Shown here piece after piece: positions 1 to 64,000 of a stretch of 64,000 nt of DNA. The stretch covers positions 16,692-80,691 of the forward strand of contig CAZABS010000001.1 of assembly GCA_964483635.1 (NCBI GenBank). The letters are read 5' to 3'. Position numbers and translations under genes: made by a program. Within the stretch, counting starts at the first letter, position 1. Every line of letters starts with the position of its first letter. Under the pieces are notes generated by a model. The model was not told where the DNA came from, did not search any database, and saw nothing but the letters and a program-made list of their open reading frames with translations. This stretch comes from an uncultured Bdellovibrionales bacterium. GTDB lineage: Bacteria; Patescibacteriota; Minisyncoccia; Moranbacterales; UBA1568.

Positions 1-180
1 GCAAGAGTGCGAACTTGCAAAATCCCTCGAAATGCGAATACAACAGTAGGACGATTGCTCTACGAAAGCGATCCTGATTGGCAGTGTCTGGAATTGCCTC
101 ACATTGATTGTGGAGGAACCGGAGCTCCTCAGTACGCCAGGCAAGTTCCTCTTCCAGTTGCGAGCGGAACTCGGAGAGTT

Positions 181-1368
181 TCATGCTCCAGGAAGGACCC
201 GTTCACGAACAAATGCGATGCGCTCATTAAGTGGGCCAGGACTATTCTTCCCACCACCCGATGTCAGCTCGACAAAGGCAGCATCCATCTTCACTTCTTT
301 CATGACCGTTTTGAGTTGTTCCAGCTGCGCCTCCGAATCGAGATCCACAGCATCGAGACCCCGCTGAATGCCGACGGTAAACGCTTCGAACTGATAGATT
401 CCGAACCCACGAACGAGGCCAGTCCGCGTCTTGTTCGCTCGACTGAAAGCAGTGTCGCCGAGCGTTTTCGCGAGCACGTCAAACGTCTTTTGAAAGACCC
501 GCTCCTCACGCTCGTAGTCGAACTCAATGGGAGCATCTGGATCGGAAATCGCCTCCATGTATTCCGTAAGGAAGTCCGTGACGTCGTGCCGGAAGCGGTG
601 GCGCCAGTTCTTCAAAGCAAAGAACCGCAAAACCAGCTCTTTGTCGTAGGCCCCATAAAGCTGTTCTTCAGATATCGTTGAAATGCAGAGTTTGAATGAC
701 TCGGATGTATCGGCCAACCGGTTGATGAAGTCATTGAATCGCGGATCCAGCAATCGAATCGTGCAGTTTCTCAATTGCTGGGCGGTGAGCGGCTCACCAC
801 CAGTATTCAGTCGCTTGAACATGTGGTACTTGAACTTGGGATTGCTGCCCCGACGGATTACTTCGACACGCACAAACGACCGGCGCAGCTTTATCTGTAG
901 CGCGGTACCAAGATCGTCATACGTCTTTCCATTGAGTCGTGGGAGGATATCGCAATCCTGCAATATAAGTTTGTCACCCCTTTGAACCGGTGGGCGAAGG
1001 TGAGCAGCGTCCAGCATCCCGCGGAAGTGGAGATAAGAAGAGAGTCGTTGTAGACCGTCGATGAGGAGCTTCTTGTTATCTTCCTCTTCGACCATGTAAA
1101 TCGGAGGAACAGGCATTTCAAGAAGCAGTGATTCAATGAATCGGGATCGGGCACCCTCCGACCACTGAAAGAGCCGTTGATAGTCAGGGCGGATGTCCAA
1201 TTCGCCAGTCTCGACCATATCCGCAAGTTCGTTGAATGAGATGTCGAGGCTTTGGGTGTGGACACTCTTGAGCTGGACATCGAGATCTCGGATGAGATCA
1301 ACGACGCTTTCATCGTTCCCTGGAACCGGCATTGCTAACCTCGCTTGCAAGTGAGTGGTGTACCTCAA
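181..1368 (-). CDS. DUF262 (GmrSD N-terminal-like, ParB/Srx-fold) domain protein; last gene of the RM operon
   Basis: Motif IRPDYQRLFQWSEGARSRFIESLLLEMPVPPIYM matches the DUF262 (D/E)xQR...W signature. No HNH/DUF1524 half is recognisable. The gene lies 34 bp downstream of the REase on the same strand. Confidence 0.6.
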   Translation of the reverse strand: MRYTTHLQARLAMPVPGNDESVVDLIRDLDVQLKSVHTQSLDISFNELADMVETGELDIRPDYQRLFQWSEGARSRFIESLLLEMPVPPIYMVEEEDNKKLLIDGLQRLSSYLHFRGMLDAAHLRPPVQRGDKLILQDCDILPRLNGKTYDDLGTALQIKLRRSFVRVEVIRRGSNPKFKYHMFKRLNTGGEPLTAQQLRNCTIRLLDPRFNDFINRLADTSESFKLCISTISEEQLYGAYDKELVLRFFALKNWRHRFRHDVTDFLTEYMEAISDPDAPIEFDYEREERVFQKTFDVLAKTLGDTAFSRANKTRTGLVRGFGIYQFEAFTVGIQRGLDAVDLDSEAQLEQLKTVMKEVKMDAAFVELTSGGGKNSPGPLNERIAFVRERVLPGA

Positions 1369-1401
1369 GGCAGTCCATAGCTTCGTCCAAATACCGATTG
1401 G

Positions 1402-2268
1402 CTATTCGAAGCGCGCTTCATACGCCTTGGCCAAGTTGCTGATGAACTCGTCCCAGCGCAATCCGCTTCCAACCGGAGGTACATCGCTCTCTATTTGTCC
1501 TGTATTTGGGTCATATGCGACGACTGAGATGCCTTCGAGCAGATGCGCAGCGTCGGCCTCAGTCTCTCGGCCACCTGCACGGATCAGTCGTTTTACGGCA
1601 CGGTCGATGAGGTGACGGGTGGGTCGCTGGGACGGCAAGTGGGAAACGGGCGAGGGCTCGACTCCTGGTGGCACAGCTGAAATTGGCTCGCGATCCAGAT
1701 CAGCAGCCAATTCGGACGAATCACCTTTTTCCGCAACCTCTGCTTCCGCCTGCTCCGCCTCTATCGCGTCTTTGCTTCCGACTTCTTCGTAGGTCGGAAT
1801 CACCAGCACTCCCCCTACGACAGCGAAAGGGAATTTGAGGTGCAAGTTAACCGCAAAGGTCCGGAGATCGCCGAACCGGTTCCAGATTGCCCGCCCAACG
1901 GCGAGGTTCACGGGCTTGAGTTCAATGGCAAGGCGCAGGCCATCGAGTTCATTAGTCTCGGAGACGTCAGCATTGGTAGTGCGAAGCGCGCCGGCAACTT
2001 TGCGTTCCCCGACGATTGCGCCTGCGAGACTGGGGAGTTTGGCTTTGAGGTCATGCAAGAGTGCTCGGCCGAGTGCGTTCGATAGTCGAATCTGAGCCGC
2101 CTTCTTTGGCCCAGCGGCGAGCCCGCGTTGCTCGCGGACGTAGGCACTAACAGCGACAATGTAGTTTGATATGACACATGGATCGAGGGATGCGAGCCGA
2201 TCGATTGGTTCGATGCCCGTAGGCTCCGGGTCTTTCTTCTTGCGCGGCGACTTCCTTCGCGTAGCCAT
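1402..2268 (-). CDS. Putative Type II restriction endonuclease (PD-(D/E)xK-like)
   Basis: DGLRLAIELKP fits a D-x(n)-E-x-K catalytic motif. The start overlaps the MTase stop at 2268, implying translational coupling in an RM operon. Confidence 0.4.
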   Translation of the reverse strand: MATRRKSPRKKKDPEPTGIEPIDRLASLDPCVISNYIVAVSAYVREQRGLAAGPKKAAQIRLSNALGRALLHDLKAKLPSLAGAIVGERKVAGALRTTNADVSETNELDGLRLAIELKPVNLAVGRAIWNRFGDLRTFAVNLHLKFPFAVVGGVLVIPTYEEVGSKDAIEAEQAEAEVAEKGDSSELAADLDREPISAVPPGVEPSPVSHLPSQRPTRHLIDRAVKRLIRAGGRETEADAAHLLEGISVVAYDPNTGQIESDVPPVGSGLRWDEFISNLAKAYEARFE

Positions 2269-3164
2269 TACCGCCCAATTGCTTGCGCCCTGGACGCAGG
2301 GGTCTGCGGTAGGGTGCGGACGATCTTTAGATCGACGGTCAAACTCCCAAGAGCAGCCAATCGCGCTTCGATCATCTGAACATAGGCCGGCTCGATCTCG
2401 ACACCAATGCTGTTGCGTCCGGTCTCGACCGCCGCGAGTGTCGTGGTACCAGTACCGAGGAATGGATCTACGACGGTGTCACCCGCAAAGCTGAACATCC
2501 GAATGAGGCGGCGGGGAATCTCGATGGGATAGGGTGCTGGATGACCCTTGCGAAGCTGGCCGGTGACATCCGCCCAGACCGGCGCATACCATTTCATGTA
2601 GTCCTCGGTTTCGATGCGCGATCGACGCTCCATCTCTTGAGTGGGCTTGCGGTAGCCGCCTGGTTTCCGGAAGAAGAGAATATGCTCAATGTCGTTCTTG
2701 ACGATTCCGTTCGGGAGATTGGGTTTGCCGAGGAAACGAGAAGACCTGGAAGCCTCAAGTTTGATGTTGGCAACCTTGAGCCATCGAATAGGGGTCAAGT
2801 TGTCAAAGCCCAGCTTGCGTGCCCGTACTTGAAGATCGCCGGAGAGTGGCAAGACGTAGTGACGCCCACCAGCACGGCGTGAGACACACACGTCACCGAC
2901 AACACATGCGACGCGACCACCTGGCACGAGGATGCGCAGACATTCCGCCCACACCTTGTCGAGCTCGTCGAGAAAAACCTCATAGGAAGCGATATTCCCG
3001 AGCTGAGCGTCGTGATCGGGATAGGTCTTCAGTGAACCATACGGAGGACTGGTGCAAATGAGGTGGACACTCTCAGTAGTAATGGCCGCGAGCGAGCGAG
3101 CATCGCCCTCGTAGACCATGTGGTGGGTGAATCCAGCAGAGCGGCGTTTTCCCTGGTTTGGCAT
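2268..3164 (-). CDS. DNA methyltransferase, beta-class N4-cytosine/N6-adenine family
   Basis: TSPPY catalytic motif IV precedes DPFLGTGTT (FxGxG AdoMet motif I), the order typical of beta-class MTases in the N6_N4_Mtase family. Confidence 0.85.
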   Translation of the reverse strand: MPNQGKRRSAGFTHHMVYEGDARSLAAITTESVHLICTSPPYGSLKTYPDHDAQLGNIASYEVFLDELDKVWAECLRILVPGGRVACVVGDVCVSRRAGGRHYVLPLSGDLQVRARKLGFDNLTPIRWLKVANIKLEASRSSRFLGKPNLPNGIVKNDIEHILFFRKPGGYRKPTQEMERRSRIETEDYMKWYAPVWADVTGQLRKGHPAPYPIEIPRRLIRMFSFAGDTVVDPFLGTGTTTLAAVETGRNSIGVEIEPAYVQMIEARLAALGSLTVDLKIVRTLPQTPASRAQAIGR

Positions 3165-3182
3165 CAGGTTCTTCCTGGTGAA

Positions 3183-3386
3183 TCAGACTCGGTTCTGTTG
3201 CTCCAAGAGCGGCCACTGATCGGCAACGTACCTCTCGGCAGCGTCCCGCACCACCCAGGCCACCGAGACCTTCTTCTGCCTAGCGATCTCTTCGAGGGTT
3301 CGATAGAGGTCGGGCGGGAAGGTAACTGACGCACGCGGTGCGCTCGTCGTTTTGGCTTCGGGATGCGGTTTCGTGACTCGACTCAT
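3183..3386 (-). CDS. Ribbon-helix-helix (CopG/Arc-like) small regulator, putative RM controller
   Basis: It is 67 aa. VTFPPDLYRTLEEIARQKKVSVAWVVRDAAERYV is the beta-strand plus two-helix RHH pattern. It is the first gene of the minus-strand RM operon. Confidence 0.5.
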   Translation of the reverse strand: MSRVTKPHPEAKTTSAPRASVTFPPDLYRTLEEIARQKKVSVAWVVRDAAERYVADQWPLLEQQNRV

Positions 3387-3467
3387 CGGGTGCAGACCTC
3401 CAGACGCACCACTTTACACCGCCGTGGTGCACTCGTAAACTAAAAGCTCTTTCTTCGAGGACTGGTC

Positions 3468-4964
3468 ATGGGCAAGACCGGTTCCACCAAGCGTGTCGGC
3501 ATCTGGATTCGGGTCTCTACCGAGGATCAGGTGCGGGGTGAGAGCCCCGAGACCCACGAGCGTAGGGCTCGGGCGTACGCCGAAGCCAAGGAGTGGTCGG
3601 TCGCCCAGATCTACCGCCTGGATGCCGTTTCTGGGAAGACCGTCAAGGAACACCCCGAAGCCAAGCGGATGCTCCAAGACATCCGAGCAGGTCATATCAC
3701 CGGTCTCATCTTCTCGAAGCTCGCCCGCCTCGCACGGAACACCAAGGAACTCCTGGAGTTCGCCGAGTTCTTCCGGGAAGAGGAAGCCGACCTCGTGTCT
3801 CTCGCGGAATCGATCGATACGTCGACTCCGGCCGGTCGGCTCTTCTACACCATGATCGCTGCCATGGCTCAGTGGGAGAGAGAGGAGATCGCCGAGCGGG
3901 TCGCCGCCTCCGTTCCGGTACGCGCCAAGATGGGGAAGCCCTTGGGCGGAGCCGCTCCCTTCGGGTACCAGTGGCTGGATGGCAAGCTCCTCCCGGATCC
4001 CAAGGAGGCTCCGGTTCGGAAGCTTCTCTACGAACTCTTCCGAGAGCATCAGCGGAAGAAGACGGTCGCAAGGCTCTTGAGTGAGAAGGGTTACCGCACC
4101 CGGAACGGCTCAGCCTTCTCCGATACCACGGTCGCCCGGCTTGTCCGTGATCCAACCGCCAAGGGAGTCCGCCGCGCCAACTACACCAAGACCACGAACA
4201 GTAAGAAAGCCTGGGAGCGGAAGCCCGAGAGCGACTGGGTACTCCACGAGATTCCCGCGATTGTCCCCGAGGATCTCTGGAACGAGTGCAATGCCATCTT
4301 GGATGCCCGGAAGGACACCGGGAAGCGTCCGGCCAAGAAGGTGACCCACCTCTTCTCGGGAGTGACCTATTGCCAATGCGGTAGCAAGATGTATGTACCC
4401 TCGAATACCCCGAAGTACGTCTGCACCCAGTGCCGGAACAAGATCCCAATCATTGATCTCGACGCCGTCTTTCATGAGCAGCTGAGGGGGTTCCTCTTCT
4501 CTCCCGAGGAACTGGCTGTTCATCTGCGGGCAGCCGACGGTGCGCTCCGGGAGAAGGAGGAACTCCTCCAGGTACTCTCCCTGGAACGCGGGAAGCTCAC
4601 CGGAAAGATCGAGCGGCTCCACGAACTCTACGAAGTCGGCTCCATCGACAAGCACGGCTTCGGGCTGAAGTACCGCCCGATGGCCGAGCGCCTGGCGCAG
4701 CTCGACGACGAGATCCCGAAGACCCATGCCGAAGTGGACGTCATGAAGATCGCCCACCTCTCCCAAGAAGAGATCCTGGCCGAAGCAAGGGATCTCTTCA
4801 CTCGTTGGCCAACCCTCCCGGGAGACGAGAAGCGCCGCATTGTCGAAACCATTACCGAACGGATCACTATCGGTAAGGATGACATTGAGATCGACCTCTA
4901 CTACGTCCCGCCGGGACTCGGTGAAACCAAAGCCCGTCCCATTTCTACTCCTTCTTTCAATTGA
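3468..4964 (+). CDS. Large serine recombinase (integrase type)
   Basis: N-terminal resolvase catalytic domain (VGIWIRVSTEDQ with the Ser nucleophile, and LIFSKLARLARN). A recombinase domain follows, then a C-terminal zinc-ribbon (CQCGSKMY...CTQCRNK) and a coiled coil. Total length is 498 aa. Confidence 0.9.
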   Translation: MGKTGSTKRVGIWIRVSTEDQVRGESPETHERRARAYAEAKEWSVAQIYRLDAVSGKTVKEHPEAKRMLQDIRAGHITGLIFSKLARLARNTKELLEFAEFFREEEADLVSLAESIDTSTPAGRLFYTMIAAMAQWEREEIAERVAASVPVRAKMGKPLGGAAPFGYQWLDGKLLPDPKEAPVRKLLYELFREHQRKKTVARLLSEKGYRTRNGSAFSDTTVARLVRDPTAKGVRRANYTKTTNSKKAWERKPESDWVLHEIPAIVPEDLWNECNAILDARKDTGKRPAKKVTHLFSGVTYCQCGSKMYVPSNTPKYVCTQCRNKIPIIDLDAVFHEQLRGFLFSPEELAVHLRAADGALREKEELLQVLSLERGKLTGKIERLHELYEVGSIDKHGFGLKYRPMAERLAQLDDEIPKTHAEVDVMKIAHLSQEEILAEARDLFTRWPTLPGDEKRRIVETITERITIGKDDIEIDLYYVPPGLGETKARPISTPSFN

Positions 4965-4974
4965 TGGTGAATAC

Positions 4975-5280
4975 GCGATGAATCCTCATGGCCGCGTTGC
5001 CTTTTTGCCATTCGTCCTGATCAAGCTTAAGTGCCAGAAACCAAAGGGTTATTCCGAGAACCCTAAGACTATCGGCGAGCACGTGAGGAAACGCCGGATG
5101 GAGCTTGGGCTGACGCTTCGGGAAGCCGGGAGGCTTATGGGGGTGACTGAGTACACAGTCATCAATTGGGAAGGCGGCCACTGTGAGCCCTCCGTCAAGA
5201 GCTCTCGGGCGATCCGATCCTTCCTGTACTATGACCCATTGCCGGAGCCGGACACCCTCGGCGTCGACCGGACAACCTGA
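4975..5280 (+). CDS. XRE-family helix-turn-helix transcriptional regulator
   Basis: IGEHVRKRRMELGLTLREAGRLMGVTEYTVINWE is a canonical XRE HTH. The gene starts immediately 3' of the recombinase. I chose the internal ATG at 4975; the ORF track's longer 4840 start overlaps the recombinase. Confidence 0.6.
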   Translation, partial: AMNPHGRVAFLPFVLIKLKCQKPKGYSENPKTIGEHVRKRRMELGLTLREAGRLMGVTEYTVINWEGGHCEPSVKSSRAIRSFLYYDPLPEPDTLGVDRTT

Positions 5281-5430
5281 CGGGTCTGGGAAGGAGGCCG
5301 ATTAGTCCGGTTCTGTCGCCACCGCGTCGCCGTGGCGAAGCTTCTCGGCCTGGATCCGGCGTTCCTGACTGTGGAGTTGCGAAGCCGCCGGAACAGTAAG
5401 CTCCCGTTCCACGTTCCGACGTCTCCAGCG

Positions 5431-6327
5431 TCACCCGCACACGTACGCGTACGGACTCCCTCCGCCCATGCAGTGGCCAGGACATTGATTGAGGCGAACT
5501 GCACCACTTGCGCAACGCGGCTCCGGAGCACTGACTGGCGGGTTGAAGCCCCAGCAACCGCACGCTTGCATTCCGTAGCCAGGAGGATATCCAGACTGCG
5601 CCGGCGTGAAGCCGTCTCGAATTGACACCCACGATCCCTGATTCAAGAACTGCGCGATCCGAGGACTAACCTGGCTTTCGAAATCGTAGGCCTCCCGCTC
5701 GAAACGGTTCCGCCGATCCTGGCAGCCGCCGCACTCTACGTACTGTCGGCTGTAATCACACTTGAACCGATCGGTTCCGCTTGCCCGGTACTGGCGAATA
5801 TGAACGACCTCATGAGCAAGCGTTGAGGCTGTCGCCAAGGTATCCCCTTTGAGGGAGACATCAAGGTAGATCCGTCCGCGATCGGGAGCCATGCCGTGCG
5901 CTCCTTGGAGCGGGCACCACCGTGTCTGGACGCCGTTGAGCTCCCCAAGCTGGATGATGCCGGCCGAGGTCAGTGTGTTGATAGCCTGCACGATGAGGTG
6001 CTGATCATCGAGCCGTCCGTCCCAGTTCGAGCATCGGGCAATGACGATCCCCGTGACGGTTTGATACGGTCCGGTACAGGCCTGGGTGCCGTACGTCTCG
6101 ATCTGCTCCCGTGGTGTCAAGGGGATGTTGGGAACATTGGATCGGGTGACACAGGCGAGTTTCTTGGCAGCCTCACACTTGGCGTGACAGGTCGGCTCGA
6201 TGAACTCGACCGGCGGGAAGTCGGTGCGTATCCGGCACTGTCGGTGACAGTCGGTATCGCAGGATTCAGCCTGTGCCACCGTAACAGCGCCCGCAAAGAG
6301 CAGAGCGAGAGCAATTCGACGAAGCAT
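5431..6327 (-). CDS. Secreted cysteine-rich protein with an HExxH zinc-metallopeptidase-like motif
   Basis: Signal peptide MLRRIALALLFAGAVTVAQAES. Many Cys residues and an AHEVVHIRQY motif are present. Start is set at the internal Met; the ORF track extends to 6399. Confidence 0.45.
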   Translation of the reverse strand: MLRRIALALLFAGAVTVAQAESCDTDCHRQCRIRTDFPPVEFIEPTCHAKCEAAKKLACVTRSNVPNIPLTPREQIETYGTQACTGPYQTVTGIVIARCSNWDGRLDDQHLIVQAINTLTSAGIIQLGELNGVQTRWCPLQGAHGMAPDRGRIYLDVSLKGDTLATASTLAHEVVHIRQYRASGTDRFKCDYSRQYVECGGCQDRRNRFEREAYDFESQVSPRIAQFLNQGSWVSIRDGFTPAQSGYPPGYGMQACGCWGFNPPVSAPEPRCASGAVRLNQCPGHCMGGGSPYAYVCG

Positions 6328-6564
6328 GAGTTCCTCCAGTCGTGCGTTGCCGCCTGAAGCACCCTCTGCTGCCCTGACTCCGAGCAGTGTCACTGGCAAA
6401 TCTAATGCATTACCTCACGTGCTGTCTGCAGAAAACATGTGTCTGAACCCGGATCGCATCGCCGCGCTCGCCGCCATGCGACGCCTCCCTTGCGAAATGC
6501 ACTCGATGCGATCCCCGGACTGAGAGTAGAGAGGCAGGGTTCTGAACTATTCGCGCCTGACCCG

Positions 6565-7203
6565 TCAAGAAACTGCGGCGACCTGACCAAGTTGCTCGTG
6601 AAACAGCGAACAGTTCTTGAATATCGCGTAAAGGCCAAAGTATCCGAAATTGTAAGCCTCCTTATCGTCCACCATCGTCTTCGCGAGCTTAGAGATCATG
6701 AAAGGATGCAGCTCGAATGATGTTTGACGATCAAGCTGCGTATTCAACAGCAGAAGTCTCGCAATCCGAACCGTGGGAAGGTATCGACCGGGGCGGTTAG
6801 ACTCGCATTGCACAAAGTCTGCAAAAGCCCACCCGAATCCATAGGCGTACTTAAACAGATCTGGCTCTTTAGGCGTTATTTCGTACTCAAGGATGTAAGT
6901 CTTCACCCACATATTAACGCGCTTCCAGAACTGTGGCGGCTCTTCCTTCACTGAAACCGAAATTGCTACAAAGCGGTCAAGCATGACCATTAGTTCGTCA
7001 ACCAGCACACGCACATCATCTCGTTCCAATAGGATGTATGCGTCACGTGGGGAATACACGGATCCCGTTGATCGGCCGGCCGCGAGATCCTCCCCAATCT
7101 GCGTCGCAAGCGATGCTGCATCTGCTAGGGTGTCGGCAAAACCAGTAAACATGGCTTGCCATCGAATCTTTTCTTTTTCGGGTGTCATAAATAAAAAGGG
7201 CAC
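6565..7203 (-). CDS. Hypothetical protein
   Basis: Long ORF with protein-like composition; no recognisable motif. Confidence 0.35.
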   Translation of the reverse strand: MPFLFMTPEKEKIRWQAMFTGFADTLADAASLATQIGEDLAAGRSTGSVYSPRDAYILLERDDVRVLVDELMVMLDRFVAISVSVKEEPPQFWKRVNMWVKTYILEYEITPKEPDLFKYAYGFGWAFADFVQCESNRPGRYLPTVRIARLLLLNTQLDRQTSFELHPFMISKLAKTMVDDKEAYNFGYFGLYAIFKNCSLFHEQLGQVAAVS

Positions 7204-8012
7204 AGGTTCGTCTGCGCCCCTTAAGTTAGTTGGCGTTGTGCGAACTACGGTTGTTCGGGAGTCTTGCTCTCCGGTAGTCGCGCATACTTACTGCAAAGAT
7301 CCATTGGGCCAAGCACCGCATCCTTTAGTGGCTGAGGATTATGATTGGTGATTGGTGAACATTCACCCGCGCCGCCAGGCGGATGATGCGCCCACTTCCC
7401 CAATGCGTTCACGGCTTTTTCACCAAATGCTGCGGCTCGCGCGCGATGCGCTTCTCGCCATGCAGTGGAGTCTAGTCGATCTGTCATATTGATCCTTGGA
7501 AAGAGCGTACGTGTTAGAACGCTGCATGCACTACGGAAAAATCCTCAGGAACGAGATTTCTCAGGACAACGAACTTTGTGCAATGTTGGAGTAGGGAAAG
7601 CAACACATCACCCACCCTTGAGGCGCCGATAGCCTCAAGCAATAAGAGCGACTAAGCGCACCGCACGCTGCCGATCAAGCGCTCGACGATCGAATCCGAT
7701 TCGTTCGCCCCGATCGGTTGAATGCCATTTCCACCCGTCGGCACGACAGTCTTTTCAAAGTGCTATGTGTCTTCATTATGGGGGCATCATAAAAAAAGTC
7801 AATGCCATCAACAACATAGACCCGTGCACGGCGCGGTGAATGCGTCATTGCAGCACACCACTGGAGCATTGAAGAAAAACGAGGTAACGAAATTCATTTG
7901 ATTTCATCAGCATAGTTGACAGACTGGCAATCTTGACGAGATTGCGAAGCTGTTGCGGCTGAGCGACACAACGTAACCACCAACTCCCTTTCTGAACAAT
8001 CGTTCGAGCTAA

Positions 8013-8026
8013 TGCGCATATGCGCA
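8013..8026. promoter_or_regulatory. Perfect 14-bp palindrome TGCGCATATGCGCA followed by a T7 run, 37 bp upstream of the regulator gene. It is a candidate operator or a small terminator.
   Basis: Read directly from the sequence; the half-sites are TGCGCAT/ATGCGCA. Confidence 0.3.
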
Positions 8027-8062
8027 CTGACCTTTTTTTGTGATAAAGTGTGACTCCTCGCA

Positions 8063-9007
8063 GTGGAGGCACCGGTGCCGCGTCTGAACGTTTTCGTGTC
8101 GGAAGAGCTGCACGATCTGATCGACAAGTGGCGCGGGCGCTTCAATTTGTCCGAGATATGTGCACGCGCACTGGAAGCAGAGCTTCGTGCCGTCGATATT
8201 GGAAAGGCAACCGACACACTCTTGAGTCGCGAAGGGCCGCGTTCTGAGTTCAGCAAACAGCTTCGGTCCCGACTTGGGTTGAGAGATGTCCTCATTGCCG
8301 AAACGGAACTAGTTGGCGAGCGGCTTCGGGAGCAATTGGGCAAACTGGCTGCAGCGTATGTAGACCAGTTCATCTCTGAGGGTGCGACGTTAGCTCTTGC
8401 AGGAGGAAAGCAGATTTGGGCGGTGGTGAACCAGCTACAACCGCGCAACGTTCTTGTTGCTCTCGCTGGAGTCGGATTCGCGAATGATTCGGAAGTTTTT
8501 GAAGCACACCCGAATACGAGTGTCACCATTGCGTGGCTCCGCTACCGCTCTGGATCTAAGGCGTATCGCGTGGGAGCAGCCGAGTTTTCCCAGTTGCTGT
8601 TTCCAATGGAAAATACGAAACAGAAGGTACGAATTGTTGTTGCGTCCTGTGCGCCGTTTGACACGAATTCGCCGTTCAGCGAACTACTCGGAACGGCAGC
8701 AGTCCGTTCGTTGGTAGAGGCGGGAGCAGTGGGTGACTTCTGTTACAACTTCTTTGATGCCGCTGGCGAATCCTTATTGCCGCCAATTGTCCCAGGGCTC
8801 GCGCGGTCACTAATCGACACAGAACACCTCCGCTCATTGGTCAATGATGACTCCGCGCATGTCTTACTTGTCGCCGGTGGTCGCGAGAAACATGACACGA
8901 TTGCACACACCATTCGGGCTCGACTGTGCAACGTACTTGTGACTAATAGAGAAACCGGAGAGTTCTTAATGTGCCTCGATCCTGATAAAGGTGTCGCACT
9001 AGCTTGA
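8063..9007 (+). CDS. SorC/DeoR-like regulator (putative sugar-binding effector domain) with an RHH-like N-terminus
   Basis: VLIAETELVGERLREQLGKLAAAYVDQFISEGATLALAGGKQIWAVV and a later LLVAGGREK resemble the SorC-family sugar-binding domain. The N-terminal 45 aa look RHH-like. Confidence 0.45.
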   Translation: MEAPVPRLNVFVSEELHDLIDKWRGRFNLSEICARALEAELRAVDIGKATDTLLSREGPRSEFSKQLRSRLGLRDVLIAETELVGERLREQLGKLAAAYVDQFISEGATLALAGGKQIWAVVNQLQPRNVLVALAGVGFANDSEVFEAHPNTSVTIAWLRYRSGSKAYRVGAAEFSQLLFPMENTKQKVRIVVASCAPFDTNSPFSELLGTAAVRSLVEAGAVGDFCYNFFDAAGESLLPPIVPGLARSLIDTEHLRSLVNDDSAHVLLVAGGREKHDTIAHTIRARLCNVLVTNRETGEFLMCLDPDKGVALA

Positions 9008-9513
9008 CAGTCGGAAGCCCATACGATATATGCAATCTTATGACTCGTCCTGCCGCCGCCGTCTATCGAGAAGTCGTCCACTCGCCGCCATGGTGTTCGG
9101 AGGCCTTGCCATAACCGGCAAGCAGGATCAAAGGAACAAGGGGCGGCGCAGATACAATAGCCGCCCTTAGTTTTTCTTGGTACGTAGACAACGACAACTC
9201 GTCAATACAAAAGGAAAGCCGCCGATCGGGATTTACCCAACCAGCGGCTTGTTACTACGAAGAGGAGGATCCAATCATGTAATCAGATCACCCTGCAACG
9301 CTCCGTTTGAACCACACCGATTGCCACCAGGCCTGAGAAACCAGAGCAATCGGGAGATGGGAGGAGCAGCCCACCCACGTGCGCGGATACAACAATCGGG
9401 AATTCTACCCCGATTCATGCTGTGCCAAGGAACCGCCTTAACTATTGCATGACGTTGGCATAGCCGTCAAGCGCGCGTGACCCCGTTCCGTTGCTCGCTG
9501 GAAAGGTGTCACG

Positions 9514-9729
9514 ATGACCAAGAATGCTCTTCTCGTTGCTGCCCTTGGTGCGCTTACCGCACTCGGGATTCCGGCAAGTTCCGAAGCCAAAGCGAAGCGC
9601 TCGAAGCATCAAATTGCGCGCACCCTGAGGTTGCCCGGTCCACTCCTGGATCGAATCATCCGACGGTTGCCGCAGGAGTGCTTTGTCGTAAGCAATTGCC
9701 GCGATCGATCGAATCGTCGCGTCGCGTAG
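9514..9729 (+). CDS. Small secreted protein (signal peptide), hypothetical
   Basis: MTKNALLVAALGALTALGIPASSEA is a signal-peptide-like N-terminus. Confidence 0.3.
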   Translation: MTKNALLVAALGALTALGIPASSEAKAKRSKHQIARTLRLPGPLLDRIIRRLPQECFVVSNCRDRSNRRVA

Positions 9730-9790
9730 CCATCCCCTCACTGTAGCGCCAGTCGAGGGGGAAACCCCTCGACTCATCGAGGAGGTAATC

Positions 9791-10522
9791 ATGAAGTGTT
9801 CAAGAGACCTGAACGGAGTCGTCGATATACCGCGCCGCCGCCTCATTCGCGCTATCGCTGCATCAGGTGCTGTTCGATACGGAGGGCGCGTCGCATTAAC
9901 GGGAGTTGCCACTATCACAGCGAATGGCATTGCAATACATCCGGCAACTGCCGCTGCACCGATGGCCATAGTCTTTCTGACCGGCTTGCTTGGTGCACTT
10001 GGTCAGCTCGTTGCCGAGCTTCTCGGCGAAGTCTTGGGGCGAAGTGTGACATCGCACGACATCAGGACTCACGTAAACGAAAGCCCCGGACTCGACTCTC
10101 GACATCGCGCTTACCGCGACCCTGAGCGTGTTGTACGTATGCCGCGTTCGGACTGGTTTTCCACTTGCGCTGCCGACGCGCTCCAAGAACGCGCCGATGA
10201 TGGGCAATTGGATGACGATCGGAACGACATCAATCGATTGGAACTCGTTGCATTGACGAAGGCTCGGCGGTCGTCCGGAGCTCTCTACACCCCCACGAGT
10301 GAACGTCTCGGTCTCTCGCGAGAAACTGCGACCGGCCTCTTGCAACGGATGGTCGGTCGCCCATGGGTAAGGGAGGGTGACACCTTCTATGCGCAATACG
10401 GACGGCACTTCACCGGGCGATATGGTTCAGCTGGGCTCTTTGTCCTCCAGAAGGAAGGTGAGGCTCGTTTGCGCGCTACCATGGTTGATGCACGTACCGG
10501 ATACGTACTTGCTGAAGTTTAG
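9791..10522 (+). CDS. Hypothetical protein with a Tat-like signal (RRRLIRAIAASGAV)
   Basis: Twin-arginine motif followed by a hydrophobic stretch; no other motif. Confidence 0.4.
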   Translation: MKCSRDLNGVVDIPRRRLIRAIAASGAVRYGGRVALTGVATITANGIAIHPATAAAPMAIVFLTGLLGALGQLVAELLGEVLGRSVTSHDIRTHVNESPGLDSRHRAYRDPERVVRMPRSDWFSTCAADALQERADDGQLDDDRNDINRLELVALTKARRSSGALYTPTSERLGLSRETATGLLQRMVGRPWVREGDTFYAQYGRHFTGRYGSAGLFVLQKEGEARLRATMVDARTGYVLAEV

Positions 10523-10611
10523 GCCATGTCCTTAGTCAAGCCGTGCAGGGCGGCTTGATCAAGTCGATCGAAAGAAGAAATCCGTGACTCATCGCCACGG
10601 ATCAAAATACT

Positions 10612-11178
10612 TCAGAGCAATCCTCGCTCCGCAAAGCTCACGCATGAGGGTCCAGCGACCACGAAGTGATCGAGCACCCGGATGTCGACGAGGGCGAGGG
10701 CTTGCTTGAGAGATTGAGTGAGAAGTTCGTCGGCTCGGCTCGGTTCAGCCACGCCGCTCGGATGATTGTGAGCGAAGACGACCGCTCCGGCATTGCGCTT
10801 GAGCGAGTGCTTCACCACTTCTCTTGGGTAGACGCTTGTCTGAGCGAGGGTTCCGCGGAAGAGTTCTTCCGAAGCGATGAGCCGGTTCTGTGAATCAAGG
10901 AAGAGGGCATGGAAGGCTTCATGCTCCATCCCGGCGAATACCGAGACGAGGTAGGAGCGCACCGCCACGGGTGAGGTGAGGATCTCCCTCCCCGAGAGCG
11001 CTTCGGCGTAGTAGCGCTTCATGAGCTCCCGGGCGGCGAGGAGCTTCCTCTGTGAAGGCGAAGCTTCGCCTCCGGCTTCGAAGAGATCTCCAAGGGAACG
11101 GGTAAGGAGGATACGTGCCCTCTCCATGCCTACGAGCTGTCCCAAGAGTTCGACGTTACTCATGCGTTCAAGATCCAT
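10612..11178 (-). CDS. radC: RadC-family JAB/MPN domain protein
   Basis: HNHPSG JAMM motif plus [13 protein letters not shown], typical of RadC/UPF0758. RadC genes are frequent in integrative and conjugative elements. Confidence 0.85.
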
Positions 11179-11316
11179 GTCGGTCTCCTTCTCAGTGATG
11201 AAAGTACCGACTTCATCTTGGAACGCAGTGCGCTTCTTGCCATGACGCGGAAAGGTGCTCGGGGTGCACCTCTCCCACGGCTATCTCACTCTCGTGAGAT
11301 TCCCTAGTCTGAGTGA

Positions 11317-12498
11317 ATGCCTCCCTCTGACATTTCTTTCTTCGCCAGGACCAACGCTCGATCGTCATCGCAGCCATTCGGCCTGAGACAACCCGACCGA
11401 CTGCTGCATGTCTACGTGATCGGAAAGACCGGCACGGGGAAGTCAACCCTCTTGGAAACCCTCGCTCGTAGCGACATCTTGGCTGGCCGAGGTTGTGCTG
11501 TCCTCGATCCACATGGAGACCTGGTGGATCGCCTCATGAATGCTGTACCCGCAGGGCAGCGAGAGCGGATCGTCTTCTTCGATGTCACCGATCTCAAAGA
11601 GCCCTACGGCTACAACCCGCTTCGGAGAGTCAGACCGGACAAGATCCCACTGGCGGCTTCTGGTCTCATGGAAGCCTTGAAGAAGCTGTGGAGCGAAGCT
11701 TGGGGCGTACGGATGGAACACATTCTCCGGAACGCTCTCTATACTCTCCTCGAATACGAGGGTGCGCGGCTTCCCGACATCCTGCGGCTCATCTCGGACG
11801 CAAGCTTCCGAGCGATGGTGGTGAAGTCGATCACCAACGAGCAGGTGAAGCGCTTCTGGCTTACCGAGTTTCCGCACTACAACCCGCGCTATCGCCAAGA
11901 GACGATTGCTCCCATCCAGAACAAGGTGGGCGCCTTCCTCGCTGACCCACGGCTTTACCGAATCTTCACCGGAGGAGAGGAGCTGCGTTTCCGGCGGATC
12001 ATGGACGAAGGCCGGGTGCTCCTCGTCAACCTCTCCCGGGGTGAGCTCGGTGAGGACAGCTCGAATCTCCTGGGGAGCCTTCTCGTAACGACTCTTTCTC
12101 TCGCGGCGTATTCACGTGGAGAGTGTCCCCGAGAAGAGCGCACCCCGTTCTTCATCTACCTCGATGAATTTCAACTCTTCACCACGCTCTCGACTGCCAA
12201 CATGATCTCCGAGATGCGAAAGTTCGGGATCGGACTGATCCTCGCACATCAACACTTAGGGCAGCTTGCTCCAGAGGTGCGACATGCTGTCCTGGGGAAC
12301 ATGGGGACATTGGTGACGTTCAGGATGGGCGGAGAGGATGCTGAGTTCTTTGCTCGTGAGTTCTCGCCCGAGTTCACGGCTTACGATCTGCTCTCCCTTC
12401 CCAACTATGACTGCTATGTCCGCCTCATGATCGGCGGTAGCCCCACTCGTCCCTTCAGTGCGACGACCCTTAACCCAGATCAAAACTTGCTGCCCTGA
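11317..12498 (+). CDS. FtsK/HerA/T4CP-superfamily P-loop ATPase (soluble, 393 aa)
   Basis: Walker A VIGKTGTGKST, then VLDPHGDL (DUF87/HerA-like DPHGEY block), Walker B FFIYLDEFQLF and a sensor ILAHQHLGQL (T4CP/TraG-D-like). No transmembrane segment. Confidence 0.7.
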   Translation: MPPSDISFFARTNARSSSQPFGLRQPDRLLHVYVIGKTGTGKSTLLETLARSDILAGRGCAVLDPHGDLVDRLMNAVPAGQRERIVFFDVTDLKEPYGYNPLRRVRPDKIPLAASGLMEALKKLWSEAWGVRMEHILRNALYTLLEYEGARLPDILRLISDASFRAMVVKSITNEQVKRFWLTEFPHYNPRYRQETIAPIQNKVGAFLADPRLYRIFTGGEELRFRRIMDEGRVLLVNLSRGELGEDSSNLLGSLLVTTLSLAAYSRGECPREERTPFFIYLDEFQLFTTLSTANMISEMRKFGIGLILAHQHLGQLAPEVRHAVLGNMGTLVTFRMGGEDAEFFAREFSPEFTAYDLLSLPNYDCYVRLMIGGSPTRPFSATTLNPDQNLLP

Positions 12499-12541
12499 GT
12501 TGTGGAAGCGTCACGGGAAACAAGAGAGGGAGGAGTGAACC

Positions 12542-13054
12542 ATGGGATACGTTGCAGCGACCACCGTCTTGTCGCATTGGAACCATCGCATCGACGGAAT
12601 GCAGCAATCCGCCAATGAGTTCTACACCGAGGTCGAGAGGGTGCTCGCGGTCCAGAACGTCGACAAGATCAAAGCCGAGCGGGTCAATCTCTCAGAAGGT
12701 GGCATCTTCACCGGGAAGCGCGAGTATCTCCAGATTAGAAGAGGTGAGCAGCTCTTCCATGTGTGCGCCGCTCCCTTTGGGAACGGTTTCTTCATCTCCT
12801 CCTGGCTCGGCGTGAAGGAGTCCGGCTTCTGGGCCTGGCTTGCCATGCTGCCCGGTATCGGCTTCTTCGTGCAGCGCTTCCTCAAGCCCCTCACGTACTA
12901 CAAGATCGATACCTCGCTCATGTTTCAGTCGATCACCCATGGCGCCATCATGGAAGTAGTGGACGCTCTCACTAAAGCCAAGGGACTGCGCTCCCTCACC
13001 GAGAATGAACGCAAGCCCGTGATGCGCGACTTCTTCGCCAATATCGGCGGGTAG
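12542..13054 (+). CDS. Hypothetical protein (170 aa) between the two ATPase paralogs
   Basis: ORF with possible hydrophobic segments; no motif recognised. Confidence 0.35.
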   Translation: MGYVAATTVLSHWNHRIDGMQQSANEFYTEVERVLAVQNVDKIKAERVNLSEGGIFTGKREYLQIRRGEQLFHVCAAPFGNGFFISSWLGVKESGFWAWLAMLPGIGFFVQRFLKPLTYYKIDTSLMFQSITHGAIMEVVDALTKAKGLRSLTENERKPVMRDFFANIGG

Positions 13055-13063
13055 AAGGCTCCC

Positions 13064-16000
13064 ATGATTCCGACCCTGGCTGAAGCCGTTACGGCGAGCT
13101 TCTACGCTTGGGAGATTCGGGGGAGAGGCTGGTGGCTCTCGGACTATCCGGTGGTCCTGGAGCCACCCTTTCGCCACTGCTTCATGCTGCCGTCTCTCGC
13201 CTCACCCCGCCACATCATTGACGACGGGAAGCGCCCAACCTTCCTGAGTTCGCTGGTCGAAGGAGTCAAGGACACCCTGGTCGGGAAGTCTGCGATCTCA
13301 CAAACGAATGAGGAGCCATTCGAGGAGCCCGAACCAGCAAGGGCCGAGAGGGCGAACTCGCGCGTGTCGCTCCGGCTCACAGTTCCGGTCGATTTCCGGC
13401 TGCGGCCTGAGGCCATCGCGCAGTTTCTCCGATCGCTTTCGACCACACTCTCACCTGTTGCCTTCGAGATCGTTGGACGCGCTGGAAAGGTCGCGATCCA
13501 AGTCACCTGTGCCGAGGTTGATGCCGCCCTCGTCGGAAGCCAGCTTGAAGCCTCAATCCCCGAAGCAGTGGTGCTTCATGATGATGATCTTCTTTCTGAA
13601 GCATGGGACGAGGAGGCGAAACATCTCGTGGTCGATTTCGGACTCTCGCATGAGTTCTTCCTCCCGCTCGGATCAGTGAGCGTTGGACTCGATCCGTTCG
13701 TCACTCTCATCCCAGCCCTGGCGGCGTCTAAAGAAGGCGAGATCCTTGTCTACCAGGTGCTCTTCGAGGGTGTACGCAATCCGTGGTCCTCGGCGATTAG
13801 GGAGGCGCTCGATGACGGAACAGGCGGCTCCATCATGGCGGATGCACCTGAGTTCCTGCCGCTCTCTCGGGAGAAGCTCCGTACTCCGCTTCATGCCGTC
13901 TCGCTGCGCGTCGCCGCTCAAGCAAGGTCGACGTCACGAGCCTGGGACTTGGTACGTTTGACCGGAGCGTTCATCAGGCAGTGCGGACGACCGGGATCGA
14001 ATGAACTCCTCCCCTTGGAGAACACGGACTTTCCGGATGAACTGCATGCAAGCTCCGTCTTGTGGCGCGAGACCTATCGCTCAGGGATGCTCCTCTCAGG
14101 AGAAGAGCTCGGTCTCTTCGTCCATCTCCCTGACGCGTCGGTGAAGCATCCGGGACTCATCCGGAGTATCGAGCGTACCAAAGCTCTTCCCAATGAAGCT
14201 CGGGGAAGGGAGTTCGTCCTCGGCGAAAACGTCCACCGCGGAGAGCGGATGGCCGCGACCATCGGCGAAGCCGAGCGGCTTTCGCACACCTGGATCATCG
14301 GCGCTTCGGGAGCCGGGAAGTCAACCCTGCTTCAGAGTCTCATCCTTCAGGATCTCGAACGAGGAAATGGGATTGTGGTGCTTGATCCGCATGGCGATCT
14401 CATCGACGACGTTCTCGCGCGGATGCCGAAGGAGCGCATTGACGACGTCATCCTCTTCGATCCGAGTGATACCGAACATCCGATCGGCTTCAATGTCCTC
14501 TCTGCGGGAAGCGAAATCGAACGCACTCTCTTAGCTTCCGATCTGGTCGGAGTGTTTCGACGGCTCTCGACGTCCTGGGGCGATCAGATGTCGTCGGTCT
14601 TGGGAAATGCGGTCCTCGCCATCCTTGAAAGTGAGCGAGGCGGGACACTGCTCGATCTACGTCACTTTCTCGTTGACGATCGATTCCGGAGAGAGTTTCT
14701 CGGGACAGTCGACGACGATGAGATCCGCTTCTTCTGGGAACGTGAGTACCCACTCATTGGTTCACGCTCGATCGGACCGATCCTCACGAGGCTTGATACC
14801 TTTCTCCGGCCCAAGGTGATCCGGCATATCGTGGGACAACGGGATGGAAAGCTCGATCTCGGAAGAGTCCTCTCGAAGCGCCAGGTGCTCCTCGCCAAGC
14901 TCTCGCATGGAGCGATCGGCGAGGAGAACAGTTACCTCATGGGAAGTCTCATCGTCGGGAAGCTCCTGGAGCTTGCCCTCGCGCGCCAGCAGCTCGCCAA
15001 GGAAGAACGCGCCCCATTCTTCCTCTATGCCGACGAATTCCAGCATTTCCTGACGCCTACGGTCGAGACGCTTCTTTCCGGAGCAAGGAAGTACGCTCTC
15101 GGCGTGACCCTGGCTCATCAGACCCTTGGTCAGCTCGCCCAAGCGCCGAAAGTTCTCTCAGCTCTCTCAGGGAATGCCTACACCCGCATTGCATTCCGGA
15201 CGAGTGAGGAAGATGCGCGGAGAGTAGCTGAAGGGTTCTCCTTCTTCGAAGCTTCGGACCTCGTCAGACTCCGGCGAGGCGAAGCCATTGTCCGTATGGG
15301 TTCGTCGGAGAACGACTTCAACCTGAAGACACTACCGCCGAAGCTGATTGCGTCCAATGAACGAGGTAACCGGCTAGCGCGTCTCTCGCGCGAGCGCTAT
15401 GGAATACCGGTAGCCGAAGTACGCGAGGCGCTCGCCAATGCTCGTGAGCCGATTCGTTCGTCCGAGGACGCGGTTCCGCAAGCCACAGCAGAGGAAACGC
15501 CGCCTGCTCCGACACCGATGAGCATCGAGCGGAAGCCGCTCGCACGACGCAAGGTGCTCGCTGACACTCCGCCGGAACCTCTCGGCCACGGAGGTCAGGA
15601 ACACAAGTATCTCCAGCATCTCGTGAAGCGCCTGGCTGAGGAGCGAGGCTTTCGAGCCATCATCGAAGACGACGCTGGCGAAGGAAAAACCGATGTCGTC
15701 TTGAAGAAAGACACGCTCACTATCGGTTGTGAGATCTCGGTGACGACCGATGTCGAGCATGAACTCGGGAACCTCCGGAAGTGCCTTTCGGCTGGATTCG
15801 GGGGGATTGTCGCGATCGTCCCAGACAAGCGGCGCCGCGAGAAGTTGGCGAAGCGAGCTGCCGAGGAAGCGATTGCCGCTCGGGTTATCTCACCCGAGGA
15901 GATCGTGAGCTTCCTCGATGAAGTGGCGGTCGGCTCCGCGACTGCCGAATCAACCGTACGCGGCTACAAGGTCAAGGTGAAGCGGCAGGCGATGAGTCAG

Positions 16001-16072
16001 GGTGACCTCGCCGGCAGGCGCTCGGCTGTGGCCGAGGTGATCGCGCGGTCAATCGGGCGGAGCGAGGGTTGA
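13064..16072 (+). CDS. Large (1002 aa) FtsK/HerA/T4CP-superfamily ATPase with a ~370-aa unknown N-terminal domain and a C-terminal YraN/Hjc-like PD-(D/E)xK nuclease-like tail
   Basis: IGASGAGKSTLL, VVLDPHGDL, FFLYADEFQHF and TLAHQTLGQL are paralogous to the 393-aa ATPase. The C-terminus (ERGFRAIIEDDAGEGKTDVVLKKDTLTIGCEISVT) follows the E...G-x-D-hhh...hhh-E-h-(K/S) layout of YraN/Hjc-like nucleases. Confidence 0.7.
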   Translation: MIPTLAEAVTASFYAWEIRGRGWWLSDYPVVLEPPFRHCFMLPSLASPRHIIDDGKRPTFLSSLVEGVKDTLVGKSAISQTNEEPFEEPEPARAERANSRVSLRLTVPVDFRLRPEAIAQFLRSLSTTLSPVAFEIVGRAGKVAIQVTCAEVDAALVGSQLEASIPEAVVLHDDDLLSEAWDEEAKHLVVDFGLSHEFFLPLGSVSVGLDPFVTLIPALAASKEGEILVYQVLFEGVRNPWSSAIREALDDGTGGSIMADAPEFLPLSREKLRTPLHAVSLRVAAQARSTSRAWDLVRLTGAFIRQCGRPGSNELLPLENTDFPDELHASSVLWRETYRSGMLLSGEELGLFVHLPDASVKHPGLIRSIERTKALPNEARGREFVLGENVHRGERMAATIGEAERLSHTWIIGASGAGKSTLLQSLILQDLERGNGIVVLDPHGDLIDDVLARMPKERIDDVILFDPSDTEHPIGFNVLSAGSEIERTLLASDLVGVFRRLSTSWGDQMSSVLGNAVLAILESERGGTLLDLRHFLVDDRFRREFLGTVDDDEIRFFWEREYPLIGSRSIGPILTRLDTFLRPKVIRHIVGQRDGKLDLGRVLSKRQVLLAKLSHGAIGEENSYLMGSLIVGKLLELALARQQLAKEERAPFFLYADEFQHFLTPTVETLLSGARKYALGVTLAHQTLGQLAQAPKVLSALSGNAYTRIAFRTSEEDARRVAEGFSFFEASDLVRLRRGEAIVRMGSSENDFNLKTLPPKLIASNERGNRLARLSRERYGIPVAEVREALANAREPIRSSEDAVPQATAEETPPAPTPMSIERKPLARRKVLADTPPEPLGHGGQEHKYLQHLVKRLAEERGFRAIIEDDAGEGKTDVVLKKDTLTIGCEISVTTDVEHELGNLRKCLSAGFGGIVAIVPDKRRREKLAKRAAEEAIAARVISPEEIVSFLDEVAVGSATAESTVRGYKVKVKRQAMSQGDLAGRRSAVAEVIARSIGRSEG

Positions 16073-16170
16073 TAGACGGCGGATAGAGCTATTCAGCAAA
16101 TGAGAGCACCTACACGCCTTCAAGCCCGGTGCGTCAGACGCGGGTTCCTGTGCCTCATACACCCCTCCTA

Positions 16171-19100
16171 CTATTGAACGTACGTACGAAGGAAGTATCC
16201 GTAACCCGCGTTATGCCATGTCCCCGCAGGTGGAAGTCGTTCGAAGCGCGTAAGGTATGTGCCCCCCTGTGGTCCAACGCCACCCGCCAGCCCGGGTTGG
16301 GTGGCCACATTCGTCTCATCTGCTCGGAACCCAACGAGGAGGTGCTGACCAGCAGTTACCGCCAATCCATCACCCGGCAAGTGAATGGTCGTCCATGGAA
16401 CATTCATGAAGCCGGATGGGCTGATGTATTGCGACGTATTAGGCGGGAAACTGAGGAACGGAGTCGATGTCGTTACGAGCGACGATGTGGCTGGCACGTC
16501 GAATCCTGGGCCCGGAATGCCGTAGAAACTGACGGTCACGCTTCCAGTCGACGAGACCGTCGAACCCGTCAATATTTTCACGTCGATCTGCTTGAGCTGC
16601 CCGCTATGACCAACCTGGAACGCCTGTGCGATCTCTGTACCGTCAAACTTGTATGTCCCCGTCGTCACGTCAAAACCAACATTGAAGCCCTGCGCTATAT
16701 AGGCGGTTTCAGAGGGTGATGGTGAGTAGTTGAAATCCACCGCAAGAGGCGCAGGTGATCCACTGAGCGTCACGATCCAAGCTTCCGTCTGTCCGCTTGG
16801 ATTCAATCCCCAACCGACGATAGTCCGGCCGTCATCTGAAATACCCGTCGCCGCCGCCAGGAACCACCCCGCGAGACTGACGCCGTGATCGACTTCCAGA
16901 ACGTCTTTCAGACGACGTACGCCAATGCCCTCGATCCACATGAAGGCTTCGATACCAGCCGGCGTGCCCGGAGCACTTCCCTCTCCGACGACGACCTTGC
17001 CGTCGGCGGAAACGCCGTAGGCGATGCTTTGAGTATGTCCACTGGCGAGTCCCAATCCTTGCATCCCGCCCGCTGCAGTCCAGCGGAAGGCTTCGATCGA
17101 ACTCAGCCCGCTTCTGCTCCATCCAACGACGGTGTTGCCGTCAGCAGAGACGCCGTATGCCGTTGCATCATAGCCGCCGCCGGGGAGTTCGCCTAGAGAT
17201 TGCATACCGCCAGCCAGAGTCCAGCGAAACGCCTCGCTTCCCAGCGCAGTAAGCCCCGCGCCAACCACAATCCTCCCGTCTCTCGATACGGCACGGGCCT
17301 TACTAGAGAAACCTCCACCACTGAGATCGCCCAAGCCTTGCATGCCAGCGTCCTCAGTCCAACGGAAAGCCTCACTGATGCCCGTGTATCCCACCACGGC
17401 TTTGCCGTCGGCGGATACGCCATACGCCTCGCTATATGGATCGCCTCCGACAACGAGATAACCCAGGCCCTGCATGCCACCGCTCTCGGTCCAACGGAAA
17501 GCTTCAAGCCCTGAGCCTCTGTTTCCTCGTCCTACGACGGTCTTTCCATCCGACGATACGGCGTATGCCACTGTGTCGAAATACGCGCCACTGAGTTGCC
17601 CTAGTCCTTGCATGCCACCGCTTTTCGTCCAACGAAAGGCTTCGTTCCTTCGGCCATCGATTTCGCTTTCGCCCACGACCGTTTGACCGTCGCTTGAAAC
17701 CCCGAAAGCCCGGCTAAACACATTCCCTCCGGGCAAGTCGCCGAGTCCCGTGAATACTGCGATCTTCGGTATGCCAACTCCTGGCGGAGTCAACATAAAT
17801 CCGCGCGCCTGCCCATTGAGGCGACCGACTCCCACGATGTGGCCGACATTGTTGATCGCAGCCGCGCTATCGAGCAGCCATCCACTGCCTACGTCGATCC
17901 GCGTGTTGAGCTCGATCATCGTGCCGTCTTGCCAAACGAAGGCGCCGCCACGTACCGCATTCCCATCAACGATCCCCGTGTATCCAACTACCTGACCGAC
18001 GTTGTTGATCCCGTAGGCATAGCTTCCATAGCGAGTCGCACCAGCGAGCGAATTGATATCGCGCGTGACGCCGTTCTCCCAAAGGAAGGCGTGCTGGTAG
18101 TCGCAGCCGGTGGCCGCGTCCGTCGTCGATCGCGCATACCCCACTACTTGGCCGCGCTCGTTGATGGCGGTCGGGACGATGTCGGCACCGGCTACCAATG
18201 GGGTGAGCTTGCTTACCACTCCGTTGCGGAAGATAAAGCCGGTGATTCCGTCGAATCCATAGACACATCCGAATGGAATGAACTGCGAGCCGAATCCGAC
18301 CACGTTGCCCCCGCTGTTGACGGCGGTCGCGCTTCCAACTGGAATGAGGGGCGAGAGGTCGCTGAGGTCGGTGACGCTCCCACCATGAAAAACGAAAGCG
18401 TGGTCGCGACCCGTCGTCGTTGACGTAAGGGAGCCAGCGATATGACCAGCGTTGCTGATGCTCGCAGCTTCCGCGTGACCATCTGGATTGATGCGTAGGT
18501 CTGACATCGCACCGTTAACGTACAAGAACGGGCGCCACGCCTGATACACCGGTGTTGTTGTCATGACGTGCGATGACCCGACAACCTGACCACTGTTGTT
18601 GATGCTCGTTGCCATGGTTCCACTATTCGGGGATTCGAACCCAAGCTCTCCGAGGTCGAGGAGTATTCCTCCGCTCCAGAGAAAGGCTCTGCTTCCTCCG
18701 TTCAATATGTAACTGCCAACGACTTGCCCTCCGTCGTTGATTGAAGCCGGAGTGACGTCGCCCAAATCGGTGACGGTATAGCGCGACGGGATCACAAGAG
18801 GAGGTGGTACGACCGCATCGACCGTGACCGACCGTGTCGTCGTTCGCGCGCTGCCGCTGTTGTCGGTGACGGTGAGCGTTATGGTGTAGGTTCCAGGGCT
18901 CCCGTAGTACACGTCATGCGATGGCAGTGCGGTGTAAGTACCCTCGCCCTTTCCGGCATCCCAGACGTAGCTGACGATGGATCCATCAGGATCAGTGCTC
19001 CCGCTTGCATCGAGGTGTACTGCCTGATTTGCACTGATGGTCGACGGGATAGCCGTAAACGATGCGACAGGTGGGTGGTTGACGGTGATCGTTCGCGTGA

Positions 19101-20280
19101 ACGGATACGAAGTGGCACCACGGTCGTCGGTGACCCGCAGGGTGACCGCCTTGAGACCGGGGGACGTGTATGCGAACGCGATCGGCGCCGAGGAGGTGGT
19201 GCTGAACGGACCACCTTCACCGAGATCCCATCCATAGCTCTTGATGGTCCCGTTTCCGTCTGGGTCGGAACTTCCCGACGGGTCGAAACTCACCTCCTCG
19301 CCGACGTTCACCGTAAACGTGTTTGCGGATCCTGCACTCACCGAGAAGGAGGCGATGGGGGGTAGATTTGCGTGGCTACACCGAGCGTTGGTCAGAGCAA
19401 GAATGGATGAAGCGATGTTCTCGTAGACACGTTGCTCCACTACGCTCGGGTTGAGATACTCGTCTCCCGGAAACAGGTACGCCTCTAAGAACCCATGCCG
19501 CCAAGAGTCTGCCACCTTGAGTCCGTAAAAGTCCAGCCATGGATCGGTGTAAGGATCCTCTGTGTTTGCTCGCAAGGAAGGAGCTAGGAATTTGATTACC
19601 CGCTTGAGTGAGGCGTTGAAGATCACTTGGTCATCCGGGGTTCCGAGGGGCATACCGTCACCAATGCGAAGGTGAGGCACGACCGACCTCGAGATCCGCC
19701 AGTCAGGACTGGCAACAGCAACGATTGCAATCGCCGACTTGTCTGATCCGGGGATGCGATCGACAGCTGGATTCACAAAGTAGTTTCCTTGTGAGTGCGC
19801 CACCACAACAACAGTGCGTCCGGCGTTGATGAGCTCGATGTACTTGGTCTTATGATCATTAATAACTTGTGCGGTTTCTATTGGTGGAACTGCCAAGGCG
19901 TCCGTGATGAGATCAAGAACCTCGCTCAGTCGCCCGGATTGGATTGCCTGCAGCGATCGAATGATTCCCCATGGAGACGCCAGGCTGAAACCTTCCTGCT
20001 TCCCTACCTCCTGAATGTCAGAAATCAGATTATCTTTGGGGTTGTAAGCGATAACGGAGAAGTCAAGTCGGCTGGAATCCACTCCGAGATCGGCACGTTC
20101 GTCTACCCACGCCTTGAACCGCGCTTCGAGCTCGTCTCGTGTTTTCTCGGCATCGTGTCTTCTGTTAGCCACACCATTGCCGAACACAACATTCGTCACA
20201 CCGCATCCGGCAGGGACCACCTGAGCCGAGACCGAACCCAAGAGCGTTGTGAGGACAACCAACAGCACCAGTCGTAGCAT
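16171..20280 (-). CDS. Giant secreted multidomain protein: lipase/esterase alpha/beta-hydrolase, PKD-like domains and tandem HAF-family extracellular repeats
   Basis: Signal peptide MLRLVLLVVLTTLLGSVSAQ. Nucleophile elbow VVAHSQGN (GxSxG). PKD-like PDGSIVSYVWDAGKGEG and PDGNGTIKSYGWDLGEG. At least 5 tandem ~45-aa repeats EAFRWT..GGMQGLG......AYGVSADG..VVG, with earlier HAFLW/GAFVW-type units (HAF repeat family). Confidence 0.8.
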   Translation of the reverse strand: MLRLVLLVVLTTLLGSVSAQVVPAGCGVTNVVFGNGVANRRHDAEKTRDELEARFKAWVDERADLGVDSSRLDFSVIAYNPKDNLISDIQEVGKQEGFSLASPWGIIRSLQAIQSGRLSEVLDLITDALAVPPIETAQVINDHKTKYIELINAGRTVVVVAHSQGNYFVNPAVDRIPGSDKSAIAIVAVASPDWRISRSVVPHLRIGDGMPLGTPDDQVIFNASLKRVIKFLAPSLRANTEDPYTDPWLDFYGLKVADSWRHGFLEAYLFPGDEYLNPSVVEQRVYENIASSILALTNARCSHANLPPIASFSVSAGSANTFTVNVGEEVSFDPSGSSDPDGNGTIKSYGWDLGEGGPFSTTSSAPIAFAYTSPGLKAVTLRVTDDRGATSYPFTRTITVNHPPVASFTAIPSTISANQAVHLDASGSTDPDGSIVSYVWDAGKGEGTYTALPSHDVYYGSPGTYTITLTVTDNSGSARTTTRSVTVDAVVPPPLVIPSRYTVTDLGDVTPASINDGGQVVGSYILNGGSRAFLWSGGILLDLGELGFESPNSGTMATSINNSGQVVGSSHVMTTTPVYQAWRPFLYVNGAMSDLRINPDGHAEAASISNAGHIAGSLTSTTTGRDHAFVFHGGSVTDLSDLSPLIPVGSATAVNSGGNVVGFGSQFIPFGCVYGFDGITGFIFRNGVVSKLTPLVAGADIVPTAINERGQVVGYARSTTDAATGCDYQHAFLWENGVTRDINSLAGATRYGSYAYGINNVGQVVGYTGIVDGNAVRGGAFVWQDGTMIELNTRIDVGSGWLLDSAAAINNVGHIVGVGRLNGQARGFMLTPPGVGIPKIAVFTGLGDLPGGNVFSRAFGVSSDGQTVVGESEIDGRRNEAFRWTKSGGMQGLGQLSGAYFDTVAYAVSSDGKTVVGRGNRGSGLEAFRWTESGGMQGLGYLVVGGDPYSEAYGVSADGKAVVGYTGISEAFRWTEDAGMQGLGDLSGGGFSSKARAVSRDGRIVVGAGLTALGSEAFRWTLAGGMQSLGELPGGGYDATAYGVSADGNTVVGWSRSGLSSIEAFRWTAAGGMQGLGLASGHTQSIAYGVSADGKVVVGEGSAPGTPAGIEAFMWIEGIGVRRLKDVLEVDHGVSLAGWFLAAATGISDDGRTIVGWGLNPSGQTEAWIVTLSGSPAPLAVDFNYSPSPSETAYIAQGFNVGFDVTTGTYKFDGTEIAQAFQVGHSGQLKQIDVKILTGSTVSSTGSVTVSFYGIPGPGFDVPATSSLVTTSTPFLSFPPNTSQYISPSGFMNVPWTTIHLPGDGLAVTAGQHLLVGFRADETNVATQPGLAGGVGPQGGTYLTRFERLPPAGTWHNAGYGYFLRTYVQ

Positions 20281-20301
20281 CTGACCAACCCCCGCGGTTT
20301 T

Positions 20302-21168
20302 CTACGGCAAATCGGGATCAAAACCAACACAGTTTTGTTTGCTTTCTGACGGAGGCAGGCCGGCAGGGTCGCCAATCACCTGGCCAGCGAACAGATCGTC
20401 GAAGCGCTGGGATGCGTCAATGCGATTGGATGTGTTGAAGAAGATTGATTCCATCCAGTCATCTACCCCTATCCACCGCGGACCACTGACAACGTAGCGC
20501 AAACACCGGCGGGCCATTGCGGTCAAACGCCTCGCGGACACAACAGCGGGATCAGTGACTGCCGTAGCGCCGTCAACCATAAGAATGCTCTGGTCCGCCT
20601 TGCTTGATTGCATGAGGGCGGACCTGAGCTTGGGAGTATCCGGGTAAGTAAGAGCGATCAGTCTCTCCACATCGTCCCGCACCCCGTTCCCGTTCGAGTC
20701 AATCCCTGCGACCGTTGCTTTACCTGCCTCACCTGGATCAGGCGGGAGTCCGACCGCTGCCTCGGGAATGTCGGCGCTAACAGCGATTGCCGGTGTGAGC
20801 GACACCCGCGAAGGATTCGCAAATTTGAGCACGATCGGCGTGACGATCTGTCCGGCGATGATCGTATTGCCCGGTACTGACACATTGACGTAGGGCTTGC
20901 CTTGACTGGTCGTTCCCGCAGCGTTGGCCAGGGTCACTCCATTGGGGAGCCCGCTCACCGCAAGCTGCACCGGTGCGTTCACGGTGAGGGGTGAGGTGTT
21001 CTTGAGCGTGACCGTCGTATCGTAGGTATTGGTCGTCCGATTGAGGACGAAACCAGTCTTGGTGATCGCGAAGAGATTGGTCGCATCGGAGACGACGGCT
21101 AAGGCTGGTGAGCCGATCGCCAACCCGGCCAACGCTAGTACCAAGGTGAGGAAGCGACGAGAGGTCAT
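20302..21168 (-). CDS. Secreted hypothetical protein (signal peptide)
   Basis: MTSRRFLTLVLALAGLAIGSPALA signal peptide. Probably co-transcribed with the flanking surface-protein genes. Confidence 0.5.
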   Translation of the reverse strand: MTSRRFLTLVLALAGLAIGSPALAVVSDATNLFAITKTGFVLNRTTNTYDTTVTLKNTSPLTVNAPVQLAVSGLPNGVTLANAAGTTSQGKPYVNVSVPGNTIIAGQIVTPIVLKFANPSRVSLTPAIAVSADIPEAAVGLPPDPGEAGKATVAGIDSNGNGVRDDVERLIALTYPDTPKLRSALMQSSKADQSILMVDGATAVTDPAVVSARRLTAMARRCLRYVVSGPRWIGVDDWMESIFFNTSNRIDASQRFDDLFAGQVIGDPAGLPPSESKQNCVGFDPDLP

Positions 21169-21176
21169 AGGCGTTA

Positions 21177-21821
21177 TCAGACAGGGTTAAGCGAGGTGGG
21201 CTTGCGGAACCGCCGGAGCCCAATGAGCACAACGCTCAAGATGAAGAGACTCGTGACAATGAGAATGAGCGTGTTCGGCTCCGGGACAGCGTTTGAGCCT
21301 CCACCCAAGCGGACGGTATCCGAATAGATCGAGAGGGGATCTGTCTCGCCCACGTTGTAGAGGAGAAGCGCATTGGCTCCCGTTGGATCACTGGTTGTTG
21401 GTACCGGCATCCCGCTGCTGTCGAGGAGGAAGAACGAGAAGGCATCAGGAAAGGAGGTCGGATCAGCCGGGCTCCCTGTGGTATCGAAGGTGAAGGAGAG
21501 CGAGCCGCCAAAGGTGAAGCCTTGGAGGTACTCGTTGAAGAACTCACTGTCACCGAGCGTGACGGTCCCGGGGAGCGCCCCGCTCACATCTCCGGTTGGA
21601 GTCGATGTTCCGAGGGTTCCATCACTCGTGAAATCGGAGAGCGTTACCGTATTGGCCGGCGTCCCTCCATCGAGAAAATCGAAAGCCAGGCTCCCCGTCG
21701 TACCCGAAAGTGCCGAGGTGTCGACGGTGACGTGAGTCGGGGCAGCGTACGAAGTGGTTGGCAGAGTAGCGACGAGGAAGGCGATCACACGGATCATCCT
21801 TCCCAAGGTATGGGTATACAT
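21177..21821 (-). CDS. PEP-CTERM sorting-signal protein (putative exosortase substrate)
   Basis: N-terminal signal peptide (MIRVIAFLVATLPTTSYA). The C-terminus VPEPNTLILIVTSLFILSVVLIGLRRFRK is VPEP followed by a TM helix and basic tail, i.e. the PEP-CTERM architecture. Start is at the internal Met; the ORF track extends to 21863. Confidence 0.7.
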   Translation of the reverse strand: MYTHTLGRMIRVIAFLVATLPTTSYAAPTHVTVDTSALSGTTGSLAFDFLDGGTPANTVTLSDFTSDGTLGTSTPTGDVSGALPGTVTLGDSEFFNEYLQGFTFGGSLSFTFDTTGSPADPTSFPDAFSFFLLDSSGMPVPTTSDPTGANALLLYNVGETDPLSIYSDTVRLGGGSNAVPEPNTLILIVTSLFILSVVLIGLRRFRKPTSLNPV

Positions 21822-22162
21822 GATTTCTCCCTCGCGGCCGCCTGAGTGTCTGCGGTGCTTCAATGACTTACCGGTATCCGTCAGCTTTCAAAAGAAAGCA
21901 ACGAATGTACCTAGATAAAATATAGAAAGAAAACAAGAAACTGTCGAGAGAGGACTTAGTGACGTGTCAAGTATCTCGACACTTCTTCTTTGATAGTTGA
22001 GGCTGACAGTGGGAGATTGATGGCGACTGATGCGACGAGGCGCCACAGCGGACAGGGCGTCGACTCTAGGCTTCTCGCTCCTCAGATGAATAGCCGCACT
22101 GTCGGGCACATCGCTTCGCCGTTAGACTCATCGCGGAGTTCACCAAGAACGAGGAGGAGCCC

Positions 22163-23059
22163 ATGCAACATGCCCTGAGTGCGCGCAGTACGTTTCATCC
22201 GATTCGCATCGAGGATACCGGCCACGATCTTTCCGTCATTCGAGAGGCACTCGCCGAGCACTCCTTCGACCGCCTCGTACTGGCCGAAGGCGATTCCTGG
22301 TTCGATCTCTTTACGCCTCTCTTTGCCCGTTATCAACCGAACCTCCTCTCTGCTCTGCGGGTGCCGCGGCCCACGGTACTCGTCGATCTTTCGCGCATCG
22401 GCGACACCGCCAAGGACATGACGTCGGGTTGGCAAGCGCTCCGCACGGCAGAGATACTTGACGAGATTCCCTTTAACGCGTGGCTCGTAAGTGCCGGTGG
22501 GAATGATCTCATTGACGTCTTCGGAGGTCTCTTTGCTAAAGCCGCGCTCAGCAAACGCTCCGGATTCGCCAGGCTGACTTCACAGGAGGAAGGCATTCTC
22601 AAGGCACCCGCCAGCGCTCATGACGTGTACGACGAGATCATCGCGAACATCTTGAAGCTCGTCGCGATGCGCGATGCAAGTAGGAGTAATCAGAAGACAC
22701 CGATGATTCTTCACGGCTACGACTATCTGCAGCCGCGTCCCGCACCGGCGGTCGTTGTCCCTGGTATTGCCGAAGGGCCTTGGATTCACCCCGTCCTCAA
22801 GGCGCATGGTCTCAGTGCGGCTGAGATGCGCCAGATTGCGCATGACGTGATCAACACGTTCAATGATCGCCTCGGTAAGGCGCTTCATGGAAAGCCAAAC
22901 GTGTATTTCCTGGATCAACGCGGCAAGCTTACCCTGGCTGCTCCGGAGACGACTGCCGCGTCCAATGATTGGGCAGATGAAATCCATCCGCTGCCGGGAG
23001 GGTTCGACAAGTTGGCCAAGCTGTTCTGGAATCCGCTCTTGGCACAGTTGCTTGCATGA
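22163..23059 (+). CDS. SGNH/GDSL-family hydrolase
   Basis: Block I LAEGDSWFD, block III SAGGNDL and block V DEIHP (DxxH) match the SGNH catalytic blocks. Confidence 0.55.
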   Translation: MQHALSARSTFHPIRIEDTGHDLSVIREALAEHSFDRLVLAEGDSWFDLFTPLFARYQPNLLSALRVPRPTVLVDLSRIGDTAKDMTSGWQALRTAEILDEIPFNAWLVSAGGNDLIDVFGGLFAKAALSKRSGFARLTSQEEGILKAPASAHDVYDEIIANILKLVAMRDASRSNQKTPMILHGYDYLQPRPAPAVVVPGIAEGPWIHPVLKAHGLSAAEMRQIAHDVINTFNDRLGKALHGKPNVYFLDQRGKLTLAAPETTAASNDWADEIHPLPGGFDKLAKLFWNPLLAQLLA

Positions 23060-23613
23060 GCACGACGGTGTGGCAGTTGAGGAGCACCCAACGCTTGCGA
23101 ACTTCGGTTCAACGGGGAGCTGTGATTCTCACGACGCTCCTCGTCGGCTGTGCGGCGCCGCCCTATCGCTGCGTCGACCGCTCATCGATTCCCGAGGTAC
23201 CGACCGAGATCAGTGTTGGCGACGAAAGAACCTTCTTTGTCGACGCCAAGCTTCCCTGGAATCGGAGCGGTGTACGAGTGAGCGCCGGACAGATGTACCA
23301 GATATCGGTCGGCGCATCGGATCCACCCTGGATGGATTGGTTTATTCCCGCTACACCAGAGTCCGGTTGGTCACCGTGGTGGCAGCCACTCGGCGAGGTT
23401 CTCCGCTCTGCGGCTCGGGTACCAACCGCCAAGATGTCCGCGCTCGTTTGCAGCGCCGGTCAGGAAGATGGGAATGCTCTTCCCGTTGGAGAGATCGACG
23501 GCCGCCCGTTCCCATCAAGTGGCGAGCTCCTCTGCTTTGCCAATGACTGGGCGGGGCACTATGACAATAACCGGGGGTGTGTTCCCGTGACCATGCGCCG
23601 ATTGGAACCGTGA
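23056..23613 (+). CDS. Putative lipoprotein, hypothetical
   Basis: Lipobox-like LLVGC after an N-terminal hydrophobic region. The start overlaps the preceding stop (ATGA). Confidence 0.45.
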   Translation: MSTTVWQLRSTQRLRTSVQRGAVILTTLLVGCAAPPYRCVDRSSIPEVPTEISVGDERTFFVDAKLPWNRSGVRVSAGQMYQISVGASDPPWMDWFIPATPESGWSPWWQPLGEVLRSAARVPTAKMSALVCSAGQEDGNALPVGEIDGRPFPSSGELLCFANDWAGHYDNNRGCVPVTMRRLEP

Positions 23614-23623
23614 AGCGCGAACA

Positions 23624-24688
23624 CTACGGGAGTTCTTCCTTGTGGGTGTACCGAACGTCGGGGGCTCTCCCGAGGTTGATGCTCACCCCGCGTAGATAGG
23701 CGGACTTCGACGAGCGCCGTTCGCCGGCTGCGTCAGTCCATGCGTATTCGATCCGATCGAGTGCTGCATCGGTTGATTGTCCGGTGCTGATCGAAAAGCC
23801 ACATTGTCCTTCAGCACAAAGCTCCAGCTCGTTCCGCTGACCATCCTCTTCGAGATCAATGGCTTCGAGGACGAGACGAAACTGGACGGCCAGCATGTCG
23901 TGATTTTCTGTAATGAAGGGGGAGATCTCAGATTCAACGAGGCGTCCGAGCCGCATAGCATAGCGTGCAGCATCAGTCGCAACCTCCGCTTGAACGGCTG
24001 CATAGGCGGCTTCGGCGATCTGATGACGATCGATGTCTGGCATATCGGCGCGCAGCGCATCAAGGAGCGGTTTGAGATCGGAGTAGATATGGAGGGACAC
24101 CTTCCGCGCGACGCAATCTTGTTCCAGATTGACGGCCAGGCGGGTCTTCTCCTTGTCTCTATAGAACCCGCCGTCTTTCGTTACGAAATGAATGTCATAG
24201 CGGCTCCCGAGATCGAGGACTGCTTCCCAGATGAGGGAGTCCTTGAACTGCTGATTCTTCAGACTGTTCGGCGGAGTCTCGTCGTTGACACGCCCGAGCG
24301 CAGACTGAGCGTGCGCCAGCGTCATCGGCACGCGAACGAAAAGTGGAGCGAGCTCCTTAAGCCGCGTTCCGATGGCTTTCGTGATTCCGTCCTCGAAGGG
24401 TGCCTCGTACGGCCGATGGGCTCCCAGAATGAGACGCAGTTCGCGAAACCGGCGCCGGATTTCGTCAGCCGCTTCAAGCCCGGCTTTGAGGATCTGCTTT
24501 TCGATCTCTCCTTCAACCACTTCCGGCAGGCCAATCCGTCCCTGGTGTCGATGGATGACATGGAGAAGTGCTGGCCCGAGCCCGCCACGGAGAAGCAGGG
24601 TCTCGCGCCAAATATTCGTGTCCAGGACGACGCAGGGTTTTCGATCAATCGATTCCATACGGTATCGCAGCCGCCTTCCGTAGACCAA
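23624..24688 (-). CDS. PIN-like domain protein (N-terminal VVLDTNIW motif), hypothetical defence-associated
   Basis: N-terminus KPCVVLDTNIWRETLL resembles the first acidic strand of PIN/PIN-like (DUF4935-type) domains. The remaining ~300 aa have no recognised motif. An alternative start MESIDRK lies near 24658. Confidence 0.4.
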   Translation of the reverse strand: MVYGRRLRYRMESIDRKPCVVLDTNIWRETLLLRGGLGPALLHVIHRHQGRIGLPEVVEGEIEKQILKAGLEAADEIRRRFRELRLILGAHRPYEAPFEDGITKAIGTRLKELAPLFVRVPMTLAHAQSALGRVNDETPPNSLKNQQFKDSLIWEAVLDLGSRYDIHFVTKDGGFYRDKEKTRLAVNLEQDCVARKVSLHIYSDLKPLLDALRADMPDIDRHQIAEAAYAAVQAEVATDAARYAMRLGRLVESEISPFITENHDMLAVQFRLVLEAIDLEEDGQRNELELCAEGQCGFSISTGQSTDAALDRIEYAWTDAAGERRSSKSAYLRGVSINLGRAPDVRYTHKEELP

Positions 24689-24987
24689 TCGCCATCTCTA
24701 CCCCATTTGTTCCAATCGCGCTAGGCTATGAACGTGGAGATCGAAAAATGCCATCGATACATTGTTGGAAGCGTCTCGACGAAGCGTTAGGTGATCTGGT
24801 CATCCTTGGCGAAGCGCGCTAGCCGTTGGAAGACCCAGTCGATCTCCCAACCTTGCTGTCGCGACCAACGCCCCACAGCATGTCCCGCGATACGGAGCGC
24901 CACTTTGAGAATCAATGTGCGTCACCGTCCTTGAGGGAATCGATAACTCCAAGCCTCTCATCGTCAAAGTGATTTGCGCCAACACCT

Positions 24988-26280
24988 ATGCACGGTAAAG
25001 ATCCTCACCAAGCGCTCAAGACGACCGTCCTCGCGAAAGCCCAATCTGCTCATGCCGATCTGGTACTCGTGAAACAGCAGTGGGGCAGGGAGGACGTTGC
25101 TTTCAGTGTCCACGCGCATCCAAACTCCTTTAGTAGCTCGGGCATTCAACCTACCGATTTTCTCGAAGTGCTCGGCTTCGAGAGGAGTCCCTGTGTTCAC
25201 CTTGGCGAGTGCTTTGTACGATGGGTAGCCGAGGGCTTTGATCTGACTTCATTTGCCCAGAACTTCGATCAGGCGCTCGCCGAACTGCGGGAGGCGGAAC
25301 GTCATCTTGAGCCGTGCGGTATTGTTCTCAGGCAGTCAGAGGGGTGGGGTTTCTACTTCGGGAAGCCTTCCCAAGAAGTGCATCGTTACTACGGCATGTG
25401 TGGGGATGGGCACACGGGATCCAAAGTTACTTCGCTCAAACAAACTGAAGACGAGAGCTTTCTCTTCCGATTCTCCTGGCTCGACACCGGGCACGAGAAG
25501 GGGTGGATCACCCACTATCGTCCGAAGCATCCACCTTTGTCATCGGAGATGCGAGGTGTCTTTTCATTCCTGGGCTTCGCAGAGTTCGACGGGTGCCCAG
25601 AGTTTGAGTTCGAACCATGCTATTGGCGATCGATCGAGAAGCGCGGTGACGGCATCATGTTTGATCCCGCCACGGATTATGCCCACCGCTCCTTCGATGC
25701 CCACGCGCAGGAGTTTTCACAGGGCGTGGAGAAGCTTTTGGCAGCCAGTACGACGGTCAAAGCGTCTGGTCTCTCTTTCCTGGGAGCGTCATCGACGTTC
25801 GTCGCGATCGAACCGACCGCCGTGAGCGTGGTTTCATCGAGCGTACGGGATGCCCGCGTCGATTCCGATTTCGATGTGGCCATCTCCTTTGCCGGAACAG
25901 AGCGAAAGTATGCCGAGGCACTTGCCAAGTTTGTGCGAGACGCTGGTTTCGAGGTCTTCTACGATAACTTCTACCCGGAGCAGCTCTGGGGCAAGAACTT
26001 GATTGACTTGTTCGACCAAATCTACCGAAAGCAATCCCGCTACTGCGTCATCTTCGTCTCAAACGAATACAACGACCGGATCTGGACCAACCACGAGCGT
26101 AAGAGCGCCCAGGCGCGAGCCATCAAGGAGAAGGGGGACGAATACATCCTTCCGATCAAAGTAGACGAAGCGGAGCTTACAGGCATGCCTCCGACTGTCG
26201 GATATCTGCCGATCGCTCTTGGCATCAAGAAGATTGCGGAACTGCTCGTGAAGAAACTGAGTACAACGTCGAGGCGATAG
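24988..26280 (+). CDS. Unknown N-terminal domain fused to a C-terminal TIR-like domain
   Basis: C-terminal ~140 aa: DVAISFAGTERKYAEALAKFVRDAGFEVFYDNF...SRYCVIFVSNEYNDRIWTNHE...YILPIKVDEAEL follows the TIR/TIR_2 pattern (DVFISY(A/S)GEDR ... F.D ... vviSpnYl.S.WC..El). The ~290-aa N-terminal region is unrecognised. Confidence 0.55.
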   Translation: MHGKDPHQALKTTVLAKAQSAHADLVLVKQQWGREDVAFSVHAHPNSFSSSGIQPTDFLEVLGFERSPCVHLGECFVRWVAEGFDLTSFAQNFDQALAELREAERHLEPCGIVLRQSEGWGFYFGKPSQEVHRYYGMCGDGHTGSKVTSLKQTEDESFLFRFSWLDTGHEKGWITHYRPKHPPLSSEMRGVFSFLGFAEFDGCPEFEFEPCYWRSIEKRGDGIMFDPATDYAHRSFDAHAQEFSQGVEKLLAASTTVKASGLSFLGASSTFVAIEPTAVSVVSSSVRDARVDSDFDVAISFAGTERKYAEALAKFVRDAGFEVFYDNFYPEQLWGKNLIDLFDQIYRKQSRYCVIFVSNEYNDRIWTNHERKSAQARAIKEKGDEYILPIKVDEAELTGMPPTVGYLPIALGIKKIAELLVKKLSTTSRR

Positions 26281-26382
26281 GCGCTTTTCCTTTGGCGGCG
26301 ACAATATACCGGTGGACGTGTGTTGCAGGGTAGTCGCTGCTCGGCCGTTGTGGCACCGCGAGCTGCGTATGGTCGTGCGCAA

Positions 26383-27075
26383 TCAACTCTCTCCACCCCC
26401 AACCGCCTGTTCTCGTCTTTGGCGCAGCATTTCAGCCTCGCGCGCGCGATCCTCTGCGTTGAACACGTCGACGCTGAGTCTCCGAAAACCCGTACTGAAC
26501 GAATGAACGTCCACCTGCAACTTCTCCAGGCTCTGTGCGATCGCGTACAAATGCGGTTTACCGAGCTGATAGTCTCGCTTCTGCTCGGTCATATCAACGG
26601 TTGCCGGGTGCCGGTATACCTCCCCGGACGCGCTGCGGTAGCTCAGGTCGATCGAAAGTACCGCATCGAGCTTCCCCTCGCCGTCCTTTGCCATGTCGGT
26701 GTAGAGCGAGAAGCGCTCCTCACCCGGACCGAGATATCCGAGTCCGGTCGTGAAGAACGATGAAGCTGTGAAATCCTTGAGGAGCGATTCCGCCGGAGCG
26801 CCACCCTTCACGACCTGAGGGGTGAATGCTACATCGAAGGCTGGACCGAGGCCGATATTGCGAATCCGGAGGCGAACAATATTTATCGCTATGTCCAGCG
26901 ACTGAGCCGTAATTTCCACACGCGGTTCTGTCTGTACCCTCCGCAGCTCTCTCGTTTCGGACACCAGCCGCGCCGTGAGCGCAGCATAGATGATGGTTGC
27001 AAGCGTAACGGCGCCAGTGAAGACGACGTTGAGGCTGCCGGAGTTCGTATTGAGAAACGTCAAGAGATCACTCAT
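26383..27075 (-). CDS. Single-pass membrane protein, hypothetical
   Basis: N-terminal TM helix VVFTGAVTLATIIYAALTARLV. Convergent with the TIR gene, and the last gene before the GC drop. Confidence 0.4.
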   Translation of the reverse strand: MSDLLTFLNTNSGSLNVVFTGAVTLATIIYAALTARLVSETRELRRVQTEPRVEITAQSLDIAINIVRLRIRNIGLGPAFDVAFTPQVVKGGAPAESLLKDFTASSFFTTGLGYLGPGEERFSLYTDMAKDGEGKLDAVLSIDLSYRSASGEVYRHPATVDMTEQKRDYQLGKPHLYAIAQSLEKLQVDVHSFSTGFRRLSVDVFNAEDRAREAEMLRQRREQAVGGGES

Positions 27076-27506
27076 TTGTCAGTCCTCAAGTTGTGCCAAG
27101 TCTGTGGACGCATGCGATGTCTCCACCGAGTACTGTGCGCACTTGGGACCTCTTCGCGTCATGCACGCAGCCCGTGAACACGCGAGCATGAATGCATGGA
27201 TATTAGCCAAGACAAGGTGGAACGATTTCGCGAGCGCTTGAAGCACGAGTTCGGCGAGGAGCTATCGTTCGAGGAGGCGAGCAAGCGCTACATGAAGTTC
27301 CTTCATCTCTTCTGGATACTTTCTTACCGGCCACCGAAGTCGGGGGATGCTCCCTCCGAGCCTCCTCCTCCACCATGGCTTTGACGGCTCGCACCTTATC
27401 CAGTAACTTGAGAAGAGCAGGATCCTGACGCTCATACCTGGTTCGAACATCGTTGAGGAATGCCGACACGAACAAGAATAGATTGGGAACGCGTTTTGAT
27501 TCCATC

Positions 27507-27818
27507 ATGAAATTTCAACTCGAAAAAATACAAGAATCACCCGCTAGTCTCTTGAGACGTGCTGGCTACGTATTTCAGCATGACCGAGATGGAGAAATGA
27601 GTTTTGTGCGAGTACTCGCTCGAGCTGGATATCCACGATTTCATATCTACCTCCACCTCAAGGGAACAACGCTCATGGGAAGTATCCATCTCGACCAAAA
27701 AAAGGAAACCTATGGGAGGGATACTCGACATCATGGTGAATATGCTGACGAGGGCGCACTCAAAGATGAAATCACTCGTATTCAAGAGATCGTTCCCACT
27801 ATTCGTTTCTTTGCATAA
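27507..27818 (+). CDS. Hypothetical protein (low-GC side), ends 4 bp before tRNA-Leu
   Basis: ORF starting MKFQLEKIQESPASLLRRAGYVFQHDRDGEMSF. No motif. Confidence 0.3.
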   Translation: MKFQLEKIQESPASLLRRAGYVFQHDRDGEMSFVRVLARAGYPRFHIYLHLKGTTLMGSIHLDQKKETYGRDTRHHGEYADEGALKDEITRIQEIVPTIRFFA

Positions 27819-27822
27819 TCAG

Positions 27823-27906
27823 GCTGTGGTGGCGGAATTGGTATACGCGCTAGCCTTAGGAGCTAGTACCCGCAAGGGTTTGAGAGTTCGAGTCTCTCCC
27901 ACAGCA
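27823..27906 (+). tRNA. tRNA-Leu (anticodon UAG), class II with a long variable arm
   Basis: Acceptor GCTGTGG/CCACAGC. D-arm GCGGAATTGGTATACGCGC is nearly identical to the E. coli tRNA-Leu D-arm. Anticodon stem CTAGC/GCTAG with loop CTTAGGA gives anticodon TAG. Variable arm ACCCGCAAGGGTT. T-arm GAGAGTTCGAGTCTCTC. Discriminator A; CCA is not encoded. Confidence 0.9.
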
Positions 27907-27956
27907 CACGAAAGCACCCTGATACTCCGAATAGCAAGGAGAGAGCAGGCAAGAAT

Positions 27957-30900
27957 CTAGTTTCGGAAACTCTTTCCCCGTGAGAAGATCCGAGTGGATG
28001 GTTGGGTATTTGGAAGCCAAGCCATGACGAGACCAGCCACAAAGAGAATAAAAGCAACACTAAGAAGCATCCTGAGACCAAAGAGTACGGATGCCGGGAG
28101 ATAATTCGAAAGTAAAGCAAGATATTTTTTTGTCCCTTGTTGTTGATCCAAAAGATCCTCTGAAGGATGCTCGAGCTGAATACTTGCACCAAAATACTGT
28201 TCACTCGCATCAAACACTGAAATTCCCCAAATATCAGCAAGCGCCTTCCGACTCGCATCGGTCGGTCGATATACGGCATTCAAAACCACATTATATACGG
28301 AGCCTGCAGGTTTCTGCGTATCAAAAATAATTTCTTTGGTTCCACTTCCACCAAGCTCCGTATCATCTACTTTCCAAGAGAGCTCAACCTTTGGCCAACG
28401 AGCATCTGTTGGCACGTCCAAATTCCCGAGAAAGTCAGGAATAAACTTCGCTCGAAGTTTCACTGAGGAGTCGGGAAGTGCCTGAAATGTATCTTTGCTC
28501 TCATCAAGAAAGGCATTTCCATCCGCATCGCGATACTGTCCAAGTACTTTCGGCCAAACAAGAGTTTCATCACCCGAAATAATTTCCACTGATGGATCCG
28601 TGATTCGGAACAGTCGAGAAAGTGAGATGCTTTCATTGGTCGAGGTACGCGCAGCAATCTTATTGGCCGTCACACTAATCGTTAGTGAATCACCCACCTC
28701 TCCCATAACTGGAAAGAAGGCGATATTCCCCTGACGATCATCAAAACACTGTGGAGAGACTTTCACATTACAGATGAGTGGTTTTCCATTAACGGTCCAG
28801 CTAAAGTTAGAATAGGTCTCCTTTCCGGTTGCCGCGTCAATTGGGTTATCGAGTTCAACAGCAATAATTTCATTCTTGAGCACTCGACACACTTTCGCTT
28901 CAAGTTTATCCAGTGCTTGTTTTGCGGCTGCTTCAGGATCTGCAGCTGGTGGAGCCGCCACATTACCACCGAGACAAATTTCTGTATCACTTCGACCCAA
29001 ACGTGCCACACTCCCGGTGCCCGAAGGAATCTTCTCTACATCCACCAAATACGCATGAATTTTTTCTGTCGAAGACGAAAAACGAATAATCACCGAGCTT
29101 CTCCCCTTGCGCGTAACTCCAGAGGCTTCAAAGTTTTCTGCTGCATCAAGTCGAAAACGGAGATATCCGTTCTTATTGCCATCCAGGTACGTTGCAAGAG
29201 CTCGGCCAGCAAAGAGATCTCCGTCCCGAAGGTTCAGCTTCAATCGCACTGTATTTACCCCATTTCCACGTACCAGCGAGAGCAGTTTTCGATCATCAGA
29301 GAGTGCGTTGAGAGAAGAGGTAATGTTCACCCAGCCCGTCGTTGGATTTGCTGTTCCATTAGAAGAAAGTTCAACCCGCCAATCGAAGAACGTTTCGGTT
29401 AAATTCTTGGCGAGATTATCAATCGTTGCCGTGACTTCTACTGTATCGCCATCATCTCGTCCCGTGCCATCATTTTGTGGAAGATCAGGCGTTGAAGCCA
29501 GATGAAGTTCAAGATTGGTCGCCTGACCACCAACGGTCGGATCGATCAAATTTCGCTCGAGACATTTATTTAAATCGATATTGATGGTGGGAAACGTGAC
29601 ATCATACCCCTTGATTTTTTGACGATACTCACCTGTCCCCGATGCTTCACTCATGGGACAATTTTTCTTTGAGAAAGCCCACATAATCATTCCGGAAGCA
29701 TCAGCATGTTTCGTTGGATTCATTGATATTCCCTCAACTACCACCCCGACCATGTCTCCCGCGGCATAATTCCACCGGAAACGCGATTGCCCGAGTCCAG
29801 CAACATTCGCTTCATCCTTATTCCCATTACTCGCCGTACTTGGATCATTAGGGTCTGTCTGCCAAAAATTCTCCTCCTGGAGATTGAAAGATCCATTACC
29901 CGTCACCGCCCCAGGAGCATTTGGAAACAAGTGTTTGCACATTGGCTCCGCATCAGAACGATTTGATGCCTCACAGGAAGTCAAAACTGGCCCGCCACCT
30001 GAAACATTGAGGGTATCCGTCACACAAGCAGGCGTTCCAACATAACAGCTGGGGGTACCACCCGAACACGTTGGAAAACCAGCCAGCGCGTTATCAGCCG
30101 ATCCAGTCACAAAAGTATCTCCACTTACTGAAGCATCCCCACCAGTGCCGCCGCTCCCACCCGTACCACTTCCTCCACCGCTACCCCCATCGCCGCCAGT
30201 AGCTTCAGCATCAATCGTCCCAGGACTCACGGTCACATTCGTAATGAGACAAACCGGCTTTGCCGTACAGTCCACAGGGTTCCCACCGCTTGTATATCGA
30301 AAAGTAATATCTCCTCCTTCTGCGATTTCATAGAACGTCCCGTTCACAGAATCCTGGTAGTAGCAGTAATCTGTTTTGGAACGCAAATTATCACCACTCC
30401 CATAGGGCGCTCGAAAACCATCGTTATCATTATCAACCAGTCCATTGGCCGCATAATCAACTGGACCATCAAAATCATTGGAGGAAATGCTTCGCATCGC
30501 CTCGATTTTCCAGTCCTCCACAGTAATCTTGCTATCATTATCCCGATCGCACTGCTCAATAACGGCAGCTGCTGGACTATTACTCAGATTACAACCCGAG
30601 CGCTTGATATACCACGTGTAATACAACATGTCCTCAGAAGTGGTAAAAAAGGTGGGGAGTGCAATCGCGGTAATCTTTTCCCCCACAACAGGATCTGTCG
30701 GTGTAAACTGGATTGTGACTTCTGGCGCATTCTTCTTGAGATTCATCACATTGAATTGCTGCCCTTGTTCACGAACCGCTTCTGTATTGACGTTGTAGCG
30801 CTGTTCAATATCTCCCGCCACACTCGAAGCTGATGGCATCTTGAGCCCTCCTCCAAACAAACTGAAAGCAGAGGCTGGCAGTACTCCCTGAAGAAAAAAG

Positions 30901-30962
30901 ATACAACTGACGACACCACTGAGGATTCGCCACGTCATTTTGTGATGTGCTTGATGCATCAT
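27957..30962 (-). CDS. Large (~1000 aa) secreted surface protein with Gly-rich linker and C-terminal membrane anchor
   Basis: Signal peptide MTWRILSGVVSCIFFLQGVLPASAFS. GGDGGSGGGSGTGGSGGTGG low-complexity linker. C-terminal TM LLSVAFILFVAGLVMAWL. Start set at the internal Met to avoid overlap with the upstream gene. Confidence 0.6.
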   Translation of the reverse strand: MMHQAHHKMTWRILSGVVSCIFFLQGVLPASAFSLFGGGLKMPSASSVAGDIEQRYNVNTEAVREQGQQFNVMNLKKNAPEVTIQFTPTDPVVGEKITAIALPTFFTTSEDMLYYTWYIKRSGCNLSNSPAAAVIEQCDRDNDSKITVEDWKIEAMRSISSNDFDGPVDYAANGLVDNDNDGFRAPYGSGDNLRSKTDYCYYQDSVNGTFYEIAEGGDITFRYTSGGNPVDCTAKPVCLITNVTVSPGTIDAEATGGDGGSGGGSGTGGSGGTGGDASVSGDTFVTGSADNALAGFPTCSGGTPSCYVGTPACVTDTLNVSGGGPVLTSCEASNRSDAEPMCKHLFPNAPGAVTGNGSFNLQEENFWQTDPNDPSTASNGNKDEANVAGLGQSRFRWNYAAGDMVGVVVEGISMNPTKHADASGMIMWAFSKKNCPMSEASGTGEYRQKIKGYDVTFPTINIDLNKCLERNLIDPTVGGQATNLELHLASTPDLPQNDGTGRDDGDTVEVTATIDNLAKNLTETFFDWRVELSSNGTANPTTGWVNITSSLNALSDDRKLLSLVRGNGVNTVRLKLNLRDGDLFAGRALATYLDGNKNGYLRFRLDAAENFEASGVTRKGRSSVIIRFSSSTEKIHAYLVDVEKIPSGTGSVARLGRSDTEICLGGNVAAPPAADPEAAAKQALDKLEAKVCRVLKNEIIAVELDNPIDAATGKETYSNFSWTVNGKPLICNVKVSPQCFDDRQGNIAFFPVMGEVGDSLTISVTANKIAARTSTNESISLSRLFRITDPSVEIISGDETLVWPKVLGQYRDADGNAFLDESKDTFQALPDSSVKLRAKFIPDFLGNLDVPTDARWPKVELSWKVDDTELGGSGTKEIIFDTQKPAGSVYNVVLNAVYRPTDASRKALADIWGISVFDASEQYFGASIQLEHPSEDLLDQQQGTKKYLALLSNYLPASVLFGLRMLLSVAFILFVAGLVMAWLPNTQPSTRIFSRGKSFRN

Positions 30963-30963
30963 A

Positions 30964-31626
30964 CTAGGTACCAACAATGAGAATAAGAGCGTCCGCCAAA
31001 AACACAAAAAACCAGGAAGCTCCCCAAGATGCGAGGAGCGAGCGCGATTGATAGGCAATCAGCCCCGCCAAGGGAGAAAACAGGAGGAGCGGGATCATCG
31101 CTGGAGTCATATCATCCGTGAGAAAGAGAAACCCAGCGAAGAGCGCCGCCTGAATGAACACTGAAAAAAATCCAAACCTGCGGAGCCAAACAAACATGAC
31201 CAACCCTCGAAAGAACACCTCAATAAGCAAGGTAACCCATCCATTGAGCACCACTTCGTAGAGAAGAAAGAGGAAAAAATTTTCCTCAATTGACCGTGGC
31301 AAGTGTACCTCGTGAAACAACGGGGTAAAGTGCATCAGCCCAAATAAGAAGATGAGTCCCGAAACCAGTGCTATGATCGATCCGCCAAGCCCAGCCCAGA
31401 TGGATCCCTTCTGCAACCCAAGAACTGACCATGGTTGCTTTAGTATTATTTTACAATAAAGTAAGGGGAGTACCAAGAAGAGGACAGCACTTGCGATGAG
31501 ACTTTGAAAGACGGGATTGATGGTCGAGTGCTGCTCCAAGGATGGCAAGAACACCAACGTCGTCAAGACAACTCCACCGGTCACAAGAAATTCTTTACGC
31601 TCCCCGAGCCACTGTACCATATTCAT
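30964..31626 (-). CDS. CPBP-family (CAAX/Abi) intramembrane metalloprotease
   Basis: Polytopic membrane protein with motif 1 LLYEVVLNGWVTLLIEVFFRGLV (EExxxR) and downstream FxxxH-type residues. Confidence 0.7.
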   Translation of the reverse strand: MNMVQWLGERKEFLVTGGVVLTTLVFLPSLEQHSTINPVFQSLIASAVLFLVLPLLYCKIILKQPWSVLGLQKGSIWAGLGGSIIALVSGLIFLFGLMHFTPLFHEVHLPRSIEENFFLFLLYEVVLNGWVTLLIEVFFRGLVMFVWLRRFGFFSVFIQAALFAGFLFLTDDMTPAMIPLLLFSPLAGLIAYQSRSLLASWGASWFFVFLADALILIVGT

Positions 31627-31687
31627 ACCTTTCTATTATAGCGCATCTCTCGGACTGCTGTCTGCGTCCAATATCCTTTTATAAACC

Positions 31688-34600
31688 CTACTCTTCAATA
31701 TTCTCTCGAAATATCTCCAACATTTTTTCTTTCATCTTTCTTCTTTTTTCTATCCTCTCACCAAGAACACGCTTACATTCCTCAACTGTTTGTTGGTTGT
31801 TAAAAAGCTTCTCCGCATGGTTGATTGCCCCCTCTTTTACCCCCTTCTCTCTCATTTGCGCTATAAACATTTCCTTGGAACTATCAATTAGTCCCTGTTT
31901 CTCAATGAAGTTCCACATTCCATTGTCCATGGATGTCTGTTTCTCATCAACGAGATCAAGAAGCTCGCTCGCTCGATTCGCTATTCGAGAGTTTTTCTCA
32001 GGATCTCCCCCTTGTTGTGATTCTGCCATTTCGATTGTACGTATTTTTTCCCTTATTTCCTTTTTTATCCCTTCATCACGAGCATATTGCATTAACATTT
32101 GTGCATCTTTAATTTTCTGTTGAGCAGCCATGACTGGTTTTTCGCGCATAATTGAAGCTACATCCACGGGAGATAGGTTTTCATCCAGGAGATCAATCGC
32201 TTGACCATTATGTGTAATAAGATAGGCAGGGACTCCGTATTTTTCTGATATTTCCAAAGTACCCTTCATGTTTTTGAGTGTTTTTTTCATTTCCCAATCA
32301 AGATATTCATTGTAGCCTCCTCCATTGGTCATTGTGACATTCCCTTCTTTCTTGAGAGACGATATATAAGCGTATGCCCCAGAAACTTCTGGTTGCTCTA
32401 CCACAATCTCATTGGTTCCTCCATAAACTGCCGGATTGTCCTTCTTTCGTTCAATGGCCATGGACATATTCTCTTCAATACCGCCCTGGATAGTTGACTG
32501 AAGTGCTTTGTCATACTTTGAATATTTTTGACGCATCCCTTGGGTAATTGTCCCAGCATCCCCCCCATAAGCTGAAAGTACTCGGCCGCCACCCAGAATT
32601 ACACCAACGGGATAAAAGCTTTCCTCCGCATGTAAAGGTTCTTTCTCTCCCATTTTTCTCGTAAAGACTGATATTGTAGGCTGCACAGCCATAACCCCGC
32701 CAGCTCTTTCCAAATGACCCATTTTTTCAGATTCAAAAAGCGGGTTATTCATAGAGGTATTTCGACCGGGAACAGTTGTCCCATCGTTGTACCGCGTCAA
32801 TATAGGGACACCGTGTAAGAAGAGTGCCTTATGTTTATCAGACAACTGTTCTATATCTCGCTTTCCCGCAGCGATATCTTTCTGAAACTCATTTGCTATA
32901 CCTCGTTGGGTTGCATAAAATCCGCTAGCTATGGCTTGTTGCGATTCACGCGAACCGCCAGCCTTCCGTTCGATTCTCATCTGTTCTGCAGTATCGCGTC
33001 GCCATTTTTGAGAGTAATCTTTAGAAAACTGGTAGCCCTCATTTTGAGCACCCCGAGACTTGCCGAGATCTCCTTTCCTTGCATTTATGAGAGACTCCTT
33101 CTGTAGATTTTCGAAGAATTGATACTCTGTATTTCCCATGGGTTCAATACCAACAATATATTGGATAGGAAGACCATCAGGAACCTCAATGAGTTCCTCA
33201 CCTTTCTCTCCTCTGCTCGTCGCTGATCTGTGCTTATATCTCTCAAACGCCTCTTTCGAGATACCAATCACCACACCGCCGTTCTTCGAAGATTTTGTTA
33301 TTTTTCTTGCTTTTTCAATTTCAGCTACTGTTACTTGGCGACCTACCCTATTAAGCTCGCTTATAATTTGTTCATTTTCCATATCTGGAACAATGCGTGC
33401 CATAGTCTCCGCATTTGCATGAGGGTCGAGTCCCAAGGATCGGGAAAATGTAACTATCTCTGCGGATGCCCCTGCATAGCTCGATGCTCCCTCAAGAGCA
33501 GTATCTCCACCAAAGCCAACACGCGCTTCATAATCTGTTGTAGCAGAAATCGGAAATACCGAAATTTCTGGGTTTCCTTCTTTTGTCGTAGCAAGTCTGT
33601 TTCGCGTTGCGCCAGGCATCTTTCCGTGTTCAAGAAGATATTGAATAGTATCTAATGTGCATCCGTGGTAAGCAATAATATTCGGATCATTCAAACCCTG
33701 AGAAAAACCGTTTGAAAGAAACTGCATACGCTTGTTTTTTTCAGATGTGTTGGTAGAACTTTCATCTGTTAATGGCGCGTTGGGAGTTGCAGAATATGAA
33801 GGGTTTGATACTCCATTGGTCTGATCTCGGGATGTACCTACGTCTTGTGAGAATTGCGAAGACGCCAAACTTCCTGACTGCATAGCCACTGGAGGACTTA
33901 CCATTGAAGACTTCGCTTGATCTTGATTTGATTCAAGAGTCTGAGATGACTGTGGAACAGGATGGGCAGGAGCAGCGCTAGAAGTGATTGTGCTACCAGA
34001 AAGGGCTGTGTTACTCGACCGAAAAGCAGATTGCGTAGAAGGACGAGCTATCACGATATCACTCCCACTTACCACACGCTCACGTGGCTGCTGTGGCGCA
34101 TCGAATCGAGCGTCGTTGGCAGCTTGACCACGCATTTGAATCGATGCGTTTTGGGGCGCAGCTGGTACACCGGCTACCCCATCCATCGCCTTCGATTGCG
34201 GTGACATTCCTTGCCCGGGAAACGCTCGGGTGGGAGACGAGAGAGAAGCAGCCATCATGGCGTTCCCTAGTGCCATTCCCCCACGATTCATCTCCGGCGC
34301 AGATCCTCCTTGGGTCACTTTAGCCTCAGCTCGCATCGCCGTCTCTTGCTCGGCTTCCATCCGAGCCCGTTGAAGCTCGATTTGTTCTTTCCGAGAGAGT
34401 CCTCGCATGGTAGCATCGAGCTTGGCAAGTTCATCTCGGGCTACATCAGCCGCCTCTTTGGCCAAGTGACGAGCATAGAGAACGCACACCGTCGTAAATG
34501 GAATCAGATCAATAATAGGAACGATATCTAATAGACTGACGAAAAAGAAAAGCACTCGCATCTTCCATTTTCCTCGACCCCACATGAAGATAAAAAGGTA

Positions 34601-34831
34601 GACGGCAATTGGAAAGCTTAAGAGAATATCAAGGACTTGTCCGACAATGGGAATATCCGAGATCGGATCCACCAATCCATCTTTTACAATCGCAACAATG
34701 AGAGGGAGCAAAAAAACTGAGAGGTCACCCTCTTTGACCCGTCTTCGAGCATCAAAAGCAAGCTTCGTAGCAAGCTTCAATCGCTCGGTTTGACTTCCTC
34801 TCACAAACTTCGTCACCTGCTCAAGCTCCAT
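31688..34831 (-). CDS. Large (1047 aa) membrane-anchored hypothetical protein of the T4SS-like cluster
   Basis: N-terminal TM helices (LLPLIVAIVKDG..., IAVYLFIFMW...), a long low-complexity Ser/Ala/Gln-rich linker, and a ~650-aa C-terminal domain with no recognised motif. Confidence 0.55.
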   Translation of the reverse strand: MELEQVTKFVRGSQTERLKLATKLAFDARRRVKEGDLSVFLLPLIVAIVKDGLVDPISDIPIVGQVLDILLSFPIAVYLFIFMWGRGKWKMRVLFFFVSLLDIVPIIDLIPFTTVCVLYARHLAKEAADVARDELAKLDATMRGLSRKEQIELQRARMEAEQETAMRAEAKVTQGGSAPEMNRGGMALGNAMMAASLSSPTRAFPGQGMSPQSKAMDGVAGVPAAPQNASIQMRGQAANDARFDAPQQPRERVVSGSDIVIARPSTQSAFRSSNTALSGSTITSSAAPAHPVPQSSQTLESNQDQAKSSMVSPPVAMQSGSLASSQFSQDVGTSRDQTNGVSNPSYSATPNAPLTDESSTNTSEKNKRMQFLSNGFSQGLNDPNIIAYHGCTLDTIQYLLEHGKMPGATRNRLATTKEGNPEISVFPISATTDYEARVGFGGDTALEGASSYAGASAEIVTFSRSLGLDPHANAETMARIVPDMENEQIISELNRVGRQVTVAEIEKARKITKSSKNGGVVIGISKEAFERYKHRSATSRGEKGEELIEVPDGLPIQYIVGIEPMGNTEYQFFENLQKESLINARKGDLGKSRGAQNEGYQFSKDYSQKWRRDTAEQMRIERKAGGSRESQQAIASGFYATQRGIANEFQKDIAAGKRDIEQLSDKHKALFLHGVPILTRYNDGTTVPGRNTSMNNPLFESEKMGHLERAGGVMAVQPTISVFTRKMGEKEPLHAEESFYPVGVILGGGRVLSAYGGDAGTITQGMRQKYSKYDKALQSTIQGGIEENMSMAIERKKDNPAVYGGTNEIVVEQPEVSGAYAYISSLKKEGNVTMTNGGGYNEYLDWEMKKTLKNMKGTLEISEKYGVPAYLITHNGQAIDLLDENLSPVDVASIMREKPVMAAQQKIKDAQMLMQYARDEGIKKEIREKIRTIEMAESQQGGDPEKNSRIANRASELLDLVDEKQTSMDNGMWNFIEKQGLIDSSKEMFIAQMREKGVKEGAINHAEKLFNNQQTVEECKRVLGERIEKRRKMKEKMLEIFRENIEE

Positions 34832-34839
34832 AGAGTTCC

Positions 34840-36771
34840 TTATGCGTGGCTCGCGTCAAACTCCTTTTTGGCATCTTCGATTTCGAGAAGCTGACGTGGA
34901 TCAGAGGTGATAATCTGATCCTCGCTATAAGAAGCAATCACTTTGATGGCCGCATGCTTGGTTCCAGCGAAGAATATCCCCTCTCCGACATTTGACTCCA
35001 GAAGAAGAAATTTCTCGTGATCAGTAAGATAGAACGTCTCCGTCACATAATCAATTGATGAGGGTGACTGCCGCAGGAGAAGCTGCATCGAAGAGTTCGT
35101 GATAATTGGTTTCCCAAAACGGGACGACATAAAATCACTAATATCTTGGGTAATGGTGGTCAGCCCAGTATAGTATTTCCGGCAACGCTTCGCGATGCCA
35201 AAGAGGAAGGTAGCTGCCTCTTCGTTTTGCATCATTACCCACGCCTCATCCACTACAATAATGCGCTTCTTCATTTCAGAGCGGATGGTGTTCCAGATGT
35301 ACTGGAGGACTATATACATAGCAATTGGACGCAGCTCTTCCTCAAGATCACGGATATTAAAAACAACGAGCTGATTTTTTGTTTCAACATTCGTCTGATG
35401 ATTGAGAAATCCCGAAAATATACCAGTTGTGTAACGCTCCAATCGAGCCGCTAATGATTCTGCCCCTTCCATATTCTTCAGTACCGCGTAGAGATCAGAC
35501 ATGGTTGGAAACGAACTCGCAGTAAGATTGACGAAATTTCCGTCTTCCTGAATATCTCTTACGGCATACGTCTCACGGATTGCCTGATCGAGAATCGAAT
35601 CTTCCTCGGGAGTCACTGCGCCGAGCATAATATGCAAAAGCCCAATCAGGTTGGCCACCGAATTCCGATAGATTCCTTCGTCATCATCCTCACCACTCAT
35701 GTTGGGCAAATCAAATGGGTTGAGGTGAACATCTGAATTCAGCGAGATCTTCATGAATGACCCCCCCACGGTTTCACAGAGATGTTTGTACTCGTTTTCT
35801 GGATCGATAATAATTACATCTGTCCCCATCATGAGCGAACGGAGAACCTCGAGCTTTACCGTATAACTTTTTCCGGCACCGGACTTCGCGAAGACCACCA
35901 TGTTGGCGTTTTCCATTTTGAACCGATCAAACAACACCAGTGAGTTATTGTGACGGTTAATCCCATATAAAATCCCCTCATTTGAAGAGAGATCCGAAGA
36001 AACAAACGGAAAGGTTGTCGAGAGTGGTTCCGTATTGAGATTGTTGGCAACATCAAGCGTATCAGTCGCGAGAGGGCGAGTCGCTTGGAATCCAGCATCC
36101 ATCCGCAGTACCGCTGGCTTCGTATAGACGAGTTGAGCCTCGAGAAGTGCCGAAACCGATTGCGTTTTTTGATTTAAATCCCGTTCATCCGAACCATAGA
36201 TCATCATATAAATTCCGAAGCGAAAGAACTTTTCGGTTCCTTGTTGGAGCTTGTCGCGTAAACCTTCTATATCCTGGATGGCTGTTTCAAGAACCGGATC
36301 ACGGATTTTCCCCTCCTCAGCTTCAATAGTCATTTGAGACTGAACTTGTGTAGCCGATTTTCGTAAATTCTTGAGAATTTCTCCGGTCTCGATAGGATGG
36401 ATGAAGAGAGCCGTGTCCATCGGAAAATCCAGATTGATGATGGGAGAAAACCAGTTGGTCGAAAGATACCGAGGGTACGCAATGATAAAGAGACAGCGAG
36501 CCAAAACTTCACCAACCTGAATATTGGTTGGAGATAACCGAATGGCCGGTGGAGCGATAAGATCCTTGATGGTAGCCAATCCTTTCTGATATAGCGCATC
36601 GCTATTATTGGCACCTGAGCGTTCCTCAGTTTCATGATGGAGAATACGATCCATCAACCCCGTTGAAACTTTCTTGGGATCCTCTGGTTTTTTGGCCGCG
36701 CGTGACACCACCGACTCAACCGCTCGAGCCTTTTCCTCGTCATCGTTAAAAATAACTAGTTTTTCTTTCAT
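34840..36771 (-). CDS. VirB4/TraE-type conjugation/T4SS ATPase (C-terminal ATPase part)
   Basis: Walker A VVFAKSGAGKSYT, Walker B RIIVVDEAW, TTITQD and overall VirB4-like order. Length 643 aa. Confidence 0.85.
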   Translation of the reverse strand: MKEKLVIFNDDEEKARAVESVVSRAAKKPEDPKKVSTGLMDRILHHETEERSGANNSDALYQKGLATIKDLIAPPAIRLSPTNIQVGEVLARCLFIIAYPRYLSTNWFSPIINLDFPMDTALFIHPIETGEILKNLRKSATQVQSQMTIEAEEGKIRDPVLETAIQDIEGLRDKLQQGTEKFFRFGIYMMIYGSDERDLNQKTQSVSALLEAQLVYTKPAVLRMDAGFQATRPLATDTLDVANNLNTEPLSTTFPFVSSDLSSNEGILYGINRHNNSLVLFDRFKMENANMVVFAKSGAGKSYTVKLEVLRSLMMGTDVIIIDPENEYKHLCETVGGSFMKISLNSDVHLNPFDLPNMSGEDDDEGIYRNSVANLIGLLHIMLGAVTPEEDSILDQAIRETYAVRDIQEDGNFVNLTASSFPTMSDLYAVLKNMEGAESLAARLERYTTGIFSGFLNHQTNVETKNQLVVFNIRDLEEELRPIAMYIVLQYIWNTIRSEMKKRIIVVDEAWVMMQNEEAATFLFGIAKRCRKYYTGLTTITQDISDFMSSRFGKPIITNSSMQLLLRQSPSSIDYVTETFYLTDHEKFLLLESNVGEGIFFAGTKHAAIKVIASYSEDQIITSDPRQLLEIEDAKKEFDASHA

Positions 36772-37460
36772 ACATTCGATTGAAGCTCTATGGATGAGAT
36801 GTTTTTCACTATCGAGGTTGTAAAGAGCGAAGGATTGTAACTATTATAGAGGAGCTCAATCACTTCTTCGGTACCGAGTAGCGTTGCTCTGATTCCAGTG
36901 GGAGTCAGCGCCGCCATAACATGTTCGACACGCTGGAGGAGCTGTGTTCGATAGGTGTCAAATTGTTCTTCCTGAAGACCTACCGTTTGTTTTTGATGAA
37001 AGATGTCTGTGATTTTCTGAAAAAATCCGCCTTGTTCATTTTCTACCGGAGAGAACGGTACGACAACATAAAAAAACTTTGACATAATATTTGAAACTTC
37101 GGTAAGATTTTTTATAAAATCGCGATACTCACCGATTTGGAATCGCAAGAGTTCGTTGGTTTGTTGCGCTTCACGATTCTTCAAGAGTGAGAGATATGGA
37201 TCAATATTGAAACGTCTGGATTGAACAACAATCTGAACTGGAAAATCCAAAGAGTTCAAAAAGTTTTGGTACTGAGCAATAATCGCATCTTGTTCCTCGC
37301 TTGATTTCAAATCAAAGTTAATCGACGAGACCAAAAGTACTGAGCGGAGCGCGCCACTTTTGAGAACAATTACGCCCTCGCGGATTTCTTCAACGTCCAC
37401 ATACCGCTGAGTACTTGCCGCGCCGGTCTTCTTTTTTGGAGTGAGGAGTTCTGTCAGCAT
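36768..37460 (-). CDS. VirB4 N-terminal domain-like protein, separate ORF overlapping the ATPase start by 4 bp
   Basis: RYVDVEEIREGVIVLKSGALRSVLLVSSINFDLKSSEEQDAIIAQYQNFLNSLDFPVQIVVQSRRFNIDPYL matches the N-terminal region of Gram-positive VirB4 homologues (TrsE/PrgJ type). Confidence 0.5.
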   Translation of the reverse strand: MLTELLTPKKKTGAASTQRYVDVEEIREGVIVLKSGALRSVLLVSSINFDLKSSEEQDAIIAQYQNFLNSLDFPVQIVVQSRRFNIDPYLSLLKNREAQQTNELLRFQIGEYRDFIKNLTEVSNIMSKFFYVVVPFSPVENEQGGFFQKITDIFHQKQTVGLQEEQFDTYRTQLLQRVEHVMAALTPTGIRATLLGTEEVIELLYNSYNPSLFTTSIVKNISSIELQSNV

Positions 37461-37462
37461 AT

Positions 37463-37867
37463 TTATATTCGTCCGTGTTGATCAACGATATTCGCCAAAC
37501 GCCGGAGCTCTTCTAGAGTAACACGTTTCTCTTTTGGTTGGATATCGGCTTTGACTATCGGCTCAACGACTTTTTTCGGTAACTTGCTCACCGGACGTTC
37601 CCACAGTGCCAGTTTTGGTCGAAAAAGGAACAGAAATGCATAAGCTACGTAGACGATAAGCGGCTGATTGTGTGGTCGATAAAACGCAAGGGCAACAAAG
37701 AGAAGAATTACTGGAACAGCGATCACCATAAAAAGGCTCTTCTCTACCACATTGAAGAGTACAAGCAGTACTGCCCCTAATCCGATCATCCACAGCAGTT
37801 GGCGCCAAGTCAGCGGGCCTGCGATCTTGTCCTCGACATCGATAAATTGTGGGACATTGAACATCAT
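37463..37867 (-). CDS. VirB3/PrgI-like small membrane protein
   Basis: Two TM helices (LLWMIGLGAVLLVLFNVV; MVIAVPVILLFVALAF) in a ~135-aa protein immediately upstream of VirB4, the usual VirB3 position. Confidence 0.45.
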   Translation of the reverse strand: MMFNVPQFIDVEDKIAGPLTWRQLLWMIGLGAVLLVLFNVVEKSLFMVIAVPVILLFVALAFYRPHNQPLIVYVAYAFLFLFRPKLALWERPVSKLPKKVVEPIVKADIQPKEKRVTLEELRRLANIVDQHGRI

Positions 37868-37935
37868 AGCAAGAGAAATACTTTGAAATGAAACTCGCAC
37901 GCGTTCTCCATCAAACCACACTGAGCCGACTTGCC

Positions 37936-39201
37936 CTACGGCTTATCGCTCCGTGATCGAAATGGACGGATTGAATATGGAGAGCGACTTTGATTGGCAG
38001 GATTCGTAATTCGTTGTCCAGTCCCAAAACGAGTTGCTCCGGTGCTGGCAGCGACTGGGACACTTGCGACTGGTGGTACTACTTGAGTCTCCTGACTCGC
38101 CTTTTCCGCCGGTAACACATGACCAGTTGAAAATTGGACGGTATGATTGGCAATATTTTCAATCGGCTTCATATTTCCTACCAAAGACGGTACAGCTGAT
38201 GCCGAAGACGTAGACACAGGACGAGATGCTCCTCCAAAGCTCGCCTTTGACTGAGCTGCGATGGGTGGCCGCGAGGCTAAAGAGGTAGGTGGCTGGATAA
38301 CCCAAGGATTGACTCCGCGAGACGAGACTCCTGAAGGCTGATTCATCCCCCCTTGAAATATCGGAGCAGAAAACGCCTGAGCCTCCGGTTTTGATGCGCT
38401 AGACGAAGCCTGGGGTGTCGGAAAAGATACCGCTCCCCTCAAAGGAGCTCCTCCGCCCTGATTGGATTGAGGAATGGTGACATCTGGAAAAACGATTTCT
38501 TGACGCGCCGTATCAATATCTAATGGAAACTCTTCTTCAATCGACTTCAGAATAAGATTGAGTCGCTCGCGTTCCTCCCCTGATAGACGCTTTCCATTTT
38601 CGGACTGAAAGAGAAATTTTCCACGCAAAACCTGATCATGAAACCCAATCCCAAGTTCATCGCGATAATAGTGAATCCAATTGGTAAGCGATCCCCTAAC
38701 TGGTTCCGACGATTGCTTCGTCTTGATCCGATTCGCGGTAATATTTTGCTCTCCCAATCGCGGATACTCACTCAACGCCTTGAGAAGTGGCTTCTTAATC
38801 ACTCCAATCACCTTGGGTTGCTCAACAGATTCCACCTCTTCATTCACCGGCTTTGGAATAAGATGCAGTATCTCTCGATCAATAAACGAAACGATATCTT
38901 TGGCCCGGTTTGGATCACCACCCGGTGTCTGCGTAAGTAGAGATACGATCTTCGCCTCAGCCCCAGGTAAATCTATCTCCTGAAAAATTATCTCTCTGAC
39001 GAGTAGACTCACTTTTGCAGTGATGTCTCTGCTAAGATTAAATTTATCTTGTAAGATCTTCAATTTCAGGGGGAGTTCATTTGCTGTCAGAATATCTTGA
39101 GCCTTATGATCAAGAGTATCAAACTTCTGCCACGCCAAAAACAGCTCGTCTTGAGAGCCACCATCACTTCGTACCAACATTGGCAAGTATATGGGATCCA
39201 T
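37936..39201 (-). CDS. Hypothetical protein (421 aa) with Ser/Pro/Ala-rich C-terminal half
   Basis: Long ORF in the T4SS-like operon; no motif. Confidence 0.45.
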   Translation of the reverse strand: MDPIYLPMLVRSDGGSQDELFLAWQKFDTLDHKAQDILTANELPLKLKILQDKFNLSRDITAKVSLLVREIIFQEIDLPGAEAKIVSLLTQTPGGDPNRAKDIVSFIDREILHLIPKPVNEEVESVEQPKVIGVIKKPLLKALSEYPRLGEQNITANRIKTKQSSEPVRGSLTNWIHYYRDELGIGFHDQVLRGKFLFQSENGKRLSGEERERLNLILKSIEEEFPLDIDTARQEIVFPDVTIPQSNQGGGAPLRGAVSFPTPQASSSASKPEAQAFSAPIFQGGMNQPSGVSSRGVNPWVIQPPTSLASRPPIAAQSKASFGGASRPVSTSSASAVPSLVGNMKPIENIANHTVQFSTGHVLPAEKASQETQVVPPVASVPVAASTGATRFGTGQRITNPANQSRSPYSIRPFRSRSDKP

Positions 39202-39216
39202 TATTGAATAAGTGCC

Positions 39217-41316
39217 TTAGGAGCGTTTTGAATAATTCCCCTGGGGAATAATTATTCCTGCAGGCGTGACCTGTTCACCAGACTTTTCTGTTACCCGACT
39301 TTTTCCACCAATCCAGACTTCACGATCCTTGAGTGACATTTTTTTAAGCATTTCCTGCATATATTGAGAGTCCTCATTGAAGCGACCTTCAAGATACGCC
39401 CGGAGCGCCTTACTGTCTTCCCCTCCTCCGAGTGTCGATTGGTGCATATTGGACTGAGCAGCCAAATCATCAGCTTTAAGGCCCTTCAGTAAACTGTCGT
39501 ACGCTTTATTCCTTGCGGCGTCTTTTCCGAGTGTTGGGGTAAATTGATCTATCTCATAGGCTATTCGAGCATCCAACTTACCCTCTTTTTTCATCTTATC
39601 ATTCAATGCCTTATAAACATCACTCTCAGCATCAACCGCTGGTTTCCCATTCACCATGACAATCTTGTTATCTTGATCGCGTTTTGTCAAAGCTGGACTT
39701 GCGAGAATTGCAGCATAGATATCTTTGTTCATCCCATCAAATGCCTCCGATCTTGCCCCATCCAAAACCTTATCAGCAAGATCCAGATTATCTCCGGCTG
39801 CCGCCATTGCCTGCTGGAGCACTTCCGCGCTTTTAATTTCTTTTGCTTCTGCGAGAGAGAGGGCATTTGCAGCTCGAGTAATTTCATCATTCTTCGTTGG
39901 GTCAAGCCCGGCAATAAGAGCTGATCGATTTACTCGATTCTCCTTATTTTCCTTAGCTTTCTCATTAATTTCTTTCCACTTCAATTTCTGAAGTTCTGTT
40001 TTCGCTCCCGCTAATCCCTTACCGGTACGGACTGTTGCTTTAGAAAAATACCCCTTGAGAGCCGCCTCGCTCTTACTCGGGGATGTTATAAACTTCCCCA
40101 TCCAGGTATTAGACAATCGCTTCTTGACACCACCGCCGACACCACGTGCAATTGGATTCTTATATCCTACCCATTTACCACCACGCAGAGCTTGATTTCC
40201 ACCCCACTTGGCAAATTTCTCGCCCATGCCGGTCACTGCTCCTGCGCCAGCAATACTAAATTTATTTGCAGAACCAATAGCCATCCAAATCAAAATAATC
40301 GGCAAGAGAAACATCACCATAGCCGTCATAATACCAGCACCACTTGAATCTGTAGCAATGTTCACAGCGGTCTTTTGAAGTTCGGCGCTCATTGTTCCAG
40401 ATATTTTCACCGCTGACATAAATTTTACAGCAACCAAGAGCATAAGTGCCGCTGAAGGTCCAAACAAAGCATAACTCCAAAACTTTTCCCACCATTGGCT
40501 ACTGTATTTACTCAAGCCTGGCATAAAACTTGCAGCAAAACCGACTGGAGAAAAAATTAGTAAAAGTACCAATCCAATCACTCGGATAAAAAGCATTACA
40601 GATAGTACAACTACTGAGATGGCAAAAATAAACATGAATACAATCCCGAGGAGTAATGCTTTAAATGAAGTGTCTCTCGCTTTTTGATCATCAGGAATAA
40701 TAATTTTGGTCAATTGTGAAGCACTCAGAACCTCTCCAAGTGCTGTTTTCGATGCTCCATCAACGCTTCCATTAGGACTGAGGGTGTTGACAAAGTAATA
40801 CATCGGAACATTGGTCATATCCACGAGAAATCTCGTGATGGGGAAACTGAAATTGACGAGGAGAGCCCCGAGCAAAATACTGAGAAATAACTTTTTTAAG
40901 CTATACTGCTCTACCTGAAAAATTGTAGCAAAGGCAGAGAAAAGAAGTATAAGAATAAAGAAAAGGTTGAAAAAATCCCGAATAAACTGCCAAAGTTCAA
41001 GAGTTGCTTGAATGTTTAATAGCCCTCCAGGACCAGATATGTTACTCGGTTGTATAACAAATTGAAACAGTACAAGTGCTGCGCTCGCAATAACCTGCAT
41101 GACAATAAGAACAGCATAGAGAATCCACTTCGCTCCAATACAAAAAATATTGACAACACTACATTTGTCATCATCGCCAGCTGACGATTCTGCGACTTCC
41201 TGAGCAAACACATCAAACGAATAAAATGGGGAAAAAGAAATCCCCTGTGAAAGCACTATCACCAAAAACAGACTTACAAGAAGTTTTTTTATATTTTGTT
41301 TTTTCAGCCAACGCAT
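39217..41316 (-). CDS. VirB6/TrbL-like polytopic membrane protein with a ~330-aa hydrophilic Lys/Ala-rich C-terminal extension
   Basis: Signal/TM N-terminus followed by at least 6 TM helices in the first ~370 aa, then a charged extension. Its position relative to the hydrolase, VirB3 and VirB4 matches monoderm T4SS loci. Confidence 0.5.
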   Translation of the reverse strand: MRWLKKQNIKKLLVSLFLVIVLSQGISFSPFYSFDVFAQEVAESSAGDDDKCSVVNIFCIGAKWILYAVLIVMQVIASAALVLFQFVIQPSNISGPGGLLNIQATLELWQFIRDFFNLFFILILLFSAFATIFQVEQYSLKKLFLSILLGALLVNFSFPITRFLVDMTNVPMYYFVNTLSPNGSVDGASKTALGEVLSASQLTKIIIPDDQKARDTSFKALLLGIVFMFIFAISVVVLSVMLFIRVIGLVLLLIFSPVGFAASFMPGLSKYSSQWWEKFWSYALFGPSAALMLLVAVKFMSAVKISGTMSAELQKTAVNIATDSSGAGIMTAMVMFLLPIILIWMAIGSANKFSIAGAGAVTGMGEKFAKWGGNQALRGGKWVGYKNPIARGVGGGVKKRLSNTWMGKFITSPSKSEAALKGYFSKATVRTGKGLAGAKTELQKLKWKEINEKAKENKENRVNRSALIAGLDPTKNDEITRAANALSLAEAKEIKSAEVLQQAMAAAGDNLDLADKVLDGARSEAFDGMNKDIYAAILASPALTKRDQDNKIVMVNGKPAVDAESDVYKALNDKMKKEGKLDARIAYEIDQFTPTLGKDAARNKAYDSLLKGLKADDLAAQSNMHQSTLGGGEDSKALRAYLEGRFNEDSQYMQEMLKKMSLKDREVWIGGKSRVTEKSGEQVTPAGIIIPQGNYSKRS

Positions 41317-41543
41317 AGAAATTCACTTTCCGATATGGAAATGGAAGATGCATTTAGTATATCATAAGTATCAACCAATCAAGTACTGTTTCACGAAAAG
41401 AAAAGCGAGTCATGAAACCTCTTTTCTCTCCATTAAAAAACGGGGGCTTCCCCCCATCAGAGTCAACTAGCATTTCTACTGATCGTGGTTTTTTTAGTTG
41501 TTTTGATTCCAAATGGAAGGGAACGTCGAAATGTAGAGTGGCA

Positions 41544-42785
41544 TCAGTAAATGTACCCCTTAATCACTCGACTCGTGCGAGCGAGTTGACGAGTGCTCTT
41601 CTTCCCCCAACCAACATAATTCATTTCAGAAACCGTAATCGTTGAGGCAGAAACCTTTTCGACGTACGCAACGTGGCCATAGTAACGATTTTCGGTCGTC
41701 ACCACAATTGATCCAACCGTGGGCGTCTTCCCGGTCTTATACCCAAGGGCGCGCGCATTAAAAAGCCACGTTCCAGCATTCCCACCCCAAGGAACAAAAC
41801 GTTTTTGGGCGACATACCAGGTACAGTACCCGTATGGAAAACGGTGCCCGGCTCCAACTTTCCCTTCCTTGGGACGTGAAAAGTCTGGGGTTATATCCGT
41901 CGCTGCCCCCCCGCCAGCCGTTGCATATTGACGGCGTGCCAAACCTGATGCATCCGGAGTACTCGATGGTGGAAGCGCTTTCTGCCCATCAGGAATCACG
42001 ATCGTCTCCCCAACCGAAAGTTCCCCATTCGCTGGAAGACCATTAAAAGCGATGATTTTCCCTTTATTCGAATGATATTTTGCTGAAATTGAATCAATAG
42101 TATCTCCTGCTGCCACGGTATAGGTAAATCCTGCCACTGGTAGGATGAAAATCTGATCACCTGGCTTTATCGAATCAACATTATCGAGATCATTCGCCCA
42201 GAGGATAGTATTAACACTAATCCCATTCTTGGCAGCAATCCCTGAAACCGTATCTCCGGCCAAAACAGTATATATCCGCACCCCCCCATCTTCCTCAGGA
42301 TCTCGAGCAATATTACTCGAAACAGCTGCTGCTAAGAACATCTGATTTTCTGGGCTGAGAGCCGTTTCTTCAAAGACACTCGCATCTGACTTTTGATTTG
42401 GATCAATACTATTCGGGGCGCTCGCAAGAGAAACCAAGCTCAAATTCTCCTGTTTGCTTTCTTGAGCAGCCAAACGTGGGGCTCGATGCTGCCCGGCTGC
42501 CACTACTACCCCAGAAAGAAAGCCTGGTGTGCCTCGTCCATGGGTAAAATTTGTGAGTGAAACGAGAAGCGCTGTCACCACGACCAAAGAAAAGGCTGCA
42601 TAATTTCGAAAAAGACGTACCGGAAGATATCCAGAACCCTCTTTTACCCAAATAAGAAAACGCGACTGCACGTGATGAAACGCCGTATTCCAAAGAACCC
42701 CCTTCTCTTGAAAACGGAGGAAGAAGGTGGCCACCAATTGAGTCAAACGCGTAAAAATAACTCGGGTCCTTTCTGGGAACAGCAC
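41544..42785 (-). CDS. Cell-wall hydrolase with 2 LysM domains and a C-terminal CHAP domain (VirB1 functional analogue)
   Basis: LysM 1 YTVLAGDTVSGIAAKNGISVNTILWANDL and LysM 2 YTVAAGDTIDSISAKY. CHAP domain FPYGYCTWYVAQKRF (Cys) and YGHVAYVEKV (His). Confidence 0.8.
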   Translation of the reverse strand: MLFPERTRVIFTRLTQLVATFFLRFQEKGVLWNTAFHHVQSRFLIWVKEGSGYLPVRLFRNYAAFSLVVVTALLVSLTNFTHGRGTPGFLSGVVVAAGQHRAPRLAAQESKQENLSLVSLASAPNSIDPNQKSDASVFEETALSPENQMFLAAAVSSNIARDPEEDGGVRIYTVLAGDTVSGIAAKNGISVNTILWANDLDNVDSIKPGDQIFILPVAGFTYTVAAGDTIDSISAKYHSNKGKIIAFNGLPANGELSVGETIVIPDGQKALPPSSTPDASGLARRQYATAGGGAATDITPDFSRPKEGKVGAGHRFPYGYCTWYVAQKRFVPWGGNAGTWLFNARALGYKTGKTPTVGSIVVTTENRYYGHVAYVEKVSASTITVSEMNYVGWGKKSTRQLARTSRVIKGYIY

Positions 42786-43020
42786 GTAAGCCTTGAAACA
42801 AAAGGTGATCCTTTTGACCCTTCGGCATCAGTGCTACCCCTTAGAGTTACAGTACTGAGGATACCCGAAAACCCTCATTCAGTCAATCAAAAATTAGTGA
42901 TAAATCTCCATATTAAGCTTTAGATAAGGCATTTTTGGATATTTCATCTTGCAGCATCTCTCCTCAATGAGAGCATTCAAGTCGCCACGCGCTCCATGGT
43001 ACAATAATGTCGCAGAACCT

Positions 43021-43980
43021 ATGATTCCCTTTGAAAAACCCAAAACCGAATTGGAACGTCTCGCGAAACGTTATTGCGAGCACCTGGAAATCGAACTCGG
43101 GCGCTCTGTCCGTACCCTCGAAAGCTACGCACATACGCTTTCGGCCTTTTTTTCTTGGGGAAATCTGAGGCATCCAAGCGAAATCACTGCCGAACGCGTC
43201 CGTGAATATCGCATTGCACTCAATCGAAAAGTCACTCGTTCGGGCGGATCCATGAAAAAAAATACCCAAGCCTACCATGCCATTGTGCTCCGTTCATTCC
43301 TCAAATACCTGGCCAAACAGGATATCAGAACACTGGCCGCCGAAAAAATTGAGGTGGGGAAGGTGCCTGATCGACAAGTAGACTTCCTCGAATTTGAGGA
43401 GGTAGAACGACTCCTCGAAGCCGCAACTGGTGATGACCTTCGAAATTTGCGAGATCGAGCCATCCTTGAGCTTCTCTTTTCTGCTGGCTTACGGGTTTCC
43501 GAACTTGTTTCACTGAATCGAGAACAGGTAAACCTCGGGAAAGACGAATTCAGTGTCCGAGGGAAAGGCTCAAAACTGCGTGTCGTCTTCCTCTCCCCCG
43601 GAGCCAAAAGCACCCTCAAAAGATACCTTGATCATCGAACGGACATCGATCCGGCTCTCTTTGTTGCTCACGGGAAAAAGGGGCTCATCAACCTATCAGC
43701 CAAGAAGCGTGAAAGCCTTCGTCTCACTCCCCGCTCGGTCGAACGACGTGTCAAATACTATGCTCAAAAGGCCGGAATCACCAAAGATGTCCATCCGCAT
43801 ACGCTGCGTCATAGTTTTGCCACCGATCTCCTCATGAATGGGGCAGATATTCGAGCTGTACAGTCAATGCTCGGGCATGCGTCAATTACCACCACTCAAA
43901 TCTATACCCATGTGACCAATGAACGACTTCGGGAAATTCACCAAAAATTCCACGCTAAAAGAAAAAAAGAACTTAATTAA
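43021..43980 (+). CDS. xerC: Tyrosine recombinase XerC/XerD family
   Basis: C-terminal catalytic region HPHTLRHSFATDLLMNGADIRAVQSMLGHASITTTQIYTHV (R..H.. and the Y nucleophile). Start set at MIPFEK; the ORF track extends to 42949. Confidence 0.85.
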   Translation: MIPFEKPKTELERLAKRYCEHLEIELGRSVRTLESYAHTLSAFFSWGNLRHPSEITAERVREYRIALNRKVTRSGGSMKKNTQAYHAIVLRSFLKYLAKQDIRTLAAEKIEVGKVPDRQVDFLEFEEVERLLEAATGDDLRNLRDRAILELLFSAGLRVSELVSLNREQVNLGKDEFSVRGKGSKLRVVFLSPGAKSTLKRYLDHRTDIDPALFVAHGKKGLINLSAKKRESLRLTPRSVERRVKYYAQKAGITKDVHPHTLRHSFATDLLMNGADIRAVQSMLGHASITTTQIYTHVTNERLREIHQKFHAKRKKELN

Positions 43981-46214
43981 AGTTTTTGGAGCGGTGCCAC
44001 ACCCAGCATCATTTTTTTCACTCCCCGTTTTTTGAAGGCTACGGTCACCAAAGTACCGTCAAGCGCAATCACGAGACCATTACCAAACTCTGCGTGCTCT
44101 ACCATATCACCCGGACGGAGATCCTTGGCGGGTTCTGGAGCCTTCCCCTCGAGCGTAAGTTTGGGAGTTCGAACTTGCCTCGGATAGGCAGCCGTAAAGC
44201 GTTTTGGTTTTTGAAAGAACGCACTTTCCTCTTGCTGTGCTCGTGTCTCCAAGAGGTGTTCTGGAATTTCCGCCAGAAAGCGCGACGGCGGATTCATCTG
44301 GGTTGAACCAAAAATAGTCCGGGTTTCGGCATGCAAAAGATAGGCTTGCTCTTTCGCCCTGGTGAGACCGACGTACATGAGCCGACGTTCTTCCTCGAGC
44401 TCATTCGGCGAGAGAGCACTTCGTGCATGCGGAAAAATACCCTCTTCCAGTCCTACGATGAAGACGACGGGAAACTCGAGTCCCTTGGCACTATGAATGG
44501 TCATGAGATGCACCGCGGCACTTTCTTGATTGATACCATCCGTATCAGAGGCGAGCGCCACTTCTTCAAGAAACATTCGGAGAGCATCTTCAAGAGAAAA
44601 ATCATCAAACTTCCGAGCTACCGAACAAAGTTCTCGGACATTTTCTTCACGAGCTTCACCTTCCGAAGTACCGTCTCGCAGAGTATTGAGATAGCCACTT
44701 TCGCGGGTGATGATATCGATGAGCAGAGCAAGTTTTAAACTGGCATCATGCAGTATTGATTCGCGCCAATGATAAAACAATTCTGCAAACTCATCGAGGC
44801 TTTTGAGTTTTCGCTCTGGCACCACTCCTGTTTCACGCAAGGCTGTAATGGCTTCGAGAAAATTAGATCCACTTTCCCGAGTAGCCGCGACCCAATGCTC
44901 GAGTGTCACCTCGCCTATTCCACGTTTTGGCTCATTCAGAATCCGTTCAAGCGCTAGGAGATCACGTGGGTTCTGGAGAAAGCGCACATAGGCAATCACA
45001 TCCTTCACCTCTTTGCGCTGATAAAATTTCAGTCCACCAACAATTTTGTACGCGATATCCGCCCGCAAACAAGCTTCTTCGAGAGCGCGCGACTGCGCAT
45101 TGGTTCGATAGAGAACCGCAAAATCACTGAAAGAACGTCCGCACCCGATGAGTTTTTTAATTTCCTGAGTGACGATTTTTGCTTCGCTCTCCTCGCTTGC
45201 CGCAGGTGAAAGAATGATCTTGCCTCCTTCCTTTTTCTCGGTCCACAATTTCTTGTGACGTTGATGTACATTGTTGCCAATCACTTCACTTGCCGCATCG
45301 AGAATCACTTGGGTTGATCGGTAATTTTGGTCCAATGTAATCACTGTTGCTTCCGGGTAATCTTCTTCAAATGAAAGGATGTTTCGGATATCTGCTTGGC
45401 GCCAACTATAAATTGACTGATAATCATCACCAATCACAAACAGGTTATGATACTTTCCCGCAAGGAGCGTCACAAACCGATACTGTAGTGGATTCGTGTC
45501 CTGATATTCATCAACCATGAGGTATCGAAATTGTTCCTGATACCGGGCAAGCACTTCAGGATGTTCCTGAAACAATTTTACGGTGAGCGCAATTAAATCA
45601 TCAAAATCCAGTGCATTGATACGTCGAAGCTCATCTTGATAGCGGGCATACGCTTTCCCTACGAGTTCTTCGAAATAACTTCCGGCTCCAACCTGAACTC
45701 GCTCAGGAGAAAGTTCTGAACTCTTCGCTCCAGAAATAGCCTCAAGGAGTGAACGTGGACGGACTTGATCGGGATTCATCTCGAGTTCCTTCATGACCTT
45801 TTTCATGAGTGAGAGTTGATCATCCGCATCGATAATATTGAAATTGCGATCATATCCCAGCACCGCAATATCCTGACGCAAAAAGCGTGAGCACAAACTA
45901 TGAAAGGTTCCAATATACCGTGGAGGATACCAGGATTGCCCCGTATCACGTCCTCGTTCCAAGAGTGCATTCACTCGTTCTCGCATTTCTCCGGCTGCTT
46001 TGTTGGTAAAGGTGACCGCCAAAATTTGTTCTGGCTTAACGCGTTTCTCGGCAATGAGGTACGCGATGCGGTGTGTCAGCGTTTTGGTTTTACCGCTCCC
46101 CGCACCAGCCAAAATAAGGACCGGCCCCTCAGTGGCGAGTACGGCTCTTTTTTGTTCTGGATTCAGTCCAATCTCCCAGAAAGCGTTCCCGGTGCCTTTA
46201 TGTGTCGGTGTCAT
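43977..46214 (-). CDS. pcrA: ATP-dependent DNA helicase PcrA/UvrD
   Basis: LILAGAGSGKTKTLTHRIAYLI (motif I), VDEYQDTN (motif II), and the overall 1A/1B/2A/2B order including GLEFP and VGLTRA motifs. Confidence 0.9.
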   Translation of the reverse strand: MTPTHKGTGNAFWEIGLNPEQKRAVLATEGPVLILAGAGSGKTKTLTHRIAYLIAEKRVKPEQILAVTFTNKAAGEMRERVNALLERGRDTGQSWYPPRYIGTFHSLCSRFLRQDIAVLGYDRNFNIIDADDQLSLMKKVMKELEMNPDQVRPRSLLEAISGAKSSELSPERVQVGAGSYFEELVGKAYARYQDELRRINALDFDDLIALTVKLFQEHPEVLARYQEQFRYLMVDEYQDTNPLQYRFVTLLAGKYHNLFVIGDDYQSIYSWRQADIRNILSFEEDYPEATVITLDQNYRSTQVILDAASEVIGNNVHQRHKKLWTEKKEGGKIILSPAASEESEAKIVTQEIKKLIGCGRSFSDFAVLYRTNAQSRALEEACLRADIAYKIVGGLKFYQRKEVKDVIAYVRFLQNPRDLLALERILNEPKRGIGEVTLEHWVAATRESGSNFLEAITALRETGVVPERKLKSLDEFAELFYHWRESILHDASLKLALLIDIITRESGYLNTLRDGTSEGEAREENVRELCSVARKFDDFSLEDALRMFLEEVALASDTDGINQESAAVHLMTIHSAKGLEFPVVFIVGLEEGIFPHARSALSPNELEEERRLMYVGLTRAKEQAYLLHAETRTIFGSTQMNPPSRFLAEIPEHLLETRAQQEESAFFQKPKRFTAAYPRQVRTPKLTLEGKAPEPAKDLRPGDMVEHAEFGNGLVIALDGTLVTVAFKKRGVKKMMLGVAPLQKL

Positions 46215-46353
46215 GTTGTACGTATGATTAGATATGTATTGTAGCATTGGGAGAAAAATCACTCTACTCCGGTATTACAACGAGGCCACACAAGTTTTCT
46301 TGCTCATACCACATCTCACATATTTTCCCTCAAGAGTGCTATAATGGAGCACT

Positions 46354-47988
46354 ATGCAGCAACAAATACGCTCGATTATCAACTCTATTGAGGGTCTCCC
46401 GTTCTCCCTTGGAACTTGGGTCATAACCTACACCGCACTCGTTGCTGGGAGACTTGGGATTGAGCACGTGCTCAATGATATGATCCTGCAGACACCCGGC
46501 TATTATTTCTATCAGTCAGCGCATCATTTTTTTACGTTTCTCTGCATTTTTCTCGTGATTCTCATTGCCACCACCTGGCTCGCTCGTGTCAAGCTTCGAG
46601 AAGCAGCCAATATCCTCACTTTTGGATTTCTGCTTATCTGGATCCCCCCCATCATTGACGAGATTGCAACTCATGGAAAAGGTACGTGGAGTTTCTATGC
46701 CTTTGACAGCATCCTTGGTCTTTGGCAGCGCTACCTCACTTTCTTCGGTGATCAGCCGGAAATCGGTATCACCTACGGTATTCGAGTCGAAATTGCCATA
46801 GCAGTGATTGCTCTCGGACTCTACACCTTTATGAAAACCGGCAACCTCCTCCGCGGACTTTTCGCAACTTGGGTTACCTATACTCTTTTCTTTTTTCTGG
46901 GAGCACTCCCATCCTTTGTTACCATTGCACTCCTTGGTTGGGAAAAAGGTTTCCTTATGGTGAGCGAGAACGATATCGCCGGACTCATGCTTTCACCAAC
47001 AGCTCTTTTTGGTCTGATCCCACCAAGTAGCCTCTCCAGCCTCAGTGTCAAAATGAGCCTCGTTTTTGCCAGCCTCGACATCATCCTCATCGATATCATC
47101 CTCTTTTTCTTTTTTCGAACGTATTTTATCGCGCGCTGGAAAAATGCCAGAATTCCTCAAGTCCTCTTCCATAATGGTCTCTTACTCCTAGGCGGAGCCC
47201 TTGCTCTCGTGTATGCACCCGGATCCTTCGCACCCGATCTTTTTCATGGACTGGCACTTTTTATCTCCTGTTCGAGTGTTACTCTTGCCTGGCTTGCTTC
47301 AGTTGTTATCAACGATTTCTCAGATCAAAAAATCGACGCGCTCACCAACCCGACCCGACCTATACAAAGCGGTTCCATTCCACCAGATCTCTACCAAACC
47401 TTTGGAATTCTCTTTTTTCTTGCTTCCCTCCTCCTTATGGCGCTCGTCTCTACGCAAGCAACAATTTTCCTCGCTATCTACCAAGGAATTGCCTGGCTCT
47501 ATTCTGCTCCCCCTCTACGGCTCAAACGATTCCCGCTCGTCGCTACTGGACTCGCCAGCGGTGCTTCCCTCCTAATCCTCTTGAGTGGCTATCTCGTGTT
47601 CGCTGCCGAAAAAAGTATTTCCGCCCTCCCGTGGCAAATCCCCGTCTTCTTCTTCATTGCCTACACCCTCCTCATTCCCATTAAAGATTTCAAGGATACT
47701 CCTGGGGACCGCGCGGATGGGGTACTGACCCTACCAGTTCTCCTCGGGGAAGTACGAGCCAAACATCTTATCGGCGCTTTTTATTTCTTCTTTTTCATCA
47801 CGAGTATTTTCATCTTCCATTTGGAGCATCTGTTTCCGCTAGCACTGTTCTATGCCACTGGTAGCTACTGGCTCCTCCAAATTTCTGGAACGGGGAACAA
47901 ATATTTTCATTACCACAACCTTCCCGGCTGGGAATTCGTCCTCGTTGCCAGTTTTATTCTCTTCCTCCTCCGAACACTCATTGGATGA
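46354..47988 (+). CDS. Polytopic membrane protein with a C-terminal UbiA-family prenyltransferase domain
   Basis: VINDFSDQKIDALTNPTRPIQSGSIP matches the first UbiA Asp-rich motif (NDxxDxxxD....RP..SG). About 300 aa of additional N-terminal TM helices precede it. Confidence 0.6.
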   Translation: MQQQIRSIINSIEGLPFSLGTWVITYTALVAGRLGIEHVLNDMILQTPGYYFYQSAHHFFTFLCIFLVILIATTWLARVKLREAANILTFGFLLIWIPPIIDEIATHGKGTWSFYAFDSILGLWQRYLTFFGDQPEIGITYGIRVEIAIAVIALGLYTFMKTGNLLRGLFATWVTYTLFFFLGALPSFVTIALLGWEKGFLMVSENDIAGLMLSPTALFGLIPPSSLSSLSVKMSLVFASLDIILIDIILFFFFRTYFIARWKNARIPQVLFHNGLLLLGGALALVYAPGSFAPDLFHGLALFISCSSVTLAWLASVVINDFSDQKIDALTNPTRPIQSGSIPPDLYQTFGILFFLASLLLMALVSTQATIFLAIYQGIAWLYSAPPLRLKRFPLVATGLASGASLLILLSGYLVFAAEKSISALPWQIPVFFFIAYTLLIPIKDFKDTPGDRADGVLTLPVLLGEVRAKHLIGAFYFFFFITSIFIFHLEHLFPLALFYATGSYWLLQISGTGNKYFHYHNLPGWEFVLVASFILFLLRTLIG

Positions 47989-47993
47989 GGGGC

Positions 47994-48824
47994 TCATCCC
48001 CGCACTGAGGTCTGTTTTTCACGTTCAAGATTTTCAATCACCGGAACAAGGCCTCGCCATTCTGCCACAGAAAGTGCCTGCGCTCGAATATCCGCGCGCA
48101 AACCAAGTGAACTGAGCGCTTGTTCAATTCGCATCCGTTCAATCTGAAAACTCGACGCGAAATTGTTGGCAAGTGTTTTACGGCGTGCTGCAAAACCAGC
48201 TCGCGCAATTCGAAAGAGTCGCCGATCTTGTTCATCGTCATAGACGCGCATCGGTCGTAGCTCGATGACAGCACTCTCAACCGCTGGAGCTGGATCAAAA
48301 GCAGTCGCAGCAACAGTAAAAGCGATCCGCGCATCTGCATAGTATTGCACCATGAGAGACAGCAAACTCATCGAACCGGGTTTTGCCGTAATTCGTTCGG
48401 CTACTTCTTTTTGCACCATAAGGATCAGGCTCTTTGGAGTTATCTCAAGACTGAGGAGCGTTCGAATAATTGGTGCCGTAATATAATACGGGAGATTAGC
48501 AACGATTTTATATCCTCGACTTTCAAAACCTGCCTGAACAAGGAGTTCGTTCAAATCAACTTCGAGAACGTTTGCTTCAAGGAGAGAAAATCCCTGACTG
48601 GCTTCCAAGGTTTGTGTGAGGTATTCCACCATTTGATGATCGAGTTCAATAGCAATCACTTTTTTTACTCTCTCGATGAGCTTCTCGGTCAGGGCGCCAG
48701 TTCCCGGACCAATTTCTAAAATTTTTTCTTCGGGAGCAATTTGGGCCACGGCTAAAATATGCTCAATCACCGTTTGATCTTTGAGAAAATGTTGGCCGAG
48801 TGATTTTTTCGCTCTCGTCTCCAT
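47994..48824 (-). CDS. rsmA: 16S rRNA (adenine1518/1519-N6)-dimethyltransferase RsmA/KsgA
   Basis: KKSLGQHFLKD, EIGPGTGALT and ANLPYYITAPII motifs. Confidence 0.9.
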   Translation of the reverse strand: METRAKKSLGQHFLKDQTVIEHILAVAQIAPEEKILEIGPGTGALTEKLIERVKKVIAIELDHQMVEYLTQTLEASQGFSLLEANVLEVDLNELLVQAGFESRGYKIVANLPYYITAPIIRTLLSLEITPKSLILMVQKEVAERITAKPGSMSLLSLMVQYYADARIAFTVAATAFDPAPAVESAVIELRPMRVYDDEQDRRLFRIARAGFAARRKTLANNFASSFQIERMRIEQALSSLGLRADIRAQALSVAEWRGLVPVIENLEREKQTSVRG

Positions 48825-48846
48825 ATTTGATACAATACCAGGTATT

Positions 48847-49599
48847 ATGTATTCCCCCTTCCCTCCTTATCACACAGTATCACGAAGCCTCAATTTGTTC
48901 ATCCTCATGGTGGCGCTCAGCGTCAATTACCTCGCCGTATGGCTCTGGTGGCAGACACCCTATTTGGCTACCTTTCCTATTCTCCTGACTGGAATCCTCC
49001 TTCTACTGTATGCGAGGAGCCAGAAGCTCTGGATAACCTATATCCTTTTTGCTCTCGGTGGTGCCGGACAAGAAATCCTCTTCATCTCATCTGGTATATG
49101 GGAATATTCTTCAACGTCATTTTTCGCCATTCCGATTTATCTCCCTTTCATTTGGGGAAATATTGCACTGTTGGTCGTTGGACTCCTTCGCGGAATCCTT
49201 CAATGCCAGGAACAACTTCACTTTCCTCACCATCCACCCCGCTTCTCTCGAGTCTTCCTCTCAACGCTCTTACTTATAGTATTCGTTGTCTTGAGTATTT
49301 ACTGGTTTGCCGAAAATCCAAAACTCCTCTTTGCTCTTTTTCTTGCCGCTGATATTGCTTACCTGATCGCGCAGAGGAGTGTTCCTCTTGCATTCGTCGG
49401 TCTCGTCGCACTCTGCATGGGATCACTCGCTGATCTCATTGCGGTACCCGCAGGCATTTGGTTCTATCCACTCCATGCACCCACCACTGAAATTCCGGCA
49501 TTTATTTTTCTTGGTTGGGATATTGTTGGTCTTTTGGCTGGTGGCATCTACCTCACCCTAGAAGCGTGGGAGACCCCGCCGACAAATCCCCTTTCTTGA
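48847..49599 (+). CDS. Hypothetical polytopic membrane protein
   Basis: At least 6 predicted TM helices. The start is chosen after the rsmA start to avoid overlap. Confidence 0.45.
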   Translation: MYSPFPPYHTVSRSLNLFILMVALSVNYLAVWLWWQTPYLATFPILLTGILLLLYARSQKLWITYILFALGGAGQEILFISSGIWEYSSTSFFAIPIYLPFIWGNIALLVVGLLRGILQCQEQLHFPHHPPRFSRVFLSTLLLIVFVVLSIYWFAENPKLLFALFLAADIAYLIAQRSVPLAFVGLVALCMGSLADLIAVPAGIWFYPLHAPTTEIPAFIFLGWDIVGLLAGGIYLTLEAWETPPTNPLS

Positions 49600-49639
49600 T
49601 GCACCCCCTTTCTGAGAGCAACACCCTCCCACAAAATGT

Positions 49640-50584
49640 CTAGTTGATAATTTCTTCCATTTTGATATTGATCACTCCTGCGCCAATTGAAGCAATTTTT
49701 TCAAAAGCTACTTTGTCGAGATCAAGAATTCTCCCAGGCACAAATGGGCCCCGATCATTAATAACCACGATCACCGATTTTCCATTATCGAGATTGGTTA
49801 CACGAACATAACTCCCCTTCGGAAGCCACGGATTTGCAGCTGCCAGAGTTCCTGTCCAGGCATACCATGAAGCTGCTCCTTTATGGGTTTTTCCCACTTT
49901 GACCAACGTACCCTGTACGACGATTTCTTCTGTGGGAGATTCGATGATTTCAGTCCGGAGCACTTTGCGCGAAATTTCCTTTCCATTATGGTAACTCACG
50001 CGAAAGATTGTTCTCTTTACTCCCTTTTTCCCTTTCTGTCTGACTTCTTTTTTTCGCCACGAAAGGTCGCCATCCTGAAGAGTTTTGGTGGTATAGGCTA
50101 TATCTGTATCTTTCACTTCTTCTTGCACCAGCACTCGAGTGACGGTGATGATACTCCCTCCACTCACCGTAGCTCTGCGGGATGGAACAACCAGATCATC
50201 CTCATCGAGCGTCACGCCCATCTCTTGGAGAATGAGCTCAGCAGTTGGCAGGCTGGTTGTAATTTTTTCATTGCGTCCATCAACGACCAACCCAATCGTT
50301 CGAACTGGTTCAAGAATAATAATCGTCCCGGGTAGGAGTTTCGCTGATCGTTCTGGAAAAATTTGTTCTCCAACTTGCACGTCATACCCTCGTGCCAGCA
50401 AAAAGGATCCGACGCTCTCCTCAATTACATCCCGAAAAAAGAGGGTCTGTCCCGAGATCAGCAATGTAACTGATTTTTTCTCGACGAAAAGAATCTCCCG
50501 ATCATCATGAGGAATGAAGAGGAGTTTGTCCCAAAGGATCGTCAACACGAGAATGATACCGATCCAAAAAGAAAAATATCGCAT
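49640..50584 (-). CDS. RlpA-like double-psi beta-barrel (DPBB) domain protein with an N-terminal membrane anchor
   Basis: C-terminal GAASWYAWTGTLAAANPWLPKGSYVRVTNLDNGKSVIVVINDRGPFVPGRILDLDKVAFEKI matches the RlpA/DPBB consensus (ASwYG..., vrVtNl.NGksvvvrvnDRGPf...R.iDLS..af..l). Confidence 0.7.
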   Translation of the reverse strand: MRYFSFWIGIILVLTILWDKLLFIPHDDREILFVEKKSVTLLISGQTLFFRDVIEESVGSFLLARGYDVQVGEQIFPERSAKLLPGTIIILEPVRTIGLVVDGRNEKITTSLPTAELILQEMGVTLDEDDLVVPSRRATVSGGSIITVTRVLVQEEVKDTDIAYTTKTLQDGDLSWRKKEVRQKGKKGVKRTIFRVSYHNGKEISRKVLRTEIIESPTEEIVVQGTLVKVGKTHKGAASWYAWTGTLAAANPWLPKGSYVRVTNLDNGKSVIVVINDRGPFVPGRILDLDKVAFEKIASIGAGVINIKMEEIIN

Positions 50585-50659
50585 GCATGTAGATTGAGAA
50601 AATTTTGCCGCAAACACCTTTTTCTCCTTCTTAAAATATGGGAGGGAACTCAACCGAAT

Positions 50660-52177
50660 TTAATCACGAAAGCGATACTGGAGTGCCTCAGCAATATGTG
50701 CCGAACTAATCTGCTCTGAAGCTCCAAGATCCGCAATAGTTCGTGCGAGTTTGAGGATTCGGGTATACGCACGTGGTGAGAGCTTGTAGACCGTGACAGC
50801 ATTGCGCAAGAGTGCTTTCGATGCCTCATCCAGAGCACAATAGGTCTCCAGTGAACGATTATCCATTTCTGAATTGGAAAGCCAGCCAACTTCACGATAG
50901 CGTTCCCGTTGCAGGAGTCGAGATTTCTCAACTCGCTCACGAATCACCCGACTTGGCTCCGCGGTAGCCTTGGCTTCGAGCGCTTCAAATTTAAGCCGAG
51001 GAACATCCACGTGTAAATCAATTCTATCAAGAATCGGTCCAGATACCTTCTGGCGATACTTTTGGATTTGGTAGGCACTGCATCCACACAAACGCTCGGG
51101 ATCACCATGATGCCCACAAGGACATGGGTTCATAGCCGCCACGAGCATAAAACGCGCGGGAAAAGTGAGAGTTCCTTTGGCTCTTGAAACCACCACGATC
51201 CCGTCCTCGAGTGGCTGCCGGAGCATTTCCAGAACTGCCCGAGGAAACTCAGCAAACTCATCGAGAAAAAGAACCCCGCGATGAGCAAGACTAATTTCAC
51301 CTGGCTTCGGCAAAGTACCACCTCCAATGAGTGAAACGGCGCTGGCACTATGATGTGGAGAACGTAGTGGCCGTTCGGAGAGCAATCCGATATCTCGAGA
51401 GAGACGTCCGGCCACCGAAAAAATCTGCGTTATCTCAAGTTGCTCTTCAAAGGAGAGTTTGGGCAAAATTGACGGAAGTGTTTTAGCAAGGAGCGTTTTC
51501 CCGGATCCAGGAGGACCCACCATGAGGATATTATGCCCACCAGCAGCAGCGATTTCAAGAGCTCGCTTCGCGTGCGCTTGACCCTTGATAAACCCCATAT
51601 CGTAATCATACTCTACATCATGAGGTTCTGCTTCTTGGAGAATCGATGGCTGAATGGTCTGCTTCCCTTCCAAATGGAGAATGAGATCTTTCAAATTCTT
51701 GACAGGATATAAGGTAATGCCGCGAACCAAACTCGCTTCTTGCTGGTTATCTTCCGGAATAAACACTTCGGTAAATCCATGCCGTTGTGCGAAAAGAACG
51801 AGCGGGAGCACCCCCTGAATACGCCTCACCGACCCATCGAGTGCTAACTCTCCAAGAAAGAGTTTGTGTTCTATTGGAAACGCGAGTTGTTTCGTCGCAA
51901 GGAGAAATGAAAGAGCGATAGGAAGATCGTAGAGCGTCGAGTTTTTCGGAAGATCAGCTGGGGCAAGATTGATCGTGACCCGCCCATTTTGGTGCGGAGG
52001 ACGAAAACCACTATTTTTGAGAGCAGCACTCACCCGGTCACGAGATTCCTTCACGGCGGTATCAGGAAGACCCACCACAGTAAACTGATGGAGTCCCCGC
52101 AACAAAACATCCGCTTCGACTTCGACGAGCATTCCTTCAAGACCAATCGTGGCTCCAGAAAAGACTTTGGCAGACAT
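50660..52177 (-). CDS. comM: YifB/ComM-family Mg-chelatase-like AAA+ ATPase
   Basis: GPPGSGKTLLAK Walker A, LFLDEFAEF Walker B, a ChlI-like core and a C-terminal domain. Length 505 aa. Confidence 0.9.
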   Translation of the reverse strand: MSAKVFSGATIGLEGMLVEVEADVLLRGLHQFTVVGLPDTAVKESRDRVSAALKNSGFRPPHQNGRVTINLAPADLPKNSTLYDLPIALSFLLATKQLAFPIEHKLFLGELALDGSVRRIQGVLPLVLFAQRHGFTEVFIPEDNQQEASLVRGITLYPVKNLKDLILHLEGKQTIQPSILQEAEPHDVEYDYDMGFIKGQAHAKRALEIAAAGGHNILMVGPPGSGKTLLAKTLPSILPKLSFEEQLEITQIFSVAGRLSRDIGLLSERPLRSPHHSASAVSLIGGGTLPKPGEISLAHRGVLFLDEFAEFPRAVLEMLRQPLEDGIVVVSRAKGTLTFPARFMLVAAMNPCPCGHHGDPERLCGCSAYQIQKYRQKVSGPILDRIDLHVDVPRLKFEALEAKATAEPSRVIRERVEKSRLLQRERYREVGWLSNSEMDNRSLETYCALDEASKALLRNAVTVYKLSPRAYTRILKLARTIADLGASEQISSAHIAEALQYRFRD

Positions 52178-52180
52178 ACG

Positions 52181-52588
52181 CTATTCTTGGTGCTCAGGGC
52201 GAACAAAAAGATAGAAGAAAAGGAGGCCAACCCCAAGACAGAGCATCATATCAGCCATATTGAAACTTGGGAAGAGCGGAAGCTGGAGATAGTCCCGGAC
52301 ACACCCAAAGATGATACGATCCATCAAATTCATGACTCCCCCAAAGAAAATAAGGCAACAAGCCACTCGAATTCGCCAATGTTCTGATTTCCACCAATAC
52401 CAACTCACACCAATAAGGGTAAGAGGAGAGATCACGAAGATCCATTCTTGGGGGGCGCGAATCCCCCACCCAATACCGTGATTACAGAGAAATACATCGA
52501 AGCCATTCCCACTTCGAAAAAAGAAATCGATTCCAGAGAAAATAAATATCAGGAGAAAAACAAGTTTCTCCTGATACGTAAAATTCAT
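52181..52588 (-). CDS. lspA: Lipoprotein signal peptidase II
   Basis: NHGIGWGI (NxGxAFG-like) and FNMADM (the FN.AD block) in a 4-TM ~135-aa protein. Start chosen at MNFTYQ to avoid overlapping the upstream gene. Confidence 0.75.
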   Translation of the reverse strand: MNFTYQEKLVFLLIFIFSGIDFFFRSGNGFDVFLCNHGIGWGIRAPQEWIFVISPLTLIGVSWYWWKSEHWRIRVACCLIFFGGVMNLMDRIIFGCVRDYLQLPLFPSFNMADMMLCLGVGLLFFYLFVRPEHQE

Positions 52589-52598
52589 ACGGTATAAT

Positions 52599-52949
52599 CT
52601 AAGCCGCAATTTTGGTTCGTGCCTCGGGATATGCCCGCAAACGATCGAGGGGGATTTCTTCACCCGTTTTCTCACAAATTCCATACGTACCCTTCTCCAT
52701 TTTTTCAAGCGCTACGAGCACGTCACCGAGTTGTGCCTCAAGCGATCCTTCCAGCGCGAGATTATCTGTGTAATTTTCAACCTCAGTTGCGTTTTCGTCC
52801 GGATCTGTGCCGATATTCTCAAAATTCGTTTCAAATTGACCGGCTCCTCCAGTAGGATTCGCAAAACGACCAAGCTCAGCTTCAAGACGCGTCTTCTCAC
52901 CAAGGAGTTTCTGCTTCAGTTCTTCGAGGACATTTGCATCAAGTGCCAT
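52599..52949 (-). CDS. DksA/TraR-family-like protein with a degenerate (Cys-less) C-terminal finger
   Basis: Coiled-coil N-terminus plus GTYGICEKTGEEIPLDRLRAYPEARTKI, resembling the DksA/TraR C-terminal region. Only one Cys is present. Confidence 0.5.
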   Translation of the reverse strand: MALDANVLEELKQKLLGEKTRLEAELGRFANPTGGAGQFETNFENIGTDPDENATEVENYTDNLALEGSLEAQLGDVLVALEKMEKGTYGICEKTGEEIPLDRLRAYPEARTKIAA

Positions 52950-53000
52950 AAGAAATCAATTAAAAAGTACTCTCAGTATAAAGAAAGTCAGCCCTATCGT

Positions 53001-53402
53001 CTAGAGGAAGATATGATCGAAATGGTTAAGTGAGAGCACCTCTCCCGAAGTGCCAAGAACGAGTGCCACAACATCAAAACGATAGGGAGCATCCTCACAT
53101 TTCTCCTTACGAAGCCATATTCCCGCTGCTCGCTCCATACGCTGAAGTTTATAGCGATCGACTCGAAGCTCAGGGTGAAGCTCAACCCCAGGCTTTGATA
53201 AGCTCGTTTTTACCTCAACAAAAACAATCTCTTTACCATCCCGAGCTACAATATCGAGTTCGCCGAGCCGAACACCCTTCGTATTAAAGCTATTTCGAGC
53301 CAAAATTCGATATCCAAGATCCCGGAGAAAACGCTCTGCTAAGCGCTCTCCCTCGGCTCCGATATTCAATACTCTGGTCTTTTTCAAGAAAAACATAGTC
53401 AT
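53001..53402 (-). CDS. yraN: YraN-family (UPF0102) endonuclease-like protein
   Basis: GERLAERFLRDLGYRILARN and GELDIVARDGKEIVFVEVKT, the PD-(D/E)xK variant characteristic of YraN. Confidence 0.8.
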   Translation of the reverse strand: MTMFFLKKTRVLNIGAEGERLAERFLRDLGYRILARNSFNTKGVRLGELDIVARDGKEIVFVEVKTSLSKPGVELHPELRVDRYKLQRMERAAGIWLRKEKCEDAPYRFDVVALVLGTSGEVLSLNHFDHIFL

Positions 53403-54098
53403 TCAGACTAGCAAAAAACCAAAAAAAGGCAACAAAAAAAGGCCCTGCTCGGCCAATTCACTTCTTTTCCCGGACAATTCAACAAAAGGCTGTTGGTTGC
53501 CGGGCGCTACATCTGCGCCCAAAATATTATATAAATTTGGCTGAGTGTAGCACCCGGCGGATGGCCCAACACGTTTGTTGGAGAACTGTAGCCCGGGTGA
53601 GAGGCACGTTCGGTTCTACGCGGACAACGTGTAGTTTGTGGTCATCATGGGACGTGCTGGTGCTGTGTCCCGAATCTCCGACACCGTTCTTTGGTATTAA
53701 ACCAGATTTTTTTATGAAGGTACTGCAGCAGTTTTGCTGTTTGTTTTTGTTTTGGCTACTCTGCTTTTATTATATTTCAGAGTAATTTTTGTTTTGGTTT
53801 TGATCCGGCTCCTTTTACCAGAACGGGAGCAGTCATGCGCGTTGGCATGACAGTTGAACAGTGGGAGAGTTCCCATCACAATGAGGGGGATCATTGTGAG
53901 CGGGAGCACTCCCTCTCTTCCTCAATTAGTAAATCAACAATATTTCTTCACTCACAGATCAATTATAGCAGAAAAAAACGCTCAAGTCAATCAAAAGTTC
54001 CTTTCTCTCTCAATCAAGCCACAAAATATTTTTGATTATATTTCGCGCGCTATTCAATACATTCACTCACAAAAAAAAGTCCCCTGACTTTCTTCCAA

Positions 54099-55346
54099 TT
54101 ATGGCTTTGACGAATCAATAACCGGTGAATTTCCCTGGGTTGAACCAGTAAGTGCTGCGTCTGATGTTGCTGGAGCAAGATCTGCAGCTACCTTATCCAG
54201 CAGGGCACGCAATGTCATCTGACTCGTCCCAATAAACCACTCTTTTGATGTGAGAACGTAGTCAACCGAAAGACCCAAAGTACTATCTACGTTTGCAAAG
54301 CGAGTACTAAAGCCCCTATAGCTCCCAGAGCGAAAAAGCAGATTGGATTTTGGAGCAGTGGTGGTATCGATAAACAAGGGAGTAATAGCCTGTGGAAGCG
54401 TTTTTTCCGCTTTTTGAAGCTCTTTGGTGAAGGTTGGCATATCCTTGACCACTACACTCAATCCCAAGCGGGGTCGATCGGCGTCTATAACGACATAGAG
54501 TGAGAACGCTTCATCGAGCGTCACGAGGAGGGTCTCTGGAAAAGCCACCCCCAAGAGATAGCTAAATCGCGTAAAGGCAAGTGGATTATAGTTCTGATCA
54601 CGTACCACAAATTCAAGAGCGGTCTTTGGATTTTCTCGTTTAACCTCTGCGGCCAACTTCAAAAGCTCTGTCCGAAGCCCCTCCGCCGTAGCCGTTTCTG
54701 TATCTAATGAAAAAATATTCGGTTGATCTGAAGTAAAGCGCTTCGTTTGGTCGAGAATTGGCAAATCGATTGGGACTGTCGGAGGAACAACCGGTGGATT
54801 TACCGGAGGCACCACATCATTGTTCGAGATAGGAGGCATGGGAGGCTCTGTGTCACGCCCGAACCACCAATATGTTCCCAGTCCAATGATCAATAGCACG
54901 CCGATACTCACTGCCCCCATAATAAGAAATCGCTTCTGACGATACATTGGTACAGGTGTTCCACTGGACGAAGTTCTTTCTCCAGGTACGAAAGGACGTG
55001 CGATTTCCGGAGGGGTCATCGGCAAAACAGCCGTCGCCTGAGCTTGCGTCGGAGCAGCACCCGGCAACGCCCCTTCTTGAGCGAGTGGAGCGGCATCATT
55101 CAAGAATGGACTCTCTCCCTGTGGAGCCGATTCAGAAAAATTTGTTTCAGCTGCAGCATAAAACGGCACTCCTTGAGCGGGGTTGGTCGAGACATCCATT
55201 GGAGGATCAGCAGGCACCACTTCCGTATTTGAAGGCAAAGGAACATTGGTAATATCATCTTCCATCGTTCGCATTGCCCGCACTAACTCAGGCGCCAAAT
55301 CAGTCTCAGTGGCTTTTTTTTGTTTTCCAAACCCAAACATAAACAA
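54099..55346 (-). CDS. Pro-rich membrane-anchored hypothetical protein
   Basis: Internal TM FLIMGAVSIGVLLIIGLGTYWWF with Pro-rich flanks; no catalytic motif. Confidence 0.45.
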   Translation of the reverse strand: MFMFGFGKQKKATETDLAPELVRAMRTMEDDITNVPLPSNTEVVPADPPMDVSTNPAQGVPFYAAAETNFSESAPQGESPFLNDAAPLAQEGALPGAAPTQAQATAVLPMTPPEIARPFVPGERTSSSGTPVPMYRQKRFLIMGAVSIGVLLIIGLGTYWWFGRDTEPPMPPISNNDVVPPVNPPVVPPTVPIDLPILDQTKRFTSDQPNIFSLDTETATAEGLRTELLKLAAEVKRENPKTALEFVVRDQNYNPLAFTRFSYLLGVAFPETLLVTLDEAFSLYVVIDADRPRLGLSVVVKDMPTFTKELQKAEKTLPQAITPLFIDTTTAPKSNLLFRSGSYRGFSTRFANVDSTLGLSVDYVLTSKEWFIGTSQMTLRALLDKVAADLAPATSDAALTGSTQGNSPVIDSSKP

Positions 55347-55409
55347 TAAACACTAAAGAGAGTACCCATGTACTCTCTTAGTATACCAAATATTCACTGA
55401 GAAGCTAGC

Positions 55410-57590
55410 TTAGATCTGGCTTTCGCTTTCAAGTTTCCGTTTCGCAGCTTTGAGCGAAAGATTGATTCGATTTTGTGCATCAATTTCCTTCACTAAAACA
55501 GGAACTTCGTCACCCACCTTGACAATATCTTCCACTTTTTCAACGCGATAATCAGCAAGCTCTGAAATATGAATCAGTCCTTCTTGATTGGGCAAAACCT
55601 CTGCAAAGGCTCCAAAGTTCATGAGTCTCGTAATCCGCGCTCGCGGGAAAAACTCTCCTGCCTTCACCTCTCGCGTCAAACTCTCAATCCACTCTACCGC
55701 CCGCTTGGCTCCATCCCCATCAGTTGCGGTGACAAAAACTGACCCGTCGTCCTCAATATCGATAGAGACGCCAGTTTCATCAATGATTTTATTAATCATT
55801 TTCCCACCTGGACCAATCACATCTCCGATCTTCTCGGGATTTATCTGGAGAGTAATGATGCGCGGGGCATATGGAGAGAGTTCTTTCCGAGGTTCGGATA
55901 TGGTTTCAAGCATCTTCCCCATAATAAACAACCGACTGGCTTTGGCCTGGATAACTGCGGTCGCAAGCATATCAGGCGTAAGACCGTCAATTTTAACATC
56001 CATCTGCATCGCCGTAATTCCATCCTTGGTTCCTGCTACCTTAAAATCCATGTCACCATAATGATCTTCCAATCCTTGAATATCTGAAAGAATCTTATAT
56101 TGACCATCCGTACCAGTAATCACCCCCATTGCGACACCAGCCACTGGTTTCTTGAGTGGCACTCCCGCATCCATCAGCGAGAGCGTCGAACCACACGTCG
56201 AGGCCATTGAAGATGAGCCATTGGAAGCAAGCACTTCCGAGACGAGATGAATGGTATACGGAAATTCTGCAAGGGTCGGTAAGACTGGGATCAAAGCCTT
56301 CTCTGCCAAGGCTCCATGTCCAACTTCACGCCGTCCCGGTCCTCGCATCGGCTTGATCTCACCCACGGAGTAAGCTGGAAAGTTATAGAAGTGCATATAA
56401 CGCTTCTTCTCATCGGTTTCCATCGTATCAACGATCATCTGATCACCAGGGGCACCGAGTGTCGTCACGGTGAGAACCTGTGTCTCTCCTCGAGTAAAGA
56501 GTCCCGTACCATGGGTTCGCGGCAAAACACCTACTTTACTCCAAATAGGCCGGATTTCATCAAGTTTCCGTCCATCGGGACGAGCTTCTTTGGCGAGTAT
56601 ATTGGCGTGCACCGCTGCATCCGAATATTCATCCAGAATAAGCGAGAGTATTTCGTCGCGATAATCCTCTTCGGGAAACTCAGCTGCTGCATATGCCAGG
56701 GCTTTCTCCTGAATGAGATCCACCTGGGCAGCCATCGCCTGTTTCGGACGAAGATACAGCGCTTCTTCAAGCTTTTCAACCTGAAAGAAGTCCTTCATGG
56801 CCTTTTCAAAGGCCGGCGTTCCTATCATGAGAGCAGCAGCGCGCTTGGGTTTCCCCGCTTCTTTCTGAATAGCGGCAATAAAATCCGTAATACTCGCAAT
56901 GGCTGTATGTCCAAATCGAAAGGCTTCAATCATTTTTTCTTCGGTCACTTCTTTCGCTCCAGCCTCAATCATATTGATTTTGTCGCCAGTACCCGCGAGC
57001 AAGAGATCAAGCAAACTTTCAAGGCGTTCCTCTGATTTCGGATTGAGAATCAGTTGTCCTTGAGTATTGAGTCCAATCCGCACCGCTCCAATAGGACCAC
57101 TCCATGGAATATCAGAAAGTGAGAGGGCCGCCGAAGCCGCAATCATCGCCACCAAATCTGGATCATTTTCCCCGTCATACGAGAGTACCGTCGTCACGAC
57201 CTGCACTTCATTGCGCATGCGGGAGTTAAAGAGAGGCCGAATCGTCCGATCAACCGCACGACCAGAAAGAATCGCATCATCTGATGGGCGACCTTCACGT
57301 TTTACAAATTTTGACCCTTTGATTTTCCCAGCAGCATAGTAACGCTCCTCAAAATCCACCATGAGCGGGAAATACCCGGTGATTTTTGACATTGATTGGC
57401 TCATGACCGCTGTCGCGAGGACAACCGTATCACCATATTGAACGGTCACTGCACCATTGGCTTGACCAGCCAAAAGACCGGTAGAAAACGTGAGCGCCCT
57501 TCCCCCCAGCTCCATGGACCATTTTGTGGCTTCCATATCTTTGGTATCCAGGAAGCTCATAAACACGCGGTTTGACTTGAAAAACTTCAA
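55410..57590 (-). CDS. pnp: Polyribonucleotide nucleotidyltransferase (PNPase)
   Basis: Two RNase PH domains, a KH domain (VIGPGGKMINKIIDETG) and a C-terminal S1 domain (GAFAEVLPNQEGLIHISE). The true start may be an internal Met. Confidence 0.9.
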   Translation of the reverse strand: MKFFKSNRVFMSFLDTKDMEATKWSMELGGRALTFSTGLLAGQANGAVTVQYGDTVVLATAVMSQSMSKITGYFPLMVDFEERYYAAGKIKGSKFVKREGRPSDDAILSGRAVDRTIRPLFNSRMRNEVQVVTTVLSYDGENDPDLVAMIAASAALSLSDIPWSGPIGAVRIGLNTQGQLILNPKSEERLESLLDLLLAGTGDKINMIEAGAKEVTEEKMIEAFRFGHTAIASITDFIAAIQKEAGKPKRAAALMIGTPAFEKAMKDFFQVEKLEEALYLRPKQAMAAQVDLIQEKALAYAAAEFPEEDYRDEILSLILDEYSDAAVHANILAKEARPDGRKLDEIRPIWSKVGVLPRTHGTGLFTRGETQVLTVTTLGAPGDQMIVDTMETDEKKRYMHFYNFPAYSVGEIKPMRGPGRREVGHGALAEKALIPVLPTLAEFPYTIHLVSEVLASNGSSSMASTCGSTLSLMDAGVPLKKPVAGVAMGVITGTDGQYKILSDIQGLEDHYGDMDFKVAGTKDGITAMQMDVKIDGLTPDMLATAVIQAKASRLFIMGKMLETISEPRKELSPYAPRIITLQINPEKIGDVIGPGGKMINKIIDETGVSIDIEDDGSVFVTATDGDGAKRAVEWIESLTREVKAGEFFPRARITRLMNFGAFAEVLPNQEGLIHISELADYRVEKVEDIVKVGDEVPVLVKEIDAQNRINLSLKAAKRKLESESQI

Positions 57591-57672
57591 AGAAAACCGT
57601 GTACCTATAAACTCACCCAGACAAAATAAATGTTAAGTAGCTTCAGAGTAACCTCTTTTTTGCTCTTTTGTC

Positions 57673-57775
57673 AATGAATTCTCTCCTTGCCAAGCCTTCT
57701 TACTGTGTGCTAACCTCGGAGCCAAGTGTCAAAGAAGTGCCTTACCAATCCAACAATTCAACCGCGGAGGCAATC
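57673..57775 (+). promoter_or_regulatory. Conserved ~100-nt 5' leader (copy 1): 28-nt identical core AATGAATTCTCTCCTTGCCAAGCCTTCT plus partially conserved downstream blocks, ending at an RBS GGAGG
   Basis: Direct comparison with 59193–59286. The core is identical, then gctaacctcgga vs gctagcctcgaa and ccttaccaatccaac vs ccttaccaaccaacc. Confidence 0.5.
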
Positions 57776-59146
57776 ATGAAGATCAAGCAGAATCGTCTGG
57801 TCATCATTCTTGGAACCTCAGACTTCAGCACCTCAATCGCAGGGCAACTGAACCAATCCCAGAAGGCGCGCGGGGAACCCGAAGTCATCGCCGCGCTTGT
57901 CGCACAGACGAATGGCTCCCTCAGCCAGGTAGAAAACTTCCTCGCGGCCCATCCGGAGACCAAGGTCATCGTGCTTCAAGCCCGTGTCTTCAAAGATCAC
58001 CTTCGGGATACAGCGAGGCACTTTATCAGCCGGAGGCTACAGGTTATCGTGATCATCCTCCCGACCGACGATCAACCACTGAAACATCTCGAGAAGCAAT
58101 ACCATTCACTCGGAGTGTCCGTAATTGGAGAGAATCGCGCCAACTTAATGGCACTTCTTGAGTCAACTATCCTGCGTCTCCTTAATCCATCAGCCGTAAC
58201 CCAGAGGAGGGAATTTGCCCGCCCACAGCCTGAAGATCATGACGCTGGTGCAGCGCCAAAGCGACTATACCGCAGGGCTTCTCCTCAAGATATCCCTCAG
58301 GTTCAAAGCTACGTAAACCTCCTCGGATTCGACGATGTCGACTTGGGAAATACATCCTCTCTGGATCTGGATGAGACAGCTCAAGAACCTCCCCCGCCCA
58401 CTTTGCCGTCAGGATCCCACACCGAGCGCCAAGTACACGTATCTTGGGCTCTTTCCTCTCGCGTACCGACACGCACTGCCTCTCAGCAAACGACCGCCCC
58501 GAGGAAAACTCCAACTATATCAGTGTCGAATACTTCGATCGACGCGGCCGAAGCCACAACCTCGGATCGTGAAAATACTTGTACGCGCATCGGGAGGATT
58601 GAGCATCTTGAGAGCGAACAAGATCAACTCCGGAGAAAACTAGAGGAGCTCCAGGAACAGTTCACCCAAGAACAAACCGCCATTCGCTCGGCCTTGGAAC
58701 AAGCTGGCGATGCCCTTCTTTTCGCTGTGGCGGCACTGCGGAAAATTCCCCTGACGGTTCGTCCGCTCGAAACAACGACTGCACCAACTGGGCTCTGCGC
58801 ACCCCAGTTGGAGAAGTCTACCGTAACACCGAGTGAGGGGTCTCCGGCTACCTCAGCCACCCTCCCTCTCTCCAGAGAAACTCCGGGGGAAAATCGTGCC
58901 GAAGATACTGAGGAAAAGAGTCAGTTGTCTCGTGATTCTATCTTCTCTCCTCGAGAACGAGAACTTCTCCAGATCTTGCGGAGCAACAATAGCAACATCG
59001 TCCATTACAAGGAGCTCGTGGAGCGGTTTGTGAGTCAAGGAAATATAGCCATGCTCGTAAGCAAGATCCGAGCCAGGGCCAAAAACAATTCACTCCCCGA
59101 TCCCATCAAGACATATCCTGGGATTGGATTATCGGCTCAGCGCTAG
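57776..59146 (+). CDS. Putative transcriptional regulator with a C-terminal OmpR/PhoB-type winged-helix domain
   Basis: C-terminus FSPRERELLQILRSNNSNIVHYKELVERF...MLVSKIRARAKN matches the trans_reg_C pattern (L(T/S)P+E.ELL..L......V.SR..L...VW.........V.I.RLRKKL). The N-terminus is only weakly receiver-like, followed by a long low-complexity middle. Start set at the ATG after the GGAGG RBS. Confidence 0.5.
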   Translation: MKIKQNRLVIILGTSDFSTSIAGQLNQSQKARGEPEVIAALVAQTNGSLSQVENFLAAHPETKVIVLQARVFKDHLRDTARHFISRRLQVIVIILPTDDQPLKHLEKQYHSLGVSVIGENRANLMALLESTILRLLNPSAVTQRREFARPQPEDHDAGAAPKRLYRRASPQDIPQVQSYVNLLGFDDVDLGNTSSLDLDETAQEPPPPTLPSGSHTERQVHVSWALSSRVPTRTASQQTTAPRKTPTISVSNTSIDAAEATTSDRENTCTRIGRIEHLESEQDQLRRKLEELQEQFTQEQTAIRSALEQAGDALLFAVAALRKIPLTVRPLETTTAPTGLCAPQLEKSTVTPSEGSPATSATLPLSRETPGENRAEDTEEKSQLSRDSIFSPRERELLQILRSNNSNIVHYKELVERFVSQGNIAMLVSKIRARAKNNSLPDPIKTYPGIGLSAQR

Positions 59147-59192
59147 AGCCGAAGCATTTGGGAAGACTCATCGAGTCCTCCCGTTTTTTTTA

Positions 59193-59286
59193 AATGAATT
59201 CTCTCCTTGCCAAGCCTTCTCGCGCCATGCTAGCCTCGAAACAAAGGAGATCCTTACCAACCAACCCACTACGAGAAAGGAATGGT
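59193..59286 (+). promoter_or_regulatory. Conserved 5' leader (copy 2), preceded by a T8 run
   Basis: See copy 1; the core is at 59193–59220. Confidence 0.5.
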
Positions 59287-60027
59287 ATGACTTCCATCAT
59301 CCTCTATGGAAGCAAGAGAGAGACTCAATCATTACACCTGGCACTCACGCATATCGGTGTCGGAGCTATCCTCACTGATTCAGTCTCCCCAAGCATCGCC
59401 CGCCGCTACTTTGATCGATGGCCAAAACCGGCTGGCATGGTGATATTCCCCGGGGTACTCTCCACTGACTTGCCAGACACACTCACTCCGTTGCAGGATT
59501 GTCCTGGAAACATCATCCTCCTCACCCACCTCCAAGGGCAGCGCTCGCCAGAGGGAGTCCGCAGTCTAGGCGTCGCTTATTGGTTCGTTAATCTTCGAAT
59601 TACCGAGCGAATTGCTCTTGAACCAACCCTCATCACAAGTGCTGTCGCCAAAGCAATAAGTTCGAATGATGCTGTCCAGCCGATTTTCCTGTCAGATATC
59701 CCTCCAAAGCATAAGAAGGTTTCTTTCGAGCAGCCAACTCAGCCCAGAAAAGGATTCGAAGCAATCCTCGTAGCCGGAAGAGATTGCATACCAGACTCTC
59801 CCGGTCAAGCCAAAGTGCTCCGATTCCTGCAAAACAAGAGGAATTGGAATCTTCCGTTTTCAGCGAAAACGGTGGCTATAGAGACCCGGATGGTCACCCA
59901 CCAAGCATCAACTCACCTGCATCAGCTGATGGGTACTTTGCCGCCAGGGTGGCTCGAAACTGCTACATACGGTTTCTATACCTTCAACCCAGAAGGAGCT
60001 CATGCGGTATCTTTGGCAGATTTCTAG
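59287..60027 (+). CDS. Hypothetical protein, weak N-terminal paralogue of the upstream regulator
   Basis: MTSIILYGSKRETQSLHLALTHIGVGAIL vs MKIKQNRLVIILGTSDFSTSIAGQL. No DNA-binding domain recognised. Confidence 0.4.
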   Translation: MTSIILYGSKRETQSLHLALTHIGVGAILTDSVSPSIARRYFDRWPKPAGMVIFPGVLSTDLPDTLTPLQDCPGNIILLTHLQGQRSPEGVRSLGVAYWFVNLRITERIALEPTLITSAVAKAISSNDAVQPIFLSDIPPKHKKVSFEQPTQPRKGFEAILVAGRDCIPDSPGQAKVLRFLQNKRNWNLPFSAKTVAIETRMVTHQASTHLHQLMGTLPPGWLETATYGFYTFNPEGAHAVSLADF

Positions 60028-60063
60028 TCTGTCTCAAACATATAAGGTAACCTCGCCCTATCC

Positions 60064-60102
60064 TCGCCGAGACATCTCCGTGTCCCGGTGTCTTTTTTTT
60101 AT
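60064..60102 (+). terminator. Weak hairpin followed by a T8 run, candidate terminator of the 59287–60027 gene
   Basis: cgccgagaca...tgtcccggtg is an imperfect stem, followed by tctttttttt. Confidence 0.3.
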
Positions 60103-60119
60103 ACAAAACTAAAGAAAAT

Positions 60120-60149
60120 CCCCCGCCCGGTCAGATGACCAAGCGGGGG
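60120..60149 (-). terminator. Rho-independent terminator of pyrC (minus strand)
   Basis: 7-bp GC stem CCCCCGC/GCGGGGG with a 16-nt loop. On the minus strand it is followed by GATTTTCTTTAGTTTT. Confidence 0.6.
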
Positions 60150-60169
60150 CACGCAGCGAAGTTCAGCCG

Positions 60170-61261
60170 CTACGCTTCAACTCGCCACTGGAGCGTCTTG
60201 CCAGCGCAGAGCGGGACCACCGTTCCATTGGCTCCGAGCGGATACCAGCTCGGAACTTTGAAAGGGGCTCGCTGGAGCGTGATGCTTTCCAAACCGCGTG
60301 GAACCCGGTAGAAGTCGGCCCCGTGGATAGAGGTAAACCCACCGAGCTTGTCGAGCGCCCCGGCTTCCTCGAAGACTTCCGCGTAGAGGGCGAGGGCCGT
60401 CCTGTCGGTCGTATAGCACCCCGCACAGCCACAGGCAGCTTCCTTGTCGCCACGTTCATGCGGAGCGCTATCGGTACCCATGAAGAACTTCGGGTTACCG
60501 GATGTCGCAGCCGTAACCAGCGCTTGCCGATGTGCTTCACGCTTCAGAACCGGCAGGCAGTACCAGTGCGGACGGATTCCCCCGACGAGGAGCGCGTTGC
60601 GTGAGTAGCGTGCGTGCTGAGGAGTGATGGTCGCTGCCACGTTGGGCCCGGACTCACGCACGAACGACGCCGCCTCGGACGTGGTGATGTGCTCGAGCAC
60701 GATTCGCAGCCCCGGGAAGTCACGCACGATTTGTGTCGCGTAACGTTCGACGAAGATACGTTCGCGGTCGTAAACATCAACTCCGGCATCTGTCACTTCG
60801 CCGTGCACCGAGAGCACCACGTCTTCACGCTCCATTGCAGCCAGTGCCGGGTAGGCACGCTCGAGTGCTGTCACCCCCGAGTCCGAGTTGGTTGTCGCGC
60901 CAGCCGGATAATACTTGAAGGCTAGTACGAAACCCGTGTCTTTGGCAAACCTGACGTCCTGGGGCAAAGTGTTGTCAGTGAGGTACTGCGTCATCCAGAT
61001 GGAGATGGGTTGTTCCCTTCCTTCTGGAATCGCATTCTGGATCTCCTCTCGGTACGCGAGCACCGCAGGTCCGGTTGTCAGGGCCGGCTTAGTGTTCGGC
61101 ATGACGAGGACATGCTCAAAGAGGAGCGACTCTCTCACCAAGTGCCTCAAGATATCTTGGCCTTGACGCAAATGGCGGTGCCAGTCGCCGGGCCGACTCA
61201 TCCGAATCCGATTGACCGGTGGAACAACGGTTTTTTCCAATTCACCTACTTCCATAGCCAT
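60170..61261 (-). CDS. pyrC: Dihydroorotase, class II (E. coli PyrC type)
   Basis: DWHRHLRQGQ (HxH), VLEHITTSEAASFVRESGPNVAATITPQHARYSRNALLVGGIRPHWYCLPVLKR and FFMGTDSAPHERGDKEAACGCAGCYT are nearly collinear with E. coli PyrC (VFEHITTKDAADYV...ATITPQH...LGTDSAPH...SCGCAGCF). Start set at MAMEV. Confidence 0.85.
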   Translation of the reverse strand: MAMEVGELEKTVVPPVNRIRMSRPGDWHRHLRQGQDILRHLVRESLLFEHVLVMPNTKPALTTGPAVLAYREEIQNAIPEGREQPISIWMTQYLTDNTLPQDVRFAKDTGFVLAFKYYPAGATTNSDSGVTALERAYPALAAMEREDVVLSVHGEVTDAGVDVYDRERIFVERYATQIVRDFPGLRIVLEHITTSEAASFVRESGPNVAATITPQHARYSRNALLVGGIRPHWYCLPVLKREAHRQALVTAATSGNPKFFMGTDSAPHERGDKEAACGCAGCYTTDRTALALYAEVFEEAGALDKLGGFTSIHGADFYRVPRGLESITLQRAPFKVPSWYPLGANGTVVPLCAGKTLQWRVEA

Positions 61262-61355
61262 TGCTTTTCCTTTCCCGTTTAGATTCGATTTTCCCTTCGA
61301 TTCATGAAGGGTTGTTGAGTACTTCTCCTTTTCTTTTCCTTTCTTTCGGTTCAGG

Positions 61356-62369
61356 TTAACGGAAATCGTCGGCGAACCAGTCCACGAAGCGTGAGCTTGC
61401 AAGGAAGTCGGCAAAGAAACGAGCCGCCTGGGGATGCCACACTGGACCAGAGGTGCACTGCACTGCCGAGGCACCCGCCTGAAGTGTGTCTACGACATCA
61501 TCGCCTGTGAGATTTCCACCACTTGCGACAAGGTCAACATGTTCCCACGGCGCGAGCCAAGAAACAATCTGACGGATCAGCTCATGCGAGATCTCCTTCA
61601 CGATGGGGCCAGAGAGTCCGGCTCGTCCTTCATAGGGGCTTGTCACCGGTCGGCCATCTTCGCCGAAAGCCCGGCAGCCAGGAAGTGTGTTGCAAGCGAC
61701 AAATGCCTTGATGAAGGGGTACTGAAGGAGCAGCCGTACATATTGCTTGGCGTATCCCTCAGGCACCGTGAGCGTCTCGTCAAAGTTGAAACGTGGATAC
61801 GCCAGAGCCAGCTGGTCACGCCGCTTTTCCGTAATGAGTGGGGCGAGTTTCCACCAGATCGGCTTCGTCAGATGGCCTCTCGCCACCTCGGCATGAATCG
61901 CTCTCAGCGTGTCGGCTGTCGCGTCCAGTTGGTAGCACATCGGCGGTTTGCCGGTGTTGCCACAGCTCGCGTTGGCCTCGTGACCAGCAACGCTCACTGA
62001 CTCGTCCGCCATGCACATGGACTCGGCATATTGGTTCGGACTGAAGCCAGCGTGACTCACCAAAGTTGGACGATCAAGTGGCACAGTCTCCAGGGTTTCT
62101 ATTCCCTCTTTTTCCCCAATGTTCGGCATACCCCTCGAGTTGAGCCCGCCGCCAACGTCGAGAAATTCCCTCCAGCTCAGTGGCCACTGGAGCACCGCTC
62201 CCTCGTTTTGATGTCGTGGTTCGGGAGTGAGAGAGCCAACCACATAGGCTCCCAGGGGGACATCTTGACCAATCAAAGACAGAAGATCCCGTGGGTACTT
62301 GGCAAAGCCGGCTCCAATCATGATGGGCCAGCGCATGGCAATACCACCGACAATATACGACTTTTCCAT
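61356..62369 (-). CDS. Dihydroorotate dehydrogenase family protein (class 1-like)
   Basis: GGGLNSRGMPNIGEKEG (GlN..G..N.G), NASCGNTGKP (like the N.SCPN catalytic-Cys block) and GLSGPIV...LVASGGNLTGDDVVDTLQAGASAVQCTSG (C-terminal FMN-binding block). Confidence 0.55.
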   Translation of the reverse strand: MEKSYIVGGIAMRWPIMIGAGFAKYPRDLLSLIGQDVPLGAYVVGSLTPEPRHQNEGAVLQWPLSWREFLDVGGGLNSRGMPNIGEKEGIETLETVPLDRPTLVSHAGFSPNQYAESMCMADESVSVAGHEANASCGNTGKPPMCYQLDATADTLRAIHAEVARGHLTKPIWWKLAPLITEKRRDQLALAYPRFNFDETLTVPEGYAKQYVRLLLQYPFIKAFVACNTLPGCRAFGEDGRPVTSPYEGRAGLSGPIVKEISHELIRQIVSWLAPWEHVDLVASGGNLTGDDVVDTLQAGASAVQCTSGPVWHPQAARFFADFLASSRFVDWFADDFR

Positions 62370-62407
62370 TGTTTCCTCGCTTTCCTCTGTTGTTCAGGTA
62401 CGAAAAA

Positions 62408-62425
62408 GGAACCGATTTTGGTTCC
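62408..62425 (-). terminator. Rho-independent terminator of the NYN gene (minus strand)
   Basis: GGAACC gatttt GGTTCC is a perfect 6-bp stem preceded on the plus strand by an A5 run (a T-run on the minus strand). Confidence 0.5.
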
Positions 62426-62470
62426 TCCTTACGTCCCCACCTTATCAAGATTGTTTTCGCTGGTCAAACT

Positions 62471-62968
62471 CTAAATAAGGAATCTTTTTTTGTTCAGAGA
62501 GAGATTGGTGAACTCATCTGCTTTCTCGATAAGCTTGGCACTTGCCGACTCAGCAAAAGCAATTACCTCCACCCGGCAGCCATAGGTGTTCTGGAGATAC
62601 TCCACCAGATGAACATAATCTCCGTCCCCAGAAACAAGAACCACCACATCAAGCTTGGCAGCCATCTTCACGGCATCAATCGCAATACCAACATCCCAGT
62701 CGCCTTTTCTCGAACCATCTGGAAAAATTTGAAGATCTTTTGTTTTGACATCGTACCCACTTTTCGTCAGGGCTTCAAAAAATTTTTCTTCCATTCCTTC
62801 AGTGGTCTTGATCCCATACGCGAGTGCCCGGATAAGTTTGCGCTCATTGGTCGCCACATCCAATACAGATTTGAAATTCACTTTTTTGCTATATAAAACG
62901 CGCGCACTGTAATAGAGATTCTGAATATCAACGAGCACACCGACGCGTTGTTCGCTAAATTTTGTCAT
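62471..62968 (-). CDS. NYN-domain (LabA-like) protein
   Basis: RVGVLVDIQNLYYSAR and VVLVSGDGDYVHLVEYLQ match NYN/LabA-like motifs. Confidence 0.7.
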   Translation of the reverse strand: MTKFSEQRVGVLVDIQNLYYSARVLYSKKVNFKSVLDVATNERKLIRALAYGIKTTEGMEEKFFEALTKSGYDVKTKDLQIFPDGSRKGDWDVGIAIDAVKMAAKLDVVVLVSGDGDYVHLVEYLQNTYGCRVEVIAFAESASAKLIEKADEFTNLSLNKKRFLI

Positions 62969-63006
62969 AAAAATATGTCACCCTTTAAGAAAATTATTAG
63001 AAACGA

Positions 63007-63026
63007 AATCGCCACTTGCGTGGCGA
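63007..63026 (-). terminator. Rho-independent terminator of rpsO (minus strand)
   Basis: ATCGCCAC ttgc GTGGCGAT is a perfect 8-bp stem with a T-rich tract on the minus strand (ttcgtttct). Confidence 0.55.
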
Positions 63027-63032
63027 TCTGGT

Positions 63033-63296
63033 TTACAACCCCAACTTCTTCACCAGCGTTTTGGCTGCCTTCTCATTGGTTCGTTCGAGATATGACATGA
63101 GACGTTTCCGTTTGGCCACCATCTTGAGAAGTCCTCTTCGGGAATGGAAATCTTTCTTGTTCTTCTTGAGATGAGTTGTCAGTCGCTTGATCTCTTCGGT
63201 AAAAAGGGCGATCTGGTACTCTGGAGAACCAGTATCCTTATCATGCCTCTTAACCTCACTCGTCACCTTGTCTTTCTGCTTGTGCGAAAGCGCCAT
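63033..63296 (-). CDS. rpsO: 30S ribosomal protein S15
   Basis: TGSPEYQIALFTEEIKRLTTHLKKNKKDFHSRRGLLKMVAKRKRLMSYL matches the S15 consensus. Start at MALSHKQK. Confidence 0.9.
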   Translation of the reverse strand: MALSHKQKDKVTSEVKRHDKDTGSPEYQIALFTEEIKRLTTHLKKNKKDFHSRRGLLKMVAKRKRLMSYLERTNEKAAKTLVKKLGL

Positions 63297-63457
63297 ATGA
63301 TTGTCAGCTCTCCTCTCGCTCATCTCCTTCAAGACGAACCAAAGTAGGCTCAATAAAAATTAGAATATAGCTATTCTGGCACGATTCACCTTCCTTGGCA
63401 AGCATGACGCGTTTTGTGCTAGACAAATCGAGCTGTCTCCGGTACCGTGGAAGCGCT

Positions 63458-64000
63458 ATGCCAAAAACAACACTCATTCTCAAAATTGGTGGGAGCATCG
63501 TAACCGAAAAGTATCGATCTACTCCGGCCATCAGACGCCAATTGGTTATCCAAATAGGCAAAGTGATCAAGCGCTTTTATAAGCCAAGCAAGCACCAACT
63601 CATTCTCATTCACGGAGCTGGATCTTTTGGTCATATCTCAGCAAAGAAATTTGGTCTCACACATGGGACTCGCGATTCTCTGAAAAAACTCCCGGCAGCT
63701 CTTGCAAACAAAACCCTTGATCAGCATCTCAACGTAACGCTCGCACATCTTTTTCAATCTGTTGGTCTCCCAGTAACTGGAATTAATACTTCTTCATCGG
63801 TACTGAATCGAGCAGGAAAATTTCATACGATATTTACTGAACACCTCAACGCCGCTCTTCGTATCGGGGCTATTCCCCTACTCCATGGGGATATGGTATT
63901 CGATCAAGTGTGGGGAATGTCTATTTGTTCTGGTGACGTTCTCCTTCCAGAGCTTGCAAAACATTTTCGATCAGAGCGAGTGTTTTATGCCAGTGACGTT
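63458..64000 (+). CDS. Amino-acid-kinase-fold protein, isopentenyl phosphate kinase-like (3' partial, runs off the window)
   Basis: TLILKIGGSIVTEK and ILIHGAGSFGH resemble the IPK motifs (KLGGS...; VHGGGSFGH). No stop codon before the window end. Confidence 0.55.
   Translation, partial: MPKTTLILKIGGSIVTEKYRSTPAIRRQLVIQIGKVIKRFYKPSKHQLILIHGAGSFGHISAKKFGLTHGTRDSLKKLPAALANKTLDQHLNVTLAHLFQSVGLPVTGINTSSSVLNRAGKFHTIFTEHLNAALRIGAIPLLHGDMVFDQVWGMSICSGDVLLPELAKHFRSERVFYASDV

Follow-up and report, generated by a model that had tools for sequence, protein, structure and literature searches.

A block of GC-rich DNA abuts a low-GC Candidatus Moranbacteria (Patescibacteria/CPR) chromosome at the locus described here, and this raises the questions of whether the block is a single integrated element, which recombinase put it there and where it ends. 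The window, the whole stretch of 64,000 nucleotides that was analysed, contains the right-hand part of the block and the conserved chromosomal core next to it. We consider it highly probable that positions 1-27,466 are the right part of one integrated element of about 40 kb, which a second large serine recombinase (rec2) would have inserted by recombining an attP inside its own reading frame with an attB at tRNA-Pro(CGG).

The two sides of the window differ in composition. The GC content is 0.573 at positions 1-27,200 of the window sequence and 0.470 at positions 27,451-60,000, and the GC3 of long ORFs is about 0.60-0.79 to the left of the step and 0.38-0.52 to the right. The best single change point of GC was 27,395, and the maximum-likelihood two-segment fit returned 27,390-27,395 for both the whole window and the 20-35 kb subset. 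Deviations in tetranucleotide usage correlated at 0.85-0.88 among island segments and at 0.89-0.93 among core segments, but only at 0.55-0.74 between island and core. The composition of the block is distinct from that of the flanking chromosome, and the drop in GC that an earlier note on this DNA had placed near 27.2-27.45 kb is real; the tetranucleotide signatures separate the two sides. The note had described an accessory island of at least 27 kb with its left end outside the window. The functional right end of the element is at about 27,466 and not in the interval of the GC drop. The genes it had listed on this side (serine recombinase, XRE regulator, RM operon, DUF262, RadC, T4CP/HerA-like ATPases, defence-like genes and a PEP-CTERM protein) were found by profile searches, the XRE regulator weakly (Table 1).

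The block is physically continuous with the host chromosome, and we accept the junction as real because three contigs span it. The first is an 18 kb Logan contig (L002, SRR12762304), which covers positions 9,778-27,856 of the window at 99.99% identity and crosses the GC step. The second, L007, comes from another strain (SRR30164250, 98.4% identity) and aligns without gaps to 27,148-29,543, a span that includes the element-terminal gene small62, the host MKFQ gene, all of tRNA-Leu and, beyond it, 1.6 kb of a host gene that belongs to a type IV secretion system (T4SS). The third is a contig of an unrelated GTDB Moraniibacteriota MAG (L009, JBDTWF010000066.1), in which small62 and the rec2 tail meet the MKFQ gene in the identical arrangement. 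Island and core proteins are also encoded on one NCBI contig of 92,034 bp.

The low-GC side is conserved. The MKFQ gene, the first host gene to the right of the element, has 880 homologues, which come from Moranbacteria, Moraniibacteriota or Patescibacteria where the organism is named. Its synteny is kept in 80 GTDB loci, with the gene order DUF4446, infB, cca, tRNA-Pro(CGG), MKFQ, tRNA-Leu(TAG), and the slot equivalent to the GC-rich block holds only cca and tRNA-Pro(CGG) in relatives. Empty sites occur in L008, in L081 and L087 and at the majority of the 80 GTDB loci, all from other species, and none turned up from the population of the window organism; in L008 (MKFQ 82% identical in amino acids), cca and tRNA-Pro lie directly before MKFQ without any GC-rich DNA. 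The tRNA-Leu(TAG), near which the earlier note had placed the junction, comes after MKFQ at the majority of the 80 loci, with or without an element. From this gene order, tRNA-Leu is an incidental bystander and not the attachment site; the probable target, tRNA-Pro(CGG), would be at the opposite end of the element. The T4SS cluster also comes after tRNA-Leu in L081 and L087, where it is syntenic and its VirB4 is 80% identical, and housekeeping genes lie beyond it.

The ends of the element are set by rec2 and not by the recombinase that had first been noticed, rec1, which lies internally. The body of the rec2 gene is at the left end, outside the window. Logan contig L092 prolongs the GC-rich DNA by 11,041 bp leftward and ends in the rec2 N-terminus. 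The block reaches at least 11.0 kb, and likely about 12.3 kb, to the left of the window, and the whole element is probably about 39.8 kb long. In its closest relative (L094; GC 0.57, with a collinear backbone shared at 79-88% nucleotide identity and different cargo), rec2 contains Resolvase (8e-19), Recombinase (9e-12) and Zn_ribbon_recom (3e-13) domains, which by profile matching is the full architecture of a large serine recombinase. The detached 3' tail of the gene is found at the right end of the window. An HMM built from 52 full-length family tails matched 27,206-27,514 on the minus strand (E=9.6e-7), the top match among 33,232 six-frame segments, and the alignment begins at 27,466 with the codon TCG (27464-27466). 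The tail is kept in L009, with mostly synonymous changes. The 62-aa small62 lacks any Pfam or NCBIfam match, but its family was found in almost all of 80 rec2 loci, and in the nine closest relatives it is convergent with the rec2 3' end and overlaps it. This conservation makes it a candidate partner of rec2 that could serve as a directionality factor or regulate the system.

Related loci suggest how the tail became detached. Full-length relatives of rec2 carry a '...RAFVRDVRT...' tail. In those linked to a tRNA, the tail is missing from precisely the 3' end of the tRNA onward, where the rec2 frame passes from family-conserved sequence into tRNA antisense; rec2 of L094 reads into a tRNA 3' end in this way. 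At seven tRNA-linked loci, representing six tRNA identities, the conserved block ends 1 nt (six loci) or 3 nt (one locus) from the tRNA 3' end. At five GTDB Moranbacteria/Patescibacteria loci, rec2-like genes overlap the 3' ends of tRNA-Gly(GCC) or tRNA-Ser(GGA). Because the frame runs antisense into the tRNA exactly at its 3' end in relatives, attP is likely to lie within the recombinase ORF, and integration would partition the gene.

In the window organism, attB would be the 3' end of tRNA-Pro(CGG), as suggested by synteny, contig break points, a core of 3-6 nt and analogy. Two contigs carrying cca and tRNA-Pro (L089 and L090) break off after ...GGCACTC, with 3-4 nt of tRNA-Pro still to come; L089 comes from a sample shared with a 99.4%-identical strain. 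What ties both to the window organism is the sample, the GC (0.478) and the divergence to be expected, and not a contig that spans the two. The junction codon TCG (= CGA) in the window equals that of L147, a relative integrated at tRNA-Pro. The closest relative, L094, adjoins a Ser-like tRNA end and not tRNA-Pro. The earlier note had proposed to look for direct repeats at the junction; a search of the right end for a tRNA fragment or a direct repeat gave nothing significant, and no clear dyad symmetry surrounds the proposed attP core. The rec2 N-terminus lies toward the left end (L092) and its tail at the right, and the two ends would share only a core of about 3-6 nt. A crossover within the final bases of the tRNA would be expected to leave no repeat; the absence is in keeping with this but is not positive evidence.

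In the course of events that we propose, the attP used by rec2 lies after its '...FSEL' codons and before its 'RAFVRDVRT' tail, and the attB is the 3' terminus of the tRNA-Pro(CGG) that immediately precedes the MKFQ gene. Integration would leave the tRNA intact and exchange the last 45-90 or so codons of rec2, and excision would restore them.

Table 1. Features of the element and of the adjoining host chromosome, in window coordinates
Feature	Position	Strand	Basis or remark
Element, right-hand 27.5 kb	1..27466	.	GC 0.573; GC/tetranucleotide contrast, L092, L094
Defence cargo: GmrSD_N/NsnA-like, 288-aa putative restriction partner, N6_N4 methyltransferase	181..3164	-	
GmrSD_N/DUF262 gene	181-1368	-	Pfam
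N6_N4 DNA methyltransferase	2268-3164	-	Pfam
RHH (CopG-like) regulator adjoining rec1	3183..3386	-	Pfam RHH_1 1.5e-6
rec1, internal large serine recombinase	3468..4964	+	Pfam Resolvase 1.1e-33, Recombinase 1.8e-17
Weak HTH_3/XRE-like protein after rec1	4978..5280	+	Pfam HTH_3 3.8e-4, under cut-off
SorC-like (Sugar-bind) regulator, backbone	8063..9007	+	Pfam 1.1e-18; L094 counterpart
Backbone module: RadC (-), 393-aa ATPase, 170-aa protein, 1002-aa ATPase	10612..16072	.	
RadC	10612-11178	-	Pfam 9e-43
TrwB/HerA-like ATPases, two	11317-12498, 13064-16072		TrwB_AAD_bind/DUF87 ~1e-9
Surface-protein cargo: 1369-aa PKD/HAF-repeat, 288-aa secreted and PEP-CTERM proteins	16171..21821	-	
PEP-CTERM protein, NF038129 family	21177-21821	-	NF038129 109 bits (cut-off 65)
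Variable cargo at right end: PIN_12, TIR_2 and 230-aa proteins	23624..27075	.	
PIN_12 protein	23624-24688		Pfam
TIR_2 protein	24988-26280		Pfam
small62, 62 aa, element-terminal	27196..27384	+	rec2-locus conservation
Detached rec2 3' (C-terminal) tail	27203..27466	-	SAFLNDVRTRYERQDPALLKLLDKVRAV...
Putative attR crossover region, GAATG|CCGACA	27464..27470	.	CCGA = last bases of tRNA-Pro(CGG)
MKFQ gene (host)	27507..27818	+	conserved Moranbacteria protein
tRNA-Leu(TAG) (host)	27823..27907	+	ARAGORN
Gram-positive-type T4SS cluster (host)	27957..42785	-	VirB4, PrgI, CHAP/LysM hydrolase, large uncharacterized proteins; Pfam

Comparison with relatives points to a backbone that would run from the terminal rec2 through a 445-aa P-loop protein, XRE, a 180-aa protein, RHH, rec1, the SorC-like regulator, RadC and two FtsK/TrwB-like ATPases to small62 as the last gene. 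The cargo between the backbone genes would be interchangeable (RM system, GmrSD, HEPN, FRG, PIN, TIR and PEP-CTERM/HAF surface proteins). JGI metagenomes contained 280 relatives, many with backbone genes. The rec1 gene is kept in L094 (88% nucleotide identity) and also in L118 and L111, and the module with RadC and the ATPases is 80% identical in nucleotides to that of L094 and present in many metagenome relatives. The searches yielded no function for the 445-aa and 180-aa proteins. The module matches PADLOC mad8 (~1e-18) and PHROG 5156 (~1e-50), a family of unknown function. It does not make the element a MADS defence system, which is a multi-gene set: in the PADLOC search for mad1-mad8, no convincing component was found beyond the mad8-like ATPase matches, and the mad3 match (E 0.0025) fell on the very 1002-aa ATPase that matches mad8. 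The defence cargo (PADLOC NsnA, 3.6e-58) is missing or replaced in L094. The surface-protein cargo matches Pfam PKD and the HAF repeat (TIGR02913, 216 bits), and its PEP-CTERM sorting domain scores 22 bits with TIGR02595 against a cut-off of 16. The right-end cargo has a PADLOC PDC-S66/TIR match, and other genes occupy its position in strain L007 and MAG L009.

Could the block have accreted, with elements and remnants piled up beside a tRNA in the manner of tycheposons and no single excisable unit? The two serine recombinases would fit this, as would the varying cargo beside small62 in the window, L007 and L009, the Logan contig breaks within the island at 5,549 and 9,778, and the relatives with short inserts between repeated tRNA-Pro 3' ends at this site. 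We consider it improbable. The rec2 gene on the left and, on the right, its detached tail together with small62 would make up a single attL/attR pair whose halves belong together, and no second copy of the tail or of small62 was found within the window. The backbone genes, from rec2 via rec1 as far as the 1002-aa ATPase, stand in the same order in L094 and are seen again in metagenome relatives.

The earlier note had also suggested that the island might be conjugative or mobilisable. In this case, an integrative conjugative or mobilisable element would use its T4CP-like ATPases to dock on the neighbouring host T4SS, in whose cluster we recognised no coupling protein. The two ATPases do match TrwB_AAD_bind, TraG-D_C and T4SS-DNA_transf, and RadC, common on conjugative elements, is present. 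Yet Pfam, PADLOC, NCBIfam and PHROG scans revealed no relaxase, VirB4 or other T4SS component in the element. The sole VirB4 is in the host core, and the element does not qualify as an ICE; a search for relaxase families, as required of an IME, gave no match in the element. The T4CP equivalog models reached 39.5 bits against a cut-off of 366, the ATPases match best to PADLOC mad8 and to a PHROG without an assigned function, and plasmid homologues are mostly (234/296) on non-mobilisable plasmids. The suggestion is unsupported, and transfer of this kind seems unlikely.

Another possibility is direct transfer from a diderm host bacterium with an exosortase system, whose DNA would have been captured by its CPR symbiont; the earlier note had drawn such a donor from the PEP-CTERM protein. 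The cargo itself was borne out, as the PEP-CTERM and HAF-repeat proteins score above curated cut-offs; the GC of the block is 10 points over that of the host, and the best plasmid match of the 393-aa ATPase (45% identity) is in Sulfitobacter, beside a serine recombinase. The donor, in contrast, is not established by these proteins. Another Moraniibacteriota MAG encodes, in its corresponding island, a homologue from the same PEP-CTERM family with 54% identity. At least five further GTDB Moranbacteria/Patescibacteria genomes contain integrated rec2-family elements, and the Pfam search for an exosortase (EpsH/Xrt) gave no match among the window ORFs. A CPR donor of higher GC suffices, because some Moranbacteria reach a GC of 0.50-0.56. 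We regard the direct diderm origin as unlikely.

A prophage or phage satellite is very unlikely: temperate phages commonly carry serine integrases, and the ATPases weakly match PHROGs of the terminase large subunit (~1e-5), but capsid, portal, tail and lysis genes were lacking in the Pfam and PHROG scans and no rec2 relative was found in IMG/VR. Of the two readings first offered, an integrated element or an assembly chimera, the serine-recombinase-type element in a low-GC, CPR-like genome stands; the fusion of a foreign GC-rich contig with a CPR contig through a tRNA or short repeat common to both is hardly conceivable and effectively refuted by L002, L007 (an independent sample and strain) and the independent MAG contig L009, as well as by the Moranbacteria-specific protein encoded just right of the step, although all Logan contigs that reach tRNA-Leu from either side break inside it (27,856 in L002; 27,838 in L004 and L005), so that it is a graph branch point, and exact-protein look-up of the low-GC VirB4 returned contigs from SRR12762287 and ERR8482633 but none from SRR12762304 or SRR12762303, the samples with the GC-rich contigs.

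An integrated element with rec2 at its ends resembles several known systems in part. Large-serine-recombinase elements such as SCCmec (ccrAB) and the clostridial or Bacillus serine-integrase elements and phages (phiC31, A118, SPbeta) have the same Resolvase, Recombinase and Zn-ribbon architecture and likewise insert site-specifically where a conserved gene has its 3' end; two serine recombinases are carried by some of them. Their known targets are protein-coding genes, and the host here is a CPR bacterium. We know of no described large serine recombinase with an attP inside its own ORF plus a tRNA 3'-end target.

As in tRNA islands of the Islander/TIGER type, a block of foreign composition would lie by a tRNA with the integrase at one end; it carries variable, defence-rich cargo and is absent from related genomes. 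Those islands use tyrosine recombinases; here a large serine recombinase would cross over at the terminal bases of the tRNA and leave no duplicated tRNA fragment. In the TIGER survey, t(m)RNA use was seen in only 14 of 297 S-Int elements and was described as not reported before and as requiring experimental proof (PMC7192596). The SSV1-type ('suicidal') archaeal integrases have attP in the integrase ORF, target tRNA genes and are partitioned on integration (PMC7253208), features that rec2 appears to share. They belong to archaeal viruses and plasmids, are tyrosine recombinases and have their gene split into two large pieces, whereas the bacterial rec2 would lose only its C-terminal tail and gain instead a few codons of antisense tRNA sequence. 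Being a serine recombinase, rec2 does not belong to the SSV family, but may work similarly. Prochlorococcus tycheposons, whose integrase clades are each specific to particular tRNAs (10.1101/2020.12.28.424599), are likewise tRNA-seeded variable islands with cargo and defence genes in streamlined genomes. They differ in using tyrosine recombinases, in leaving partial-tRNA repeats and in their unrelated backbone genes.

The element apparently represents a widespread and undescribed family in which a large serine recombinase inserts at the exact 3' end of a tRNA. That such a family has clade-specific tRNA 3' targets, exchanges its tail through an attP in the ORF, uses this as a switch and serves as a cargo vehicle is, taken together, a tentative proposal to which we would give slightly less than an even chance. 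If it is true, these integrative plasmids or islands would provide, among bacteria and CPR, a serine-recombinase equivalent to the 'suicidal' integrases of the archaeal SSV type. The tail exchange and small62 could then be a built-in switch between integration and excision, and the family would be a main route by which CPR genomes acquire genes for defence and surface proteins.

The GC step in this contig is real and far above the chance level. Computed directly, the GC content was 0.573 for positions 1-27,200 and 0.470 for 27,451-60,000 (per 1 kb, 0.52-0.61 at 1-27 kb compared to 0.42-0.51 at 28-60 kb), and a maximum-likelihood two-segment fit placed the change point at 27,390-27,395, within the visible drop that the earlier note had reported at ~27.2-27.45 kb. 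GC3 of the long ORFs was ~0.60-0.79 on the left side and ~0.38-0.52 on the right side. The tetranucleotide-usage deviation was correlated at r = 0.85-0.88 within the three island segments and 0.89-0.93 within the three core segments, but at only 0.55-0.74 between island and core segments. The profile is therefore not uniform, and the two sides are distinct by both of the measures that the note had proposed. A second GC-rich patch (GC ~0.58) lies within the low-GC core, flanked by the core genes NYN and S15; it was probably a separate small gene acquisition, and its tetranucleotide usage (r = 0.62-0.69) fitted poorly to both island and core.

The note had left two readings side by side, an integrated element and an assembly chimera. 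We retrieved per-sample Logan contigs by exact-protein look-ups. One of them (L001/L092, sample SRR12762304) was 100% identical to window 1-5,549 and added 11,041 bp of GC-rich DNA on the left, so the left end of the island indeed lies outside the window. An 18-kb contig from the same sample, L002, covered 9,778-27,856, crossed the GC step and ended at the tRNA-Leu anticodon, while L004 and L005 from two other samples covered the low-GC side and both ended at 27,838. Because all three end inside tRNA-Leu, this gene is a branch point of the assembly graph, and a chimera joined there was possible for a time. However, MKFQ, an ORF of 103 aa that lies between the step in GC and the tRNA, has 880 homologues which, where named, belong to Candidatus Moranbacteria, Moraniibacteriota or Patescibacteria, so that the GC-rich DNA of L002 is already joined to CPR DNA. 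Furthermore, L007, which comes from a strain with 98.4% identity in the unrelated sample SRR30164250, aligned without gaps over window 27,148-29,543, through the GC step, MKFQ, the complete tRNA-Leu and 1.6 kb of the following gene, and the same junction was found in another species on the GTDB Moraniibacteriota contig L009. Island and core proteins also occur together on one NCBI contig of 92,034 bp. The chimera was thus removed, and with L002, L007 and L009 crossing the junction the other reading stood: the island is real and consists of a serine-recombinase element integrated into a Moranbacteria genome. A lesson for assembly practice is that CPR contigs can contain genuine sharp steps in GC. 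The Logan contigs of SRR12762304 also break within the island, at window 5,549 and 9,778. These breaks flank the region most unlike the sister element L094, which suggests that element variants coexist in this sample.

Features of the window and of related contigs (window coordinates unless a contig is named)
Feature	Coordinates	Strand	Remark
GmrSD_N/NsnA-like gene	181-1368	-	
288-aa protein			between the GmrSD_N/NsnA-like gene and N6_N4 methyltransferase
N6_N4 methyltransferase	2268-3164	-	
RHH	3183-3386	-	
rec1, large serine recombinase	3468-4964	+	
HTH_3 protein	4978-5280	+	weak match
SorC-like regulator	8063-9007		
RadC	10612-11178	-	
393-aa ATPase	11317-12498		TrwB/HerA/FtsK kind
1002-aa ATPase	13064-16072		TrwB/HerA/FtsK kind
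PKD/HAF-repeat protein	16171-20280	-	1369 aa
PEP-CTERM protein	21177-21821	-	family NF038129, above both curated cut-offs
PIN_12	23624-24688	-	
TIR_2	24988-26280	+	
small62	27196-27384		62 aa
MKFQ	27507-27818		first host gene
tRNA-Leu(TAG)	27823-27907		sole tRNA in window by ARAGORN
Gram-positive-type T4SS cluster	27957-42785		right side; VirB4, PrgI, CHAP/LysM hydrolase
Xer-like tyrosine recombinase	42949-43980		right side; Phage_integrase 4.5e-42
UvrD/PcrA, UbiA, KsgA, RpfB-like protein, ComM, LspA, PNPase, S15, UMP-kinase-like protein			right side
434-aa protein, GC-rich patch	60170-61474	-	weak amidohydrolase match
DHODH-like protein, GC-rich patch	61356-62369	-	
GC-rich patch	60100-62400		
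NF038129 paralogue	L092 6042-6422		126 aa, without sorting tail
rec2-like gene	L031 12188-13846		
rec2-like gene	L041 13816-15339		
rec2-like gene	L050 12829-14714		
rec2-like gene	L032 2827-4360		
rec2-like gene	L080 131-1706		

The gene content agreed with what had been read from the sequence. The serine recombinase, XRE, RM, DUF262, RadC and T4CP/HerA-like ATPase genes were found on the left, the XRE (HTH_3) match being weak, and the housekeeping genes (KsgA, PNPase, S15, UvrD/PcrA and others) on the right; none were recognised on the GC-rich left side. The top matches of the two ATPases were PADLOC mad8 and PHROG 5156, a PHROG without known function. Proteins of 445, 180, 322, 212 and 243 aa obtained no function from Pfam, PHROGs, PADLOC and PDB sequence searches. 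The element holds two NF038129 PEP-CTERM paralogues, of which the left one is the short copy on L092. On the host side, the Xer-like recombinase directly after the T4SS cluster may be the chromosomal dimer resolvase or the mark of an older T4SS-containing element.

At its left end, L092 contains the N-terminal part of another serine recombinase, rec2, which is shared with L094, a 23-kb contig with a GC content of 0.57 from sample SRR32414321, where a related cca contig also occurs. Its gene order is rec2, a 429-aa P-loop protein, XRE and a 180-aa protein, later methyltransferase, RHH and rec1, and then SorC-like, RadC, ATPase, a 170-aa protein and the 1002-aa ATPase. The blocks in common with the window element have 79-88% nucleotide identity, and L094 is without the FRG, M23/Lcl_C, HEPN and GmrSD cargo. 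The L094 rec2 combines Resolvase, Recombinase and zinc-ribbon domains, and its ORF continues stop-free into a Ser-like tRNA 3' end at the contig end ('...GLRRGRDSNPR'). With rec2 as query, a metagenome scan returned 280 relatives (50-60% identity), many of which have the 445-aa, XRE, 180-aa, RadC and ATPase genes, and the recombinase family occurs in hundreds of metagenome contigs from soil, peat and sediment. The GC-rich block is one element of this recognisable family, with an estimated length of ~39.8 kb (1,244 + 11,041 + 27,466); our literature searches found no description of the family. On the metagenome contig L127 (2271-5434), rec2 adjoins tRNA-Ile(GAT), and beyond this come an ORF for a LAGLIDADG endonuclease and a complete gene for 16S rRNA; the element thus borders an rRNA operon, and the 16S sequence could reveal its host.

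The idea that the element is possibly conjugative or mobilisable found no support. Neither a relaxase nor a replication initiator was found in it, nor any T4SS or virion gene, and the T4CP likeness of both ATPases is confined to the P-loop and the DNA-binding domain, where scores stayed well under the curated cut-offs. Most of the nearest plasmid-borne relatives of these ATPases lie on non-mobilisable plasmids, and the top plasmid match, in Sulfitobacter, is also near a serine recombinase. The IMG/VR scan for rec2 relatives gave no match. The neighbouring host T4SS cluster contains VirB4, TraC-like, PrgI and CHAP/LysM hydrolase genes and four large proteins without a family match, and its synteny is kept in two relatives without the block, L081 and L087. 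No coupling protein could be recognised in the cluster, and the adjoining element has two T4CP-like ATPases; that the element uses this T4SS is speculation.

The small62 gene was suspected to be host DNA, since it is common to L007 and L009, but it is a rec2-family gene instead. An iterated HMM found it in almost all of the 80 rec2 loci, usually just upstream of rec2. The nine closest relatives of the window element have it convergent with rec2 and overlapping the rec2 3' end, as expected on circular joining of the two ends of the integrated element. The full-length family protein ends in '...KPFRRWSxxxxFSEL RAFVRDVRTF...DPE...'. In members adjoining a tRNA, everything after '...FSEL' is gone and the tRNA follows in antisense. 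Seven such loci involve six tRNA identities (Tyr twice, Trp, Ser, Ile, Pro-CGG and Gln), and the distance from the end of the conserved block to the ARAGORN tRNA 3' end was 1 nt in six of them and 3 nt in the other. An HMM of 52 tails of full-length family members matched the minus-strand frame 27,206-27,514 of the window with E=9.6e-7, first among 33,232 six-frame segments; L007 (1e-6) and L009 (4.7e-5) matched as well, and the next hit had E=0.56. The alignment begins at HMM position 1, codon TCG at 27,464-27,466, and changes in this frame between the window and L009 are mostly synonymous. We conclude from these alignments that attP appears to lie inside the rec2 ORF, that the right end of the element is probably at ~27,466, 71 bp to the right of the change point in GC, and that integration would swap the C-terminal tail of the recombinase. 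Control by tail-swapping is thus a testable prediction.

The match at 27.2-27.5 kb was clear only by the family tail HMM; a remnant of a complete second recombinase gene was rejected, with only E=0.04 in tblastn. A 15/15 match between the window and L094, ATACCTGGTTCGAAC, was discarded as an att motif because it encodes the conserved DVRT/WFEP motifs, and dyad symmetry at the proposed attP core was weak (0.34-0.36 compared to a mean of 0.25) and is not claimed. In unintegrated members among the metagenome loci L095-L174, the crossover codon was most commonly CGG, then TGC and then TCG, and rarely CTG, CTC, TGG or TCC. These codon classes match the last three tRNA bases in integrated members (CGG for Ser/Trp, TGC for Tyr/Ile and TCG for Pro), and the target tRNA class might be predictable from the rec2 junction codon.

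A scan of the genome collection with the MKFQ alignment gave 80 loci, most labelled Moranbacteria or Parcubacteria, with the usual order DUF4446, infB, cca, tRNA-Pro(CGG), MKFQ and tRNA-Leu(TAG), sometimes plus tRNA-Leu(CAG) at tRNA-Pro. The two closest loci, L081 and L087, are followed by the same T4SS genes (VirB4 80% identity). In the closest relative, L008, whose MKFQ is 82% identical, cca and tRNA-Pro stand immediately before MKFQ with normal GC; this is the site without the block, in another species, in the kind of comparison that had been proposed. A genome-contig scan for the empty site with the 1000-aa host protein beside tRNA-Leu found no match. Many GTDB records titled 'uncultured Bdellovibrionales bacterium' contain a Moranbacteria-type MKFQ locus (L023, L029, L032, L034, L055, L056, L063, L064, L070, L071, L073, L078 and L080), most with tRNA-Leu(TAG) downstream and cca upstream of MKFQ, and these labels are probably wrong.

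The tRNA-Leu, to which the note had tied the boundary, is not the target, because it follows MKFQ in relatives with or without the element and is separated from the element end by 356 bp of host DNA (27,467-27,822, MKFQ included). The proposed search for att repeats brought nothing at the right junction, where tRNA fragments scored no higher than in shuffled sequence (Smith-Waterman score 12 for tRNA-Pro, shuffle mean 15-17; top score 31 for any of 304 tRNAs, matched in 33 of 100 shuffles). The contigs L089 and L090 carry a likely orthologous DUF4446-infB-cca-tRNA-Pro segment (GC 0.478), and the source sample of L089 also contains a 99.4%-identical strain. Both end in ...GGCACTC, 3-4 nt short of the tRNA-Pro 3' end, so the assembly graph also branches there. 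On the opposite strand the junction codon TCG reads CGA, the final bases of tRNA-Pro(CGG) (...CACTCCGA), and TCG is also the junction codon in L147, a relative integrated at tRNA-Pro(CGG), whose tRNA-Pro matches Moranbacteria at 58 of 72 positions and E. coli at 50 of 72, which is not decisive for its host. Judged by junction codon, synteny and these break points, attB is most likely the 3' end of tRNA-Pro(CGG). The circular attP form would read ...GAGGAATGC (window 27,455-27,463) joined to the rec2 '...FSEL' codons, and the empty attB would be tRNA-Pro ...GGCACTCCGA joined directly to CACGAACAAGAATAG.

Odd pieces, nested or duplicated, occur around tRNA-Pro in related Moranbacteria (L008, and L077, L078, L081 and L085 upstream of position 10001). 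In L008 (4092-4296), tRNA-Pro(CGG) is flanked by the inverted repeats CCCCGTACTAAAT/ATTTAGTACGGGG within a second degenerate tRNA-Pro-like gene; in L081 and L085, and less clearly in L078, an insert of ~140 nt after tRNA-Pro is followed by a repeated tRNA 3' end. Such pieces might have been left as scars when elements integrated here earlier, or they might be mobile tRNA mini-elements.

Five of 80 GTDB Moranbacteria or Patescibacteria loci had rec2-like genes, 35-38% identical in full-length comparison. Four of them (in L031, L041, L050 and L032) lie 2-5 kb downstream of the MKFQ locus and overlap tRNA-Gly(GCC) with the 3' end, and the fifth, in L080, lies ~8 kb upstream of MKFQ and overlaps tRNA-Ser(GGA) in the same way; the L050 recombinase has a small62-like gene immediately upstream. 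The GC content on the element side equals or is below that of the host in these loci, so members in low-GC Moranbacteria show that the element is not always GC-richer than its host, and high GC is a trait of the window subfamily (0.57 in L094, 0.48-0.60 in the metagenome relatives) and not of the family. Some Moranbacteria have a GC content of 0.50-0.56, and L009 has a PEP-CTERM homologue, 54% identical, 2.3 kb from its small62. Together with the rec2-like genes in CPR, this makes a CPR donor plausible. The PEP-CTERM protein that had been taken to indicate a diderm donor is confirmed, but a higher-GC CPR donor is at least as likely, although the PEP-CTERM and HAF genes may ultimately be of diderm origin.

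Islands linked to tRNA genes are classical and driven by tyrosine integrases, and large serine recombinases serve as genome-engineering tools. The TIGER survey recorded t(m)RNA targets in only 14 of 297 S-Int elements and termed them unreported and unproven (PMC7192596); until now, large serine recombinases at tRNA genes were suspected from this one genome survey only. An integrase gene split on integration is a hallmark of the archaeal SSV-type tyrosine integrases (PMC7253208). The window family combines a tRNA target and a split recombinase gene as these systems do, but with a serine recombinase. Its integration chemistry is unusual, with a boundary at the tRNA 3' end. Tycheposons, tRNA-seeded islands in streamlined genomes, are a conceptual parallel. 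As an island the element is ordinary; its integration module, family and CPR host are the new aspects worth following up. A clade whose tRNA-end targets are short and predictable could find use in genome engineering. Mobile elements of CPR/Patescibacteria are poorly known, and the tiny genomes of these bacteria and their life attached to other microbes raise the question of how they acquire genes for defence and for the cell surface. Here, a 40-kb element with many defence genes resides in a Moranbacteria chromosome and is tied to a recombinase family present in several other Moranbacteria.

What the first reader, a model, noticed from the sequence alone, without database searches (positions are those of the whole stretch)
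181..3386. Four-gene minus-strand operon: RHH regulator – SPPY methyltransferase – PD-(D/E)xK endonuclease – DUF262 protein
The MTase and REase are translationally coupled, sharing position 2268. A standalone DUF262 (GmrSD N-terminal-like) gene follows 34 bp downstream with no recognisable DUF1524/HNH partner. DUF262 proteins normally act as modification-dependent nucleases together with a DUF1524 domain. A DUF262-only protein appended to a classical Type II RM may be an auxiliary defence component or a truncated GmrSD.
Basis: partly seen in the sequence, partly recalled or inferred. Interest (0 to 1): 0.5.

Follow-up and report, generated by a model that had tools for sequence, protein, structure and literature searches.

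The report
Restriction operon with DUF262–HEPN defence pair
The "lone" DUF262 gene is not alone: a fifth gene for a HEPN RNase, cut off by the window edge, overlaps its stop codon, so this is a known type of DUF262–HEPN defence pair, here joined to a complete restriction–modification module instead of its usual dedicated methylase.

Summary

The interpretation of a partner-less DUF262 or truncated GmrSD is wrong. An ATG at 184-182 overlaps the DUF262 stop (ATGA) and opens a fifth gene that runs off the window's left edge. Its 61 visible residues match HEPN_MAE_28990 (E 1.7e-12). A 100% identical contig (L078) shows the whole 247-aa gene, with an Rx4H motif.

In 77 related loci a HEPN gene follows the DUF262 gene in 71. 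A methyltransferase lies upstream in 70. All 56 directly adjacent upstream methyltransferases examined for the motif carry SPPY, the motif typical of cytosine-N4 enzymes.

This methylase–ParB(DUF262)–HEPN operon was noted in 2013. A DUF262+HEPN pair, PD-T4-2, is a validated anti-phage system.

What is new here is a mosaic. The usual ~435-aa methylase is replaced by an RHH–methylase–endonuclease module, with the junction in the 69-nt gap at 1401-1333.

Verdict: a new variant of a known kind, of moderate interest. Whether the pair depends on the methylase is unproven.

The parts
3406..3439 (-). Candidate promoter and operator upstream of the RHH gene. It has a -35-like TTTACG (3439-3434), a 17-nt spacer and a -10-like TAAAGT (3416-3411). 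The block GCACCACGGCGGTGTAAAGTGGTGC (3430-3406) has inverted ends GCACC/GGTGC.
   Evidence: The block GCACC..GGTGTAAAGTGGTGC is invariant in L078, L084, L086 and L087 while the flanks diverge (sequence). Its function is inferred.
3183..3386 (-). Ribbon-helix-helix (CopG-like) protein of 67 aa, the putative transcriptional controller of the operon.
   Evidence: PF01402 E 1.5e-6. It is 80-83% identical in L086 and L084, in the same position ahead of the methyltransferase.
2268..3164 (-). Beta-class amino-methyltransferase of 298 aa, with motif IV SPPY (residue 39) and motif I FLGTG (residue 235). It is predicted to be cytosine-N4 specific.
   Evidence: PF01555 E 1.2e-34. PDB 2zie (TTHA0409) E 2e-95, and cytosine-N4 methyltransferase 8s9n E 3e-13. 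Motifs. The SPPY-to-m4C link is taken from PMC10406627 and is an inference for this enzyme.
1402..2268 (-). Putative Type II restriction endonuclease of 288 aa, from an uncharacterised family. It has a PD-(D/E)xK core with D101 and E116-x-K118, and a variable acidic insert around residues 165-215.
1333..1401 (.). 69-nt intergenic gap, the junction between the RM module and the DUF262-HEPN cassette.
   Evidence: DNA similarity to L084 and L086 ends at the ORF288 stop. Similarity to L001-L004 begins 27-51 nt into the DUF262 gene. GC falls from 57-61% to 50-52%.
181..1332 (-). ParB-DUF262 plus ParBDB protein of 383 aa (NsnA-like architecture), the predicted NTPase and DNA sensor. The alternative TTG start at 1368 would give 395 aa.
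   Evidence: PF03235 E 4e-23. PADLOC NsnA E 3.6e-58 over the full length, and PD-T4-2_A E 1e-37. Motifs QRLFQW, DGLQR and FKRLN are present. RBS and ATG. Domain naming follows PMC12065111.
1..184 (-). First 61 codons of a HEPN RNase gene (MAE_28990 / RiboL-PSP family). The ATG at 184-182 overlaps the DUF262 stop. The gene is cut by the window edge; its full length is 247 aa.
   Evidence: Translation. PF18737 E 1.7e-12 and PF18735 E 3.5e-12. The complete gene lies in the 100%-identical contig L078 at 5366-6109, with LRNKIAH as the Rx4H motif.
3468..4964 (+). Large serine recombinase of 498 aa, divergent from the operon. It marks the locus as cargo of a mobile element.
   Evidence: PF00239 E 1e-33 and PF07508 E 2e-17. 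A 73%-identical recombinase sits in the same position in L086 and L087.

Best explanation
This is a five-gene defence operon on a serine-recombinase mobile element, built from two modules.

Module 1 (RHH, methyltransferase, ORF288) is a Type II restriction-modification system.
- The SPPY methyltransferase marks host DNA, probably as N4-methylcytosine.
- The PD-(D/E)xK enzyme cuts unmarked DNA.
- The RHH protein probably autoregulates the promoter through the conserved GCACC..GGTGC element.

Module 2 (DUF262, HEPN) is a sensor-effector pair of the same kind as PD-T4-2 and the 'MAE_28990' methylase-ParB-HEPN operons.
- The ParB-like DUF262 NTPase, with its ParBDB DNA-binding domain, reads DNA.
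- It then switches on the HEPN RNase, whose Rx4H site is intact.
- The RNase cleaves RNA and stops phage growth, probably by abortive infection or growth arrest.

Elsewhere this pair almost always sits directly behind its own SPPY methyltransferase. Here, that dedicated methylase has been replaced by the RM's SPPY methyltransferase. I therefore infer that the pair uses the methylation mark for self/non-self discrimination. On that reading the operon has one modification enzyme and two effectors, one cutting DNA and one cutting RNA.

Shown: gene content, motifs, the fold of ORF288, conserved neighbourhoods, and mosaic ancestry.
Inferred: m4C specificity, RNase activity, the direction of sensing, and any dependence of the pair on the methyltransferase.
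For: The fifth gene:
- An ATGA overlap opens a 61-codon ORF that matches PF18737 above its curated cut-off.
- The full 247-aa gene is present in the identical contig L078.

Conserved neighbourhood:
- A HEPN homolog lies directly downstream of the DUF262 homolog in 71 of 77 loci. In most cases the overlap is 4 bases.
- A methyltransferase lies upstream on the same strand in 70 of 77 loci. In two of the other seven the contig starts inside the DUF262 gene.
- All 56 directly adjacent upstream methyltransferases scored carry SPPY, including the beta-class enzymes of L073 and L074. So do the beta-class ones of the window, L084, L086 and L090.
- The three proteins of the canonical cassette co-diverge, with r 0.79-0.88 over 42 loci.
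- Catalytic motifs are kept in 65-68 of 70 DUF262 proteins and 65 of 66 HEPN proteins.

Mosaic ancestry:
- Against L086 and L084, RHH, methyltransferase and ORF288 are 71-83% identical, but DUF262 is only 23-28%.
- Against L001 and L002, DUF262 is 73% and HEPN 54-57% identical, while the L002 methyltransferase is unrelated apart from one short motif.
- The junction and a GC step fall in the 69-nt gap.

RM module:
- Methyltransferase and ORF288 are adjacent in 9 of 9 contexts.
- ORF288 has a restriction-endonuclease fold.

Literature:
- PD-T4-2 is described as 'DUF262, HEPN' and is validated against T4 (PMC9519451, Table S1).
- DUF262 acts as an NTPase sensor that reads a host modification in SspE (PMC12065111, PMC10952713).
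Against: - PD-T4-2 protects E. coli when cloned as two genes without any methyltransferase (PMC9519451, Table S2). A DUF262-HEPN pair therefore need not depend on one.
- A pair 73%/57% identical to pairs that sit behind a ~435-aa methylase works here behind an unrelated methylase. That is hard to reconcile with sequence-specific reading of the mark.
- One related RHH-M-R locus carries DUF6119, a Schlafen-like helicase and an HNH protein in the same downstream slot. The slot may simply hold variable defence cargo.
- The 56 SPPY methylases are largely one protein family, so they are not 56 independent observations.
- No transcript, methylome or activity data exist.
- SPPY as an m4C marker is a rule of thumb, not a test.
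- The simple promoter and terminator scans were uninformative.
Confidence: 0.55

Rival explanations
1. Two independent defence systems are neighbours. The Type II RM and the DUF262-HEPN pair work separately, and the pair senses something other than this methyltransferase's mark, such as hypermodified phage DNA, as GmrSD does. They are adjacent because the position after the RM in this mobile-element family is a hot spot for defence cargo.
For: - PD-T4-2 works without a methylase and acts on T4, which has glucosyl-hmC DNA (PMC9519451).
- The cassette junction and GC step show a recent swap.
- A sister locus has different defence genes in the same slot.
- ORF288-type RM pairs occur alone in 4 of 9 contexts.
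Against: - A methyltransferase lies upstream in 70 of 77 loci, across many phyla, usually with overlapping or near-abutting reading frames.
- Every directly adjacent methyltransferase examined has SPPY, in two unrelated methyltransferase architectures.
- Three very different DUF262-HEPN lineages (21-28% identity) each sit behind the same RM family.
- A modification-dependent sensor sitting next to a methylase would risk self-attack.
Confidence: 0.3
2. Addiction or guard module. DUF262-HEPN is a latent toxin that fires when methylation lapses. That could follow loss of the mobile element, or a phage anti-RM or SAM-depleting function. It would stabilise the element and back up the RM, much as PrrC backs up EcoprrI.
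For: - The pair sits at the distal end of the operon, translationally coupled, on a recombinase-borne element.
- HEPN RNases embedded in RM loci are known latent toxins (PrrC; cited in bioRxiv 10.64898/2026.02.22.705581 and in PMC3710099).
- The strict methyltransferase linkage fits.
Against: No direct evidence supports it. It overlaps with the best explanation and differs only in the trigger. No antitoxin-like partner was recognised.
Confidence: 0.1
3. One reading: a standalone DUF262 protein, or a decayed GmrSD that has lost its DUF1524 nuclease half.
For: A DUF262 hit without a DUF1524 hit.
Against: - The protein is full length and matches NsnA-like proteins end to end.
- Its length is conserved in 70 homologs.
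- A HEPN gene follows with an ATGA overlap.
- Pfam finds no DUF1524 in the protein, and no downstream gene in L078 has a DUF1524 or HNH hit.
Confidence: 0.02
4. A partial Menshen (NsnABC) system, given that NsnA is the best PADLOC match.
For: NsnA profile E 3.6e-58 over the full length.
Against: The gene after the DUF262 gene is a 247-aa HEPN protein. It is neither an NsnB ABC ATPase (AAA_15 with DUF3696) nor an NsnC. Menshen is defined by NsnA followed by NsnB and then a third gene (PMC12065111).
Confidence: 0.02

Closest known systems
Methylase - ParB(DUF262) - MAE_28990-family HEPN operon (Anantharaman et al. 2013, Biol Direct 8:15, Table 1). RefSeq annotates it as 'DNA methyltransferase / DUF262 domain-containing protein / MAE_28990/MAE_18760 family HEPN-like nuclease', for example on Roseomonas mucosa plasmid NZ_CP025192.
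   Same: - DUF262 is 54-73% identical to members of this cassette, and HEPN 54-57% to those compared.
- The gene order DUF262 then HEPN, with a 4-base overlap, is the same.
- An SPPY methyltransferase lies upstream in the same operon.
- The DGxQR and Rx4H motifs are conserved.
   Different: - The dedicated ~435-aa permuted methyltransferase is missing.
- Its place is taken by an unrelated 298-aa beta-class SPPY methyltransferase that brings its own endonuclease and an RHH regulator.
- The endonuclease gene lies between the methyltransferase and DUF262.
PD-T4-2 (Vassallo et al. 2022; E. coli ECOR65), a two-gene 'DUF262, HEPN' anti-phage system
   Same: It has the same two-domain composition: DUF262 plus a PF18735-type HEPN (PMC10952713). 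Gene A of PD-T4-2 matches at E 1e-37.
   Different: - No PADLOC model, PD-T4-2 gene B included, matches the HEPN partner better than E 0.01.
- PD-T4-2 is smaller, about 1.5 kb for both genes.
- PD-T4-2 works without a methylase.
- No DNA similarity was found in E. coli genomes.
Menshen NsnA (ParB-DUF262 plus ParBDB sensor)
   Same: It is the best profile match, and the two-domain architecture is the same (PMC12065111).
   Different: There is no NsnB ATPase and no NsnC effector. The effector here is a separate HEPN protein.
GmrSD / BrxU / SspE (DUF262 fused to a DUF1524 HNH nuclease)
   Same: It shares the DUF262 NTPase domain. It also fits the idea that this domain reads a DNA modification, as SspE reads the host's own phosphorothioate mark.
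   Different: There is no DUF1524 domain. The effector is an RNase-type HEPN protein, encoded separately.
Type IIP restriction-modification systems with CCGG-family endonucleases (AgeI, NgoMIV, PspGI, Cfr10I) and C-protein control
   Same: - The methyltransferase and endonuclease genes overlap.
- A small upstream regulator lies next to a conserved inverted repeat.
   Different: - The endonuclease family is uncharacterised and has no sequence match to any solved or named enzyme.
- The regulator is RHH rather than the usual helix-turn-helix C protein.
- The recognition sequence is unknown.
PrrC/EcoprrI and RloC: HEPN-type anticodon nucleases embedded in RM loci
   Same: An RNase effector is genetically embedded in a restriction-modification operon as a second line of defence.
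   Different: The RM type and RNase family differ, and the sensor here is a DUF262 protein. No evidence was found for an inhibitory protein-protein complex.

Membership tests
GmrSD-type Type IV enzyme (DUF262 + DUF1524) | DUF262 (PF03235) NTPase domain | tested here: met
   PF03235 E 4.1e-23, residues 56-203. QRxxxW, DGxQR and FxxxN are present.
GmrSD-type Type IV enzyme (DUF262 + DUF1524) | DUF1524 / His-Me finger nuclease domain, fused or adjacent | tested here: not met
   Pfam gives no DUF1524 or HNH hit at E <= 0.1. The downstream gene is HEPN, and no gene in the next 8 kb of L078 has such a hit.
Menshen (NsnABC) | NsnA-like protein (ParB-DUF262 + ParBDB) | tested here: met
   PADLOC NsnA E 3.6e-58, protein residues 34-370 against profile positions 42-359 of 385.
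Menshen (NsnABC) | NsnB ABC ATPase (AAA_15 + DUF3696) directly downstream, followed by NsnC | tested here: not met
   The next gene is a 247-aa HEPN protein and the gene after it is convergent. The HEPN protein gives no NsnB or NsnC hit in PADLOC.
PD-T4-2 | Gene A: DUF262 protein matching the PD-T4-2_A model | tested here: met
   PDLC04027 E 1e-37, residues 46-365. This is weaker than the NsnA match.
PD-T4-2 | Gene B: HEPN protein matching the PD-T4-2 gene B model | tested here: not met
   The full-length HEPN from L078, and the partners from L002, L073, L084 and L086, give no PADLOC match better than E 0.01 and none named PD-T4-2. At domain level the Pfam family reported for PD-T4-2 (PF18735) is matched.
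PD-T4-2 | Anti-phage activity of the two genes alone | not testable with these tools
   This needs cloning and phage challenge.
Methylase-ParB-HEPN(MAE_28990) operon | HEPN of the MAE_28990 / RiboL-PSP family with an Rx4-6H motif | tested here: met
   PF18737 at 48 bits against a cut-off of 26.8, on the 61-aa fragment. Precomputed PF18737 and PF18735 hits on the full protein. LRNKIAH is present.
Methylase-ParB-HEPN(MAE_28990) operon | ParB/DUF262 gene immediately upstream of the HEPN gene | tested here: met
   ATGA overlap at 184-181. The same arrangement occurs in 71 of 77 related loci.
Methylase-ParB-HEPN(MAE_28990) operon | DNA methylase gene in the same operon | tested here: met
   A PF01555 methyltransferase lies upstream on the same strand. 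It belongs to a different family from the usual ~435-aa enzyme and is separated from DUF262 by an endonuclease gene.
Type II restriction-modification system | Amino-methyltransferase with catalytic motif IV and SAM-binding motif I | tested here: met
   SPPY at residue 39 and FLGTG at 235. PF01555 E 1.2e-34. PDB 2zie E 2e-95.
Type II restriction-modification system | Adjacent endonuclease with a PD-(D/E)xK fold and catalytic residues | tested here: met
Type II restriction-modification system | Sequence-specific cleavage blocked by the cognate methylation | not testable with these tools
   This needs enzyme assays and a methylome.
RM controller (C) proteins | Helix-turn-helix (Xre-type) fold binding C-boxes upstream of its own gene | tested here: not met
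   The regulator is RHH (PF01402), not HTH. A conserved inverted-repeat element is present upstream, so it may work in a similar way.
Dazbog | Matches to DzbA and DzbB | tested here: not met
   PADLOC scans at E <= 0.1 to 1 listed no Dazbog family for the DUF262 or HEPN proteins.

The most novel reading that the evidence does not exclude
DUF262-HEPN pairs of this family are RNA-targeting 'restriction' effectors that depend on N4-methylcytosine. They read the mark, or its absence, regardless of sequence context. They can therefore plug in behind any SPPY methyltransferase, whether a dedicated one or the methylase of a complete Type II RM. This locus would then be a natural one-methylase, two-effector system, in which unmethylated invading DNA triggers both DNA cleavage and an RNase response.
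Probability: 0.35. Interest if true: 0.65.

Novelty: new variant of a known kind. Interest (0 to 1): 0.4.

Why it matters
The practical lesson is that a 'partner-less' gene at a window edge must be checked across the boundary. Here the missing partner changes the interpretation completely.

Three points give the locus its biological interest.
- The methylase–DUF262–HEPN cassette is widespread. It occurs in Proteobacteria, Bacteroidota, Cyanobacteria, Acidobacteriota, Firmicutes, Actinobacteria and Deinococcota among the 77 loci. It has been noted since 2013, but I found no mechanistic study of it in the literature I could search.
- Every adjacent methyltransferase I examined carries SPPY, in two unrelated methyltransferase architectures. 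This suggests a link to N4-methylcytosine. I could not find that link stated in the papers I searched.
- This locus and its relatives show the pair being swapped as a cassette behind a complete RM system. That makes them a natural experiment for whether the pair depends on methylation.

If the pair does depend on methylation, this would be an RM-like system whose effector is an RNase. The 288-aa protein also defines a large family (over 1000 members) of unannotated putative Type II endonucleases.

Tried and rejected
- Exact-sequence look-up of the 395-aa DUF262 ORF found nothing. Gene callers use the ATG start, which gives 383 aa. Looking up ORF288 (P0001) instead recovered the source-identical contig L078.
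- NCBIfam and PADLOC gave no hit for the 61-aa HEPN fragment. Only Pfam did.
- PDB sequence searches found nothing for ORF288, as a single sequence or as a profile, or for the DUF262 protein.
- A blastn search of an enterobacterial homolog against complete E. coli genomes, meant to reach PD-T4-2 in its native context, found no match. I could not check what flanks PD-T4-2 in ECOR65.
- The promoter and terminator consensus scans were at background level.
- tblastn found no homolog of ORF288 or the RHH protein in the 77 DUF262 loci. This is what first showed that the RM module is not part of the canonical cassette.
- The recognition sequence of the RM could not be inferred. The related methyltransferases in L073 and L074 partner with a XhoI-family enzyme, but 55-57% identity does not fix specificity.
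- Readings considered and rejected: Menshen, Dazbog, GmrSD remnant (see the membership tests).


Full report
**1. The observation**

- The 67-aa protein (3386..3183) is a ribbon-helix-helix protein (PF01402, E 1.5e-6).
- The 298-aa protein (3164..2268) is an N6/N4 amino-methyltransferase (PF01555, E 1.2e-34). SPPY lies at residue 39 and FLGTG at residue 235, which is the beta-class motif order. Its closest solved relative is TTHA0409 (PDB 2zie, E 2e-95). Cytosine-N4 methyltransferases are also matched.
- Its stop codon and the start of the next ORF share one base, TAATG at 2268.
- The 181..1368 ORF matches GmrSD_N/DUF262 (PF03235, E 4.1e-23), with no DUF1524 or HNH hit.

**2. The 288-aa ORF**

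Sequence searches give no name for this ORF.
- It has no Pfam or NCBIfam hit, and no PDB hit as a single sequence or as a profile.
- It has more than 1000 homologs, all unnamed.
- D101 and K118 are invariant and E116 is nearly invariant in 118 sequences. They form a D…ExK pattern.

Structure prediction supports a nuclease.
- A deeper alignment gave a model with pLDDT 79 and pTM 0.79. It has a helix, three strands, a helix and a strand. D101 lies in strand 2 and E116-x-K118 in strand 3.
- All 34 family members scanned also give a weak hit to one PADLOC Type II REase model (best E 8.7e-5).

The genomic context fits an RM pair. In nine independent contexts a PF01555 methyltransferase lies directly upstream, usually with overlapping stop and start. 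In four of them the pair sits without DUF262-HEPN: three chromosomal loci among housekeeping genes and one plasmid.

**3.

The DUF262 stop codon is part of the sequence GCATGA. The ATG at 184-182 opens a reading frame that stays open to base 1 of the window. Its 61 residues match HEPN_MAE_28990 from profile position 1 (PF18737, E 1.7e-12, 48 bits against a cut-off of 26.8). They also match RiboL-PSP-HEPN (PF18735).

Looking up ORF288 in public assemblies recovered contig L078.
- L078 is 100% identical to window 1-5549 and extends 8.6 kb beyond the window's left edge.
- The HEPN gene there is complete: 247 aa, with LRNKIAH as the Rx4H catalytic motif.
- The next gene is convergent.

The gene caller starts the DUF262 protein at the ATG that corresponds to window 1332, giving 383 aa. 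That start has GAGG 6 nt upstream and matches the length of the homologs. The gap after ORF288 is therefore 69 nt.

The DUF262 protein is full length.
- It matches the PADLOC NsnA profile almost end to end (E 3.6e-58) and PD-T4-2_A at E 1e-37.
- It keeps the QRxxxW, DGxQR and FxxxN motifs. The Menshen study describes these as the nucleotide-binding centre of ParB-DUF262, which is followed by a DNA-binding 'ParBDB' domain (PMC12065111).

It is neither standalone nor a decayed GmrSD.

**4. Related loci**

A scan of one genome per species found 77 loci with DUF262 homologs at 34-73% identity. They come from many phyla, and the source genome itself is not among them.
- A HEPN homolog lies directly downstream in 71 of the 77. 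In most cases the overlap is the same 4 bases.
- A methyltransferase lies upstream on the same strand in 70 of the 77. In two of the remaining seven the contig starts inside the DUF262 gene.
- The usual partner is a ~435-aa PF01555 enzyme with the motif order permuted, motif I first.
- RefSeq annotates the trio as 'DNA methyltransferase / DUF262 domain-containing protein / MAE_28990/MAE_18760 family HEPN-like nuclease'.
- The three proteins co-diverge. Pairwise identities correlate at r 0.79-0.88 over 42 loci.
- The catalytic motifs are kept in nearly all complete copies.
- All 56 directly adjacent upstream methyltransferases scored have SPPY as motif IV. None has DPPY or NPPY.
- The unrelated beta-class methyltransferases that precede DUF262-HEPN in the window, L073/L074, L084, L086 and L090 also have SPPY.

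SPPY is the motif of structurally characterised cytosine-N4 enzymes, and adenine enzymes such as CcrM have DPPY (PMC10406627). For these particular proteins, m4C remains an inference.

**5. A mosaic**

| Compared with | RHH | Methyltransferase | ORF288 | Recombinase | DUF262 | HEPN |
|---|---|---|---|---|---|---|
| L086 | 80% | 82% | 77% | 73% | 28% | 21% |
| L084 | 83% | 83% | 71% | not present | 23% | not alignable, but has an Rx4H motif |
| L001/L002 | absent | unrelated (L002) | absent | absent | 73% | 54-57% |

At the DNA level:
- Similarity to L084 and L086 stops at the ORF288 stop codon.
- Similarity to L001-L004 starts 27-51 nt into the DUF262 gene.
- GC drops from 57-61% to 50-52%. 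The flanks are at 59-60%.

The DUF262-HEPN pair is therefore a cassette, joined to the RM module in the 69-nt gap at window 1401-1333. Three very different lineages of the pair sit behind the same RM family. One sister locus has other defence genes in that slot: DUF6119, a Schlafen-like helicase and an HNH protein. In three Nitrospira-like loci a XhoI-family endonuclease and a methyltransferase 55-57% identical to this one precede a DUF262-HEPN pair.

**6. What is known**

- Anantharaman et al. [quoted passage not shown]
- PD-T4-2 from E. coli ECOR65 is described as 'DUF262, HEPN'. It is about 1.5 kb, was cloned without a methylase, and is validated against T4 in both native and heterologous hosts (PMC9519451).
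- Reviews list PD-T4-2, Dazbog and Menshen as the DUF262 systems that lack DUF1524, and call them largely uncharacterised (PMC10952713, PMC12065111).
- Only the 2013 paper mentions MAE_28990 in the searchable library.

The HEPN partner here, and its homologs, do not match any PADLOC model convincingly. By HMM criteria the locus is therefore not a PD-T4-2 member, although it has the same domain composition. It is not Menshen, because NsnB and NsnC are absent. It is not GmrSD, because DUF1524 is absent.

**7. Mechanism**

*Shown:* gene content, motifs, the fold of ORF288, conserved neighbourhoods and mosaic ancestry.

*Inferred:*
- The RHH protein controls the operon through a conserved element, GCACC-N6-GGTGTAAAGTGGTGC at 3430-3406. 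This element overlaps a -10-like hexamer.
- The methyltransferase lays down m4C, and ORF288 cuts unmarked DNA.
- The DUF262 NTPase and DNA-binding protein reads DNA and switches on the HEPN RNase.

I favour the view (about 0.55) that the pair uses the methyltransferase's mark for self/non-self discrimination. The reasons are the near-universal methyltransferase linkage and the SPPY rule. The way SspE's DUF262 domain reads the host's own phosphorothioate mark is a precedent (PMC12065111, PMC10952713).

The main rival (about 0.3) is that the two systems are independent and share a cargo slot. PD-T4-2's independence from any methylase supports this, as do the cassette swap and the alternative cargo seen. 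A guard or addiction variant is also possible.

**8. Verdict**

- The interpretation of a partner-less or truncated DUF262 is wrong.
- The locus is a new variant of a known kind.
- Interest is moderate. The m4C link and the natural cassette swap are the parts worth following up.

Noticed in passing
window 3406-3439 (minus strand): A conserved 25-nt block, GCACCACGGCGGTGTAAAGTGGTGC, lies upstream of the RHH gene. GCACC..GGTGTAAAGTGGTGC is invariant in four diverged elements while the flanks vary. It has inverted ends GCACC/GGTGC and overlaps a -10-like TAAAGT, with a -35-like TTTACG 17 nt upstream. It may be an RHH operator and promoter, analogous to the C-box of RM controller proteins.
   Followed up: partly
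window 1-1332 versus 1402-3386; L078:4149-4217: GC content steps down from 57-61% in the RHH, methyltransferase and ORF288 genes to 50-52% in the DUF262 and HEPN genes. The flanks are at 59-60%. The step coincides with the point where DNA similarity switches from one set of relatives to another.
   Followed up: yes
window 3468-4964 (+); L086:2275-3711: A large serine recombinase is divergent from the operon. In the sister element L086 the homologous recombinase lies next to a ComM/Mg-chelatase-like gene, which may be the integration target. The ends of the element in the window were not mapped.
   Followed up: no
L073:6177-9845, L074, L077: Nitrospira-like loci carry a XhoI-family endonuclease (PF04555, E 8e-94), a methyltransferase 55-57% identical to the window's, and then DUF262 and HEPN genes. 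The DUF262 reading frame looks disrupted in L077. This is a second, independent joining of a complete Type II RM to a DUF262-HEPN pair.
   Followed up: partly
window 1402-2268, residues ~165-215 of ORF288: A variable, glutamate- and alanine-rich, low-confidence insert splits the conserved nuclease core from a conserved C-terminal domain in all homologs. Its role is unknown.
   Followed up: no
window 181-1332, residues 56-115: A PADLOC 'Type II REase' model (PDLC03418) matches the DUF262 N-terminus at E 1.8e-7. It also matches the DUF262 proteins of L002, L084 and L086. This suggests that at least one entry used to build that Type II REase model is a DUF262 protein.
   Followed up: no
L084:6960-7604 and L090:5989-6594: The 201-214-aa proteins after the DUF262 genes in these sister loci have no Pfam or PADLOC hit. 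They do carry an Rx4H motif (FRNFYAH), so they are probably very divergent HEPN partners.
   Followed up: partly
L078:6236-10060 (beyond the window's left edge): Convergent genes follow the operon. They encode Lcl_C-domain proteins, including a 973-aa protein with Peptidase_M23 and Lcl_C domains. This region is variable between sister elements. Similarity to L086 resumes only at L078:11843.
   Followed up: no

Follow-up and report, generated by a model that had tools for sequence, protein, structure and literature searches.

Introduction

To our knowledge, all type IV secretion and conjugation systems have VirB4 as their signature ATPase. HerA–NurA provides a precedent for a motor and a nuclease acting together in end resection, and in tectiviruses, FtsK/HerA-type packaging ATPases act with small membrane proteins. 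TraB of Streptomyces is FtsK-like and has transmembrane (TM) segments of its own, along with a wHTH domain for clt recognition; we know of no nuclease in TraB and of no TraB outside the mycelial actinomycetes.

ICETh1 of Thermus thermophilus is a tRNA-integrated element of approximately 15 kb with 47-bp repeats, and it does not replicate once excised (PMC5365140). The element has no mating-pore genes; its TdtA is a membrane-bound hexameric ATPase of the HerA/FtsK type, and it also carries a PF01555 methylase and a nuclease required for transfer (PMC5365140).

Here, a 64,000-nucleotide stretch of DNA from an uncultured bacterium (the window) was analysed. Three of its genes, encoding ATPase-S, a small hydrophobic protein (sm) and ATPase-L, form a genuine and widespread module that has apparently not been described so far.

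Results and discussion

Organization of the locus

A RadC-like JAB protein (188 aa; Pfam RadC E 9e-43) was found to be encoded at 10612-11178 on the minus strand, divergently from ATPase-S (11317-12498, plus strand; 393 aa), a P-loop ATPase of the TrwB/VirD4-HerA class. ATPase-S is followed on the same strand by sm (12542-13054), a conserved orphan of 170 aa, the middle of which forms a hydrophobic segment or hairpin, and by ATPase-L (13064-16072; 1002 aa). An earlier interpretation of the window made without database searches (the sequence-only reading) had described RadC followed by a pair of ATPases, and all of these ORFs were present. The intergenic region between radC and ATPase-S (11179-11316) contains a block conserved in an alignment of five related loci; this block includes an inverted repeat, AGGTGC-N7-GCACCT (11253-11271), and is possibly an operator or another regulatory site. 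A sigma-70 consensus promoter was sought in this region and was not found.

The composition of the module was determined from 83 loci containing L. In 71 of them, sm was located immediately 5' of L and in the same orientation, with a median gap of 7 nt. S lay no more than 10 kb from L in 34/83 loci; in 15, S, sm and L were contiguous. RadC adjoins the module in the closest relatives of the window locus (L004, L009, L091 and L092) and was present in just 9/83 loci overall. RadC, which the sequence-only reading had named ahead of the ATPases, is an accessory, lineage-specific neighbour; the core partner, obligate upstream of L, is sm.

Paralogous ATPases

In a BLASTP comparison, ATPase-S aligned with residues 402-759 of ATPase-L over 368 aa with 38% identity (E 1e-69), and the alignment spanned the Walker A, VLDPHGDL, YLDEFQ and AHQxLGQL blocks. 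This similarity far exceeds chance, and the proposal that the two proteins are paralogues of the FtsK/HerA/T4CP superfamily was borne out. In a set taken from other genomes (34 S and 83 L proteins), median identity was 49% between S proteins, 60% between L proteins and 36% between S and L. Because S and L formed separate clades and the nearest neighbour of every S was another S, the duplication is old. Walker A was intact in 34/34 S homologues, as were Walker A and the DE motif in 83/83 L homologues. Both ATPases are presumably hexameric DNA-dependent motors.

HMM comparisons covering DUF87/HerA, TrwB and TraG-D_C gave weak matches to type IV coupling protein (T4CP) and DUF87 families. ATPase-S matched TrwB_AAD_bind (E 7.5e-10) and DUF87 (E 1.2e-6); the motor domain of ATPase-L (14246-15343, aa ~395-760; Walker A GASGAGKST, Walker B YADEFQ) matched TrwB_AAD_bind at a similar level (E ~1e-9 for both proteins), T4SS-DNA_transf, DUF87 and TraG-D_C, all weakly. 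When an alignment profile was compared with the PDB, TrwB (1e9r) ranked first (E 1e-9), followed by DptH, HerA and IcmO/DotL. The top PADLOC model was mad8 for both S (E 3.5e-18) and L (E 2.6e-18), over the ATPase core. No segment of ATPase-S exceeded a KD19 of 1.05 and no TM segment was detected, which fits a soluble protein, as the sequence-only reading had held. The KD19 maximum of ATPase-L (1.63) lies within a confidently folded part of its N-terminal domain. An N-terminal hydrophobic helix that could act as a TM anchor was sought by hydropathy in both ATPases and was absent from both.

Terminal domains of ATPase-L

The sequence-only reading had pointed to an N-terminal extension of ~370 aa and a C-terminal segment in ATPase-L, and both are conserved domains: the order NTD-ATPase-CTD was identical in 88/88 L homologues (loci fetched from genomes and metagenomes, counting the window copy). 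The N-terminal domain (13064-14179, aa 1-372; Pfam DUF8128), previously regarded as unknown, is by its modelled structure a VirB4 N-terminal domain. It matched VirB4 and not HerA, and at the sequence level, no similarity to VirB4 (TrwK) was detectable. The linker that follows the motor (15344-15568, aa ~761-835) is of low complexity and rich in Ala, Arg, Glu and Pro; it varies in length and sequence, and the corresponding alignment columns, 800-930, are gap-rich and poorly conserved.

The C-terminal domain (15569-16072, aa 836-1002) is PD-(D/E)xK nuclease-like (restriction-endonuclease-like), the alpha-beta-beta-beta-alpha-beta core fold being present in the model; after the fold come a conserved beta-hairpin (RGYKVKV) and a helix. 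H847, E868, D877, E890 and K906 were invariant, with D877 and E890 on the expected strands. The conserved acidic and Lys residues that the claim of a nuclease tail called for were thus found in the homologues. In the (D/E)xK motif, the canonical Lys is replaced by Ser, Gly, Ala or Cys (E890-x-S892 in the window). Because this position is occupied by S, G, A or C and the helix that comes next carries an invariant lysine, K906, the lysine may have relocated. The invariant residues of this domain are of the catalytic type and suggest that it cleaves DNA.

The small hydrophobic partner

Comparison of sm with Pfam, PADLOC, NCBIfam and PHROG gave no match, and none of its 369 homologues has a name. 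Its hydrophobic insert is located between the SwWL and TYY motifs. KD19 of the insert exceeded 1.6 in 64/79 homologues, often with two TM-like helices, and the insert of the window protein is less hydrophobic (KD19 1.29). In R388, the gene order is likewise VirB3 followed by VirB4, 2 nt apart. Since sm lies directly 5' of L and usually contains TM-like segments, it occupies the place of VirB3; similarity between sm and TrwM/VirB3 was not detectable at the sequence level. It was tentatively concluded that S-sm-L is a conserved module with its origin in type IV secretion ATPases.

Association with serine-recombinase islands

A large serine recombinase (LSR) gene was found within 10 kb of L in 45/83 loci, including that of the window (3468-4964, plus strand; 498 aa; Pfam Resolvase E 1e-33, Recombinase E 2e-17). 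In 23 loci, the LSR gene lies directly 3' of L on the same strand, and the window LSR clusters by homology with recombinases that adjoin L in other genomes. Pairwise distances of L correlated with those of the adjacent LSR (r = 0.81) and of sm (r = 0.79), and shared host phylogeny could explain part of the co-divergence of L and LSR. Several LSR-bearing elements split comM, and its halves bound the element. Many serine-recombinase islands are frequently packed with defence genes and interrupt this competence gene. In the window, the module lies on an island of 57-59% GC in a host of 46% GC, and a tRNA-Leu gene adjoins.

Comparison of related elements indicated which genes are constant. The window and its sister element L091 both have an LSR (88.5% nucleotide identity) and the RadC-S-sm-L block (79.8%), and their intervening and downstream genes differ. 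One Aridibacter genome holds two copies that have only sm-L-5'LSR in common (88.7% identity). In seven of the 83 loci, a Cas4-like PDDEXK_1 nuclease gene and a SWIM protein gene lie immediately 5' of S; in two compact elements of this kind, L029 and L049, the Cas4-like/SWIM/S/sm/L block is constant and the remaining genes differ and look like cargo. The module may be regarded, with some reservation, as the constant part of serine-recombinase integrative islands. Because it is tied to the LSR and constant in the islands, a mobile-element function is at least as well indicated as defence of the HerA–NurA type.

Neighbours and distribution

The other neighbours vary by locus. Those of the defence type comprised many methylases (mad2-like in 4 loci), SIR2, Gabija and PglX; transfer-type neighbours were ArdC (6 loci) and Replic_Relax (4 loci) in addition to RadC. 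The window island itself carries an NsnA-like gene, a PF01555 methylase (MTase, 2268-3164), PIN_12 and TIR genes.

Species-level genomes with a member of the L family numbered at least 519, and the profile of the N-terminal domain of L matched 2,652 protein clusters (50% identity). The family extends over many bacterial phyla with very different cell envelopes, Patescibacteria included. No full-length L homologue was present on 72,556 sequenced plasmids, where the nearest relative of the ATPase domain is a T4CP from an actinobacterial T4SS cluster with a Replic_Relax gene. The architecture, which the sequence-only reading did not recognise, was indeed absent from PADLOC, Pfam and the literature searched, save for Pfam DUF8128. 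The family is almost confined to uncultured environmental lineages, one cultured carrier being Chitinophagaceae bacterium LGM1 (CP075895.1, locus L081), and this is why the module has been overlooked.

Possible functions of the module

The explanation preferred here, which is itself provisional, is that the module is a membrane-tethered DNA motor–nuclease serving as the backbone of serine-recombinase islands, probably for DNA donation. By analogy with VirB4 and VirB3, the VirB4-like domain of L, which would form a ring ATPase, may dock onto sm at the cytoplasmic membrane. The flexibly tethered PD-(D/E)xK domain would cleave DNA, and soluble S would act in the manner of a coupling protein as an accessory or substrate-recruiting motor. 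After excision of the island by the recombinase, the module would process its DNA and push it out; such donation would be pore-independent and distinct from classical conjugation, with the TdtA ATPase and NurA nuclease of Thermus ICETh1 as its model. An extended form of this idea is rather doubtful, namely that S-sm-L is a self-contained, pore-independent DNA exporter that, together with the LSR, makes up a minimal self-transmissible island in more than ten phyla, including Patescibacteria, free of any classical conjugation apparatus and probably feeding the DNA-uptake systems of recipients.

Several observations count against donation. No VirB3 homology was detectable in sm, nor any VirB4 homology in the sequence of the N-domain, and the window sm is weakly hydrophobic. 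S was not found within 10 kb of L in 49/83 loci, nor was an LSR in 38/83. The top PADLOC match is a defence component, mad8, the neighbourhoods are rich in methylases, and NsnA-like, PIN and TIR genes are present on the window island. The absence of full-length homologues from sequenced plasmids points in the same direction.

The main rival is defence or exclusion, a possible function, although an unlikely one on balance. In that case, an island-borne cassette, selfish or beneficial, would encode a membrane-tethered motor-nuclease that intercepts DNA entering from phages, plasmids or transformation at the inner membrane, moves along it and cleaves it, with S as a second sensor or motor. The mad8 component of MADS is the top PADLOC match of both ATPases (E ~1e-18), the neighbours listed above include defence genes in the window and elsewhere, and a membrane anchor would suit the detection of DNA entry; recombinases are also reported to adjoin defence systems frequently. 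However, there was no effector swapping, the architecture being constant throughout the L homologues. It is the module that is constant in the islands and the other genes that vary, and the module is co-oriented with the recombinase, with operon-like spacing and co-divergence. One genome holds two copies, and no cognate methylase or immunity gene was found at a fixed position among the loci. Beyond mad8 homology, the module is absent from the 5027 models of PADLOC. The other mad genes are missing from the window: ten other ORFs of its island gave no specific mad match, with no other mad component ranking best, and the MTase matched generic Type II MTase models at E 1e-57 versus E 2e-12 for mad2.

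A quite improbable alternative is intracellular maintenance or processing of the island, in which the module would resect the excised circle or make it linear so that it can replicate or recombine, like HerA–NurA and with the Cas4-like and SWIM proteins as partners, or would kill or cure cells losing the element. This agrees with the end-resection precedent of HerA–NurA, with the Cas4-like/SWIM pair next to S and with L029 and L049, in which no replication initiator was recognisable. Nevertheless, this pair is limited to 7/83 loci, and the hydrophobic sm and VirB4-like docking domain indicate a membrane site that repair-type processing does not need. HAS-barrel and NurA are absent, and none of the 25 commonest Pfam families of neighbours was NurA.

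Ordinary conjugation, with S and L as type IV coupling proteins and a relaxase and T4SS nearby or in trans, is very improbable. Homologues are labelled by NCBI as 'type IV secretory system conjugative DNA transfer family protein', T4CP families are matched weakly in Pfam and NCBIfam, the nearest plasmid relative is a T4CP, and Replic_Relax lies near 4 loci. However, S and L scored far below the cut-offs of curated T4CP models in NCBIfam (39.5 vs 366 for SXT_TraD; 38.9 vs 250 for CD1115), and L scored 29.3 bits with the VirB4 model TIGR00929 (cut-off 643.1), the Walker A region alone being matched. Both ATPases lack a TM anchor at the N-terminus, and nuclease tails and VirB4-like N-domains are not known from coupling proteins. 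The 25 commonest Pfam families of 149 non-redundant neighbours in the 10-kb flanks comprised no relaxase, VirB6/8/9/10/11 or pilin family, and the ATPase family spans phyla with very different envelopes. The sequence-only reading had offered ordinary coupling proteins as an alternative and had seen no relaxase or mating-pore genes nearby; the latter observation was extended to the homologues, and the former idea is disfavoured. Finally, a prophage-borne, PRD1-like packaging ATPase with small membrane proteins is hardly credible: despite the tectivirus precedent, matches of S and L to phrog_5156 (E ~1e-50) and ATPase-domain relatives in large Bacillus phages, phage records cover at most 35% of L, just 2 of 2.9 million viral contigs contain a relative of L compared with the species genomes counted above, so that phages are essentially free of the family, and genes for capsids or other virion parts were not recurrent among the neighbours.

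In this module, a VirB4-like N-domain occurs independently of any T4SS. It is joined to a nuclease in one protein, whose companions are a soluble paralogue and the small hydrophobic sm, and the module may represent a new way for islands to move or restrict DNA. If it moves DNA, this would explain the spread of many serine-recombinase islands without conjugation genes and would generalise the mechanism of Thermus 'transjugation'. If its role is defence, it would be a motor-nuclease of a new, membrane-anchored type. Either reading provides a function-testable handle on Pfam DUF8128.

Comparison with known systems

The module lies outside the T4CP, VirB4, HerA–NurA and MADS families. T4CPs (TrwB/VirD4/TraD/TraG) are the best sequence class for the ATPase domains of both S and L; unlike them, S and L have no TM anchor at the N-terminus and no relaxase or T4SS partner, and L carries VirB4-like and nuclease domains. 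With VirB4/VirB3 (TrwK/TrwM of R388), L shares a VirB4-type N-domain preceding the ATPase; sm is placed like VirB3, with no similarity to TrwM detected in sequence. The motor of L is nearer to TrwB in sequence and L adds a C-terminal nuclease and a soluble paralogue.

In HerA–NurA, Sir2–HerA and DUF4297–HerA, a motor is paired with a nuclease or effector, as here; the DUF87/HerA matches are weak (15 bits with the HerA NCBIfam model, cut-off 970). In contrast to HerA–NurA, the nuclease is a fused PD-(D/E)xK domain, and there is a hydrophobic partner and a link to a recombinase. MADS is an eight-gene operon, mad1-mad8, that includes the mad2 methylase; in the window, mad8-like homology alone is found, and mad2-like methylases lie near 4 of the loci. 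The mad8 model, of ~314 positions, lacks both a VirB4-like and a nuclease domain.

By gene content and description, ICETh1 with TdtA–NurA is likewise a small integrative element without mating-pore genes, and it combines an FtsK/HerA-superfamily ATPase, a nuclease and a PF01555 methylase, as does the window island. TdtA is membrane-bound, and a membrane site is proposed for S-sm-L; the ICETh1 nuclease is a separate protein of the NurA type, and no VirB4-like domain or sm-like partner has been reported for that element. With Streptomyces TraB, the module shares the concept that one membrane-associated FtsK-superfamily motor suffices to move integrative DNA (PMC5365140).

Organization of the module and domains of ATPase-L

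The four ORFs claimed in the sequence-only reading were present as described: RadC at 10612-11178 on the minus strand (Pfam RadC, E 9e-43) and, from ORF calls on the plus strand, ATPase-S (393 aa, 11317-12498), the 170-aa protein sm (12542-13054) and ATPase-L (1002 aa, 13064-16072). Because the S/sm and sm/L gaps were 43 nt and 9 nt, respectively, these last three genes look like a single operon, divergent from radC. The two ATPases, which had been taken for paralogues, shared 38% identity (E 1e-69) when ATPase-S was compared with residues 402-759 of ATPase-L, and the alignment spanned all motifs listed in that reading; their ATPase domains formed two separate old clades. No hydrophobic segment was found in ATPase-S, in line with its description as soluble.

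The radC/S intergenic region contained a conserved non-coding block (11253-11271) with the inverted repeat AGGTGC-N7-GCACCT; of the related loci, L091 and L092 kept this block, and L004 and L009 had a weaker form of it. It may serve as an operator or some other cis site. Promoter and terminator scanning gave no signal exceeding the shuffled expectation, and the Rfam search matched tRNA-Leu alone.

In an alignment of 26 homologues (45-82% identity), ATPase-L was found to comprise three conserved blocks, namely an N-terminal domain (NTD), a motor and a C-terminal domain (CTD), and a variable Ala/Arg/Glu/Pro-rich linker (approximately aa 761-835). This three-domain architecture was identical in 88 of 88 ATPase-L proteins. 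The AF2 model of the CTD (aa 836-1002; pLDDT 82) had an alpha-beta-beta-beta-alpha-beta core, and Pfam searches with individual family members gave weak matches to Mrr_cat (9 of 25) and PDDEXK_9 (7 of 25). It was concluded from the model that the predicted fold is PD-(D/E)xK. Residues H847, E868, D877, E890 and K906 were invariant in 87 homologues from different genomes, and Q851, E900, N903 and C907 were conserved in 86 of the 87. The canonical-lysine position (S892) was occupied by S, G, A or C, and the missing lysine is probably supplied from the following helix. Judging from these residues, the catalytic site seems functional, and the nuclease-like C-terminus recognized earlier would then be an active nuclease.

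The motor was nearest in sequence to the TrwB coupling protein (E 1e-9), with DptH, HerA and DotL as the next closest, and its Walker residues were invariant. The NTD (aa 1-372) corresponded to Pfam PF26449/DUF8128 in the precomputed annotation of homologues. When its AF2 model (pLDDT 83, pTM 0.83) was searched with Foldseek, the best twelve matches were all chains of TrwK, the VirB4 protein of plasmid R388 (E 3e-6 to 5e-4). Because no other P-loop ATPases were among the matches, the modelled NTD appears to match the N-terminal domain of VirB4 and not the VirB4 motor. Sequence homology between the NTD and TrwK was not detected with hhalign.

Pairing of sm with ATPase-L

Loci with ATPase-L homologues in other genomes were fetched, and their ORFs were called and clustered, giving 83 non-redundant loci. 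The sm gene was located immediately upstream of the ATPase-L gene on the same strand in 71 of them, with a median gap of 7 nt; in 10 more, the sequence ended before the region upstream of L. The sm-L pairing was shown to be obligate. Neither Pfam, PADLOC, NCBIfam nor PHROG assigned sm to a family, and its homologues were all unnamed. A central hydrophobic insert, often with two TM-like helices, was present in 64 of 79 homologues and was shorter and weaker in the sm protein of the window. In R388, the VirB3 gene lies 2 nt upstream of the VirB4 gene, the same position that sm occupies relative to L; hhalign detected no homology between sm and TrwM, the VirB3 protein of this plasmid. The sole PDB matches of the sm profile, to GPCR TM helices, were compositional and were rejected.

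Association of the module with integrative elements

ATPase-S was encoded within 10 kb of L in 34 of the 83 loci, and S, sm and L were contiguous in 15. A large serine recombinase (≥300 aa) was found within 10 kb of L in 45 loci and directly downstream of L on the same strand in 23. Also recorded were N-terminal (11 loci) and C-terminal (4 loci) fragments of comM, RadC and tyrosine integrase (9 loci each), ArdC (6 loci) and, immediately upstream of S in 7 loci, a Cas4-like nuclease together with a SWIM protein. In L013, L015, L017, L029 and L049, the genes upstream of S encoded a ~270-aa Cas4-like PDDEXK_1 nuclease, in which Cys residues cluster at the C-terminus, and a ~300-aa SWIM zinc-finger protein; they stood back-to-back, adjoining S and divergent from it, so that the module here is extended to five genes.

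The comM fragments flanked sm-L elements, the N-terminal piece lying beside the recombinase and the C-terminal piece at the far end; therefore, many of these elements were inserted in comM near the NPCPCG motif. The split was at approximately codons 334-352, and the target was the same across several phyla (L005, L011, L013, L019, L029, L038, L040, L049, L062, L068 and others).

Several results point to the module being part of the element backbone and not cargo. Two copies in one Aridibacter chromosome were alike only in sm, in L and in the 5' half of the recombinase gene (88.7% over 4.3 kb). Among 15 sm-L-recombinase triples, the distances of L correlated with those of the recombinase (r = 0.81) and of sm (r = 0.79); shared host ancestry may contribute to the former correlation. 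In the comM-bounded loci L029 and L049, the Cas4-like/SWIM/S/sm/L genes, the recombinase and an HTH regulator were constant, and the remaining genes, which look like cargo, differed: one locus had an OLD-type ATPase, an M23 peptidase and an IS, and the other had radical-SAM and RES-like genes. The recombinase of the window (3468-4964, plus strand, 498 aa) had Resolvase and Recombinase domains and clustered with the recombinases found beside L elsewhere. When the window was compared with its sister element L091 (L 82% identical), the recombinase region was 88.5% and the RadC-S-sm-L block 79.8% identical at the nucleotide level, whereas the genes between these two parts and those after L differed. 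The Pfam and PADLOC results for 149 non-redundant neighbours and the lack of full-length L in plasmid and phage records, both given below, were counted toward the same view. The module was shown to be linked to serine-recombinase integrative elements.

Between the recombinase and RadC, the window encoded two unassigned proteins on the minus strand (5431-6399, 322 aa; 6565-7203, 212 aa) and a SorC/DeoR-like regulator with a Sugar-bind domain (8063-9007, plus strand). Judged by length, order and orientation, L091 had similar counterparts of 312 aa, 215 aa and 397 aa, the last with a faint match to Sugar-bind. These proteins may belong to the backbone of the window/L091 sub-lineage.

The island in the window

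The GC content was 57-59% in the left 27 kb of the window (1-27900) and 44-48% in the adjoining 30 kb (27900-59000), with the sharp boundary at tRNA-Leu (27823-27907). The low-GC part carried the core genes pcrA/uvrD (43977-46262), ubiA-like (46354-47988), comM (50660-52177) and pnp (55410-57590). Therefore, the left 27 kb is foreign DNA, in the form of a single island or several, and the module lies on a horizontally acquired island. Insertion into comM was ruled out here, the gene being intact. Searching for repeats at the island ends gave no convincing att sites, and comparison with L091 revealed a mosaic backbone with no clean ends.

Just left of the serine recombinase, three minus-strand genes together resemble a cassette for restriction or defence: a DUF262/GmrSD_N protein (181-1368; PADLOC NsnA (Menshen), E 3.6e-58; also PD-T4-2_A), an unassigned 288-aa ORF (1402-2268) and a Type II-like DNA methylase (2268-3164; PF01555). 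The region from the module to tRNA-Leu held genes for a PIN_12 protein (23624-24688, minus strand) and a TIR_2 protein (24988-26280, plus strand; PADLOC candidate PDC-S66, E 5.8e-15), which probably represent additional defence cargo. A minus-strand gene (16171-20280) converged on the end of L. Its 1369-aa product looks secreted and has PKD domains as well as DUF3466 repeats; the gene contained approximately five internal 138-nt repeats, and L091 had different genes at this place.

In the low-GC region by tRNA-Leu, three minus-strand ORFs of 1033 aa (27957-31058), 1047 aa (31688-34831) and 699 aa (39217-41316) had no Pfam match at E ≤ 1e-5 and lay in a stretch of strong negative GC skew. A second GC-rich patch (0.55-0.58) inside low-GC host sequence, at 59000-62000, could be another acquired segment.

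Distribution of ATPase-L relatives

At least 519 species-representative genomes, nearly all MAGs, encoded relatives of L; they came from phyla including Acidobacteriota, Bacteroidota, Planctomycetota, Binatia, Nitrospirota, Desulfobacterota, Bacillota (Desulforudis), Pseudomonadota and several Patescibacteria. The NTD profile matched 2,652 clusters at 50% identity, 609 of them at E ≤ 1e-30. Homologues were publicly annotated as 'type IV secretory system conjugative DNA transfer family protein' or 'hypothetical'. Neither the 72,556 plasmids nor the 50,697 phage records searched contained full-length L. The 70 plasmid records that matched did so in the ATPase core alone (≤42% of L); they were mostly haloarchaeal and actinobacterial T4CP-like genes and were rejected as module homologues. 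An uncharacterised phage protein family, phrog_5156 (824-position profile), matched S and residues 268-793 of L (E ~1e-50), and ATPase-domain relatives occurred in the large Bacillus phages G, 0305phi8-36, CP-51 and JL.

Possible role and comparison with known systems

Processing and export of excised island DNA is tentatively proposed as the likeliest role of the module, by analogy. L would form a ring-shaped motor held at the membrane by docking of its VirB4-like domain onto the hydrophobic sm, the tethered CTD nuclease would cut DNA, and S would help as a coupling-type motor.

The main rival, a membrane-anchored motor-nuclease restricting incoming DNA, is somewhat less likely. In its favour, such a fusion has a defence-like logic, and the module is related to mad8, the ATPase of the MADS defence system. 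The neighbourhoods were also rich in defence genes: in a Pfam census of 149 non-redundant neighbours, which were highly heterogeneous, DNA methylases were the commonest class, and PADLOC detected one Gabija system and PglX alongside methylases, mad2-like ones occurring in 4 loci. However, this explanation is weakened by an architecture that does not vary, by the place of the module in the backbone and by its coupling to the recombinase. A repair- or maintenance-type role is improbable, more so than export or defence. That the ATPases are ordinary coupling proteins of a conjugative element is very improbable, since relaxase, VirB6/8/9/10/11, pilin and other MPF families were all absent from the 25 most frequent Pfam families of the 149 neighbours, and curated cut-offs were missed by a wide margin; the sequence-only reading had seen no relaxase or mating-pore genes near the module. 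Viral packaging is the least likely role, with relatives on just 2 of 2.9 million viral contigs and coverage of L in phage records never exceeding 35%.

For DNA export, the closest functional precedent, by analogy, would be ICETh1 of Thermus, an integrative element of ~15 kb that lacks mating-pore genes and, once excised, does not replicate (PMC5365140). To 'push' DNA, it needs TdtA, a membrane-bound hexameric HerA/FtsK-type ATPase, together with an adjacent nuclease; recipients take the DNA up by their own competence machinery (PMC5365140). ICETh1 carries a PF01555 methylase (PMC5365140), as does the island in the window. Export without envelope-spanning parts would fit the spread of the module over very different cell envelopes.

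Each known family considered has defining features that the module lacks. Its resemblance to MADS was limited to mad8-like homology, no other mad genes being found on the island, and membership was rejected. Unlike T4CPs, it has no TM anchor, relaxase or T4SS; unlike VirB4, it has no MPF genes; and its scores for both were below threshold. HerA-NurA differs in having a HAS-barrel and NurA, both of which the module lacks. No published description of the S-sm-L module was found in the literature searched (DUF8128, VirB4-like/nuclease/serine-recombinase and comM/LSR topics). The module works most like a VirB3/VirB4-type membrane ATPase joined to a restriction-type nuclease, and it was rated as a new variant of the T4SS/HerA-FtsK ATPase-nuclease modules of mobile elements.
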